A DNA stretch of 64,000 nucleotides. Source: Lytechinus pictus. Its lineage: Eukaryota. This document shows positions 1 through 64,000 of this stretch, piece by piece. The stretch is from NCBI RefSeq assembly GCF_037042905.1, contig NC_087250.1, positions 8,000,001-8,064,000 of the forward strand, read 5' to 3'. The first letter of the stretch is position 1. The number at the start of each line of letters is the position of its first letter. The notes below the pieces were generated by a model. It made no database searches, was not told where the DNA came from, and was given only the letters and a program-made list of their open reading frames with translations. Made by a program: the position numbers and the translations under genes.

Positions 1-1089
1 GTAGTAAGCGCATTTTCTCAGTTGCTATGGAAAAAGCAAAAAGCGCATGCGTGAGTCGCAGACAGCGTAGTAGTCGGATCGCAAGGTGTGCGGTGTCGAG
101 GCTTATGACCACCTTGCGATTTCATCTCTACTCAGTCAGTCGCAAGCCAGTCGTAGACCAGTCGGGTCGTAAGGTGTGCGGTGGGTGGCCTTTAAATGAT
201 AATATGTATCCTAATCAAATGATTAGCTAAAATCTGTCCGTGACCAGTCATTTACTTTAGCTAACTTGAAAAAGTTGCTAATGACTGGTGCGAATGACTA
301 GTTAAATTGACCAATCATGGTTTTAAAATAAGGATTAAAACAAGGATCCTCACTATCACTATTTTTTTATAAAACATTTAAAACGTATAAATAAAACGTA
401 TAAAACGTATAAATAAAACGTATAAATGATGCACGTCAATTATGTATAAAACGTATAAAACGTATAAATGATGCACGTCAATTTGTTTGGGAATTCGAAT
501 CATTACACACTCTTGCTACCTTTGAATCTGTTCAAGTGCCCTCGGCTGAGCCTCGGGCATGTTAAAACTGTTCCAATGGTACCTTGTGCACCTAATTGTT
601 CCTATTGCCTGTGATGATGTGCATTATTTTTGTATTATATGACACCTAGATGGATCCTTGTCATTTGATTGGTTGTGTGATATCGATCATTCAGCCCATT
701 TTACAATGACGTCATCATCCGTGCAATTTTGGATCCATACGATTTTGTCCATTGCACGTGTGCATCGAGACCGCAGGGGCCACAAATAAAAACAGTGGTG
801 TTTGCAGTGCGCATGTTGTGTGTAAGTGACAATCAACAGACAAGCTCACACCGCGTGAGCTTATCTTTGATCAAAATACATAAATCTCAAATGATAAAGG
901 ATCTATTTTAGTTGTCATATACTAGTAAACCAAATAATGAATATTCTTTTCATTCTTGCAATGTAAAGAATACTTCATTCGGTGATAGATGAAATGAATG
1001 ATCCATTCTAAGAGGCATATCCGAGTTGATGGATCAATTCATCTTTCACCTCGTGAGGTATCCTGTCCATGGCACCCCTAAACATTCAT

Positions 1090-1679
1090 TATTTGTATAC
1101 TGTATTACTCAGGTGTATTTGAAGCCCTTACCAAAGAAACCATGTCTGAGCTATACAAGTTTGAAACAGTTCACTTGCCCTCAGCTAATCCTTGGGCATA
1201 TTAGAACTTTTCCAATGGTACACGGTGCATATAATTCTTACTAATGCCCTTAATGGTGTGTTTTATTTGTATACTATCTTGCCCAGGTGTATTTGAAGCC
1301 CTAACCAAAGAAACCATGTCTGAGCTATACAAGTTTGAAACAGTTCACTTGCCCTCAGCTAATCCTTGGGCATATTAGAACTTTTCCAATGGTACACGGT
1401 GCATATAATTCTTACTAATGCCCTTAATGGTGTGTTTTATTTGTATACTATCTTGCCCAGGTGTATTTGAAGCCCTAACCAAGGAAACCATGTCTGAGCT
1501 ATACAAGTTTGAAACAGTTCACTTGCCCTCAGCTAATCCTTGGGCATATTAGAACTTTTCCAATGGTACACGGTGCATATAATTCTTACTAATGCCCTTA
1601 ATGGTGTGTTTTATATTTATACTATCTTGCCCAGGTGTATTTGAAGCCCTAACCAAGGAAACCATGTCAGAGCTATACA
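1090..1679 (+). repeat. 174-bp tandem repeat (about 3.3 units) spanning the acceptor and first ~45 nt of a TBC1D9 exon
   Basis: AG|GTGTATTTGAAGCC recurs with the AG at 1111, 1285, 1459 and 1633. Confidence 0.95.
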
Positions 1680-1746
1680 TGAAGATGGAAGAACTAGGAA
1701 TGCTGAGTATGATCTCTCTATCTTGGTTCCTTACAGTCTTTCTAAG
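1635..1746 (+). CDS. TBC1D9: TBC1D9-like exon (TBC domain; GVFEALTKETMSELYMKMEELGMLSMISLSWFLTVFLS)
   Basis: ccag|GTGTA acceptor, CTAAG|gtaagt donor; phase 1 to 2. Confidence 0.9.
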
Positions 1747-4700
1747 GTAAGTTTGTTCAAATTTATTTTCCATTTCAGTTAAAGGGGAAAAAAATTGTTT
1801 TTCCTGCTTTGTTCGACTACAGTCAAATACAGCAGACTGCCAAGTTCTATTCACAATACAACCAGAGTGCATTAAGTCTTTTGTTCACACACATACACAA
1901 TAGTGATGTGTGCATCTCATTGACTGTGTACTCACAAAGCTTTTTTTTTACAATAAACCAATCAAAAGCTGTTGTAAGCTGAATTAGCATAATCCATATG
2001 TGGCACAGTAGTGATTCTGTCCATGGCGGGCAAAGAGTTAACATTGAGAACAATGGATCAACTGCAATTGTGGTTCATGTATGTATATTACACTGATCAG
2101 ACCCAAAGAAAAGGTTAGCAATCAATTGTTAATTTGAAAGAACAATTCTGATTCGTTCCTCGTCGGTCTACTGAGCAAAATGCGTATGCAACAAAGATCT
2201 TGATAGGCCATTTCGTGATAGCGAATAAGCACTAACCTTTGTGTTACGGAGCCCTGTCTAGATTTGGGGACTATGTTTGAAAGATTTGGTCAAATAAATA
2301 ATAATGTTAAATCAATGATGATAATGATGATGATGATGATAATAATAATGTAAATGATAGTAATCATAAAAATAATTATAATAATTGTGATGATGATAAT
2401 GATGATGATGAAAGTAATAATACATTTTAATGATAATGATGATTATAACAGTAATTATAATAATGATGGCAATGATGATGAAAATAATAATATATTATGA
2501 TAACTATAATGATAATAATTATAACATGATTATAATGATGATGATGATAATAATCTCTATATTTCTCTTCAGCGTGATGCCGTTTGAGAGCGCAGTCAGC
2601 ATCATGGACTGCTTCTTCTACGACGGATCAAAGGTCATCTTCCAGATCGCCCTCGCTGTCCTCGACGCTAACTATGAAGCGCTCCTGGAGTGCGATGACG
2701 ACGGCCAAGCCATGGTCGTTCTAAGCCGCTATCTGGAGAACGTCGGCAATCGGGATGCCACCATGCCGCACGTCCCTCACTCATCTGTTATCGTGGGAAG
2801 CGAAGGAAAAGACTCACCACAGGTATTTAGCATTTATCTCATGTTTATACATGTACATGTACCTCTGTCCACTTTAATAGGCATAGCCATTTTTATTGTC
2901 TCGCCCACCAGAGGTGAAGGCGAGACTTAGGGATCCAAATGTCGTCCGTTGTCCGTACGTCACATACCTCCACATAACTCCACATAACTCCACAACCGTA
3001 AGTCACTTTTCAACCAAACAAAATCATCATCATTATCAACATCACCATCATCATTATTATTATCATCAACATCATCATCATCATCTTAGTCGTCGTTATC
3101 ATCATCATCATCACCATCATCATTATCAACATCACCATCATCATTATCGACATCACCATCATCATTATTATTATCATCAACATCATTGTCATCATCATCA
3201 TCATCTTCGTCGTTGTCGCCATCATCATCATCATTTTCATCGTCACCATTATAATATCATATTTCAATCTTCGATTTCAGGTTTCTGTGGAAGTATCGGA
3301 GCTGATCTACAATTCCTACTCCAAGTTTGGTTCCATCTCCAATGAGAAGATAGAGAAGATGCGTTTGAACGAGAGATTGCGGGTCGTCCAGGGATTGGAA
3401 GACACCGCTCGGAGGAGTGTGATCAGGAGTCTTGTCTCGGACACGGCTTTTGGAAAGAAAGAACTGGAGGAACTTTATGTCCTCTTCAAGGTGAGATAAG
3501 GAAAAGAATAAGAAGATGATGATGTAGGTGATTATGTGATGGGGTCGAGGAGGATGATGATGGAGGTGAGGATGATGATGGAGGTGATGATGATGGTGAT
3601 GATGATGCAGGTGATGTTGATGATGTTGATGTTGATGATGGAGGTGATGATGATGATGATGATGGAGGTGATTATGATGGTGATGATGATGCAGGTGATG
3701 ATGATGATGGTGATGATGGTGATGATGATGATGGTGATGATAATGATGATGGTGATGATGATGGTGATGATGATGTTGGTGATGATGATGGTGATGATAA
3801 TGATGGTGATGATGATGATGATGATGATAATGGAGGTGATGATGATGATGGTGATGATGATGGTGATGGAGGTGATGATGATGATGGTGATGATGATGAT
3901 GATTGTAATGATGATGATGATGGTGATGATGATGGAGGTGATGATGATGATTATGATGATGTTGATAATGATGATGATGGTTGTGGTGGTGGTGGGGTAT
4001 ATGATTAAGATTGACGATGATAATGATTACAATGGTGATAGCGATTGTGATTGTGATGACGATATTGGTAGTGATGATGATGGCAATGAAGATGATGATG
4101 ATGATAGAGTCGTGGAGGTGATAATGATGATGATGAGTGATGAGTATAATGGTGATGATGATGGTTACGATGATGATGATGACGGTGATGATATTGATGA
4201 TGACTACGATTAGGGTAATTGATGATGATATATTGGTAATTACAATTGGTATTAACTTTTATTTCTCATGTTTTCTTCTGTGTCACTTACATGTACATTA
4301 CATTTTCATGTAATGCTACTACCATCAAACATGTTTTAAAAAACTTTTTCCAGGAGGAGTTCCTGACCGGCAACCTACTATCCAACACACCCATCATGGA
4401 CCACGCCCAACACTTCCTGTCTGTCGTCAAGCTAGACTTAGAGAAATACCAGACCCTCTTCCTTGCTCTGTCTCCCTGGGCTACTGGTTCCCATGCGGAC
4501 AAGCTTGGTGTTAGATCCTTTAGGGTAAGTGAGACCAAGGCCAGACTCTATTCCTTGCTCTGTCCCTCTTGGCTTCTAGTTCCCATGCAGACATGCATGG
4601 TGTTCAATCATTTAGGGTAGGTTAGACCAAGACCAGACTCTCTTACTTGCTCTCTCCTGGGCTACTGGTTCTCACGCAGACAAGCTTGGTGTTAGATCCT

Positions 4701-7700
4701 TTAGGGTAAGTTAGACCAAGACCGGCCTCTCTTCCTTGCTCTGTCCTCCTGGGCTACTGGTTCTCACTCAGGCAAGCTTGGAGTTAGGTCCTTTAGGGTA
4801 AGTTAGACCTAGACCAGACTCTATTCCTTGCTCTGTCACCCTGGGCTACTGGTTCTCATACAGACAAGCTTGGTGTTAGATCCTGTAGGGTAAGTTAGAC
4901 CAAGGAAATACCATACTCTTTTCCTTGCTCTGTTGCTTTGGGCCACTTGTTCTCACACAGACAAGCTTGGTGTTAGATCCTTTAGGGTAAGACCAAGACC
5001 AGACTCTCTTACTTGCTCTGTCCTCCTGGGCTACTGATTCTCACACAGGCAAGCTTGGAGTTAGATCCTTTAGGGTAAGTTAGACCAAGACCGGACTCTC
5101 TTGCTTGCTCTGTCACCCTGGGCTACTAGTTCTCGTACAGACAAGCTTGGTGTTAGATCCTTTAGGGTAAGTTAGACCAAGAGAAATACCAGACTCTCTT
5201 CGTGCTCTGTTACCCTGGGTCATTGTGGGATGGTGTTTGTCAGAACCATGGAAGACCACCATGACTGTGCCAGTCAAGCTGCATATGGGCAATCCACCAT
5301 ATTTTATTGTATATAATTATGCTTTTAATACAAAATAAATACTACAAAGAGAAACACTTAAAATAAGGAAAGTCAGGAAATGTTGAAAATGTTTAAGTGT
5401 GTGACCCCTAATTTTTGTGGGCTTCTTTCTTGAAAGCCTGGTGTAATATATTTCTCAAGGGAATAGATGGTTTGGTAACTTTGTTGGAATTTTTTGAAGT
5501 TTGAGTCTTTTGCATTTAATGCTGATATCGAGATGGATCGATCGAGAGCAAGTAATTTGTTCAGTTTTTGGATTGAAAAATTGTATATAATATTAATTGT
5601 CTATACTGATATGATTATAATATTCTAGGATATACTGTACTTTGTATAACACTGCATTATATGTGGAAACCATCAGCCAGTCCCGATATGTTTTACACCA
5701 TTTAAAGATGATCATGATATTTTGATGCTTCAAAGTGGATGTCTTTCATGTCTTTATCATCGTACTATACCACAATCTTACACTTTGCAATGGAACTTTT
5801 TGAATAGGTGTTGGACTCTGATCACGACTGCCTTATCAACTTCAGGGACTTTGCCTGGGGTATGGGGACCATGTGTCGAGGTGAGATGCCCCAGAGACTC
5901 AGGCTGTTATACGAGATGCACTTACCCCCTGCCTTAACACCTGCAGATCTAGAGAGCCCCAGTGAGACTCATACAGGTAAGAAAGGGAGGTAAATAAGAT
6001 GACGTAAGAGCACCTTGGCGCTTGTTTTTTAAATGATAACAAAATGATAATAGGTTTGATGTATAATGAGACAAATCCACTCTGTACACTGCTCTGTAGA
6101 GACTGTTTTATTTATTTTTATGTGCACTTCACAATCAGAGTTTGTCTTAGTGTTCCTGCCAAATGTCATTTATTAAAACCTTATCAAACTTTGTATACAT
6201 GTATATAATACCACAAAAAAAAATTCACAGAAATAGGAACACATGGTTTAAAATAATAATTTTCTTTTCCCTAAAATAGGAAATATTCTATTTAAAAGGA
6301 CCACGTGGTCGGTATGAGATAGTATGTAATAAGAATGCTACGACCACAAAGGTACTATACGCAAACTTTAATATATATTTTTTTTAATGCATCTACATGT
6401 ATACATACAATGTGGATAGAAAGAATTAGCAAACAAATATTCATATACATATACAGTAACTTCAATAATGCTTTGAAATAGTATTTAGTAAGAAGCATTT
6501 AGTAGGAATACTACAGCTACTGTACCAAGATTATATACATGTATATAAAGTTTGATAAGGTTTTAATAGATGACAATTAGCAAAGCATTATTGAAGTTAG
6601 TGTGTATGTATATTTGTTAGAAAATTTCTCATTAATTTGTTCCCATTTCTTGGCTGTAAGGGTTGGTGGGTATGCTATTTCAAAAACTTCTTCAACCTTT
6701 CTGTTGGCTCAGTTGGTAGAGCGTCCGTCTCACAACTGGGAGGTCGGGAGTTCAAGCCCCCGGGCCGCGTCAGACCACAGACGTTAAAAGATGAGACTTG
6801 CTACTACCCTGTTTGGTGTTCAACGATTCAAGGGATAGAGCTATGTTGTATCTGGGGCTGCACAGTGGTTGCCGGGCCCATGGTCAATTGGGCAGTAATA
6901 ATTTTCTATTTCAGATTTCATTTCGAACAATGCAATATGGATTTTTTTTAAGTTTGTGTATATTATCAAGGTAGTCCTAACATATTTCCTATCTTCTTTA
7001 AAAAAAAACACGTCAGAATGTAGCACAGTGGACGTCCCTTCACCTGACGACTGTGATGTTGATGTAGAGGGCGCTGTTGATGCGGAGGAAGCCGTTGATG
7101 CAGCAGAATTCTTCGGACCAGACACAATACCTGCCACAGCGACCTCTATTACTGCAACCCCTACCACAGCTACATCTACTACCATTCCTACATCAGTAAC
7201 AGCCAAACCTCAGGTAGGAAGGTCCAAGTTCTCTGCTTGGACGATACTCTTGGCTGGTAGTCTGAGATTAATTGTATATTTATTTATTTATTATTTATTC
7301 TGCACTTCAAACATATTCAAGATTACAAAGCAATATCAAACATTACATAAAATGACATAAAAATTATACAGGTATGTGCAATATTTGATAGCAGTTATAT
7401 CAGATAAAGTGAAATTTCTTATCTCTGTTAAAATCAGTGTGATAAAATACCTTTAAAATTGTTTTGATTCGGTATTCTGAGAACCAATTTGTCTTCAGAT
7501 GATGGTGGTATGAACATTCGCTGAAGTGGTATACGGTACACCATGTGTAAAGTTCTGGAAAGGACTGAGATAAAAGTGGATAGAGATATAGGTGAAATGG
7601 AAAGGCGAGAAAGTGGTGGTTTGGAAGTAGAGTATCTTTCGGAAATGAGTGTAGTCTTAAAGAGGACTGTAAACCAGAAAGAGTGAAAAGCTTGAGCAGT

Positions 7701-10700
7701 AGGCAGGATGAGAGTCTTGAGTCGAAGGCTGGTTGGGTTGGAGGGGTAAAATAGGCTTGAGTAGATGAGAGAAGGCTGGCTTGAGTCAGCGAATGGAGCT
7801 GTGGAGCAGGAGCAAGGACTTGATTTTTCGAGCAGGTCGACTGTCTGTCATCATTCTGTCTTTATTTTATGAGACATACCAAGTCTTACACCTTAAGGCC
7901 ACTGCACACCTTACAATGGCTCTGTGACCCGATTTTTGAATAAATCCTAGTAGAATTTGATGCTAATATTGAAACATCGAATATCTTACTACATGTATGT
8001 AATGTTCTAAATCATTGTATGAATACTTACACTGTATGTTTAAATTTGTTACTATACCATCATACTTGTTAGTATAAAAGCGAATTTAACATCTATTCAT
8101 AATGACTTCATAGCAATCGCACGATTGGCTACGATTTGAAACTAATTTGGTCTTTACTCCAAAATAAAGGCTTGCAATCATCCAAAATGGTTATATTTGT
8201 ATTCTTTAGGTTAACTTGAACCTCAAATAAAAAGATACTTTTCATTCATATTTGCAGAAAATAAATATAACTGCGATTTGTTCCAAAATCGGATTTTGGA
8301 CCAGTCGTAAGGTGTTTGGTGACCTTTAGGCATGAGACTCCTGCTTTACGGGCTCTTGCTGATCCCTCAAATCTCTTTCTCATGCAAGAATCACAGCCTA
8401 TCCCATACACAATGCCTGGTGCTCTCACGCATAGCCATAGTTCCTTGCCTCAAATCTCATACATCGCTCCTCTTTGAACTTTTGGATCCATACGATTTTG
8501 CCCGTTGCCGGCGCGCATCGAGACCGCAAGCACCACAAGTAAAAACGTGACAATCAACAGACAAGGCCACATCTCTGTTTTATCTCTGTGTAAAGGCATG
8601 GCTATTTATGAAGCAATGTCCAATTAGAAAGGCTGTATATTAGCGCTCTCTTCTCGTTCAACCAACGGAAATCCTTTCTGCCATGAGGTGTGGCAAATGA
8701 GCGAGAGTGTCAATTTTATAACACCCAAATGCACTATAAACTAGCATGTCTTTACAGGGATTTCTTCTTATTGTCATCACTATCATTATTTGTAAACAAA
8801 TTTTTGGCATTACTCCTATGTCTGACTAATGATTTTAATCACAGATCGAGCATGCGATCTTGAACACATAGGAGTTATGCTGAAAATTTGTTTACAAATT
8901 ATAATTTCCTCCTATTAAAGCCTCTTTACTTACTATCATCATTATCATCTTACAGGATTCTCCGCAACGCTCTAGCCTTGGTTCCAGTCCTCTATCACCA
9001 TCAGTGACTTCACCCAACAAGCGTTGCAACCCATTCCTGACGAACCCCGATCCGACGCTACCTCCGCCTGATCAGAGCACGGTCTTTGATTTCCCAGGGG
9101 AGGATAGCCTTCCAGCCAGCAGAGATCAGGATCATAAAAAACGTGAGTATCATAATTAATCTGTTTCAACACAGTTTAATAATCATTTGGGATTAGAGCC
9201 TACCCCCCCCCCCACAACTGTCCTTGAGAACTCCCAAACAAAAAACAAACAGATTTCTTGCATGAACAAGCATAATTACCATGATGTAAAGACAATATCG
9301 TTTTATAGAAAAATAATGCTTCAGTATTGGATATTCCATCAGAGGCAATGTGCATGCCAATTGGATTGGCATCACGATGGTCTTGCAATGAGCGGGGGGG
9401 GGGGGGTGAATCAGACCCCCTCCCTCCCCGACTGTTCAGGTGTCAAAATACATGTAACCCAGTCTTTCAGGAAAGATTTACTGAATGATGTTATAAAGTC
9501 TAATGATCATGATCATCATTTTGTTTCATTTGCTATTAAGTTTATTGGTTAAAAAATGTTTGTTTATCACTTGTATTTTTTTTGTTCATTTGTAAAAAAA
9601 ATTTTATCATCTTTGATTGTAATCCTAAATGTTTGTGGATTCAAGTATATTTTATTGATTCCATAAACATAAAGGATTACAATCAAAGAAAATTAAAAAT
9701 TTGTTAATTTTTTTAATTTTCTTTGATTATAATCACTTATGTTTATGGAATCAATAAAATAAACTTGAAGCTCGTATTTGTTACTTTCTCCCTTTTTCTT
9801 CACTTTTTTTTCTTTTTCAAAGAGCGCATAGGAAAGCATGTGGCATAAAGCACATTGGACTTTTCCAAAAAATGATATTCCTTTTTTTCTTACCAACAGC
9901 TACAGAACCTGCACAAGGTTATCAATATTACCTCAAGAAATGGCAGCTAGAGAAAGAAGAGGAGGAAAGAAGAAAGAGCTTCAAACATCTACCTCGTATG
10001 AACCAGGTAAAGGACAGCGCATACACACTAGCATTGGGCGATATTTCAATATTATAAAAAATATGTGATAATGAAAAAAAAAATTGAATATTTGATAATG
10101 GTTTTACGATTACGTTGATATATCATGGTAACATGATATGACCAAATATTGTTGATTATGAAAAGTTAGTCACAATTTTTTTTTACCAGTTTCTGCTCTC
10201 TTTGTGTCTCTTTCCTTCTCTCTCTTTCTCTCCGTCTCTTACTATATCTCCAGGAGCAATTCATCCAGCTACTGAAGAGCCTCTACGACATGTTCGTCGA
10301 TCATCCCGAGGAGCAGGAACTCTACCGTTCCCTTGCCACCGTCGGAACGCTTCTCTTTGAGCTCGGTGAGGTCGGCAAGAAATTCTACAAGAGATCTCAG
10401 TCCTCTCCTGCAAGAACATGGAGTGAGCCCTCAACGTCAAGCGCCTCACTCGGCGAGGAGCTCCATGGGAAATTCGTAGAGGATTGCGTGGGTCTGGCTG
10501 CAGTAGGTGGGGAAGTGCAGGGTGGAGACAGCATTGAAAAGCCTGGGGAGGAGTCTACTGGAGGCGAAACTGTTGAAGAGAAGAAGGAGGCCGACAGCGG
10601 GGATAGTCTTGTGGACAGGAGTTTGGTACGAGGTGGGGAGGGAGATAACACTATTGCGGATGCCTTGAAGGCTGTATCCATCGAAGAGCCTGGTGACGAG

Positions 10701-11039
10701 TCTAGTACTGTTGATCTCAGTGCTGACCAATGTGGCTCAGAACCTGCCAAAGTGACTGGTAAAGAGTCCAGCACCAGTACGCCTAGCCATGCATCAACGT
10801 CTGATAACACTGCAACGGCACCGCCCAGGCCGAACAATCTACCAACAGAACTCCCTAAGCTGGTAGATAATGAGTGGGCGATTACATTCGAACAGTTCCT
10901 TGCGTCGATGTTGAACGAGTCTCCCCTCGTGAAATTCTTTGAGAAACCCGTGGAAATCTCTGGACTCGTTGAGGGTTTTCGACAAAGAAAAGTTTTCCAA
11001 AGACAACTGAGTGATGTTAGCTTTGGCTCTTCACCATAA
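1635..11039 (+). CDS. TBC1D9: TBC1 domain family member 9/8-like Rab GTPase-activating protein, 3' part (9 coding exons; 5' exons lie upstream of the window)
   Basis: Joined exons 1635-1746, 2573-2822, 3281-3490, 4354-4524, 5808-5976, 7017-7213, 8956-9142, 9900-10006, 10254-11039 are all AG/GT bounded with matching phases. Motifs ISLSWFLTVFLSVMPFESAV..DCFFYDGSKVIFQIALAVL, EF-hand LDSDHDCLINFRDF, LPRMNQEQFIQL and WAITFEQFLASML match recalled TBC1D9/TBC1D8 sequence. Confidence 0.93.
2295..2555. repeat. (ATG/ATA)n degenerate trinucleotide microsatellite
   Basis: gatgatgat/aataat runs. Confidence 0.9.
2573..2822 (+). CDS. TBC1D9: TBC1D9-like exon (VMPFESAVSIMDCFFYDGSKVIFQ...DSPQ)
   Basis: ttcag|C acceptor, CAG|gtattt donor; end of TBC domain. 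Confidence 0.92.
3022..3260. repeat. (CAT)n microsatellite
   Basis: catcatcat runs. Confidence 0.92.
3281..3490 (+). CDS. TBC1D9: TBC1D9-like exon (VSVEVSELIYNSYSKFG...ELEELYVLFK)
   Basis: tttcag|GTT, AAG|gtgaga; 210 nt, phase 0/0. Confidence 0.92.
3512..4230. repeat. (GAT)n microsatellite, about 700 bp
   Basis: gatgatgatg runs; source of the poly-Met ORF. Confidence 0.95.
4354..4524 (+). CDS. TBC1D9: TBC1D9-like exon (EEFLTG...LSPWATGSHADKLGVRSFR)
   Basis: ttccag|GAG, AGG|gtaagt; 171 nt. Confidence 0.9.
4445..5220 (+). repeat. 88-97 bp tandem repeat (about 8 units) made of TBC1D9 exon 3' end + splice donor
   Basis: AGG|gta(a/g)g donors at 4525, 4617, 4706, 4798, 4890, 4987, 5075 and 5167. 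Confidence 0.95.
5808..5976 (+). CDS. TBC1D9: TBC1D9-like exon with EF-hand (VLDSDHDCLINFRDF...LRLLYEMHLPP)
   Basis: aatag|GTG, ACAG|gtaaga. Confidence 0.92.
6703..6930 (+). mobile_element. tRNA-derived SINE
   Basis: A box tggctcagttgg and B box gttcaagcc followed by a non-tRNA body. Confidence 0.75.
7017..7213 (+). CDS. TBC1D9: TBC1D9-like exon (acidic then Thr-rich linker; EEAVDAAEFF)
   Basis: gtcag|AA completes GAA from the phase-1 upstream exon; CAG|gtagga. Confidence 0.8.
7897..8324. mobile_element. PIF/Harbinger-type MITE; a related terminus lies at ~165-190
   Basis: ggccactgcacaccttac ... gtaaggtgtttggtgacc imperfect TIRs, TAA/TTT flanks. Confidence 0.65.
8956..9142 (+). CDS. TBC1D9: TBC1D9-like exon (Ser/Pro-rich linker DSPQRSSLGSSPLSPSVTSPNKRCNPFL...), absent from the ORF track
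   Basis: ttacag|GAT, open for 62 codons, AAAC|gtgagt; its phase 0 to 1 shift is required to join the flanking exons. Confidence 0.8.
9900..10006 (+). CDS. TBC1D9: TBC1D9-like exon (PTEPAQGYQYYLKKW...LPRMNQ)
   Basis: aacag|CT, CAG|gtaaag. Confidence 0.88.
10254..11039 (+). CDS. TBC1D9: TBC1D9-like terminal coding exon (EQFIQLLKSLYDMF...WAITFEQFLASML...stop)
   Basis: Long pyrimidine tract + cag|GAG; TAA at 11037-11039. Confidence 0.93.
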   Translation, partial: EQFIQLLKSLYDMFVDHPEEQELYRSLATVGTLLFELGEVGKKFYKRSQSSPARTWSEPSTSSASLGEELHGKFVEDCVGLAAVGGEVQGGDSIEKPGEESTGGETVEEKKEADSGDSLVDRSLVRGGEGDNTIADALKAVSIEEPGDESSTVDLSADQCGSEPAKVTGKESSTSTPSHASTSDNTATAPPRPNNLPTELPKLVDNEWAITFEQFLASMLNESPLVKFFEKPVEISGLVEGFRQRKVFQRQLSDVSFGSSP

Positions 11040-11480
11040 GACTTGCTTGCTCATGATATGAATTGGAAATCTATTTGAAATGCCTACCACACCGCCTGAT
11101 GAAAAGCCAACCTGCAACTCTGTACAAGTCAACTTTCTTGATGTCGAATAATCGCCCCAGTCAAAGCAAGTTTTTAGACCAGGGTCAGTCTCACGAAGAA
11201 TTGTGATTGATCTAATCAACCTCAACTATGTAAAAATCCATCATTGTTATAATTATTCCTACAGGAAATTTGCACAATGTCCTTTTTGTGTAAATAAAGA
11301 GGAGCACGCCGAATGGGCAGTGATGAATGTATGAAGGTTAATCATAATTATCGGAAAACACTTTGAACAAATATGCATTTTAGAGATTGTTGTCGACCCT
11401 TTTACTGTATCACTTTGACTATAATGCAACTTTCCTTTGTATTCTATCTCCCTTTAGAGTCTGCATTTCAAACTTACTGA

Positions 11481-11805
11481 CCCGTATTCTGAAGTCGGGC
11501 TTAACTTTATGGACCACGGTACAACTCTCTGCTAAAACTATGGAAATCCAAAGAATGTCAAAATTTTCCTTACAATTACATTGTATGTTTCTTACATGTA
11601 TGTTTACTGTGCTCTCTCCTAACTCAGGAATGGTGAAGAAAGCTATCTTATTTATCCTTCCGAAACAGGTAAGAGTGGTTTGAGAGAAAAATGAGCTGAT
11701 ACTTTTAAATTATACTGTTTGAGATTTATGCCACTACTGGCTATCCATAGTTAAAACCACATTTTTAACCAGAGTTTTAAGTAGACCCGACTTCAGAATA
11801 TGGGC
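11481..11805. mobile_element. MITE, cccgtattctgaagtc family
   Basis: TIR cccgtattctgaagtc / gacttcagaatatggg; relatives at 11881-12566 and 52227-52540. Confidence 0.8.
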
Positions 11806-11880
11806 TATTGACATTGATAACATTGACCAAAGAAGATTATTAGTAGGTCAGGACATTTCATTTTCAAGAAAGAATAATTG

Positions 11881-12566
11881 GGCCCGTATTCTGAAGTCTG
11901 GTTTAACTTAACCTCAGGTTTAAAGTTGTGGTTTAAGTATGGATAGCCAATTGTACATAAATCACTAACAGTAGAGATATCATATTTCAGCTCATTTGGC
12001 TCTCAAGTCATTTGTAATTGTCTAGGAAGTATAAATAGATGATTGTCTTCATCATCGATGAATCAGGAAAGAGCCCAGTAAATGTAAGAAACATACAACT
12101 AAATAAAAATTTTGACACTTATGGCTTCCCATAATTTTAGCACAGAGTTAGACCGCGGTCGAAGTTAAAGCTAAATGACATTGGTTGCAGTAAAAAACTG
12201 ATTTCGTGAGAAAGTCTGTAAAACCAAGGTTAAATATTACTATATCATCGTGGATCTAGATCTGGTACAGTTACATAAACTGAACTTTGTGAAATCATAA
12301 TATCTAAGCTAAAAAACGATCACACTGAAGATCGCCAACACAGATAGGCACACGTGGGACAGTGTATTATTATTGCTGGAATAAAGACCCGACGGAAGTG
12401 ACAGAATCCACGCTTATTTTGCTTATTTCTCAGCAATTACACAATTTCTTCCAGAATCCTTTGGCACATATTTTTCATTCATACAAACAGACACTTTGGT
12501 GATCATTACATTAAATTCTGTTAAGTCACTGGAATTTATCTATAAACCTGCCTTCAGAATACGGGC
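11881..12566. mobile_element. MITE (cccgtattctgaagtc family) with a nested TTAA-type element at ~12166-12543
   Basis: Outer TIRs gcccgtattctgaag / cttcagaatacgggc; the insert resembles copies at ~14840-15142, ~21440-21640, ~30185-30575 and ~58550-58750. Confidence 0.75.
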
Positions 12567-14329
12567 TTTGGTGTGCAGTGAGTGAAGCCTCTACCACAAA
12601 ACTCTGATCATTGTTGCCGCTAATGCCAATCATGTGATTAGTCACATGACGATAATATTTCAGTGATAAATTCTTGATGGGGTGTTTCCATAGCATATTA
12701 ACACCTAGACAGGAATAACCGTCGTTTCTGGGGATTTATTCAACAATTTCTGACATTTTACTGTAATCCCCATTTACCGACGGTAGGGTGTACGTGTGGG
12801 CTCGCATGTGTTCTCATTCCCTCCCTTTTGTCAATTCACAGTCCAAAGTTTGATGTAATTTTACACATCGAATTTACAATCTAAGGATGTATAACCAACA
12901 AACTTTTAAAAATTGATATTTAATTATCAAAATACTTTAAACGATATAGATGAAAAAGGCATGAAAAATATACTTTACCGATGTTTAATTGGGTTGAACA
13001 CGATAAAAATGGTCAAAATGGCAGCCAAACTATAAAATATTACAAACGAACGTCAACAATCACGAATGTGATATCGATATTGCTTTCGATATTATACGAT
13101 CTGCTCCATATGCGAACGAAACCGAAGATAAACGATACTAGTTATACTAGTACTAGTACTAGTTATAATCGTGATATATCGATTCGAGACATTAAGTTAA
13201 TAACGATAATGACGTCATTCAAGATGGCAACTTGCAAGAAAAACCGTCAGGTCAGGTGAAAATGTCTTAGATGACAGATTTCTCAATCATCCAGAGGATT
13301 TTTTTCAATAACTCCGGCCCAAGGTATGCAATTACTTAAGTTATTTACATTTCCCTGATAATGGAAACCATGAAACTTTCAATTTTGCTTAAAAAACAGT
13401 TTAAAATCTCGATCTATAAAACGCTAGTTCACTATACGTTGGCTGTAGGTACGGGGCCCCATCCCCTTCAGTCTATGTATGGTGAGTGGAGCCAATGTAG
13501 TTCAGCGGAACAACCAAAATACAGAGACTGAAGCTTTTGGTCTAATTAACACCTAGTCCGATGGGTTGCGCACTTTCCTTGAAAATGAAGGTTGTTTTAG
13601 AGTACCCCATTCATGACTTAAAATTAATTAATCTCTATGCAACTGTATTTTATCAATCACTATATTTCTGTTATTGCATATTTTAGTGAAAATCCTAAAT
13701 TACTGAAGAGAGTACTGAAAGCTTGAAGTGTGCAACTCCCCTCCAACCGTTGTGCTTTGTTTTGTGTATTCATATGATGTCCTGCATTATCATATCTTTT
13801 AAAGAATTATGAAAAAAAAAATATTTTTTTGGCAATTCTGATTCCAGAGCCTTTTTTTACCAGTGGTGCATTTTTATGAAATGCAATCGCGGGTGGAGCT
13901 CTATCTGCCAAATGTCAGTGTTAGCACCACCCGTTTTCCACAGTGCAGAGGGCCCGGGGGTAATAATACTCGGTGCTTACATGTAGTAACATTTGTATTA
14001 CATGCAACATGTATATAGATGTTATTATATTATTATTTTTTCAACATATTTCACTTTTAAAATGATTTCATATTGCAAGCCATTGCTACTGTGGAATAGC
14101 AGAATTAATGACCGATGTATTTTTATTTGTAGTACGTTGAGTATAGGTGCTAGGGAGATGCGTGATAGGTGCTTTTGGATTCAAATACGCCATTTCGGAG
14201 ATATAATGTGAGCCTGAGTATATAAAGGCCGTTTGTCCAAAACAAAAAAACAAATTAAACCCAATGACATGACACTCTGAAGCTCGATGGCCACTTCATG
14301 ATCGATGGAACGGAAATTTGTATTAAATC

Positions 14330-14595
14330 ATATTAAAGAAGTAAATTTAAAGAAGTAAATTAAAGAAGTTTTTACCAGTGGTGCATTTTTTATGAGCTGC
14401 AATCACGGGTGGTGCTCTATCTGCCAAATCTCAGTGTTAGCACTGAAGTAAATTAAAGAAGTAAATTTAAAGAAGTGAGTTAAAGAAGTAAATTTAAAGA
14501 AGTAAATTAAAGAAGTAAATACTGAAGTAAAACTGTTAGCACTGAAGTAAATTAAAGAAGTAAATTTAAAGAAGTGAATTAAAGAAGTAAATTTA
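14330..14595. repeat. AAGAAGTAAATT-type short tandem repeat
   Basis: Repeated aaagaagtaaatt units. Confidence 0.85.
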
Positions 14596-15550
14596 TTTTG
14601 TTTGAAGTTCAGCATGATGCAAGGAATACTCAAATCAAAATTCTGCTTTGCTGCAAGCCTTGTGACCGTACTTGAGTCCAAATCTGCTTCCAGTTATCGG
14701 TAGTCGCAGTTGATGATGACGTCATTACAATTTGGAATTGAATTTGCATTTTATTCCTACAAGGAGGCTCAAAATAGACTGGAATTTTGATTTAATTTTT
14801 CATAACACGATTCGTAAAATACAATGTATAAAACTCATTAAAGGTAAAAGAAAGTAGTTGCAGCAAACATTATTCTATGATAAAGTTTGAAAATCAAGGT
14901 TAATTGTCACCATATTATCATATATCTAGATCTGGTACATTGATGTACAGTTATCTTTGTAATATCATGAATCTTAGCTCAAAACCGATAATTCTGATAT
15001 CTCGGCAATTACACATTTTCTTCCTGAGCCTTTTAGCATATATTTTTTATTCATACAAGTATACAAACACTTGGGTGTTAATTTGATCGGATTCTGTTCA
15101 AACTCAATTTGAGATCGTTTCCACAATTGGCATTTATCTTTAAAAACCTCAGTTTCTGTTAAGATGCCACTTGCTGCCTTATTGCGCAATCCCATTCAAG
15201 GACTTGTACACTATTTACAAAATTTGTTGTGAAATTTTTGGGATCAGGCTGACCATGTTTGTGTTTAATAAGATATTTCTTTTTCAACCCTTTGAATTAT
15301 AGTTTGTATATTAATTAATTGATTAACTTTGTAAATTTAGATAGACTTTAGGCATACACGTATATATCCATTTACACATTTTCTAATCCAGACTTTAATA
15401 CAGAAAGATGCCTAGAATAATAGAGAATCTTTTGAAAGATTACATCCGCCCCCCTCCTTTAGGCTACATGTATATTCCACCTCTCCCCCTCCCATGCAGT
15501 ATATTCTACCCCCAATCGTATATATTTTATTTTTTTACTTCTATATTTGT

Positions 15551-15782
15551 GGAGCGTTGTGGCCCAGTGGATTAGTCTTCTGACTCTATCCACATTGTGC
15601 TGCACTCAACCCAGGTGAGGTGAAATGGGTACCCGGCAGGATTAATTCCTTGAATGCACAAGCACAGAAAGGCAGCTCGAGCTAAAGCCGGGGTAATAAT
15701 AATAATAACAATGCACCTCGGAATAGATCGTTTATAGATAGATGGCGCTATACAAATGCCTGTTATTATTATCATTATTATT
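15551..15782 (+). mobile_element. tRNA-derived SINE, internally deleted, with (ATT)n tail
   Basis: tggcccagtgg A box; core tgcactcaacccaggtgaggtgaaatgggtacc shared with 25050-25305 and 44110-44838. Confidence 0.75.
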
Positions 15783-17244
15783 CTCTATTTTCTCTACCTT
15801 ACACAGCGGACACTATGGTGTGTATGATTGGTGTATAGACTAGGAAAATAATACTCTGGTGTTAATTTTGCTGTTAGTTCAACACCTACACATGTATGGG
15901 TAATATGACAACACCTTTGGGTGTTACATGTACTTTAACCCTATGTGTTCTGTTCAATAACTAGGGTGTAATTTTAACACCTCAGGTTGTAGTCTTCTAA
16001 AGGGACACCAACTGATGTCAATTTTAACACCTAGTTTTCAATATTTGGAATCATTCCATCCATGTGCAATTATATATTATTTCCTGAAATTAATCATGCA
16101 AATAATAATTTGTGATAAATGTAAATACATGTATAGTTCTTAGAGATTTTGTTCTATTTTTTCAATCATATAAAATTGATTTCATGCAGCCTTATTCCAC
16201 CTACAGACTAGTGTTTAGATGTTTTATATAGGGACAGTAATTTTCCATTTAATAAAAAAAAAAGGTAATTTCCGTTTCTGAAACCTTGTAATTCCATTGC
16301 GAACTTGATCAAAAATGGAAAAAATCTGTTTTGTCATAGAAAATTTACACGGTAAAAACATGAATTCTGTCTGTTTTGCAAAAAAGGTAAATTCAATGAA
16401 TTTTCACATCAAAATAAAGAACCAAACAGATTTTCCATTTTGATTTACCGGTATAAAATGGAAAATCACTGTTCCTTGATGTACATACATGTAGAAGATA
16501 CATTGTAGAAGTTTTGTTTATTGTATGCATTCATGTAAGCTATATGATTGTTTTATTTTTACTCTAATACTATCATGGTAATACTATTGACTGGCATCGA
16601 GTGCTATATCATATTATATTGCATTCAGCGGGGGCATTAGAGGTGTATAGTACATGTTAGTGGTCCTTATTTTTTTAATATCACCTTTATTAAAAACAAA
16701 ACAAAGGAAAGTTACAAACAATGACAATAAGTCCAGGTTACTCATTTTTTTTAGGACGATGTACGGACTAATAGGTATACACTAATAGGACTAATAGGTA
16801 GGCACAACATATATATTAATTGCAAATATCAAACTCGCACCGGATGTATGGGACTTTGACTGCGATGGGGCTATGACTACTATTCACAAATTTTCAGTCC
16901 CTGCAATAAAGCCAATGATGCAAAAAATTAAAAAATACTATCGCTTTTGCAGTTTGGGATATAACCGGTCTTAAATTGAATTTCTTACAATGACATGGTT
17001 ATATCTACATATTTCGAGCAATTGAGTCTTGAAACTTGTTTTTTAATGCTCTCCAGGGAGTGGAGAAGGTGCATACATTGTGTGCGGGCATGCAAGGATC
17101 CGATGACCGGGGTAATATACATGTATCTGTGAACAGAGATGTCATTCCAAAGTATTAAGTGCTATGTAAAAGCCAAGTACCATGGGAATTGAGGCACAAG
17201 AAAACAATTTCTACAGTGTTAACGCTATGATATACATGTAGTGT

Positions 17245-17690
17245 ATGGTCAGTTCCCCCAAGTCTGCGCACCCGCGTATCTGCGCGATTCTAGTAAAAGA
17301 AGATACGCAACGAGCACGAACTTTACACATGCAATACATAGACAGGTATTCATAAAAAAATCCGACTCAAAATGGTGGAAAAATAATGAATTCAGGGCAT
17401 TTCATGTGACGGCCTCAAAATGCAGCCTTTGTCATCAAAATCCCCGAATCGTGTGCAAAGTGAATGAGTGCTAGGACATGGGGTACCATTTTTTTTTCAA
17501 TCTGAAAATGACTGCCCAAAGGATTTTTCAAGAAAATCTTATATTTTCTTTCATTTTTTAATGAGAATTTTGGTACACTTACTCTTGATAATATAAGGAA
17601 CACTATTAACCAAAAGATTTTGTGAAATAAGAAGGAATTCAGGTTAAATCTTAACTCAAATTGTTAGGTGCGCAGACTTGGGGCCCACCA
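17245..17690. mobile_element. MITE
   Basis: TIR ccccaagtctgcgcacc / ggtgcgcagacttgggg. Confidence 0.7.
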
Positions 17691-17982
17691 TCATACTACA
17701 TGTATCTATAGCGTTCCTAAATTGCCTTATTTATGAGAGAAAATGTAGCCTTAGTACTGCTTACAAAAATTGGTTGAAATCGATAAGCATACAGGACAGG
17801 CAACAGGACTTCCACTGCAAGATTTGTTCCATTTTCCATGGATAGCATGACCAAGTTCTTAGAAAGGACTTCAAAAATGACAATTGTAATATTACTGTAA
17901 TGTACTGTTGGAGTGTAGAACATGGGGTTAAAGGAAACCAAAACCTAAGAAGAGAAGCAATCTTGTTGGAAAGAGTAAAATG

Positions 17983-18152
17983 AGAGGAACAATTTAAAAC
18001 AAGTTTCATCAAAAATCGGTTGTGAAATAAGCAAGTTATGGACGTCTAAAAAGTTTGTGAATCCCCATAGAAAATTACAAGACTTTTTAAATGTCCACAA
18101 CTTGCCTATTTCATAACCGATTTTGATGAAACTTGTTTTAAATTGTTCCTCT
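17983..18152. repeat. Foldback inverted repeat, about 75-bp arms
   Basis: gaggaacaatttaaaacaagtttcatcaaaa ... ttttgatgaaacttgtttttaaattgttcctc. Confidence 0.85.
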
Positions 18153-18799
18153 TGTTTAAGTTGGACTAAAAAAACAGAAAAGTCATGCATAAGGGTCAAT
18201 GCACAAATGATATTTCACATGTAATCTCATAAATAACTGTAGTAGAGCGTGTCTTATCAGCATGATGTATTGGGTGTTGCAAGAAATAAGGGGATAAGGG
18301 TTCAAAGTCATAAATCAGACGAAGCAGTTGTTTTTGCGGTTCTATTGGGTATGAGGCCAATCTTTATTTCATCATGTTCAAATCGAATAAAAGAGGGTAG
18401 AAGACCCTTGACTGAGGTCACTTCAGTTGATATTAAGGTGTCCAAAATCAACTATATACATCAAGAATATCAGGATGAGACATCGATTACCGCTTCATGT
18501 AGGCACATGCAGCTACAGCCAGTCTCATCTGCTCACTGCATGTATGAGCTTTTTCCTGCATGCAGTGAGTGTATGTCCACTGGAGCATATCGCTCCTCTT
18601 TAGCTACATTCCTTTTGTACCTGACTAAAAATTTGCATTATAAAGAAACGGTTATTTCTCATCCCCTCACATAGGGTTACATGTAAGTCGGGACTAAAAA
18701 GACTTCAAAAAAGTCATGCATTGTCAATGCACAAATTATATTTCACATGTAATCTCATAAATAACTGTACTAGAGCGCGTCTTATCAGCATGATGTATT

Positions 18800-19017
18800 G
18801 GGGTGTTGCAGGAAACTTGCGATCCATTGCAAGTCTGTTTTCGGTCTCTAAATCAATTGTATGTCTTGCAATAAATTGTAATATGTGATCGATTGCTGAA
18901 TTGATTCTTGCGACAAGGAGCGTTATCTGATTTGCTACAGATAAAATTGATCCATTGATTGTAAAATTACAACAGGATATTTGCAATCGATTGCAAATAT
19001 TTTCTTGCAGCACCCCC
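18800..19017. mobile_element. MITE, ggggtgttgcaag family
   Basis: TIR ggggtgttgcagga / tcttgcagcacccc; relatives at 19934-20712 and 36323-36805. Confidence 0.75.
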
Positions 19018-19933
19018 ATAGTCACGGTGATTTTCCGTTTCAAACTTTATCTAAGTTCGAAATTCTTGTTGTTTTTTAAAAGAAAATGTACACACCCAAA
19101 ACATGAATTGCGTTTTGCAAAGGTAAAGTCAGTGAATTCTCACATGAGAAGGAAAGAAAACTGACCTTTCATTTTAATTGGCAAATGGCAAACTTTTCCC
19201 TAAATATACCACATGCAACTTGGAATATAGTGCAATTTTACAGTCAGACTTAAACTTTTTTGCACTTATTGGTTGTCTTTAAGCTCCTTTTCAATATAAC
19301 TATCTCTGTAGTGTACATGTATACATTTTGTAGTTCTGAGTTGTTAACTTACTAATTATATTGACCAATCTTTTATATGATACTGTAGATGTGTTGCCCT
19401 AATGTAGTTCCATATAATTTCCTGATTATTTCTGTGAAATATCTCCTTACAATTGATATATAATATATTCCATGAAAATTATTAGTATTAGTAAAGACTA
19501 TGATGCAATGAATGTGAGAGCTATGTTGAATTTTGTAAAAAATATTAGAAATATTCTGTTATTCTTGTAACTTTTATTTTTTGAAATTTGCTATAGTTTT
19601 ATTTGTTTACATTTTTATTTTTAGAATGGAGGGGACATATGCTGCTGAATTTAGGGGAAAAGCTGATTTTATCCGGGGGTTGTCTATTCTATATACTTCT
19701 CTTTAAAATGGCAGAAACACAGGAAGCCGACACAACTTTTAAATACAGTTATGTTTTTAACAATATATGAAACATTTATTCTGCAACAAACAACTAATTG
19801 TAATGCGAAAATGGAAATTGTGTTTTAGGTCGATCATGGCATTCATTCATATTGTACGAGGCTTTCGCTGATTCGGCGAGATTCAAGAAACACGGCATAC
19901 ATGTACTGTATATGAATCATTTGTATTTGTAAA

Positions 19934-20712
19934 GGGGCTTTGCAAGACAATTTTGATCAATTGCAAATCTTTTGGTGGTCTCCAAGTCATTTATACAATT
20001 TATGTCTGTCAAGTCGCTGGATTCACAATACAGTGCGCCCCCTATCGGTTGCGGTGGACGCGCCAAGTTCTAACTTTAGGGTCGGCATTACAGGCAGCAA
20101 ACGCTTTAAATTTCGCAAAGAAGTATGCAGCAAATTTCTCTTCCTGGACCCTGGTCGACAGCATATGCAAGCCGTCCGAGTCGCATGCATGCAGCGCGCA
20201 CCACAGAGATTAATTTCAATGTCTACAGTTTCCCATGAGGCATGCGAATTTTGGTAAATTGCCAATTCGTCTACTGCCAACTCGTCCACTCACCACATGG
20301 TCTACTTTCATTTAGTCTAATGCCATTTTGTACAACATTTCCTCTAACAACCGTTTGGTCCAATCATCACTTCGTCTAATCACCATTACGTCTCATAACC
20401 AGTTGGTCTAATATCCAATTAATTTTCATTCATTTTGCACAATTTAACAGTTAGTCGTCCAATTAGACCAAATGATAGTAGACGAGTTGGCAACTGGACG
20501 ATTTGGAAATAAACCCAAATTTCGGCCTGTCCGCTGAATCTGATAGGTGGCGCTCCATATTGTGAATCAACCGAATTGATTGCTAATCTTCCTCTTGCAA
20601 CAAGGAATGTATTCTAATTTTCTTAAGATGAAATTGATAGAATTGATAGAATCGATTGTAAAATTGCAATAGAAATTTGCAATTGATCGCAAGTATTTTC
20701 TTGCACAACCCC
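19934..20712. mobile_element. Triple-nested MITE cluster
   Basis: Outer ggggctttgcaag...ttgcacaacccc; middle gattcacaata...tattgtgaatc (~20010-20575); inner ggtaaattgccaattcgtc...ggaaataaacc (~20253-20515). Confidence 0.7.
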
Positions 20713-20751
20713 CTTAGTCTACTTAATATTTATTACCAGACAGTACACTAA

Positions 20752-21016
20752 GGCCCCGTCTTACAAAGAGTTACGATTGATCCAATAAACCTGAAGTATA
20801 TGGAAATCCATCAATGTCATAATTTTCTCAGAAAATTTGCACAATGTCCTTTTGTAAACAAAGATAATCACTGAATTTTCAAGAAAAATATAGATTTATG
20901 AATGGGCATCATATCTAGAAAATATGTTGCACAAACATGCTTTTGAGATGACATTGCTGGCTTTCCATAGTTGTAGTTGATTGGATCAATCGCAATTCTT
21001 TGTAAGACGGGGCCCT
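20752..21016. mobile_element. MITE, ggccccgtcttacaaagagtt family
   Basis: TIRs of about 30 bp; other copies at 24106-24348, 36445-36716 and 53422-53684. Confidence 0.85.
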
Positions 21017-22312
21017 GATCAACTGGGTAAATATAACAATGTATATCATCTACGTCTGGTAAAATATGTGAACAATTTTAATCACTATAAATAAATAAAC
21101 TAAGTACATGATATAAACTTTAGCTTTCTGTAGTAATTTGCATCATTATTATTTGCGTTGTTAACACCTAATGCAACAAACAACAAAGGGCTTTGAAATT
21201 TGTGTGTTTTTATTATTTTATGAGCTACCAATCCTGAAAGACAGACTCTTACTTGAAGGTCCACAACTTAATTTTTCCCTAGAGGCCTATAGGATGCAAT
21301 GCGAGTGAGATTCATAAATTAAAGAAACATTTAACTGAGGAATAAAAAAAAAGGATCAATTGATAGAAATATAAGTTAAGCCCCAGAAAGCTGTTGTCTT
21401 ACTAAGGATTTGCAATAAGTCTTAAAGAAAATCACTGATTAAAGATAATTGGGTGGAGTTGTTTAAACACCTATTTTACAAGAAAGACTGTAAAACCCCA
21501 AGATGAATGATAAACTACAGTATATCATTGTGGATGTGGTAGTTACATAAACTGAACTTTGTGAAATCCCGAAAATCTAAGCTGGAATACAATCACACTG
21601 TAGATCACCAACACAGATGAGCACATGTGGGACAGTGTATTGAAAAATACCAGACAATAAGCCAGTTCGTAGTTCCACTCTGCGCATGATCAAAAGATTC
21701 TATGCATGATCAGAGGAAGGTCATTTGTACTAAAGTGACATGGTGGTTTAAAATCTAATGAGATAAGCACCAACTTTGATATCTTGATTATTCATATATT
21801 CTTTTGAATAGTGGCTTTCATTTACATGTACATCCACAAAAAACAACAATTCGTACACGAACGACTGGTATTTCACAGTTTGCCAAGTACATTGTGCAAC
21901 ATGCTATGATATGCATTCAAAGTAGGAATGCAACAAATACCTTCATAAAGTGTTCATTGGTGTGCTATTCTAGTCACCTGGTCCATTCAATTTCTTCATC
22001 CTGCTATGTAAGGTAAGCTTACGTAATATCTTGCTTTGAAATCTGCCTATCGTGAAAGAAATGAAAGGTCATTTTACCAAAATTGTCCATGAAGTAACTA
22101 CAAACTGGTCTATTGACCCATATCATCTGCTTATATTGCAAATCTATTGTCAAACATCACCCACAAGTACCCAAAATGACAGTATGGAAGAACTGATGAT
22201 GATGATGCATGGCGGTGAGTATGCCATTGTCTGCCAGTCTCTCCTCGGGGAAAAAAAGAAACGAGCGATTTCACGATAAAGATGCAACTTAGGGTGTCTC
22301 TCAAAGTCAATG

Positions 22313-22373
22313 TTATCTTGCTGTTTCTTCCTCTGTCAGGCTCTGCCCAAAGATGGATTTGAAAAGTTCCATC
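22313..22373 (-). CDS. AATF: AATF terminal coding exon (MELFKSIFGQSLTEEETAR*)
   Basis: ctcag|G after a pyrimidine tract; EL..S.FG motif; TAA at 22315-22313. Confidence 0.88.
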
Positions 22374-25300
22374 CTGAGGAAGAAAAAAGAAAAGAATCAA
22401 GTTTACTGGAGTCGATAGTCTCTGCATGAATACATGTACATGTACATCCTACAGAAAAAAATGATTTGAGTGAGTGAATGAATTCTGGTACATCTTACAG
22501 AAAATGAAAGAATTATGCTTATTTTAGCTAGTCGTGTGGGAATGAATACTTGCACATCCTACAGAAAAAAGTTTATTGGAGTAAATAGTCTGTGAATGTA
22601 TGTATTAACTTGTCTGGCAATACCCAACCTATATAAAGTTATAGGAAGCAACATCACTGATATGAATCAGCAAAATTAGACATCCAGGGAACTGCCTTAC
22701 ACAGACAGTTAATATGCATTCTAAATATTGGTCATGCTGGCCAAACTTTAGAAGTATAAGGTAGTCCTCAACTGGCTTAAAATTCATAATTTTTAGACAA
22801 AATCTCAAATAAAGGGACTAACAGATGGACGACCCGGGTCCCTTAACACAAAGGTTAGCGATTAATCGTACGCTTGATTTTCAGGAGTTGAGTTGTACAA
22901 TCTTATTGAGATGGGTACAAAAGAATTCAGAGATCTATCTGTACGACTCTTCAAACTTTGAAGATGTTTTCCGGAATGCAGCAATCTATAGCAACTATGC
23001 AGAGGGTATTTGTTATCTGTGAGAATGTCTTTGAACTTACTAATGACATTACATCTGTAATCAGAGTTTATTTCAATACCTAATATCTTTCCAGCCTGTT
23101 TGATACTTGTTAAATTTCATTGCATCCTTCCTCATCAGCAGACATGCCAACCGTTCCCTTTTTAGAGTATTTGTTCCTCTTTTTTGCTTTGAATACATCA
23201 ATAAATTTTTCTATGATTTGTTACCTATTAAAAAAAATTCTGATCATGGAGTATGTCACAGCGCGTGACACTAGTGCCAGTCCGACAGTCCCAGACCAGT
23301 AAAAATCACTGTCGGGCGAGTAACTTGTTGCATGAAAAGAACAAGTAAATCTCGCCTACAAGCAAATGTTGAAAAGAGTGAATTATCAAGTTTATAAGTA
23401 GAGTCATTTCACATGTTTTTTCACCGATCTCACTACAACAGGCTGGTGATTGTTATGTTGAGCCAAATTTTAAAAAATACCTTTTTTCCTTCTAAGAATA
23501 CTTTTTTTTGGTTGTAGAAGGTTGGCAGGTCTGCATTAGGGCACCAAACCAAATTACCGGTATGTAGCAAAACAGAAAAGCACTTTGTTAATTTACCTAG
23601 CCTCCTGTAACATGGTGGATGTATCCACTGGTGCCATAAAACTAACTAGCTTCTGATGGACGTCATATCTGGGAAGAAAACGAAAAAATCATTTAATAGG
23701 TAGAAGTAGATTTAGTTTAATTGTAATCTCAGGTGAAAAAAGGGGAGGGGCGATTTGTCATGCTGCTAGCTAACCCCCACTCTTTAATGATTAAAATTGG
23801 GTATATAAAAAAAAAAGAAGTGGATGACATTACAAGGACAGCACTGCAATGGACCCAAGAAGAAAGGAGAAAACGAGGTCGACCCAAGAACACCTGACGA
23901 TGGACCATAGAGGGCCAAATGTCTAACCTCTGACAGACCTGGGGATCACTGCAGAGACTGGCCCATGACAGACAGGAGTGGAGAGCTTTTGTTGCTGCCC
24001 TACATGCCAGGAGGCATAACGGGCAGGAAGTAATTAAGTAAGATACATGTACCGTAGGTCTTTTAATAGGTGCCATAAAACTATATAGCTTGTCATGAAC
24101 ATCATGGCCCTGTCTTATAAAGAGTTGCGATTGATACGATCAACCACATCTATGGAAAGCCAGTAACGTTAACATCTAAAATGAATGTTTTCGTCACACA
24201 TTCATTGCTTTCTGAAAAGGGTGCTTCTCTTTGTTTACAAAGAACATTGCAAATTTCCTGCAGGAAAAAATAGGACACTGCGCACTGATGGATTTCCATA
24301 CATTAGAGGTTGATTGGACCAATCGTAACTCTTTGTAAGACGGGGCCCATATCTAGGAAGATAAAGTCATTAAGTGATGTGACATATTTCTTATACATAT
24401 GGGCAATTCCATAGGTTGGTGGACATGAGCTCAATGTGTCTTTGTACATATAGCCCATCTGAACCATAACGTGAGTAACCACTTTATCTGCACCCCAAGT
24501 AAAAACCATGTGTTCTTTATTTTTTTAATTATATACAAATTTGTCTCCCTAATATACTTCTTTGAAATGGATATAATCAACTTTCATAAAAGCCTTGCAT
24601 GAGGACACTTTTCACTTAAGTCCACTTTTCATTTTATGCATGTCCAAATCATGTAACATGAGTAACCGACATATTTCAAAGATTTGCCAGGAGCATAATG
24701 AAATTTCCCAAGTTTTGTTTTTATACAAAGGATATTCAGACTGCGTACTATGTTGTGATAAAGAGATGTTTAGTTTCTATCAATAATAATGGAGTTACAG
24801 CTCCAAGTATGAGTCAAGGTGTCTCCAAATGTAACGTGAGTAACCGTGGAATAGCCCATATGTACATTGTAACCTGTGGGGGGATCATTCTGCCACCCTC
24901 ATTTCACAAAACACCCCAAGGATGGGAGACAGAGCCACAACACACTCCTGAATGGTTTAATTACCTGACTTTTCTTCCTTTGCTCGCCTTGGTATCGACC
25001 TGTCTCTTAACCTTCGTTCTAAGCTTCTGCACTTGTAACCATTGTCTGTAAAATAATAATAATAATACAGCTTTTATGAGGCACCGATTCAATGGCGCAC
25101 TATATATTACCCCAGCTTTAGCTCCGGCTGCTAAAGGCGCTTCGTGCATTCAAGGAGTTAATCCTGCCGGGTACCCATTCACCTCACCTGGGTTGAGTGC
25201 AGCATAGTGTGGATAAATTTCTTGCTGAAGGAAATTAGGCCCCGGCTTTGATTCGAACCCATGTCCCTCTTATTGAAAGACGAGTCTAACCACTAGACCA

Positions 25301-28300
25301 CGACACCCCCCAACAAATAAATTAAGAACATTAACTTACTTTGAAGGGATATGCAGGACTGAAAATTGTGTACTTTGAATAAAAAGAGTAAAACAGAGGG
25401 TCAAAACACTGAAAATTGACATTTCAAAGTTTTGCATTATTTTGGTGAAACGGGTCTATGCATATCCTCCTGAATATGCAATGAGCAAGCTGATGATGTC
25501 ATCTCCCTACTTTATTATTCTTTTGTATTCTGTTAATTCAAAGTCTGTCCTCCAAGAATGTAGAAAAAAAGATGGACTATTGATTAATTGAGTAAGATAA
25601 TACTTGCTGAAGTTTATTTTGTTACATGAGTGACATATTTTACACACACACATATAAAAATATGAAATATCTATGACTTTATTTGATAAACTAAAAGAAA
25701 AAGGGCAGTCGGGAAGACACATCACCAAGGCATGGTGGAGCAGTGTAAATATCAACCGGTTTTCATTTTGTGGTGAACTCAAATTCGCTCTAAAGTGAAC
25801 AAGAGTTTACCTTAAACTGCTAAGAAAGTGTCAGACCGTTTGCAAATGACCGTGAATCTGAGTGAAATTAATATTTTGGAAAAGAACAGTTTCTACGACT
25901 GTCCATGACGTTCTTTTATTGTTTGAGTAAAATACAGGGAAAATGTCACAGAAATTTCAAGTAAAACAGTGAAATCAAGTAAACAAGAAACTCATCTATT
26001 TTTCACATTTTTCATTCATGAACATGAAAGAAATTGGAATATCATAAAACAACCATCAAACAAACTTTGTACGAAACATCATTTCTGAGAAGCCAGGCAT
26101 ACAGGCATGTCTGGAAATAATCCAACTCATTGCGATTTTCAACCCTAACAAGAGTGTCGTTAAGGCGAGCACATAATACGACCGCCTGTAACGTGGAAAA
26201 TGGAGTTATTGGTCAAGCAAGAAAAGTGGAAGGTGGTGACTTCACCTTTGACCTCAAAATCAACAGAATTGCTACGATCCATGCTAGTATCATACACACC
26301 ACATTATATGAGCCTACATGTAGGTTAAGTTCAACTAAGTTATCGCGTCAACAAGGACTTCAGAAGGGTAAGATGAAAACATGTCACTGTGATCTTGACC
26401 TTCTGACCTCATAATCAATAGGCTTCATGGGATCTATGCTAGTATCATACACATCAATTATATGAGCCTAGGTTAAGTCAAACCGAAGTTATCGCGTTTA
26501 CAAGAAAAAGTTAACGGACGGACGGACACTGAGCGTGATATCATAATAGTCCCGTCTACGACGGGCGTATAAAAAGTTGTGTGCAAGCCCGGTTTGACCA
26601 CATAATGTAATTACATGTACATCATTCACCAAACTTCTTGCTCTCTCGCTGTACAACTCACCTGGTTAGTTGTATAGGATCAGTTGTTGAACTTGTTCTT
26701 CTTTCTATCAATTCACGCAGCAGCTGAAATACACACACATAAAATTTATCATTATCAGCAGTCCTTTTATTATCTTACATACAAATAGATTTGTTTTCAC
26801 GTTTGTTTTTTTTTCAATTAAATTTTTTGGCAACACTTTCATCAAATCCTAAGCAGAATGGAATCAATCTGAGTAATTTAGTAAATGAATTATAGTTGTT
26901 GCCAATTTGGTAATTTAAAACAGATTGTTTTTCTTCAGATGCTGGTCAACAGTTTCTGGCATAAATTGTAATTGTTGCCAATTTGGTAATTTAAAGCAGA
27001 ACATTATTCTTCAGATGTTGATCAACTTTTTCTGGAATATATTATAATTTTTGCCAATCTGGTAAATTAAGCAGATCATTTTTCTTCAGATGCTGGTCAA
27101 CTGTTTCTGGCATAAATTATAATTGTTGCCAATTTGGTAATTTAAAGCAGAACAATTTTCTTCAGATGTTGATCAACTGTTTCTGGCAAAAATTCTAATT
27201 ATTGCCAATTTGGTACACCTAATTTAAAGCAGATCATTTTTCTTCAGATGCTGGTCGACTGTTTCTGGCATTAATTATAATTGTTGCCAATTTGGTAATT
27301 TAAAGCAGAGAAAGAAGAAGAAAAGAGAGAAAGAAGAAAAAAAAAAGACATAGAAAAGAAAAAGAAAAAAGAAAGGAAAAAGAAATAAATATTTGAATTT
27401 TACTTTATTCAATTACTTTTTTCAAAGAAAACAAACGTTAATAATATAATATTTATGATGGCGAAAATAGTCAAATTGACTGGTTGCCAAATAAAAATAA
27501 GAACCCCCGATTATTTTTCTTCAGATGTTGGTCAACAGTTTCTGGTATAAATTAAAATTGTTGCCAATTTGAGGCACGAATGACGATAAATTCAAGCCTA
27601 TCATACCTGATGGTAGAAGTCATCATCATCAAAGATCTCTGGATCATGGTTCTTGAGATGTTGGTTGGCTAGTTCTGGTATGTCTTCATCCTGGAGAGAA
27701 AGGCAATCACAAAAGTTGTTCGCGATAACAGACAATATCTTTTTCCATAGCAAATTGATAACAAAAAAACCCCACAAACAATAATAGGGTTCCCACAGAA
27801 ATTTGAAAACAGGATTCCATGACTTTTCCATGACTGAATTGCTGCTTTCCATGACTTCCCATGACATCCCGGAGTTATGTGGAATTTGGGATGTCACAAA
27901 ACTGGGAAAAATGGAAATCATGAACACTTATTATAATAGCAGAGTATGACCACAGAGTATGAGAGTTGCGAGACGCGACAAACTGGAAAGCTGCCATAGC
28001 CAAGAGGTAAATGCAATTCCATGACTTTTCTATGACTTTTCACAAATTTTCCAAATTCCCTGACTTTCCATGACCACACATTTTTCTAGGATTTTCCAGG
28101 ATTTTCCATGACTGTAGGAACCCTGAATAATAATGATGATGATAAAAGCAATAATGATAATAATGATACTCAGTGTTTATATAGTGCAAATAAGAATGGA
28201 GTTTCTTAGCACTCTGAAATAGGATAAATGGGCCTTGTGTGGCAATAAAGAAGGCATGCGCCAGGCCTATCCTCCCCCTCCATTGGTAAACAAAGTATAC

Positions 28301-31300
28301 GCATTTCAGAAATGAGAATGAAAATAGTCCCCTGATTTAAATTACGGTACCGTTATCACTTATGAAGTAATGCCATGCTTTTAGTACATGCTATCTCACA
28401 CGCTTAAAGAATCAATGTTTTTTGCAAAAGTTTTTTGATCATAACCGTTTTGATAACATTTTTTTTCTTAAAGGGGAAGTTCACCCTGACAAAAACTGTG
28501 TCGTACAAATAGCAGAAAAAAATAATAAGAAATATTGGTGAAGGTTTGAAGAAAATCCATTAAAAATTAAGGGACTTATTATTATTTCAAGTTTTTGATT
28601 TGTGATGTCATAAACGAGCAGCTGCCCCATATGTTATGGAATATGAAATGCAGAAATATAATTTTTTAATGGTTCGTGGTGCCTTTTTTTTCATTTTCTT
28701 TTTGAGGTGTGTGTGAAATCATTTGTGTACCGATATACTGAAGGTACAATAAAAACCACTTTCAATTTTCTGAGAAAATGACATTTGATTGATTTGTTTT
28801 ACCAAATGATATGTAGAAAAGCTGCTCGCATATGACTTCACAAATCAAATTATAATTCTAATAACTTATATATCTTTAATGTACTTTCTTCAAACCTTCA
28901 CCAATATTTCTTATTCTTTCTGTTTTTTTAACATTAAACTTTTTTGTCAGGGTGAACATCTCCTTTAAAGAGGAAACTACTTATTCTTTTTTGTGTTGAT
29001 TTCTTTAGCATCTCTTCTCCTTTCCTCAGATAATCTCCCATTCTCTCTCTCCTTTTCTCCACTGCTCTCTTACTTTCATCCATTCTCTTTACCTCCCATC
29101 TTATGCTTACTTTTTTCTCTCCATCTTCGCTTTCCTCTTCTCTCTTTGAAACCTGTGACCTTTGACCTAAGACTGTGTACTCTGACCTCTTAAGCTGCGT
29201 CCTCTGCACCAATCGGTTCTGATCCTGTAAAATCTGCTGGATTTGGACCAGTGCTGACCTCTCAAAGCCGCTGAAAGACTGAATATTCAGAAATTCGGGA
29301 GAAAATAAACATACAAAATTCAGAATAAAAATATGAGTTCCAATTTTGAATTTAAAAATCAACCAAATATATTCAAAAATGTAAATGCATTAATCAGTAA
29401 ATCAAGGTCAAAATTATTTCATTTAAGAAGTCAAACTGTCACCTTACACAACCAGAATGAAAATATTTACAATTTTGTTTTAATTCAGGAATCACATTTT
29501 CCTTCAGTTATAGGTTGCGATTTCTCGTGAAGGTGGTCGGTGGTCTAGTGGTTCAGTCACTTGACTCTTAATCTAAGGGTTGAGGGTTCATATCCTACCC
29601 ACAGCTTATCTCCTTTGGCAAGGCACATATACATATATGTTACTCTCCACTCAAGCATGCTACACGGTGGGATGTGAACTGCAATGTGATTGTAGAGCAG
29701 AGTTGCCTAAGTTGCTGCTTAGGGAATGGAGATAGCACACTTTCTGTGTGGATAAGTGATGGATGCAAGTACATGTAATGACAATTAACTGTAAAATGCT
29801 ACGAAACACAAGCATTACGCATTATGTTCCATTATCATTGTTAGTATCATGATAATAATGACTGACCTTTTTATTTAATTTTCCGGTTGACAACCTCGTC
29901 TTTTCGTACCACTTTTGGATTGTATTGTTCCTATATGATTCAAAGTTCTTGTGATGTTTGGCAAGGTGCTCCTCAAAGTCCGAGGGATCCAGTTTCCGCT
30001 TCAGTGATTTTCTCTCCACGGCAGGCGACACCGTCTTTGGCTCATCGTCGTCGCTGGGTATCTCCTCGTCATCGTCGTCGCCTTTGTTTGCACTGAGTGG
30101 TAGAAAGTATACAACAACGATTGATTAAGAAAGCGAAGGGGGAAGAGAAGGGGAGACACTGATGAAATGATTAATAAGATGAGTTTAAAGATAATCAGTT
30201 GTAATAACGCTCTAAAAATGAGTTCGGACAGAATCCAATAAAATTACCGTGTTTGTATATATAAATAAAAAATATGTGCCAAATGGCTCTGGAAGAAAAT
30301 GCGTAATTGCTGAGAAAAATAAGTACAGAATTCCATCAAATGTCAAGGTATTTTTCCAAGCAATATTAACACACTGTCCCATATATACTTTTCTGTGTTA
30401 GCGATCATCAGAATTATCAGTTTTGAGCTAAGATTTCATGATTTCACAAAAATAAATTTACATTAATGTACCAGATCTAGATATTTGATAATATGGTAAC
30501 AATTACAGGTAACCTTGATTTAAAAGACTTTCTCAAGAAATAATTGTTTGCTGCAACTAAATTCTTTTACATTTAATACAAACATGTAGATATACAGATT
30601 CGATAGTTTAGATGGGCCGACCATTGTGTGCAAACAATGCCGGCCCTGAAATGAAAGAGCTGCCAATCTTAATCAAAAAAATAAAAAAGGAATCATACCA
30701 GCAAAAAATGAGGAAATTCCATCACAAAAAAGAGGAATTTCTCGACATGACCATTAAAACCAGACCTGCTAACCTATGGGAATAAGAAACTGCATACAGT
30801 AATCCTTTGACCTTTGTTTGCATGCAGTTACCTAAAATTCATTTTATCCAGTTAAATGAAATAAATAATGATGATTTAGTATTAATAATTTATTTTGTTT
30901 GTTTATGTACAGTTTTCTATATGGTAATGATATATTGTACTAATCATCTTTGTGTATACTTAGTGTTAAAGCAATTGGAAGCTAAATTTATTTGCATGCA
31001 TACACTGACCAACAAAAGAATCTTGAATCCTGTTAGTTCTTTTTAAAATAATGCCAAATACAGACAATTTTTCATAAAAGGATATCACTTTTTATTAAAT
31101 GTTGTTGATGTTGGATATTTGAATTTAATGAAGAAACACAGGATGCCATAATTTTGGTTGCAAAAGAGTATTATTTATGGCAAGAAAGTAAGAATTGGCA
31201 GCTGGATATGCTACTGTGCACGTGTGAAAAACTTCATACAGATGTGCAATATGGTTGTCAATTTTACTCACTTCATAGACTGATTACCAGGAGTTTCTCC

Positions 31301-34300
31301 ATGGATGATGTGCTCTGTCTCTGGGTTTTGCTGTAATAATGTATCCTGGAGACTGACAAGAGACTGCATGAGTCTAGTCAATTCTTTCTCACCTGCAAAG
31401 AGGGAAGAAACATTTGTAACATAATAGTCATATGCTGTACTTACACCGTAAGGTATAATTTTCAGATGTCTCCCTATAGTGCTGTTAATATTACATAAAT
31501 ACATGTAATATACATTTGGGTCAGTGAAGCAGGTTTCACGGTACACCATGTATGTTTCTTGGGCAAGTGTTGGTCCTGAAAAGGACCATCCATCAACACT
31601 TGCCCAAGAAAGATACATGGTGTACCGTGAAACCTACTACACTATTCTTCTTCGCCATAGAAACCTTCAGAAGTTACATCACATTTGGGTAAATTTCCTT
31701 CTTCTCCTTTTTATTTTCGTGTCATCTCCAAAAGGTAATGCAGCCTATCAACAGAGGAAAGTTAACTTCTTCTCATTCTCCTATATTTTTACTTCTTATT
31801 TTCATTCTTCTCCGCCTCCTCCTACCACATCTACTACTCCTACTACTATTATTTCATATACCACATTTTAAATACTCTTACTTTTTCTGATAATGCAAAG
31901 AATAGACAGTACATACATGTATAGGATAAGAATAGTGTATGAACGTTTACAATTCCTTCTGAGAATACTGATTGAAGAGTTCAATACTTTTCTTGAGAAT
32001 AATCGGTAGATCTCCATCCTCCTCCCCGTCTTCTAAGAACCTGTCTAAGGTCTGACAATGAGGGAGCTGGTTAGAAAGGTGTAGAGCCTTTTGCTGTTTT
32101 ACAGGGGCCGTTTCAAAAACCATGTACAAAAACGTAAAAATGACGATATGATTGTGATTTTTTGCATGGTCAGCCCCCCCCCCCACTTTGAAAACCGTTC
32201 CGCAGCCCCCGTTTTATACGACCTTCTGTGAAGCTATCCCATAATGCTTCTTCTTCTTCGCCTTCTTCCCCTATTCCCCCATCTTATCCCTCTTCTTCTA
32301 CGCCTTCTCCTTCTATTTCTTACCCTCCTTTCTCTAATATAATACTACAAAGAAAATTTTAAAATTGAATGTAAGGCTTTTTACTTTAAGGTGAGAATAT
32401 TGAACAAAGGTATATACTTTTCTTGAGAATAATCGGCAGATCTCCGTCCTCCTCCCCGTCTTCTAAGAACCTGTCTAACGTCTGACATTGAGGGAGCTGG
32501 TTAGAAAGGTGAAGAGCCTTCTGAAGTTTTATACGACTTTCCATGAAGCCATCCCATAATCCTGTGGAAAGAAATGATGTTGGGAGAATTTCATGAGAAA
32601 GTAAATGATTTGCATTATTTGTTGTACACGTATGCTACTGAAATGATTGACTTAGGGTGTGTTTATGCTTCCATTGCGAGGACAGAATCAGCTTTTTCAA
32701 ACGTCGATTCAAAACGCCGATCGTAAACGTGGTTCTTGGAGTGCTGTTTATGCTTCACTTTTCAGAGGCGAAATCACTAACTCCAGCTGGCTTCGCATCG
32801 TAATTTTCGTTGAGCAGGAAAGCGAGGTCAAATTGGGCGCGCCCTTTTTCGAAAGAGTTGTTATGGGGAAGGTACGTTGACTGTTTTTTAAACATCGAAC
32901 AATTTCCGATATTTTAGTCATTGCATTAAGCTACTTGACCCAGCCATATATTTTCCACCATGGTGAGGATAATAGTGAGAAAAAATAAAGAATTAAATTA
33001 AAGTATACATAATAAAATAATATAACATCTATTTGTTTATGGGCATCTGGCGATGTCTCCTCATTATAACTCATATTCCAGGTTTTTTTTTTGTAAATCC
33101 CTCAACATTCATCGTGATGACAAATTGGAAGAGTAATACTAGTGATAGTACTTATATCAATTATCACACATGCAAATGTAACAAGGGAGATGAGTGGCAA
33201 TTCCGTGGAGGTAACATGCGACCATGGAGCAATGCGACTGTATTTGCCCGCGGATTTTCATCTCACCGGAAGCATGCACCAAATGACGTCATTTAAACAT
33301 GTTTACGATCGTGGTTCTGTTTATACTTCCCCAGAAAGCCTGATTCTGGTCAAACGACGTTTACAAACGCACCTTTTTGTGAGTTTACGATCAGCGTTTA
33401 AATGAAAGTAAGCATGGACGCAACCGTGTTTTGGACTAACCACGTTTGGAAACGCTGATTCTGGCCTGAAAAGTGGATGCATAAACACGGCCTTAGAGAA
33501 ATATTGTCAGCAATTTTCATTTAGTTATAAGCTACTGAAAGCTTTGCACCTGATGGGCTCAAAGCAAAATTATCAATGGGGAGCATTTTCACTGACTATT
33601 TGTTGTAAGCTACTGAAATCCTTGCATCTGATTGGCTCATAGCAAAATTATCTGTGGGAAGAAATAAATAGTGATTTTCAATGAGCAGAGGTTGCAAGGT
33701 ACTGACAGCCCCGGACCTAATTCATATATATTTTTTTCTTCTTCTTTCATTTTCTCTCTTTTTTTTCTCTTCTATTTTTCCTTACTACTTGAAAACGCAT
33801 ACCTGGGTAGGTTGCCCTCAGGTGGGTGTTTTATAAAGCTGTTTGAAAGTTCAGAACGACTTTAAGAACGACTGGTGAATCTTTCTTACGCCTAAATAAC
33901 CCTCAATGAACATTTAATGGTGAATATCATTTACCACAAGAAAGGATCAGCAGCCATTCTTAAAGTCACTATTGACTTTAATACGAACAGCTGCCCCCAT
34001 ACAGCCCTGATCCTCTAGTGGATGCTACTTGGCAAACAAAAATTTAAGAAAATATGAAAGTAATTTTTTACTAACCTAGCAGTGACTGAACTGCCCCGGA
34101 CCTAATTTTTTTTCTTCTTCTTCGTCCCTTTTTTAGTTTTTTTCTTTTCTCTTTTGCCTTACTACTTGAAAACACATATCTGGGTTGGTTGCCCCCAGGT
34201 GGGCATTTCATAAAGCTATTTATAAGTTCAGAATGACTTTAAGAACGACTGGTGAACCTTTCTTCCGCCTAAATAACCCTCAATGAACATTTAATGGTGA

Positions 34301-37300
34301 ATATCATTTACCACAAGAAAGGATCAGCAGCCATTCTTAAAGTCACTATTGACTTACGAACAGCTGCCCCCATACGGCCCTGACCCTCTAGTGGATGCTA
34401 TTTGGCAAACAAAATATTATAAGAAAATATGAAAGTAATTTTTTACTAACCTAGCAGTGACTGAACTGTCCCGGACCTAATTTTTTTTTTTTTTTTTTTC
34501 TTCTTCTTCGTCCTTTTTTTCGCTTTTCTCTTTTGCCTTACTACTTGAAAATGCATATCTGGGTTGGTCCCCCAGGTGAGTTTTTAAGCTGTTCGTAAGT
34601 TCAGAATGACTTTAAGAACGACTGGTGAATCTTTCTTACACCTAAATAACCCTCAATAAACATTTAATGGTGAATATCAGTTACCACATTTACCAGTCGT
34701 TCTTAAAGTCGCTTTTAACTTGCCCCCATATGGCCCTGACCCTTTTAGTGGATATTATTTGGCAAAAAAACAATTAATAAAAAAAATATGAAAGTAATTT
34801 TTTACTGACCTAGCTGTGACTGAACTGCCTTTCCTTTCTCTATCTCCTCTGATGTATTTATTTGGGAGAAGCCTTCGATACCTCCATCCTCCTCTTCCTC
34901 CTCATCTTCATCATCATAATCCTCTTCATCATCATCGTCCTCGTCTTCATCATCATCGTCATTGTCATCCACTTCATCATAATCATCTGAGATCTCCTCA
35001 TCAACATCCATTGAGACATTCTCTCTTTTACCTGAAAAAAAATCATAGTCAAACTCAAATAGATTTCCACAACTTTTCTTATGATTTAAAATAAATCTGC
35101 TTCCATTCCTTAAATTAGCCACAATTTCACATTTTTACCCAATTACATAATTCATTATTGTATTGTGACATACCAATTTAGAGGAAATACTGATTAGCTT
35201 CAGTTATTGAAGCAGTTTTTATTTTGGCTAGAAGTATAGTTTACATCAAGGTGCTTTGATTTCATGAATTCACAACAATTATCAATTTTTACCCAGTCAC
35301 ACAATCATCTTCGTCAATATCATTATCACCATTATCATCATCAGGGGGGGGGGGGGGGGTGTTTCATGAAAGTTGTCAGCTTCGACAGTAACCGTGGTAA
35401 CAGACAGAGACTAGTGCTTCTCAACCAATCAATGACAAGGATTTCAATGAAATAGAGCTGGCAATTTAGTCAGTGCACACAAATTCCATGAAATACCCTC
35501 TAGACATATCATCGTCGTTGTCATCATCATCATCATCATCACCATCATCATCACCATCATCATCATCATCATCATCATCATCACCATCATCATCTTCAGC
35601 AGCAGCAGCAGCGGCAGTATCATCATCCCCATCCTTTATTTCAAATACTAGTTTACTGTACCTTTCAACTTCCTAGTCATCTCTCTGATCTGTTGAGTCA
35701 TGAGTTCGTCTTCTTCATCATTATCAACTTCTTGGTCATTGTCATCTTCCTCAGCGTCATCATCATCATCGTCTTGGTCATCGTCATCTTCCTCAGCATC
35801 TTCAACATCGTCATCCTCCTCATCTCCATCCAGTTCATCATCTTCTTCACTGATGTATTCATTGTCTCCTTGTCCTACAATAAAAGAGGCACCACATGGT
35901 TTATCTGAGCAGGGGTTTTACCAAGATACAGACCCAGTATAACATACAAATTTCTGTAAAAGGGGTGATCATAATCCCCGGTTTAAATGGCGATTCAAAT
36001 CAGTCTGCCCCCAAGTAGACCTGATGAAAACCTTTTCACTTTTCACCCATTTGTGCAGTAATATAGAAATGCACCCAATGAGAAAGTAGCATTTCCCTTA
36101 AAAATATTGAATCTTGAAGCCTGATATGTCTTTGTAAAGCAAGTATAAAAGCAGTCAAAGTTGATCAACTAGGGGGATGTTTCACAGAGAGTTAAGAGTG
36201 ATTCCAACTAAGTCATGCTTCGTGCTGATCAGCACATGATTAAGTAACGCGCAAACTTATTAATACGCAGTGGCACGCATCCTTGTGGCCTAATTTGACC
36301 AACGTGGTGATGCGACACTAATGGGGTGTTGCAAGAAACTTGAGATCAATTGTAAGTCTACTTTCAGTCCCTAAATCAATCATATGTCTTGCAATTAATT
36401 GCAAATGGGAGCTGATCTGCTTCTTGAAACATAGAGTGTAATCAGGGCCCCGTCTTATAAAAAGTTGTGATTGATCCGATCAACCACATCTATGGAAGGC
36501 CAGCAATGTCAACATCTAAAATGCATAATTATTCAAAACATTTTCTGGATATGATGTATATTCACACATTCATCGTTTTCTTGACAATTCAGTGTGCTTA
36601 TCTTGGTTCACAAAGTGCATTGTGAAAATTTCCGGTAGAAAAAATTATGACACTGATGGATTTCCATATAGTTGAGATTGATCGGATCAAACGTAACTCT
36701 TTGTAATATGGGGCCCAGATCTAGTACACCTAAAATTGATCTCTCAGTTGTAAAATTTGCGACAGAATTTGTTTCATTTGATTGCAAATATTTTCTTACA
36801 ACACCATCTTAGACATACTTCAATTTTTTGTGAAACCCCACCCAGTTTCCTGACCTGATGACGACCATTGTTTCCTCGAGGTCTTCAGTCCCGTGTATCT
36901 CCCATCTTCCTCAATCGATTGATGAGCAGTCTTTCTTCTTAAAACTGAAGGAGCCTTTTTAATAGTATCTTCTTCATCTCCCTCATCAAACTCTGCTACT
37001 TTGGCTGTAGTGTCTAGAAATAATAAAACAAATTCAGATATTATTAACGTTTCTATAGTATTATCATCGTTTTAACTTTCAATTCATTGATTATCACTTA
37101 CAATCTTTCTATTTTTATTTTACTTTTCATTTATTGATCTCTGCAACTTTATCAAGAACAAATTAACAAAGAAAATACAACAAACAGAGTATGTAACAAA
37201 ATATTTCATTTTTATTCAAGAGTGTCTCAAATTACAAGCAAGACAGTGAACAAAGTTGTATTATCTACATGTATGTATGTAATTAAAAATGTTGCCACGA

Positions 37301-40300
37301 TAAGCTTAGCTTTACTGCATGACAACTTTATTATCACTTTGATGACCGTAAATTCAGTGATTATAAAGACAATTATCTGTGTAACCATGGTAACATAGAT
37401 CTACCTGTTAAGTAACGTACACACTGTCATGCTGTACGCGTCAAGATTGACAGTCAATCTTATTTCCACAAGCCGGTACATCCAATCACATCACACACAC
37501 ATCAAACTCCAAACACAGAATGACAGATATCGCTTAGCTCACCACAAGAAGGTAGGACCCTAAAATTTACAAAGCTCTATAATTTGTCATGAAAAATACG
37601 TAACAATAATCCTCAAGTCCTAAAACATAATAAAAATTACTTAAAAGTTACTGAAATTCCATATAACTTTTGAAAAAGTAGCAAAGTATATCATTTTTAT
37701 ATGCCAAAAATTACATAGAAGAAATTGACCTTGCAACTGTATGTTCCACGGATGCGCGCAAGCACATTAAAGGTATTGTTTAATTTTGTGAGCAGCCGAT
37801 TTAAAAAATCCTCAAACCAAGATGAATCATGTGTACAAGTGCATGTATTTGAACTAATAAACCCTGAAAACAACCATTATTGAGAATGAAAAGCTAAAAC
37901 TACAAGGCAAACCCCAATTTTGTAAAGAGGCGTCGCGTCTATAGTACACATAAGTGTATGGGATGAAATTAAGATGGTGTTTTCGGTCACTTTATATTTC
38001 AATTTTTGAAGCACTAAATAATTATTTTCGAACGCAATTTTTTCTGGGCTTCGTTTTTGTAACATATCACAGACACAGGTGACAAGTGTGACCTTCTAGC
38101 TCAGATTTTTAAAAAGTCAAACCAATGTTAACCAATCACTTTAAGTGACGTAATATACATATTTCGTGTGTAAACATCGTGCCGCACGTCAGGAAAATCC
38201 ATGAACATCATCATGCAATTGCAAGCCTATATCTAGGACTTCAGTATGCATAGGGCGATTCCCTGCGCAGGTCTATATAAAGCCATGTACATCGAAACTT
38301 CAATTCAAGTTTCGATGACGATCCATATTTATGGACCCATTCAAACCCTAAATTCATAAAATGAGAAAAAAAAGTGGTGAAACGTAAAATGAGCTTATCA
38401 GATTCTCTGAATCATCGATAGATTTGAGCTTATTTTGAGCGGGTTACGTTGGATTTCGAAGCTAAATTTGGTATCAAAATCTAGCTAAAATCCAGTCGGT
38501 TACGATGCCGCTGTATGCATTGTACAGGGGTACAATCACAGAGGGGGAAATTGAGTATTCCTCCGCCCTGCCATAGACTTAAACGTTAGTCGTTACAATT
38601 TGCCATAATATTGGCACCAAACTGGGCATCAACGCACTGACAGTAGAGGCGCATGGCCAATATGGGAGACTGTCTCCCATGAGAGAGAATTTGGGTATCC
38701 AATTTCAGCGACATTCTCCAGTTTGGGGGACCAATCTCCTTTGTTTACATTTGCTGCAAAAGGATTACCTTGGCGGCAAATAAAAATGTGATAGGCAGAT
38801 TCCTCATGAAAAATTACTCCTTTTCACCGTCTATTTTAAAAATTCACCGTCTACTTTTGTTTCGATAAGGATATTTGTTGTTATCCACACACAAAACAAA
38901 TGGGCTTCTGACCTCAGCGAGACAAAATTTTGGGTGGAAAAAATAACGCTTTGGTTGGTGTTGTTTCTTTTGTTCTTTTACAAAGCAAGTCTCCAATATC
39001 AGAGATGCCAACTTTTGGAAATCAGAATTAGGGAGGATTTGCAACCGACACCAAATTATGTGCGCGTAGCGCACATCTCGAGCGCGGAGCGCTCGACCCT
39101 TGCGGCCGGGGTCGAGGGCCCGCCTTAGGGCCCTGGAAGCTCTGGGTTTCTAGATGCTCTCTGGTGCAATCTGACCCTTATTTTGGAGCATTTCACATGT
39201 TTTTAAAAAAACATTGTTCCCACTTTTTTGACATAAAAATAAAAATATCAAATATGCATTTTTACATGTAAAAAAAATGAGGGGACAATAGAAGAAAAGT
39301 AGCCTACCTTTTCAACTATAATAATGAGGAATTATCCTCTTTATTATTATTAAAGCGCGGGTAACGTCTTCCTCCTCGCTGGTCCCTTGCTTGGTGAAAT
39401 AAGTCAACAGGGTATACTAGTGGAGCTCGAAGATCTCGTCTTCGCAATGTCCGTATGCCGTTTGTTCCCTACGTGCTTCCGAACATCATCACGACCTCCG
39501 TGCTCAACTTTAATGTCCACGCTGCAAATTGTGCAAAATGCATGGTAGATTCCTCTTTCCGACTTCCGAATACACGGGTACTGGAGACTGTATTCAGTCT
39601 TATACTTCTGAGACCATTTCTTGGTCTTTTTTTGTTGATTTTCCGCCATTTCGTGTCAATATCAACCCATCAATACGCCGAAATCACACACCGATATTCC
39701 ATCGCACCACTCGACAAATCCAGCGGCCGCGAGCGCACACGCCTCGCGAAGCTAGCCGGGCCTACCGGCCTGGTGCACAGTGGATTCCCGTTGGGCATAT
39801 CACATGCACCAGCTTTTCGCTGCTCCTTATTTGTCTGCCTTTCACACAGAATTTAGTAGCAGCGAAACGTAATGGAGTTACTACATGCTAAAGTTAGCAG
39901 ACGATACATGTACTTCCAATCCAATTTGATCAATGCAAAAAAAAATCGTAATTTCGGGAGGATAAGGATGGTAATCGTAAGGGCGGGAGTTGGGATGAAT
40001 TTTCGGGAGCCTCCCGATGAAATCGGGAGGGTTGGCATCTCTGCAATATGAGAGATTGTCTCCCATATTGGCCAGTAGAGGCGCATGGCCAATATTGGAG
40101 ACTGTCTCCAATGTGGGAGATTATCTCCAATATCAGAGACTTTTGTAAAGAATTTGGGTATCCAACTTCAGAGACAGTCTCCAGTTTTGGAGATCAATTT
40201 CCTTTGTTTACATTTGCTGGAAAAGGATTACCTTGGCGGCAAATAAAAATTTGATAAGCAGATTCCTCATGAAAAATTACCCCTTTTCACCGTCTACTTT

Positions 40301-42061
40301 AAAAATTCACTGTCTACTTTGTTTTGATAAGGATTTCTGTTGTCAATCACACACAAAACAAATGGGCTTCTGACCTCAGTGAGACAAAATTTTGGGTGGA
40401 AAAAAAATCATGTTTTTGTTGGTGCTGTTTCTTTTGTTCTTTTACAAAGCAAGTCTCCAATATGGGAGATTGTCTCCCTTATTGGAGAGTCTCCCATATT
40501 GGCCGTGCGCCTCTGACTGATAAGCAAACCGACGCGCCTACACAAATTTTGTGCATATCCGCGAGAGCACCACTGATTAGTGCGCTATGGCCGTGCCTAC
40601 CACAACAAGATTAAGTAACAATTTCAAATAACAAAAAAAAAACATTATCATTAAGATTCAAGAATTCCAAATCACACACACACAGCTCAGCCTCAGCGCA
40701 GTTTTGGCTTCGTACTCACTGGCCAACTTCGAGATAGATCTGTTTTTAGTGTTAGAACTAATCCACCAGTCATGCCAGTAATTGATCGCAAAAGTCAAAG
40801 CAAGTCTCTTAATCAAATTCGCGATTCTAGCCAGGCGCCCGACACTCATTCAATGGACAAGGTTATGATATAACCTTGTTCTCTGTTATATCTCCATGTG
40901 TGGCAAAATATTGAGGGTGGCAATATTTGGCTTATTTTCTCTTTTTCTTTGGGACAAATGCTTGATTTTTTTTACAGAGTTTCCATTACACCTATTCATC
41001 ATACAACTTGGCTCTGCGCTCTTACGTAAATTTGATTCTTTAAATTATTTTTTTCTGAATTAAAATAGAGATTGAAAAATGAAAATTTTCTTGCCATATT
41101 ACTTTCCACCAATAGAGGGCGTACACAAAAATATCCCCAAAATTCAAGTTTTTGAACGCTCCGGTGAATACAAAAATTATTCCCAAGTTACTGATGTCAT
41201 GATTAATGAAAAATAAATTACCTTGTAGGCCTAGTTTCAATCAGTAGAGGCGCTGGTCAGAAAATTGGGATCGTCCCAGTTTACAGGGACTGTCTCAGTT
41301 TATAAGGATTTCTTCACACAAGAAATCTAGGAAAGTTCATTCACCTGTCAAGTGCCGACACCAATCAAGTGTGCTAGTCAATGTAAACATATCGGGTTTC
41401 ATAACAAGATTATTGGAAGACAGTAAGTCATGAAAAATAGACGGTGAACTGGGGGGAATTGAGGTCACTGAATCTATTTTTAGCACTCTCAATTCCCGTA
41501 ATTGCTGTCTTTGTCCCGTAGGGGGAAGTGAAAAAAAAACGTCCCCATAAACAAGGACAGTCTCAATTTATCAAGACATGATTTGTCTTGGTTTATGAGG
41601 ATATCCTTGTTTTCTGGGACAATCCCAATTTTTGGACCAGCGCCTCTACTGTCAATCCCTGAAGTACTCCACCAGGAAGGGTAACTGTATGGAAATTAAT
41701 AATTTTGGTCAAAAAACTGATATTTTAATGATAGATTCCCCACAGGCAGGATGGTTGCAGTGAACAAGTGGCGCCTGCGCCTGAGAGCTCCTGGCCAGTG
41801 TCTTCGTTTGCTTGGCTTCGCCTTCGGCTGCTACTCGCGGCGGCGTGGCTCCCCGATAATCTCGGTTACACAAAATGACATGTGTGGGACTGAAATGACA
41901 CACTGCTCTTTAATGGCAGTATCGTATTATCTATATAGAACAATATTTATTCAGTAAATATCATACTCACTTTCATCCCAGTAATCAATAGGATCATCTA
42001 CAGGTGTAGGATTATTCAAAGCAAGAATTTGCTCTGAAAGCGTTACTTGTTTGTGTTTCAT
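22313..42061 (-). CDS. AATF: Protein AATF / Che-1 / Bfr2 homologue, complete CDS in 13 exons (567 aa)
   Basis: Exons 42061-41971, 37013-36855, 35874-35662, 35031-34810, 32561-32418, 31392-31272, 30092-29867, 29278-29111, 27690-27607, 26723-26662, 25045-24965, 23668-23597, 22373-22313 sum to 1704 nt with consistent phases. Motifs EIEKGKAV..QL.LWD...E.RIKLQKAL, DPEIFDDDDFYHQLLRELIE and VDTKASKGRKVRYDVHQKLVSFMAP (TRAUB domain). Confidence 0.95.
23597..23668 (-). CDS. AATF: AATF exon 12 (YDVHQKLVSFMAPVDTSTMLQEA)
   Basis: ccag|A, TAG|gtaaat. Confidence 0.92.
23815..24040 (+). mobile_element. 5'-truncated RTE-clade LINE 3' end
   Basis: Translates to DITRTALQWTQEERRKRGRPKNT*RWTIE...WGSLQRLAHDRQEWRAFVAAL, typical of an RTE ORF C-terminus, with stop codons. 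Confidence 0.8.
24052..24356 (-). pseudogene. Duplicated, diverged copy of AATF exon 12 split by a MITE (24106-24348)
   Basis: Removing the MITE and one AT copy gives cttcctag|A TAT GAT GTT CAT GAC AAG CTA TAT AGT TTT ATG GCA CCT (YDVHDKLYSFMAP). Confidence 0.8.
24965..25045 (-). CDS. AATF: AATF exon 11 (QWLQVQKLRTKVKRQVDTKASKGRKV)
   Basis: acag|A, CAG|gtaatt. Confidence 0.92.
25050..25305 (-). mobile_element. tRNA-derived SINE whose (ATT)n tail abuts the AATF exon 11 acceptor
   Basis: On the minus strand gtggtctagtgg, ggttcgaatc, core shared with the 15551 copy. Confidence 0.8.
26662..26723 (-). CDS. AATF: AATF exon 10 (LLRELIERRTSSTTDPIQLT)
   Basis: ttcag|CTG, CAG|gtgagt. Confidence 0.92.
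26878..27310. repeat. About 75-80 bp degenerate tandem repeat; one further copy at ~27510-27570
   Basis: Recurring ttcttcagatg(c/t)tg(g/a)tcaac...ttgccaatttggtaa. Confidence 0.85.
27607..27690 (-). CDS. AATF: AATF exon 9 (DPEIFDDDDFYHQ)
   Basis: ccag|GAT, CAG|gtatga. Confidence 0.92.
27785..28125. mobile_element. hAT-like MITE with ttccatgac subrepeats
   Basis: TIR agggttcccacag / ctgtaggaaccct; similar element at 61078-61468. Confidence 0.7.
28472..28964. mobile_element. TTAA-flanked non-autonomous DNA transposon (Kolobok-like)
   Basis: ttaa|aggggaagttcaccctgacaaaaa ... tttttgtcagggtgaacatctcct|ttaa. Confidence 0.8.
29111..29278 (-). CDS. AATF: AATF exon 8 (SFSGFERSALVQIQQILQDQNRLVQRTQLKRS)
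   Basis: ttcag|TCT, AAA|gtaagc. Confidence 0.9.
29533..29760 (+). mobile_element. Degenerate tRNA-derived SINE
   Basis: gtggtctagtgg A box, ggttcatatcc B box, ccttt-ggcaaggcac core. Confidence 0.65.
29867..30092 (-). CDS. AATF: AATF exon 7 (DEEIPSD...YRNNTIQKWYEKTRL)
   Basis: tcag|T, AAG|gtcagt. Confidence 0.9.
31272..31392 (-). CDS. AATF: AATF exon 6 (EKELTRLMQSLVSLQDTLLQQNPET)
   Basis: gcag|GT, GAA|gtgagt. Confidence 0.9.
31531..31634. repeat. Near-perfect hairpin, about 40-bp arms
   Basis: aggtttcacggtacaccatgtatgtttcttgggcaagtgttg ... caacacttgcccaagaaagatacatggtgtaccgtgaaacct. Confidence 0.9.
31982..32246 (-). pseudogene. Duplicated copy of AATF exon 5 interrupted by a ~110-bp MITE remnant (~32102-32210)
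   Basis: 31988-32100 is nearly identical to 32418-32530, and 32211-32245 matches 32526-32560; the insert resembles the element at 50877-51034. Confidence 0.85.
32418..32561 (-). CDS. AATF: AATF exon 5 (GLWDGFMESRIKLQKALHLSNQLPQ...)
   Basis: acag|GA, AAA|gtatat; AATF/Che-1 domain. Confidence 0.9.
32655..33492. mobile_element. PIF/Harbinger-type non-autonomous element
   Basis: tta|gggtgtgtttatgc ... gcataaacacggcc|tta; 3-bp TTA target duplication. Confidence 0.8.
33690..34830 (-). repeat. About 360-375 bp tandem repeat (3 units) including the AATF exon 4 3' end and donor
   Basis: ct(a/g)acctagc(a/t)gtgactgaactg at ~34071, ~34446 and ~34805. Confidence 0.9.
34810..35031 (-). CDS. AATF: AATF exon 4 (acidic; SEEIEKGKAVQSQL)
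   Basis: ttcag|GT, TAG|gtcagt. Confidence 0.9.
35662..35874 (-). CDS. AATF: AATF exon 3 (acidic D/E-rich)
   Basis: gtag|GA, AAG|gtacag; open acidic frame, phase 1/1. Confidence 0.82.
36172..36840. mobile_element. Triple-nested MITE cluster in AATF intron 2
   Basis: Outer ggggatgtttcaca...tgtgaaacccc; middle 36323-36805; inner 36445-36716. Confidence 0.7.
36855..37013 (-). CDS. AATF: AATF exon 2 (TTAKVAEFDEGDEE...DGRYTGLKTSRKQW)
   Basis: ctag|AC, CAG|gtcagg; RY.G..TSRK motif. Confidence 0.88.
37771..38140. mobile_element. TTAA-flanked non-autonomous element (Kolobok-like)
   Basis: ttaa|aggtattgtttaa ... ttaaccaatcact|ttaa. Confidence 0.6.
39000..40043 (-). mobile_element. hAT-like internally deleted DNA transposon with 13-bp TIRs and 6-bp target duplication
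   Basis: caatat|cagagatgccaac ... gttggcatctctg|caatat; the empty site is visible in the second MITE unit (~40455-40470). Confidence 0.85.
39404..39649 (-). pseudogene. Truncated transposase N-terminus with C2H2/BED-like zinc finger
   Basis: KY..EY...YP...AFCTICSVDIKVEHGGRDDVRKHVGNKRH pattern, of the kind seen at hAT-type transposase N-termini; no catalytic region follows. Confidence 0.7.
41242..41651. mobile_element. MITE with CAGTAGAGGCGC TIRs and 5-bp TSD
   Basis: tcaat|cagtagaggcgctggtc ... gaccagcgcctctactg|tcaat. Confidence 0.88.
41971..42061 (-). CDS. AATF: AATF exon 1 (MKHKQVTLSEQILALNNPTPVDDPIDYWDE)
   Basis: ATG at 42061-42059, GAAA|gtgagt donor; resembles the AATF N-terminal L..Q...L.NP.P motif. 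Confidence 0.82.
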
Positions 42062-42930
42062 TTTTCGTAGCTTGTGAAATTTGCTTTCCCACACGAACAT
42101 GCATTTAAATGCTGAATGTAGCACACGTACGTGTACTGTGCAACTTAGCACCGTATCTTCCAAGAGCAAGTTAGAAATGGAATTATTTCTCATATTCAAT
42201 AATACTTAAATATAGTTTGTTTTGTATATAATTATAGAACACGGTTGAGGATTGAAACAATTCGGAATGGGTGTCCACTCGAAGCCAACATTTAAACAAT
42301 TTTTTTTTTTTGGGGGGGGAAGGGGGCAAGATTCGAACAATATTTTCTTGATGGACGTTTAATTTTAACTGTGGTGTGAATATCCTCAACCGCTGCATGG
42401 TACCCGGCATTTACCTGTCTAGGTGCGTACAGTATAAAAGGCTTGACCTCATTGGTCAGATCGTGTCATGAGGACGCGCACTATACTGTGTACATTGATC
42501 AATAAGTTCGCGCGTTGTAAATCGTGTACACATATTGGCATTTAAGTGCGACTTACGTCATCCCGGCTTAAATCTTTGTGAAACACCCCCTGGGTTCGCA
42601 CTATGTGGGTATATTTCTTGCTGAAGGAAAACACGCCATGGCTGGGAATAGAACCCACATTCCTCTGATTGAGACGAAAGTCATAACCACTAGACCACAC
42701 CCCCCACATCATTGTCTCATTTGCATATCACTGTATAGTTGCATCGTGGTTTATGAAAAATAAATGAAATTTCAAAATGTCATTAAATTCTCATTTTACA
42801 TTTGATTTCGATTGAACTTATTAATGTCATGCTTGGCTGATTTTTCTCTTTTTATTCAAATAAATGTTTTGCTAGAGTCCATGGATTTCCATTTTAATTT
42901 AAACCACACCTCCCGCCAAAGTTCCCCGAT

Positions 42931-43340
42931 GGTGAATTGCCAATTCGTCTACTGCCAACTCGTCCACTCAACACATGGTCTACTTTCATTTAGTCTAATG
43001 CCATTTCGTCTAACAACCATTTGGTCCAATGACCATTTGTTCCAATCATCACTTCATCTAATCACTATTTCGTCTATAGATGACCATTTCATCTCATAAT
43101 CAGTTGGTCCAATATCCGTTTTATTTTCATTCATTTTGCACAATTAACACTTGGTCCAATTAGACCAAATGGTATATGGACTAAACAGTTATTGGACCAA
43201 CTGGTTATTAGACAAAATGGTGAGCCTAGTAGAAGAATTAACAATCATGTGGATAGTGGACGAACTGATGGTAGACCAAATGAGAGTAGACGAGTTGGCA
43301 ATATTGGACGAACTGGCATTGGACCAATTGGAAATAAACC
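42931..43340. mobile_element. MITE with gtcta/tagac subrepeats
   Basis: ggtgaattgccaattcgtc ... ttggaaataaacc; same family as ~20253-20515. Confidence 0.75.
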
Positions 43341-44202
43341 TCCCCCAAATGCACCATGTTGGGCAACAACAACAAGAACAAAAGAGTCATAACAAAGTAG
43401 AAATCACATCAAATATTTATTCCTCATTTTCACATTGTCATCCAACTAGACCGTCATCTGAACGAAATATACATAATATTTACTTGAAAGTATAAACAAA
43501 GGGTATAAAATAATTTATAGAGAAACAAAAGTAAGGCTTTCAAATAAAAACATATATGAGTTTTAGTCTGAATATATCTGATGTACAAATCCAAAGGATT
43601 GACTTTTTTAATTCTGTTTTTATTATTAACAAATTCAGCCAATTGCAAAATTGACTAAGGATTACTAAATGATTGCAAATCACACAAACACAGGACGGTC
43701 AATCCTTTGTCTTAATCACTAAATATTAATAACATTTCTTAAACAAATATCAAATAGTCATCTCAAAATACATATCTGCATTGTCCCTCCACACACACAA
43801 ACAATGAAAGGAATCCATAAATGCTAAGATATAGAAGTGATCAAATACATGAAAATCATATAAATGGCAAAATGAATAAGCAAGCAGATAAATTGAATGA
43901 AATATTTGTCTGATAAAAAAATTGAAAAAATTTTCTGATTTGTTTATTATTCTAAAATTTTCCATGAAAAAGTATTAAATTGCATCATGCATCTTCCCTG
44001 ATTGTAGGTGTTGTAACCAGTTATTTAAGTTGCTTAATTTCGATCTTCTTTTCAGTTAATACACAATATTTATGAGGCAGTGATTCTCTATATTTGCCCA
44101 TTCACTGGCGGACTATATATTACCCGAGCTTCAGCTCCAGCTGTTAATATTAACGGTGCCTAGTGCATTGATGGAATTTATCGTGACCAGGTACCCATTC
44201 AC

Positions 44203-44700
44203 CAGGGTTGGGCACAATTACAAGGTAATTGATCAATTATGTAAGTAATTACGTTTTATTAGTAATTGTAATTGTATTTGAAATTTTGAAAGGAAAAGTA
44301 ATTGTAATTGAAAAAAAAATGCAATTGACTTCAATTACTGTCAATTACATTTTATTACTTTACAATAAACTTACTTAATTTATGATTTAAATTCATGACA
44401 TTTTACATGTCAACTGCTTCAGCATCAAAGAGAGAAAGAGGCAGAATCGGTGCTCTTTAACACATAGTTTCTCTGTAACTTAGAATTATATTGAAATAGG
44501 TGGTGCTACGTACAGAATACAAATTAATTTCATTTATGACTTTTATAGAAAATAACTAAATGTAATTGTAATTGACAAAAGCAATTGGCAATTGTAAATG
44601 AAAAAAAAGTAATTTAATTGAAAAGTAATTGTATTTGAACATTTCTTCAATTACGTAATTGTTATCGTAATTGTAATTGAAGAAATTGAGCCCAACCCTG
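44203..44700. mobile_element. hAT-type MITE (gtaatt/aattac subrepeats) inserted into a SINE (~44110-44838, minus strand)
   Basis: ccattcac|cagggttgggc ... gcccaaccctg|ccatgcac, 8-bp TSD with one mismatch; the SINE core resumes on both sides. Confidence 0.85.
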
Positions 44701-45420
44701 CCATGCACCTCACCTGGGTTGAGTGCAGCACAATGTGGAGTCATTTCTTGCTTAAGGAAATTACATGTAAACCATGGCTGGGATCTGAACCCATGAACCT
44801 CTGTTTCAAACGCGAGAGTCAGAACCGCCAGACCACAGCTAGTCTGCAAGCAGACTCATATTAGAAATTTTATGACCAATCATACCATGTCTAGATTGAA
44901 GACTATATGTCAAGCTCTCTGTCTGTGCCAGCCACAATACATAGTGAATCTAGTCTTACTATTTCAGACGCTATTTAATATGCACTATGCGAATTGCAAA
45001 AACCAAGTGTCTGTGCCATGCAGACTATGCCACCGTGGCAGCTGGAATGTTCATGTGCATGTAGAAAGGTATAAGTACAATATACATATTAAAATGTGAA
45101 AGCCAGTCATGATAAAACCTTATGCACGAGGTAGAGAAAGAAATAAAAATCGATGAGTTATAGAACATTATATTTCAAATCTTTTCTAGTTTAATACACG
45201 TAAGAGAACTTTCATTGCATTTTTTTTCACTTGCAAAGCCTGTCGGTCCATATATGCAAATACGGTAAATGATAAAGAAAGGGTAAAAAAATATAGATAA
45301 AAGTACTGCTTAATATCATACACAATACTACAGACACTTTTTCAACAAAAACAAAAAAACACAAGGCAGTGAGGGGGTGAAAAGTGTCACTTCTTTTCTT
45401 CCTCTCTAGGGATTGTCCCT

Positions 45421-45668
45421 ACACTGCAAAAACTCTGGTGTTGATTTAACACCAGCCCGGAATCTGTATAAGTCCACACGAGACAAGTGTTAAACAACAC
45501 CAGTTTGGTTTTGGTCTAACACCAGATACATGTAGGTGTTTATACAACACCAATTAGTATTAAAACAGCATCAGTTTGATTCCAAACTGGTGTTGTTTCA
45601 ATACTTCTCTGGTGTGGACATATATATTCCGTGCTGGTGTTAAATCAACACCGGAGTTTTTACAATGT
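45421..45668. mobile_element. MITE with CACTG-type ends and long TIRs
   Basis: cactgcaaaaactctggtgttgatttaacaccagc ... gctggtgttaaatcaacaccggagtttttacaatg. Confidence 0.8.
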
Positions 45669-45755
45669 ACGAAATAGAAACTATAGGCAAGTATGCATTT
45701 TAAGACAATGCATGACTACTTTATCTCGGTTGATTCAATACAATTTCTAGCAGTA

Positions 45756-47424
45756 GGGGAGACCGGGGTTAGTTGGAACATGGGGTAAGTTGAAACATTG
45801 TAATTTTCTTTAACGTCTTTAAATAAATTTCTGCAATACTGCCCTCAAGTTATTGTCATTATCAACGGCCATCCACCATATTACAGACAACACATGTGCA
45901 ACAAGCCTGGTGAAGTTAGAAACAAATTTTTGTTTTTTGACCTTCTGAGTAAATTTTTTCTCGTTCAGAAATGTTTGATTATCTCAGAGAAGTTTACAGA
46001 TCAAGTTGGCCAGTTTAGGGGTATAATAGACACTTATACCAAGCTACAAAATGAGGTTATTAATATGCCATGGTGAAGTCCCTTTTTTGTGCTGTAAGCT
46101 TATAAACGTCAAATGAGCCTCCGGGGTTAGTTGGAACAAAATTGAAGGGGCTAGTTGGAACATGTTCCAACTTACCCCAAACATAATTATGAATGAAAAT
46201 ATTGGATATGAGAAAAAAAAACAAAGTATTTCACACTCTTCTGAACATGTATTGTATACCATGCTTGTTTTGTTTATCAGTTAGGTCTGAGTGTGCATTT
46301 AAGGCCTATTGTAGGCACCTAATGCAATGTTAACCCTTATCAAAAGGGGGGGGGGTCAATTTGAGCCCCCCTCAAGAAATTTTGTCACTACGCCGTCGCA
46401 CGAATTTTTTTTATTACACTGCTAGCTGACTTTTTACTTTCAAGTCTTGTGCATCATTTGAGACCAAATTTGTGATGCCTGTGTTTCAAAATTACGCAAC
46501 AAAAATTACGCAACAAATTGTATGTGCATGTTCGGACCCAAAATTGTTCAAAAAGGTGATTCCATGTACAAGGTCAATGCAAATTGCGTTTTTCAACCAA
46601 AAGTCATAAATGTATGATTATTTTTTACTTTTGCTGGTTCACATAGATTAATTTTATGCTATTTATGATCGCAAAAGACTCCTGACAAAGTCCATCGGAG
46701 AAAACAAAGTTCGAAAAAAAAAAAATACATAAGAAATTATATTTTTTGCATTTTTTGGTGGATATTTGTTATAAATGTGAAAATTGATACTCTCACCAAA
46801 AATTCTACTAGCTTAATAAATATAGTTTAAGGCAAAAACATACAAAAAAAAACAAATTTCTGGAAAATTTTATATGCTTATTTGCATAATTAATTATGAA
46901 AAAAATAAAAACAATCAATTTTTGTCTCATAAATTTGATGCAGAAGTACATGAAATTGCTGATAGTACACTTAATTGCATGTAAACTCAAACGCACCCAA
47001 ATATGCGGAATTCTACTACACAGTCTGCTTGCGTGAGTGGCTGTATAATAGAAAACATAAAGTTCAACGAATCCACACTTTAATATTTTGAACTTGAATA
47101 AGATAAAGCAAATAGGCTAAAACCATGTAATATTACAGTTTTAAGTAGTTTTAGTATAATTCTTAATTGACCATGCAGTGTTCCAACTTACCCCATACCA
47201 TGTTCCAACTTACCCCGATATGGGGGTAAGTTGGAACGTTTGCGATAGTCTTGTTCAAGGTGGATTTTTTCAGTAACCATAATAGAGTTAAAAATTTTAT
47301 GGGGTACATTTGAAGCCCTGAGATATATGCTTCAAGCTGATATATTTATTGTTTCTCGAATAAAATCTATTTGGATTTTACAGCCATTTTTGTCAAAAAT
47401 GTTCCAACTAACCCCGGTCTCCCC
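45756..47424. mobile_element. TA-flanked Tc1/mariner-pogo-like non-autonomous element with a probable nested TTAA-CCCT (piggyBac-like) fragment at ~46330-46990
   Basis: ta|ggggagaccggggttagttggaacat ... atgttccaactaaccccggtctcccc|ta; internal ggggtaagttggaac subrepeats; no transposase ORF. Confidence 0.8.
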
Positions 47425-50400
47425 TATTTATTAAATAATATCAATACACATCACATATTCAATAATCTGATTACTAAGTTATTAAAACACGCATTCAGAT
47501 TATTTTCTGGGTTATAAAACACATCACACATGTACATGTATGCAATAATTGAACATAATCAATTACCTATCTGATTATTGAAAATTGCACTCAAATATAT
47601 ATATATATATATATAGTGAAAGAAATGGATGAAGAGAACAATGGTAGGCGTAGCTTAAATCAAGGTTTCCCAGAGCTATCTTCCCTTTGGAAAAATTGGT
47701 TATGCCGAAAAAATGTCTCTGCCGGGAATCGAACCCTGGCCCCCATATATATATATATATATATTCAAGCACAAACCATAACTGAACATAATAACCAATC
47801 AGTATAATAAAAAAATGCACTTAGATTATTTTCTTCGTTACAAAACACCACACACACACCATAATTGAACCTAATCAATCTCATTATTAAATCATGCGTG
47901 CATTCAGATTATATTCTGGGTTCCAATACACATCACACACTCAATAATTGGATAAAAAATACCCGATTATTGAAAATTACACTCAGATGATGCTCTGGTT
48001 TATAATAAACATCACACAAAACATTAATTATCTGGCTCTGCTCAGAGACTGCCACGCCCACGATCAATTGGGCAAAATGAATTTTTGGAGGATTTTGATT
48101 CCTGATTTCTATTTCAAGCAACAAAATATTTATATTATAAATGATCAACCTGAATATACAATTACAAAATCAATACAGCAGTACTATTATTTTTAATTTG
48201 ACTTCATTGTCATGAAGTCAAATGTCATTGTTATTTAGAATTCATACATGTAAAGGTTTATTTGCTTTAATAGAAATTGAGTTCAATGTCATTAAAAGTA
48301 TATGTTATTTTTCCTATTCCAGTAGGTCCATTAGGTTTTGGTAGAAAAGGAAATGCTATAAATTTTTCTTTATTCTTATCAACTTGAATAGGAATTGACC
48401 TTAAAACATAATCATATGAATAATTTTACATGCATGTCTTCTATTTATTCTGCTCCATATTGAAGTAGAAAATATATTTCAAAATCTTACAATAATAACC
48501 AACCATTTTTTACAGTATAAAAATGACAAGAAGATACATGTATATCTGGCAAACAGATTGAAGTAGAATAATTAAAAAATGGATGACAATTTGGCAAGGC
48601 AATCTGAAGTATAATAACATGAGTTGGCGATGGCAAACGGTGTCTTAGAATTAACACCTATTAATACATACGGTACAATATGAAATACATGTATAAACAT
48701 GATTTCATTCCATTATCTTTGATCACAGGAGCATTTCATCAACATTTTCATCCGACAAAGTTGACAGATCTGAAAACTTTCCTTGATTTTGATTGGCCGA
48801 GAAGCACTGTTACTATGGCAACTGTCGGATAAAACATCCACAAATCCTTTCATGAATTGCTCCCCAGGGGTACAACTGTGTGAACCCCACACATGTGATT
48901 TTCAAAATTTAGGAGGGGGGGGGGCCATAAATGTTGATATTTTCAGGGTCCTTTTTTATAGAACACATTTCTCAATTATAGCACAAGAACAAGGCCAAAA
49001 CTTGAATAAAAAAGGGTGTTAAAGTCTCCTGGACCATGAGAAGGGCGAGGGGCATAGCCTTGGTGGTGGTGGGGGGGGGGGATTCCCCAATGCTATTATA
49101 CATTGGTCTAGACTAGAGTAACCATAACAGAAACAAAGTCTCATTTTATTCTTAACTACAGATATTTTTGTTACAATAGGACAGAATACTTCTTCCAAGC
49201 ATTAATAAGTCTTCTCAATTTCATGTATGATGCAAAAGCCTACATGTAGGTATTTGTGAAAAACTGCATACCAGGATCCAATGACAGGGGTGATCTGTAA
49301 ATGTGTTATTACTATTAAGCACTATTTATTATCATCATGATTACTTTTGTTTCTTGTTAAATTCCTCATTACTACATTCTCAGTAATTTGAACGTTCATT
49401 GTAACAATGCTCTGCATAGTATGATTTGAATACTTTTCATTTATTTAAATAAATACAGATCGACACATTATAAAAAAATTAATACAATTGATATTATGAT
49501 TATTTTGTCTTCTTGTTCAATTCCTCATCATGCATTTTCTCAGTAATATGAAAGTTAATTGTAACAATGATTTGCATAGTAAGATTTGAATAAACTTAAT
49601 TAATATATATATAGCCACACAATCAAACATTGATACAATTAATACCATTATATGATTATCATTTCTTCTTCCTAAATTCCTCATTACATACATTCTCAGT
49701 AATACGAACATTCATTGCAACGATACTCTGCACAGCAACATCGGAATGAAACTTATTCAATGATATATTTACAGCCATGCGATCAAATATTGATATAATC
49801 AATAGCATTTTGATGATCTTTTTTGTTTTGTGTAACTCCTCATTACGTACATTCTCAGTACCGGTAATATGAATGGCCATTGAAACAATGATCTGTATAG
49901 TAAGATTTGACTAAAATTTATTCACTGATATATATAACCAAACACATGATCAAACAGTTACCTAGCTTGAAGGCCACACCTTTTTATCATAGCCAGATAT
50001 ATCCAGTGCATCGCAGAAAAAAAGGAAGCCGCGATTCCCATGTCTTTTTTCTTCTAAGGAAAATGAATTATGATATTTAATTTACATCATCATACAATTC
50101 AATTATTCCTCTTCATTTTGATACCTGATATGAGATGAACACTTCACTGACGCATTAATGAGCAAGACGAGTTTGAAATTTTAATGTCAAAATCAGGTTG
50201 CGCAGAAAAGTTAAACAAGATTGGTTTAATGATACAATGACCATGCTTATTTGACGATTGGCTTATTAGCATTTCTTTTGTATTCTTTGTTAAGTTATTG
50301 TCACTGATCCCTGAAATGAGAGTGGATTCAGATTCACACGCGAAGTTCTGCGCAAATCACTTCTGACATGCCTCGATATTTATTGCTTGCAATCTGCAAT

Positions 50401-50876
50401 CCGCGAATGATTTGCTATGATGTTGATCTCATATCAAAGATGAGATTCCTCTCTTAACATAAATATATATTTTATAGTAAACACATATTATACAAATAAT
50501 GAATGTTTATAATATATATATATATATATATTAATTTACTTTATTTTATATTTGAACAATAATTTACTTCAGGTGCCCATTTAGCAATATGCTGGTATCA
50601 CTTGGTGTCATATGCATAAAAACAAAACAAGTATATACGCACATGATAACATATATACAACAATAAATACATAGGTATGTTTAACATACATAAAGAGTAC
50701 ATGTACAAATATTGCAAATTCAGAGTTATTAAAGTATAAATAATGATTACGAATTTCACAGGTAAAATTGAAATCAACATAAGCCTGAAATCCATTGTTT
50801 TCAGCTCCTGGAGAGTGCGGTTAGGGTGTACCTTATTTATACAGGTATGTGATCTATCTGTATATAATACATGTAA

Positions 50877-51034
50877 CAGGGGCCACGGAAAGGTTTTCAA
50901 AGTGGGGGCGGGGGGCTGACCATGCAAAAAATCACAATCCTATGGTCATTTCCACGTTTTTGTGCACGGTTTTGGAAAAAAGTGGGGGGGGGGGCTGAAT
51001 CCCCCCTAGCCCCCCCCCCCTTCTGCGGCCCCTG
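50877..51034. mobile_element. Short MITE with caggggcc TIRs and poly-G/poly-C tracts
   Basis: tgtaa|caggggcc ... ggcccctg|tgtaa. Confidence 0.75.
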
Positions 51035-51327
51035 TGTAACCTGATTACTTTTACATGACCTAACATTAACATGTAATGTGTAGCACTTAGAAACATTGTA
51101 TTATGCACTTTCTTAATGGTGAGTATTATTATCAAAGGCATTCATTGAACGTGAAGATAAATCTGTTCATATAAACCACACATGGCAGCTAAAAGGCTGC
51201 ATATTACAAGGAGTTTACAAAACTTGGAAATAATTTGAATATCAATTAAATAATATTCTACCCTGTCTTCTACCCTACCCTGGGAAAATTATTACACGGA
51301 GGTTCGGGGTTAGTTCCCCATGAAATC

Positions 51328-51590
51328 GGGTCGTGTGGTCCAGTGGTTAGAGCATTGGACTCATAATCGCAAGGTTGTGAATTCGAATCCCTACTCTGCC
51401 ATTGTCTCCACTTGGATAAAAAGGCCCGAGGGTGATATCTGTCGTCTATAACGTCAGCCACTATGACTGATTAACCTAGACGTAAAATGCTTCCGAGGTA
51501 ATTGGTTATATACCAGCTTGGCGTTTACCAGCAAAACGCTGTCCTGCCGAGTTCCTACAGGAGTTACCATAAACAGAAACAAACAGAAAT
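51328..51590 (+). mobile_element. tRNA-derived SINE
   Basis: tggtccagtgg A box and ttcgaatcc B box followed by a non-tRNA body. Confidence 0.65.
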
Positions 51591-52806
51591 ATCCACTTCA
51601 CAATTTTCCTACGATGCTTGAAATAGTGCTTAAATTGACCGTCTTCAGATCGCCATAATTTTTTTTCAGCTCGCGCTTTATTGATTTTCATAATAAAAGA
51701 AATGTATCTAGAATGCCCAGATTCTAGGTCTAAATCTCAAAAACACGCAGTTTGTTCTTTACTCAAAACGCGCTTGAATTATCCAGTTTCAAAATTTCAA
51801 AAATTTTCTTCTCGCGCTTCGCGTTCGCATTATTCATGTCATAGTCATCCTTTTGTGATTTACGAAACATGAATAGTGTGTCCCGTTTTAGGTCTCGATC
51901 TCATTTTTTTCGCTTGCGCTTCACGCTCGCATGAGATGTTTAGTAATATACCTATTCTGTATACGATTACAAAGAGTGCTTAGAATGTCAAATTTTTAGG
52001 TCAAAATGTCATAAATTTTCAGCTCGCGCTTCGCGTTCGCATTATTTGATTGTTGAAATACATGTAGATCTAGGCCTAAGCTGGATCTAATTTACATTCT
52101 AGGTACTCAATGGTAGCGTAGATCTAGATCTAGGCCTAGAATCTAAATGCAATTTCCACATTTTACAGAAACAGAATGCCCTACAAAGCCCTGAAAAACT
52201 CAATAAGAGACCCTGACATTCCCAAAGGCCCGTATTCTGAAGTCAGGTTTCACTTAGACCATGGTCTAACTCTGTGCTAAAATTATGGTGAGCTAAAGAC
52301 CAGAAAAATTCTGCTCATATTGTATATTTCTTATATTTACTATTTTGTTTCCCTTTGCTTTCATAATGAAGAAAAATACTTTACGTTATCATTCTGAGAG
52401 AGTTATCAATGATTTGAGTGTCATAAGAGTTAATAAATTGAACATGTACTAATAGAGAATTGTGCCCCAATTGGCTCTCCATAGTTAAACTACAACTTTA
52501 AACCAGGGTTTAATCCAAAACCGAGTTCAGAATACGGGCCATAGGGTCTAATATAAATTGTAATTACAATGAAGCAAAATTGGACCGGTGAGCTTTAAAA
52601 AAAGCCCCAGGAAAAAAAAAATTATCAGGTGCATCTACGCACACTGATCATGAATTGAGCAGTGCCTAAACATTTGCTCTGGCTACAATTGCTCCGGGCT
52701 TGATTTCCTCTAAGATATAGGGTTAGGGTTGCAATGGGGTTTATGTTAGGTTTAGGGTAGGGTATAGTGTTAAATCCAGGGTTGAAGTTGGTCATGTGAA
52801 AATAGT

Positions 52807-53210
52807 TTGTGGAATTTTAAGATACTTTTACTGGTGTTTAAAGCATTGAATGGCCCAGTCCGTAGTTATCTTTCAGAATTGCTTTCCTTGAAACTGCCAT
52901 CAACCTCACACAACCTGCAAAGTGATAAGGATAGATTCCTGTTGAAAATACCATACTCTAAGACCGAAGCAACTCTTGGAGACTATGCAGCTCAGAAACT
53001 GTGGAACCAACATCCCCTTAGAATTAGAATGGCCCAATTCATACCTGCTTTCAAAACATTATTGAATACACATCGGTGCAGTAGAGTGTTTAAGTAGATC
53101 ATCATCTTTTTTTAGTAAGTACATGTAGTATGAGCGATAGGAGTAACCAAAGCGCAGTAGAGTATATCTATATAGTGCCTGCGCTATACAAATTTATAAT
53201 ATTACTATTT
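52807..53210 (+). mobile_element. L2/CR1-group LINE 3' fragment
   Basis: FKILLLVFKALNG....YLSELL...A.KLWN..P..IR......FK..L.TH C-terminal motif; gcgctatacaaat tail. A shorter fragment lies at ~60020-60135. Confidence 0.8.
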
Positions 53211-53711
53211 ACGACGGAGCAATTGTAGCCCAACATTTAGAACCTTGCCAATAATACATTGACTTCAATGGGGCTAATTACGTACTCATGAGGGCATATC
53301 TCAAACCCCCATGGACCGATTCCCACCAAATTTGCATAGTAGAAGTATTTCATCATGTTCTTTTGAAATATGGTATCAAAAATGCTGAAATGCAAAACAA
53401 GTTTTTTATGTCATCATTCCTGAGCCCTGTCTTACAAAGAGTTACGATTGATCCAATCAATCGTAACTCTATGGAAGTCCATCAGTGTCATAATTTTTTC
53501 TGCAGGAAATCTGCAAAACGTCCTCTGTAAACGAAGGAGAACACACCGAATTGTCAAGAAATCAATGAATTAATGGATATATCTAGAAATTTTGTTAAAC
53601 AAGCATGCATTTTATATGTTGACGTTGCTGGCCGTCCATAGTGGCGATTGATCAGATCAATCGTAACTCTCTGCAAGACGGGGCAGTACTCTATTGTGAC
53701 AAGGTGGATAC

Positions 53712-53927
53712 CTAGTAACCTCTCTTGCTGTCTATCTTATCAAACCTTTCCTGAAGCGACTGCATCTGCTGCTTCAGTTCCTGCATGCTGCTCATGGTCT
53801 CCAGTTGTTCTATCTTCGAGTCTATCGCATTCTCGGACAGCATTATCAGTTTGTTCCTCATGTCGCTGATGTTTACGGCCATGTCTTCGATCTTCATCTC
53901 CGTTGTTTTTGTGAACTGCACGCTTCC
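53712..53927 (-). CDS. TRPA-like last coding exon (coiled coil ...ELKQQMQSLQERFDKIDSKRGY*)
   Basis: ttctag|GGA; heptad-like composition; TAG at 53714-53712. Confidence 0.75.
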   Translation of the reverse strand, partial: GSVQFTKTTEMKIEDMAVNISDMRNKLIMLSENAIDSKIEQLETMSSMQELKQQMQSLQERFDKIDSKRGY

Positions 53928-56900
53928 CTAGAAATTGCAACGTATATTAATAGAAGCCATTATCATTACAATCAATGATATGATAATGGTATGTGTAATA
54001 TGGTATATCGCTACTGTAAGAGTTTGTGCATGGTCGGATAAACGAGACACGATGTTAGATTCGCCTTAGAAATGTCATCTTTCTGAGATCACTTATGAGT
54101 AGCTGTAAGAACCCAAATGACATATCAGCCTGATTCCTAACATTTAGAACCAGGCCAATAATACACTGACTTTAATGGGGCTAATTATGTATTCATGAGG
54201 TCATATCTTGGGGCCCCATGGACCGATTCCCGCCAAATTGGGTTGTGGAGGGTTTTCATCATGCTCTACCAAAATACATGTATGGCATCATAAACGTTGA
54301 TATTAAAAAATGTGAAAATTGATGACATCACACTTCGGTACTCTATGGTATGTGTAACGGTAAATTGTCACTTGGTCTACTACGTAGTGGTATGTGTAAT
54401 GGTAAAATGTCACTTGGTCTACTACGTAGTGGTATGTGTAATGGTAAATTGTCACTTGGTCTACTATGTAATGGTATGTGTAATGGTAAATTGTCACTTG
54501 GTCTACTATGTAATGGTATGTGTAATGGTAAAATGTCACTTGGTCTACTACGTAGTGGTATGTGTAATGGTAAAATGTCACTTGGTCTACTACGTAGTGG
54601 TATGTGTAATGGTAAATTGTCACTTGGTCTACTACGTAATGGTATGTGTAATGGTAAAATGTCACTTGGTCTACTACGTAGTGGTATGTTTAATGGCAAA
54701 TTGTCACTTGGTCTACTACGTAGTGGTACATGTATGTGTAATGGAAAATTGTCACTTGGTCTACTATGTAGTGGTATGTGTAATGGTAAATTGTCACTTG
54801 GTCTACTACATGTACGCAGTGGTATGTGTAATGGTAAATTGTCACGTGGTGTACTACGTAGTGGTATGTGTAATGGTAAATTGTCACTTGGTCTACTACG
54901 TAGTGGTATGTGTAATGGTAAAATGTCACTTGGTCTACTACGTAGTGGTATGTGTAATGGTAAATGGTCACTTGGTCTACTACGTAGTGGTATGTGTAAT
55001 GGTAAATTGTCACTTGGTCTACTACGTAGTGGTATGTGTAATGGTAAATTGTCACTTGGTCTACTACATGTACGTAGTGGTATGTGTAATGGTAAATTGT
55101 CACTTGGTCTACTACGTAGTGGTATGTGTAATGGTAAATTGTCACGTGGTCTACTACGTAGTGGTATGTGTAATGGTAAATTGTCACGTGGTCTACTACG
55201 TAGTGGTATGTGTAATGGTAAATTGTCACTTGGTCTACTACGTAGTGGTATGTGTAATGGTAAATTGTCACTTGGTCTACTACGTAGTGGAATGTGTAAT
55301 GGTAAATTGTCACTTGGTCTACTACATGTACGTAGTGGAATGTGTAATGGTAAATTGTCACTTGGTCTACTACGTAGTGGTATGTGTAATGGTAAATTGT
55401 CACGTGGTCTACTACGTAGTGGTATGTGTAATGGTAAATTGTCACGTGGTCTACTACGTAGTGGTATGTGTAATGGTAAATTGTCACTTGGTCTACTACG
55501 TAGTGGTATGTGTAATGGTAAATTGTCACTTGGTCTACTACGTAGTGGTATGTGTAATGGTAAATTGTCACTTGGTCTACTACGTAGTGGTATGTGTAAT
55601 GGTAAATTGTCACTTGGTCTACTACGTAGTGGTATGTGTAATGGTAAAATGTCACGTGATCTTCTACGTAGTGGTATGTGTAATGGTAAATTGTCACGTG
55701 GTCTACTACGTAGTGGTATGTGTAATGGTAAATTGTCACTTGGTCTACTACCTAGTGGTATGTGTAATGGTAAATTGTCACGTGATCTTCTACGTAGTGG
55801 TATGTGTAATGGTTAATTGTCACGTGATCTTCTACGTAGTGGTATGTGTAATGGTAAATTGTCACGTGGTCTACTACGTAGTGGTATGTGTAATGGTAAA
55901 TTGTCACTTGGTCTACTACCTTGTGGTATGTGTAATGGTAAATTGTCACTTGGTCTACTACGTAATGGTATGTGTAATGGTAAATTGTTACTTGGTCTAC
56001 TACGTAGTGGTATGTGTAATGGTAAATTGTCACTTGGTCTACTACGTAGTGGTATGTGTCACTACTACGTAATGGTAAATTGTCACTTGGTCTACTATGT
56101 AGTGGTATGTGTAATGGTAAATTGTCACTTGGTCTACTACGTAGTGGTATGTGTCACTACTACGTAATGGTGAATTGTCATTTGGTCCACACCCACTTTG
56201 TCTACTTTCCGTTTGTACATGTATACTTCCCCTTAATGGCAAAACATGTATGTCATATAATAATGGTATGCACACTGGTAAATTGTCACTTGGTCTACTA
56301 TGGTAATGGTATGTGTAATGGTAAATTGCCAGCTGGTCTAAACCCATTCTGTCTACTGTTCTTTTGGTGTAATTGCACATGTTCTTATCCTAGTTCATCT
56401 ACAACCAGTACGTCTACTAACCATCTAGTCTAATTGTCATTTAGCCCATTTGCCCTTTTGTCTAATTTTAAGTTACATATAGGATATTACCATTTTCACT
56501 ATTAGCCATTTGGTCTAACACCATTTACATTTAGCATATATAATTAGATCAAATTTTCAATTGAAAAAGTTACCTATAACAGTAACTTTTATGCAACGGG
56601 GCCCAGGCAGTGGATGGCATAAGAAAAAAAAATTGCTTTACCGTTTTCTCCAGTTCTTCCAGAAAGGCGACGAGCTGATCGTGAATCTCTTTGTAACCAA
56701 TGGCTTTGTAGTAGAGCTTGTGCATGGGTGAGATCTCGGTTCGGATGCTTTTGACCTGGTCTCGTAGGACACTGTGCTTCCAAAGCAAGATCACGGAGTT
56801 GTCCTGCACATCCAGGATGCCTTTGGCCTAGGGTGGGATGATATTATGATGGGCAGAGGTATTCAAATATGGTTCTATACATGTGGTCCTATGAAAATTG

Positions 56901-59900
56901 CTCCTAAAGAATATCCACACATTAAGCCAAACAATCCCTTACTTCAAACCTTACCTTAACTTGAAGGCCGTCACATCGTTCCTTGCAAGCCTTGCAGCTG
57001 GTTGCCCGCTACTCACCCACAAAAAAGTTTTGAGCATGTTCAAAACTTTTCCGCATGCAAATTAGACTTGCGTGTGCTTCTGTGAGATACGTGCGAGATA
57101 CTGTTAATGCAGGTGACCTGCTGGTAGCAAAAATAGTTACACACAAGGCTTTCACGGTGACAGGGCCTTTATTTTAATCCTAATCATGATTCTAAACCCA
57201 ATCCCTGTGAAAAAAATTTTGACAAAAAATACTAACCGACACCATAAATCTTTAGACAAATTAGCAGAGGAGCAAATGCTGTCCTAACATACATATACAT
57301 ACATGCATTTCATTTGATTAATATAATTAAAAAAAAAATTAGTTTGTGAAAAACCTACTTAGTGACACCCTTTACTGTGTCGACACTACCCCTGTTAAAC
57401 AGAGTCAGTCTTCTTTGCTCCATAGTTAAGAAGTGAAATTGCTGATTGTTGGTAGACTACTGTGCTGATCAGACCTTTCGCATCCGGGATCCAAAGGGGA
57501 ATGAACTTTACAACAAAAAATGGGGCCTTGACACAAGACTAGCACAAATACAACTTAAAATGAGATGATCTTTCTGTGCATAAGTCCCAGTCAGAGACTT
57601 TAAACTGAATATTCAGACCACTCTTCTTGAGTGAAGGTTTGCACAGAAAACTAGCCCACCCCCATTTTGAAGTTTGTCTGCAAAAGGCCAGTTAAAAATA
57701 GGGTTACTGGTTCGATGTAAAGAGGAGAAAAACCTAATTCAGATGAAAGAAAAATATTCTTACCTCCAGTGTACGTTTGTACATTTTGGCCTTCTTCTGA
57801 ATAATCTCAATGTCGTACACAGCTAAACCAGTCTGTAACAGAAAGAAAACACTATAAAGATGAAATAATTCCACTTTCAAACACTTCAATTTAAAAGAAG
57901 GAGTATATGACCACATACCTTAAACCAACAAAAATTATATAATTGATCTTCAAAAGCAAAAATTAGAAAGTGGGCTCATCTGAAAGTGTAACTGTTAATC
58001 TCGCTCTTCATACTGTGAAAATTTGAACATAGTTGAATAAAAGACAAGAAACAAGAGTTTCTTTGACACCATTATGTGGACTGCTTGGAAGATTGCAGAG
58101 CGTACATCAAATGTTTGAGTGAACGCCCAGCTTTGAACTTTTAAAAAAGTTTTTCCTTGTTATTTGAAGCTCTCACTGAATTTCTTGCTCATTCAATCAA
58201 GTACCGTACCCAAATATACAGGGCCCACATCAATATTAAGTCAAGAGTTAGACTCCTTACCAGCAGGTTCGTGATGAGTATCGGCATGAAGATAATGAAC
58301 AAGAAGAAGATGATGTGCGTAGAGGCTGGGTAGAAGACCATGTTTGTAAAGTCGATGGAAGCCACGGGCTGGTAGAGGTAGTCCAGGGAATGAAAGACCG
58401 TGTCAAAGTTGAGCTCTCCCGTGGCCATACCCAATATCTTAGCTATGGAGTTCCCCATTGTGTGGAAAGGATCCTGGCAAAGGAATCATTGAAAATATAT
58501 ATACAATTAAGTAAATAATGATAATATCAATATACGTTTACATAGAGCTTAAAGGCTAAAGAAAATTGCAGCGAACAATTATTTCATAGGAAAGCTTTCA
58601 AAATTGAGGCTTATTACTATCATAGATCTAGATCTGGTACATTGAAATGGACTTTGTGAAATCATGAAATCTTAGCTGAAAACCGATAATTGTGTTGATC
58701 GCTAACACAGAAAAGCACATGTGGGACAGTGTATTAATATTGCTTGAAAAAATACGAATCCTGGACCTTGTGGTTCAAAGTCCAGAAACTTATCCCCTGA
58801 GCCACAACACCCCTACGTTAAAATCCATTCAGCCTCCGCAGAGCTATAAATTAACAACCTGGCTTTCAAAAGGGTATTGAGATTTCCAAGTACATCAATC
58901 GTGGAATGTCGAATGTGAAAGCCTCTGTAGCATGCCGAGCAATCAAGCCTTGGAACTCTTGATGGAATGCTCCCCAGGGAGTGGAGAATGTGCATACATT
59001 CAACAAGTCTGGTGTTGGCGTTGGAAGCACAATTTGGATTGGTTTCCCTAGCTCCAAAACCTATTCTGAGTTAGTTAAACTGAGCCAGATTGCATTATTG
59101 ATACCTCAACAACTAGTGAGTAACTTTTCAGGACCATCTTCATTTTGTGTTTGGTGTTATACTCGTGTAAAAATTGACCTAACACCAACACCAAAAGGTC
59201 ATGTCCGGGGTAATAATAATTGCAATGTAAAGCGTTTAGAAACAAAGTGTAATAAGCACTATATAAATGTAACTGTTATTATTATTCACCAATTTCCATT
59301 CATGTTGGCAGGAGGAAGGACGTTAGCTCCTGCCGACATTATTCATTTTTTCGTAGCACATGCTTGAGGTAAATCCATTAAGCTACATGTAGCTGTACAA
59401 TAATTGAAAATCCAAGCGCATGTGCAACCTACTAAACTTCTGCAAGCCAGAAAAGATTTTTCATAAATTTTTACCTGGTTCAAGAATCTTGGAGAACCAA
59501 TCTCGACTAGCACTAACTTTTGGTTTTCCTTTTAACAACAATCCCCCCTTTTTGTGTACTGTTAATAAGAGAATTTTCTTCAATAGCTTACCAATATTGA
59601 CATTTGTTAATTTAAATTTCATGGCAACTTCTTTGTTTCCATTGTTTAAGAAATCAACCAAATTATACATAATGTTCAATGTACAATACATACATGTACA
59701 GATGATATGATCGGGAATTATTGATTCGTTGATTAAATTTTGTATACAATGTACTTTGTTAATAATGTTGGAATATGCTCGGTATTTGTGTTTGTATTTT
59801 GACAATGTCATGAATTATGTGTAAATTTGTATTATGTAGTTGTTGTTGTCGTTGATAAATTCACATTCAATAAATTTTTACCTGGTTCAAGAGAAGAATG

Positions 59901-62900
59901 CAGAAAACAACAGCAAAGGCCAGGATGAAAATACCAACCACAAAGATGAAGTTCAGAAGAGTTGATAGCACCTCTGTTTAGGGGGAGATTAAACAAAAAA
60001 TCATATATAAAGGAGCAATCATCTATGCAGGGCCCTCGCTATGGAATTCCCTCCCACGAGAGATCCGTATTAGCAAGTGTGTCGAAGCATTTAAGATCAA
60101 GCTAAAAACTCACCTCTCTAACTCATTTTATCAATGAAGATTCTCTGTTATTTGTTATTTTGTTAGCTTCTCCTTCACTTGTGTGCCTTGAGCATCTCTA
60201 CTCACTCCAGCACTTTCCAAAAGGGGGGGGGGGGGACACATTTTTCAGACGAAAATTTGAAGGTCATTTCGTCCATGTAAAATTTAGAAAAAAAGGTGTA
60301 TGAACGACATAGTCCCATTGATATGTGACTTTCAAAATGGGGGGCGGGGCACACTTGTGTAAGAACGGCATATTTACATTACAAATTTTGATTATGGCTC
60401 TCAAAAGGGGGGAGGGGGGAAGGGTGGGGGCACAGGTCGGATATGCCCCCCTGGATCTGCCACTGCACTAAGGTGTAACACCGATCAGTAATTTGAAAAG
60501 AAAGACGTCTTACCGAGGAACATGAATATGTATAGACCAAAGAATGGGACGGTCTGCAGGAAAAGGATAAAGTTGAACCAGGTCAGAAACACTGCGAATG
60601 CACCCAGCTGCCATTGCCAATCCTGCAAAAAAAGGGAAAGAAATAAAGAAATTAAGGTTCTTCAAGTTCTTCAAGCTACACTGACTGCCTCCTTCAATCC
60701 TAAAGATTCTTGCAGTATTGTACCAGGGACCGGCAGGTGCAATACACCGGGTGAACACCCTACTCTCTGACGAATAGTGTATTGGTTTTAACATGCATAG
60801 GTTGTGACTCTCCTATACACGCGACCAACATTTGCGTCCTTTCGGATGGATGGAGTGTTTTCCAACTGCATTCTCACCCGCACTAAACACAGCGGTGAGG
60901 CACGTAAACACACAATGCTAGCATCAGTTTTTTTGTTAGACGTCTTCCAGCATGCTGCGGGACTCGAACCCACGCACGTCTACGATCTTATCCGGAAAAG
61001 GCGCTCTAACCGACTGAGCTACGCTGCCTCCCTAAGGTGATATACATGAATTGTGAAACAGCAAATTTGGCTAATAACAGGGTTCCCGGCTTTTCAAGAA
61101 AACAAACTTCCCTGATATTTCCCTGATTTTTTCGCTGATGAAGTTTAAAAATTCCCTGATAATTATTTAAACCCATTAGCAGTTTCGCATGTTTTCTAAG
61201 TTGTTACAGGAAATTACTTTTTTTTAGTATAAAAACAATCATGTAAAACTAATTAGTACCACCATAACCAGTCATTCAATGGATGTTGCTTTGATATGCA
61301 ACAAAATATAATAGAGTCTGACTGACTACCGTGCTTTCAACTTTTGGGCTGATCAAAATTCCCTGATTTTTCCCTCATTTGAGGCACTTTTCCCTGGTTT
61401 GAGGTATTTTTCATCAAATTCTTGGTTTATACTTTTTCCTTGATTTCCCTGATAGGCTGGGAATCCTGTAATAAGCAAGTAGCTCACAAGAAACTTTTCT
61501 CTCGAACTTTCCCATCTTGAATAAGGATAAGCACTACACTTTTAAAATGAAATTTTTACATGAAGATTCATCTTGGTTTGGTGCCCGATCAAAATAGAAT
61601 ATCTGCATGGTTTTTATTTTCCTTTTGATATAAAAGTTACTGAATTGTTGCCTGTGGTTTCTGATATCCAATTGCTGAATTTGTAAAATAATAGCTCATA
61701 AAGTCCTCTTTCAAAGAAATGAGCGGGTACCATGTACAAAACATTCCAAATTTTTAATTATACCATTCGGAAAAAAAAAATTAATGGCCACTCTACATTT
61801 GTAAGACTTTAAAGTTAGATTTACGTTCTTGAACCTTTACCAATAGCAGGCTTTAAGAAAGAAGTTCTTACCAGTTTATAAACTTGATCCCATAGTCATA
61901 TGTCTTAAGAATGATGTAAAGACCGGTTAAAACTTGACCCTACAGCCATGTTTTAAGAATGAGGTACTGACATGTTTGAAATTTACCCCATAGCCATAGG
62001 TCTTAGGAATGAAGTTTTGACCATATTAAATTTCACTCCATAGCCAGATGTCTAATAATAAACAAGTACTGACCAGTTTGAACTTGACCCCATGGCCATA
62101 TGTCTTAATAAACAAGTACTGACCGGTTTGAACTTGACCCCATGGCCATATGTCTAATAATAAACAAGTACTGACCGGATTGAACTTGACCCCATGGCCA
62201 TATGTCTAATAATAAACAAGTACTGACCGGTTTGAACTTGACCCCATGGCCATATGTCTTCATAAACAACTACTGACCAGTTTGAACTTGACCCCATGGC
62301 CATATGTCTTAATAAACAAGTACTGACCGGTTTGAACTCGACCCCATGGCCATTTGTCTTCATAAACAAGGACTGACCGGTTTGAACTTGACCCCATGGC
62401 CATATGTCTTAATTAACAAGTACTGACCGGTTTGAACTTGACCCCATGGCCATATGTCTTTCATAAACAAGTACTGACCAGTTTGAACTTGACCCCATGG
62501 CCATATGTCTAATAATAAACAAGGACTGACCAGTTTGAACTTGACCCCATGGCCATATGTCTTTCATAAACAAGTACTGACCAGTTTGAACTTGACCCCA
62601 TGGCCATATGTCTTATAATAAACAAGTACTGACCGGTTAAAACTTGACCCCATGGCCATATGTCTAATAATAAACAAGTACTGACCGGTTTGAACATGAC
62701 CCCGTGGCCATATGTCTTATAATAAACAAGTACTGACCGGTATGAACTTGACCCCATGGCCATATGTCTTCATAATCTACTGACCGGTTTGAACTTGACC
62801 CCATGGCCATTATCTTAATAAACAACTACTGACTGGTTTGAACTTGACCCCATAGCCAGATGTGTAGTAATAAACAAGTACTGACTGGTTTGAACTTGAC

Positions 62901-63143
62901 CCCATGGCCATATGCCTTAATATACAAGTACGGACCAGTTTGAACTTGACTCCATGGCCATATGTTTAATAATAAACAAGTACTGACCGGTTTGAACTTG
63001 ACCCCATGGCCATATGTCCATTCACCAAGGCCCGGTATGATGAAGAGGATGATGAAAATAAGAAGGGCCATCTCTCGAACAATGCTGGCTAATCCGCGGA
63101 TGGAGTTCAACGACGAGTGTCTGTAGATCCACACACGGTAAGC
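53712..63143 (-). CDS. TRPA-family (TRPA1-like) cation channel, 3' part: S3-S6, pore, TRP-like helix, C-terminal coiled coil (7 exons; 5' exons beyond the window end)
   Basis: Exons 63143-62988, 60622-60514, 59973-59882, 58473-58261, 57832-57764, 56827-56642, 53927-53712 join in phase. WQWQLGAFAVFLTWFNFILFL, NQDPF..., GELNF and MPILITNLLTGLAVYDI..IQKKA match the recalled TRPA1 S4-S6 pattern (QWQCGAIAV..W.NFLLYL; NLLIGLAVGDI). Confidence 0.88.
54345..56330. repeat. 42-bp minisatellite, more than 40 units, in a TRPA-like intron
   Basis: Unit ggtatgtgtaatggtaaattgtcacttggtctactacgtagt. Confidence 0.97.
56642..56827 (-). CDS. TRPA-like C-terminal exon (AKGILDVQDN...LEELEKT)
   Basis: ctag|GCC, ACG|gtaaag; 186 nt open, phase 0/0. 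Confidence 0.75.
57764..57832 (-). CDS. TRPA-like exon (TGLAVYDIEIIQKKAKMYKRTLE)
   Basis: acag|ACT, GAG|gtaaga. Confidence 0.9.
58261..58473 (-). CDS. TRPA-like exon (pore helix, filter GELNF, S6)
   Basis: ccag|GAT, CTG|gtaagg. Confidence 0.92.
59882..59973 (-). CDS. TRPA-like exon (S5; EVLSTLLNFIFVVGIFILAFAVVFCILLLNQ)
   Basis: acag|AG, CAG|gtaaaa. Confidence 0.9.
60514..60622 (-). CDS. TRPA-like exon (S4; DWQWQLGAFAVFLTWFNFILFLQTVPFFGLYIFMFL)
   Basis: ttgcag|GAT, TCG|gtaaga; reading frame differs from the ORF-track call. Confidence 0.9.
60760..61032 (-). mobile_element. tRNA-derived SINE-like element
   Basis: On the minus strand gtagctcagtcggttagagcg ... ggttcgagtccc; no proper anticodon or acceptor stem. 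Confidence 0.65.
61870..63018 (-). repeat. About 50-bp minisatellite (about 20 units) made of TRPA-like exon 3' end + donor
   Basis: Unit ataaacaagtactgaccggtttgaacttgaccccatggccatatgtct; degenerates toward 61870. Confidence 0.95.
62988..63143 (-). CDS. TRPA-like exon (S3 region; ...REMALLIFIILFIIPGLGEWTYGHGVKFKP)
   Basis: atag|GCT; the phase-0 donor CCG|gtcagt lies in the first unit of the minisatellite; hydrophobic helix. Confidence 0.7.
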
Positions 63144-63528
63144 CTATATGCAAGAATCATTATTACATGTACATGTACATTACATGCCATTATATTAGCT
63201 TGTTCAATTAATAAAATATTCAATTATTCAAATAATAAATTATTTCTAATATTAAATAAGTAAAAATGTTTGATAATTGAAATGTGTAATATTTTAAATG
63301 TTTATTGACACAAAAAGTTTAATCCTAAAATAGCAGGGGTGGATCCAGGATTTTCCAAAAAGGGGACACATTATCCCGAGGAAAAATTTGACAAGCAAAA
63401 AACAAGGCAAAAGCAATTATGTGTCTCGCCCGCTTATGAAAATAACCAGAAATATCGTGATTCGCGAGGGCACGCAACAGAATTGTATCGAAACTTCATC
63501 GTGAAATGACTGGGATGGAGTAACACTT

Positions 63529-64000
63529 GTCATAAGAGCCTTGCACGTAAACTTAAATGTTGAGCTGAAAATGACCTTTGACCTTACCATGTGACCTCCG
63601 ACGACTGCAGCATAAGATGCAGGTCCCCCAAGTCCATCTACCATCCAAGTTTGGTTGAAAAGTGACTTACGGTCGCGGAGTTAGGTGTCATAAGAGTCTT
63701 GCATGTAAACTTTAACGTTGACCTTAAAATGACCTTTGACCTTATCATGTGACCTCCGACTGCAGCCTAACATGCAGGTCCCCCAAGTCCATCTACCATC
63801 CAAGTTTGGTTGAAAAGTGACTTACGGAGTTAGGCATCATAAGAGAGTCTTGCATGTAAACTTTAACGTTGACCTGAAAATGAACTTTGACCTTACCATG
63901 TGACCTCCGACTGCAGCATAAGATGCAGGTCCCCCAAGTCCATCTACCATCCAAGTTTGGTTGAAAAGTGACTTACGGTCGCGGAGTTAGGTGTCATAAG
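63529..64000. repeat. About 150-160 bp tandem repeat running off the window end
   Basis: tcataagag...gca(c/t)gtaaactt recurs at ~63530, ~63688, ~63837 and ~63994. Confidence 0.85.

What the first reader, a model, noticed from the sequence alone, without database searches (positions are those of the whole stretch)
1090..63018. Tandem arrays of duplicated splice junctions recur in all three genes
Seen: at least five independent duplications copy an exon edge together with its splice site. They are the TBC1D9 acceptor (4 copies, 1090-1679), TBC1D9 donor (8 copies, 4445-5220), AATF donor (3 copies, 33690-34830), TRPA-like donor (2 copies, ~59464-59484 vs ~59871-59892) and TRPA-like donor (~20 copies, 61870-63018). 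Each array extends only into the intron and the functional site is the exon-proximal copy. Inference: this is either a mutational process seeded at exon edges or a survivorship filter, and it leaves banks of decoy splice sites that could tune productive versus NMD-bound splicing.
Basis: partly seen in the sequence, partly recalled or inferred. Interest (0 to 1): 0.72.

Follow-up and report, generated by a model that had tools for sequence, protein, structure and literature searches.

The report
Sea-urchin splice-junction "mirage" repeats
In three neighbouring sea-urchin genes, short stretches spanning an exon edge and its splice signal have been copied into the adjoining intron; this repeat type is already known from lancelets and a few human genes, and the copies look tolerated, not regulatory.

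Summary
The window is from a Lytechinus sea urchin. Four of the five sites are tandem arrays spanning a splice junction, with 4, 8, 3 and 23 sites. The fifth is a lone 23-nt copy, not an array. I found up to four more exon-derived copies in AATF.

The exon-proximal site is the working one. At the TBC donor, 20 junction reads use it, no decoy joint is listed and RNA depth over the array is 0. Homologues confirm the TRPA1 joints. 35 of 36 decoys would cause a premature stop.

'Extends only into the intron' follows from tandem geometry. Enrichment at junctions is unsettled: P=0.005–0.02 by one test, 0.24 by another, in a window chosen after the fact. A related organism's contigs show about 1.4 units where the window has 8.4.

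This is the 'mirage' minisatellite of amphioxus and human F7 intron 7. Best reading: local duplication, then array expansion, kept silent by proximal-site choice. Regulatory decoy use is unsupported, on a weak test. This scan reported the same thing repeatedly in this genome.

The parts
1089..1679 (+). TBC-domain gene acceptor array: 174-bp unit (about 128 nt intron end plus 46 nt exon start); decoy acceptors before 1113, 1287 and 1461; working acceptor before 1635
   Evidence: TRF 97% matches; alignment; each decoy adds a stop 89 nt in; Pfam RabGAP-TBC runs on from exon 1635-1746 into the next exon
521..650 (+). Older, more diverged copy of the intronic part of the same 174-bp unit, separated from the array by about 430 bp of other sequence
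   Evidence: self-BLAST cluster 521-1679; alignment
4448..5226 (+). TBC-domain gene donor array: 92-bp unit (77 nt exon end plus 15 nt intron); working donor after 4524, 7 decoy donors (5 with the same 9-mer), then a donor-less part-unit
   Evidence: 20 RNA junction reads 4524 to 5808 and RNA depth 0 over 4576-5289; organism B contig joins 4539 to 5188
33701..34829 (-). AATF exon 35031-34810 donor array: 377-bp unit (about 20 nt exon plus about 355 nt intron); working donor after 34810, weaker decoys after 34451 and 34076; imperfect microhomology of about 13 nt between the unit start and the sequence after the last unit
   Evidence: (scores 5.6 vs 9.6; stop 5 nt in)
31984..32250 (-).
   Evidence: 93% over 118 nt; alignment; the insert matches 50886-50978 at 90%
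24069..24360 (-).
22430..22600 (-). Tentative: three decayed copies of the AATF last-exon acceptor region with only about 4 exonic bases
   Evidence: alignment, mean column identity 60%; flagged as a local duplication
26885..27571 (-). 76-bp minisatellite whose unit holds about 40 nt resembling the inside of the neighbouring AATF exon 27690-27607; no splice site in the unit
   Evidence: score 35, highest of 500 shuffles 28
59463..59485 (-). Lone 23-nt exact copy (11 exon plus 12 intron) of the TRPA1-like donor at 59882, 407 nt into the intron; not a tandem array
61829..63018 (-). TRPA1-like donor array: ~52-bp unit (about 31 nt exon end plus 21 nt intron); working donor after 62988, 22 decoys (10 with the same 9-mer); only the decoy at 62886 would give a stop-free in-frame insert (34 residues)
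   Evidence: homologues from two Lytechinus species and Strongylocentrotus join at this donor without an insert
1635..11039 (+). 3' nine exons of a TBC-domain RabGAP gene (TBC1D9-like; paralogue name recalled, not tested)
   Evidence: open frame; Pfam; RNA joints 4524-5808 and 5976-7017
22313..37013 (-). AATF/Che-1 gene, 12 modelled exons; the first coding exon was not located
   Evidence: open frame; Pfam AATF-Che1 and TRAUB
53712..63143 (-). 3' seven exons of a TRPA1-like channel gene
   Evidence: open frame; homologues

Best explanation
These are 'mirage'-type repeats: DNA-level local duplications that happen to straddle an exon-intron edge and are tolerated. Step 1 (inferred): a short local copy arises by microhomology-mediated template switching or templated insertion. 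Step 2 (inferred): the pair of direct repeats drives unequal exchange or slippage and grows into a minisatellite. Step 3 (shown for one donor, inferred for the rest): the spliceosome keeps using the site next to the exon body, so all extra units leave with the intron. Step 4 (computed; the decay itself is not tested): the rare mis-splice almost always carries a premature stop and would go to nonsense-mediated decay. Step 5 (inferred): the founder unit is anchored in a constrained exon and cannot be deleted, so such arrays last longer and stay recognisable, which can give a modest excess at junctions with no special targeting.
For: Units contain both intron and exon sequence, with breakpoints 11 nt or more from the junction, so they are not copies of spliced RNA. 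Imperfect microhomology lies at the AATF unit joint. Lone short copies and long arrays coexist, and a contig from related organism B joins 4539 to 5188, i.e. about 1.4 units against 8.4 here. 20 junction reads use the first TBC donor, none is listed from 7 decoys, and RNA depth is 0 over 4576-5289 in 3 of 3 runs. 5 of 6 homologous TRPA1 proteins join at the proximal donors; the sixth model skips that region. 35 of 36 decoys give a premature stop (one coordinate corrected). 7 of 8 differences shared by half or more of the copies are synonymous, as expected if the proximal copy is the constrained one. The commonest TRPA1 decoy change is CpG decay at -2/-1. 4 of 8 long-period arrays in the window carry no junction. 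Published mirages and F7 pseudo-sites are reported silent (PMC3087553, PMC3902484, PMC1557585).
Against: Core GT/AG is intact in 36 of 36 derived copies; a column-invariance estimate on four arrays gives 0.006-0.02, though the copies were located by windows centred on the junction and the finding was picked for intact sites. Minor variants in the copied exon parts lean synonymous: 19 of 51 vs 13.4 expected, P=0.054. TRF arrays overlap junctions about 3-5 times more than random placement. The RNA test is weak (upper bound 14%, one study, no NMD block, array not shown in those animals), and no acceptor array was tested with RNA. In human 6-16 and CBS the two nearest pseudo-sites ARE used (PMC1557585 Introduction).
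Confidence: 0.7

Rival explanations
1. A mutational process is seeded at splice junctions: breaks or stalls near exon edges (for example where the spliceosome assembles on nascent RNA) are repaired by local templated copying, so new duplications form preferentially across junctions.
For: 4 of 7 long-period arrays within genes hold a junction vs 1.36 expected, P=0.02. 8 of 28 exons have an exon-derived copy within 1.5 kb after one simple-repeat hit is dropped from 9. The lone 23-nt copy is centred on its junction. The TBC acceptor was copied at more than one time.
Against: The junction-centred test is not significant: 6 of 50 vs 85 of 1015, P=0.24, although its background includes dispersed-repeat pairs. 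Breakpoints lie at very different distances from the junction. The window was chosen because it shows the pattern. Anchoring in an exon predicts an excess without targeting.
Confidence: 0.13
2. The copies are kept partly intact by indirect selection as spare parts: when an array contracts by unequal exchange any copy can become the first one, so alleles whose copies have lost GT/AG or coding sense yield null genes and are removed. No regulation is involved.
For: 36 of 36 cores intact. Minor variants lean synonymous, P=0.054. The 1.4-unit state in organism B could be a contraction product.
Against: Both signals are borderline and open to ascertainment. The pooled P=4e-4 mostly vanished once changes on the functional lineage were set apart. 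Homogenisation from the constrained copy gives the same pattern with no selection on decoys.
Confidence: 0.08
3. The arrays are regulatory decoy banks whose copy number tunes productive versus NMD-bound splicing.
For: Many decoys score as high as the real site. 35 of 36 would trigger a premature stop. Nearest pseudo-sites are used in human 6-16 and CBS.
Against: No decoy joint listed against 20 canonical reads; depth 0 over the array. A related organism appears to lack the decoys at the same donor. AATF decoys are weakened. Published lancelet mirages give no aberrant mRNA.
Confidence: 0.06
4. The arrays are assembly artefacts.
For: The inner TBC acceptor units are nearly identical. No long read or contig spanning an array was seen, and organism B contigs lack the TBC donor array.
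Against: Units of the other arrays match at only 83-86% and carry their own substitutions and indels, which mis-assembly does not create. Organism B differs from the window by 3-7% in exon pieces, so it is not the same genome.
Confidence: 0.03

Closest known systems
Amphioxus 'mirages' (Adh3, globins BflGb6 and BflGb9, troponin C, PGBD5). Passages read in PMC3087553 and PMC3902484; the Adh3 and TnC papers were not read, only cited there.
   Same: Minisatellite-like tandem duplications across an exon-intron edge; both donor and acceptor sides; units of tens to ~160 bp; most copies keep AG/GT; copy number differs between haplotypes or assemblies; normal mRNA is made.
   Different: Host is an echinoderm. 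One unit is longer (377 bp). Lone short copies and a near-whole exon copy sit beside full arrays. Somatic instability and within-species length polymorphism were not tested here.
Human F7 intron 7 37-bp VNTR, and 6-16, CBS intron 13, lamin B2 and PDGF intron 4. Abstract, Introduction and Discussion of PMC1557585 read.
   Same: The first unit spans the donor; downstream pseudo-donors are identical in sequence; only the most upstream is used in F7, lamin B2 and PDGF.
   Different: Human cases listed there are donor-side and one per gene; here there are 2-3 per gene plus an acceptor array. In 6-16 and CBS nearby pseudo-sites are used; not seen here. That the decoys can work when the first site is lost was shown for F7 and is untested here.
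Intron gain by tandem duplication of AG/GT-containing segments (Rogers model, as cited in PMC3087553; human internal tandem repeats, passages of PMC2812944)
   Same: The same kind of intragenic duplication; the TBC acceptor junction reads AG|GT.
   Different: No new intron has formed: all extra units lie inside pre-existing introns, and the TRPA1 exon joints are shared with Strongylocentrotus.

Membership tests
Mirage / junction-spanning minisatellite | Head-to-tail repeats whose unit spans an exon-intron boundary | tested here: met
The 23-nt TRPA1 copy is not tandem.
Mirage / junction-spanning minisatellite | Copies reiterate the splice signal | tested here: met
   36 of 36 derived copies at six events keep GT or AG.
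Mirage / junction-spanning minisatellite | Normal mRNA is made from the exon-proximal site | tested here: met
   TBC donor: 20 reads. TRPA1 donors: homologue continuity. TBC acceptor and AATF donor: reading frame only.
Mirage / junction-spanning minisatellite | Copy-number instability | tested here: inconclusive
   About 1.4 units in contigs of related organism B vs 8.4 in the window. Contigs cannot prove absence, and no second individual of the same species was read at DNA level.
Mirage / junction-spanning minisatellite | Somatic length mosaicism (Adh3) | not testable with these tools
   Needs single-molecule reads from one animal.
Regulated unproductive splicing (AS-NMD) | Measurable, regulated use of the stop-bearing form | tested here: inconclusive
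   No decoy joint listed vs 20 canonical reads; upper bound about 14%; no NMD block.
Regulated unproductive splicing (AS-NMD) | Conservation of the alternative site across species | tested here: inconclusive
   Organism B contigs show one donor at the TBC site; the other sites were not tested.
Intron gain by tandem duplication | A new intron bounded by duplicated AG/GT | tested here: not met
   All copies lie within existing introns.
Recursive splicing (ratchet points) | Acceptor that regenerates a strong donor, with intermediate reads | not tested

The most novel reading that the evidence does not exclude
In sea urchins, exon edges are true hotspots of a two-step mutational process: a short templated copy centred on the junction, then expansion to a minisatellite. 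Because any copy can become the working site after contraction, selection keeps the decoy splice signals and coding sense intact. Intron growth, exon-end turnover and a standing pool of alternative splice sites would then be linked genome-wide.
Probability: 0.15. Interest if true: 0.65.

Novelty: new member of a known kind. Interest (0 to 1): 0.27.

Why it matters
As it stands it is a further, dense example of a described repeat type in another phylum. My seven literature searches listed no echinoderm report, but the library lacks most subscription papers. Its practical value is as a natural test of splice-site choice, with identical sites at graded distances on both donor and acceptor sides, and as a warning for gene prediction. 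It would matter more if a genome-wide, age-stratified test showed that new duplications form preferentially at junctions.

Tried and rejected
No whole genome is held, so the genome-wide test could not be run.

Strict ungapped test: 5 of 53 junctions had a local copy against 315 of 1183 intron positions. That background is inflated by the arrays themselves, so it was replaced by collapsed tests. In one search, 3 of 53 junctions were dropped as low-complexity.

A pooled synonymous excess (30 of 64 vs 17, P=4e-4) was rejected as evidence of selection on decoys, because changes on the functional lineage inflate it; polarised P=0.054. One of 7 TBC donor copies (3-nt gap) and the last TRPA1 copy were left out of those ungapped counts.

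The sequence just beyond the last AATF unit is not a fourth donor; I read it as breakpoint microhomology. The TRPA1 23-nt pair is not a decayed 407-bp tandem. The 42-bp, 151-bp and 160-bp arrays hold no modelled junction. Copying from spliced RNA was rejected because the units include intron.

No RNA holder was listed as on record in the run search; this is not used as evidence. Only one stretch could be laid with reads, so the acceptor, AATF and TRPA1 arrays have no RNA test. PMC10078293 (passages) did not describe junction-spanning units in the passages shown. No supplements were read; those of PMC3087553 and PMC3902484 hold the repeat alignments and could refine the comparison.
Full report
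WHAT THE WINDOW IS. The window holds three spliced genes. I modelled 28 exons with 53 canonical junctions by coordinate, and all three models translate without internal stops. Pfam gives RabGAP-TBC for the first (below cut-off), AATF-Che1 and TRAUB for the second, and a weak Ion_trans hit for the third. A search with one channel exon returned 6 proteins, named TRPA1 homologues of Lytechinus pictus, L. variegatus and Strongylocentrotus. The window is closest to L. pictus. The name TBC1D9, rather than a paralogue, is recalled. No whole genome is held.

THE OBSERVATION. Tandem Repeats Finder reports arrays of 174 bp x 3.4 (1089-1679), 92 bp x 8 (4448-5182), 377 bp x 3 (33731-34829) and 52 bp x 22.5 (61881-63018). 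Each unit spans a junction, giving 4 acceptors, 8 donors, 3 donors and 23 donors. The fifth site is an exact 23-nt copy 407 nt into the intron (E=5.5e-4). It is a lone copy, since nothing else around it is duplicated.

AATF also has a near-whole copy of exon 32561-32418 with its donor and no acceptor, and a decayed copy of the exon 23668 acceptor split by a dispersed repeat. Less certain are decayed copies of its last acceptor and a 76-bp array resembling the inside of exon 27690-27607 (score 35, best of 500 shuffles 28). An older copy of the TBC acceptor unit lies at 521-650.

WHICH SITE WORKS. I laid three RNA runs (one study, about 6% of each run read) on 4270-7300. The joint 4524 to 5808 had 4, 10 and 6 reads; the control joint 5976 to 7017 had 8, 7 and 6. 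No joint from any of the 7 decoys was listed, and depth over 4576-5289 was 0 in 3 of 3 runs. Limits: listing needs 3 reads, and one joint row was not shown. Neighbouring unique intron bins were also near 0, so these animals are not shown to carry the array. NMD was not blocked. Zero of 20 bounds decoy use only below about 14%. For TRPA1, 5 of 6 homologues join at the proximal donors with no insert; the sixth model skips the region. For the TBC acceptor and the AATF donor the evidence is the reading frame alone. Of 36 decoys, 35 would bring a premature stop; only the TRPA1 copy at 62886 gives a stop-free 34-residue insert. Five of 7 TBC and 10 of 22 TRPA1 decoys have the same donor 9-mer as the real site, so position, not strength, must decide.

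IS IT ENRICHED? With arrays collapsed to one unit, 4 of 8 TRF arrays of period 40 or more hold a junction against 0.85 expected (P=0.005). Within gene spans it is 4 of 7 against 1.36 (P=0.02). A junction-centred alignment test gave 6 of 50 scorable junctions against 85 of 1015 intron positions (P=0.24); that background includes dispersed-repeat pairs. The window was chosen for showing the pattern, so these P values flatter it. That arrays 'extend only into the intron' is a consequence of tandem geometry once the frame-keeping site is used (inference).

HOW THEY ARISE. Units contain intron and exon with variable breakpoints, so the copying was at DNA level. The AATF unit joint shows imperfect microhomology of about 13 nt. 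In contigs of a related organism (3-7% different in exon pieces) one record joins 4539 to 5188 and 4576-5085 has no depth: one donor plus the part-unit, about 1.4 units against 8.4 here. Contigs can collapse repeats and cannot prove absence, and 1.4 units could be either seed or remnant. I infer two steps: a short local copy, then expansion by unequal exchange or slippage. Anchoring of the founder in a constrained exon should prolong survival and detectability (inference).

SELECTION ON THE DECOYS? All 36 derived copies keep GT or AG. A column-invariance estimate on four arrays gives 0.006-0.02, but copies were found by junction-centred windows and the finding was picked for intact sites. Differences from the working exon looked strongly synonymous (30 of 64 vs 17). 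After splitting, 7 of 8 widely shared differences are synonymous, as expected of the constrained copy, and minor variants are 19 of 51 vs 13.4 (P=0.054). These are hints against strict neutrality, not proof. Homogenisation from the constrained copy, or indirect selection on contraction products, could explain them without regulation.

WHAT IS KNOWN. Tandem repeats spanning exon-intron edges are named 'mirages' in amphioxus Adh3, globins, troponin C and PGBD5. They occur at both 5' and 3' edges, vary in copy number and are reported not to disturb splicing (passages of PMC3087553, and PMC3902484). In human F7 intron 7 only the most upstream of 5-9 identical donors is used, although the others work if it is lost. 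Lamin B2 and PDGF behave alike, while 6-16 and CBS also use two nearby pseudo-sites (abstract, Introduction and Discussion of PMC1557585). PMC2812944 (passages) links boundary repeats to new introns; none formed here. My searches listed no echinoderm report. Earlier notes of this scan describe the same thing at five other places in this genome and in other invertebrates; I did not check them, and my reading predates them.

VERDICT. Real, correctly located, and a new member of a known kind. Best explanation: tolerated junction-spanning duplications silenced by proximal-site choice (0.70). Rivals: junction-seeded mutation (0.13), spare-part selection (0.08), regulatory decoys (0.06), artefact (0.03). 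Interest 0.27.

Noticed in passing
P0001, residues ~217-265; corresponds to the exon starting at window 56827 (-): An annotated L. pictus TRPA1-like protein repeats the first 23 residues of this exon in tandem. This may be a further acceptor-side duplication in another allele, paralogue or assembly, read into the gene model. The window shows no such copy.
   Followed up: partly
window 54346-56154: 42-bp x 42 minisatellite (92% matches) filling most of the last TRPA1-like intron; no junction in the unit.
   Followed up: partly
window 2297-2554, 3023-3260, 3553-4203: Long degenerate AAT/ATC/GAT tracts that run up close to the TBC exon edges; the 650-bp GAT tract fills most of one intron.
   Followed up: no
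window 6700-6930: Highly repeated tRNA-like dispersed element in a TBC intron; it draws hundreds of RNA reads with a strand bias and very high contig depth. It looks like a SINE.
   Followed up: no
window 24108-24346, 36448-36714, 53424-53683, 20753-21012, 11188-11307: A ~240-270-bp element with terminal inverted repeats (MITE-like), at least five copies in the window; one sits exactly in the decayed AATF acceptor copy.
   Followed up: partly
window 38641-40488: Two related ~400-bp segments flank a GC-rich stretch with short open frames upstream of AATF; possibly a decayed DNA transposon. The first AATF coding exon was not located.
   Followed up: no
window 49334-49956 and 63528-64000: 160-bp and 151-bp tandem arrays with no modelled junction.
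   Followed up: partly
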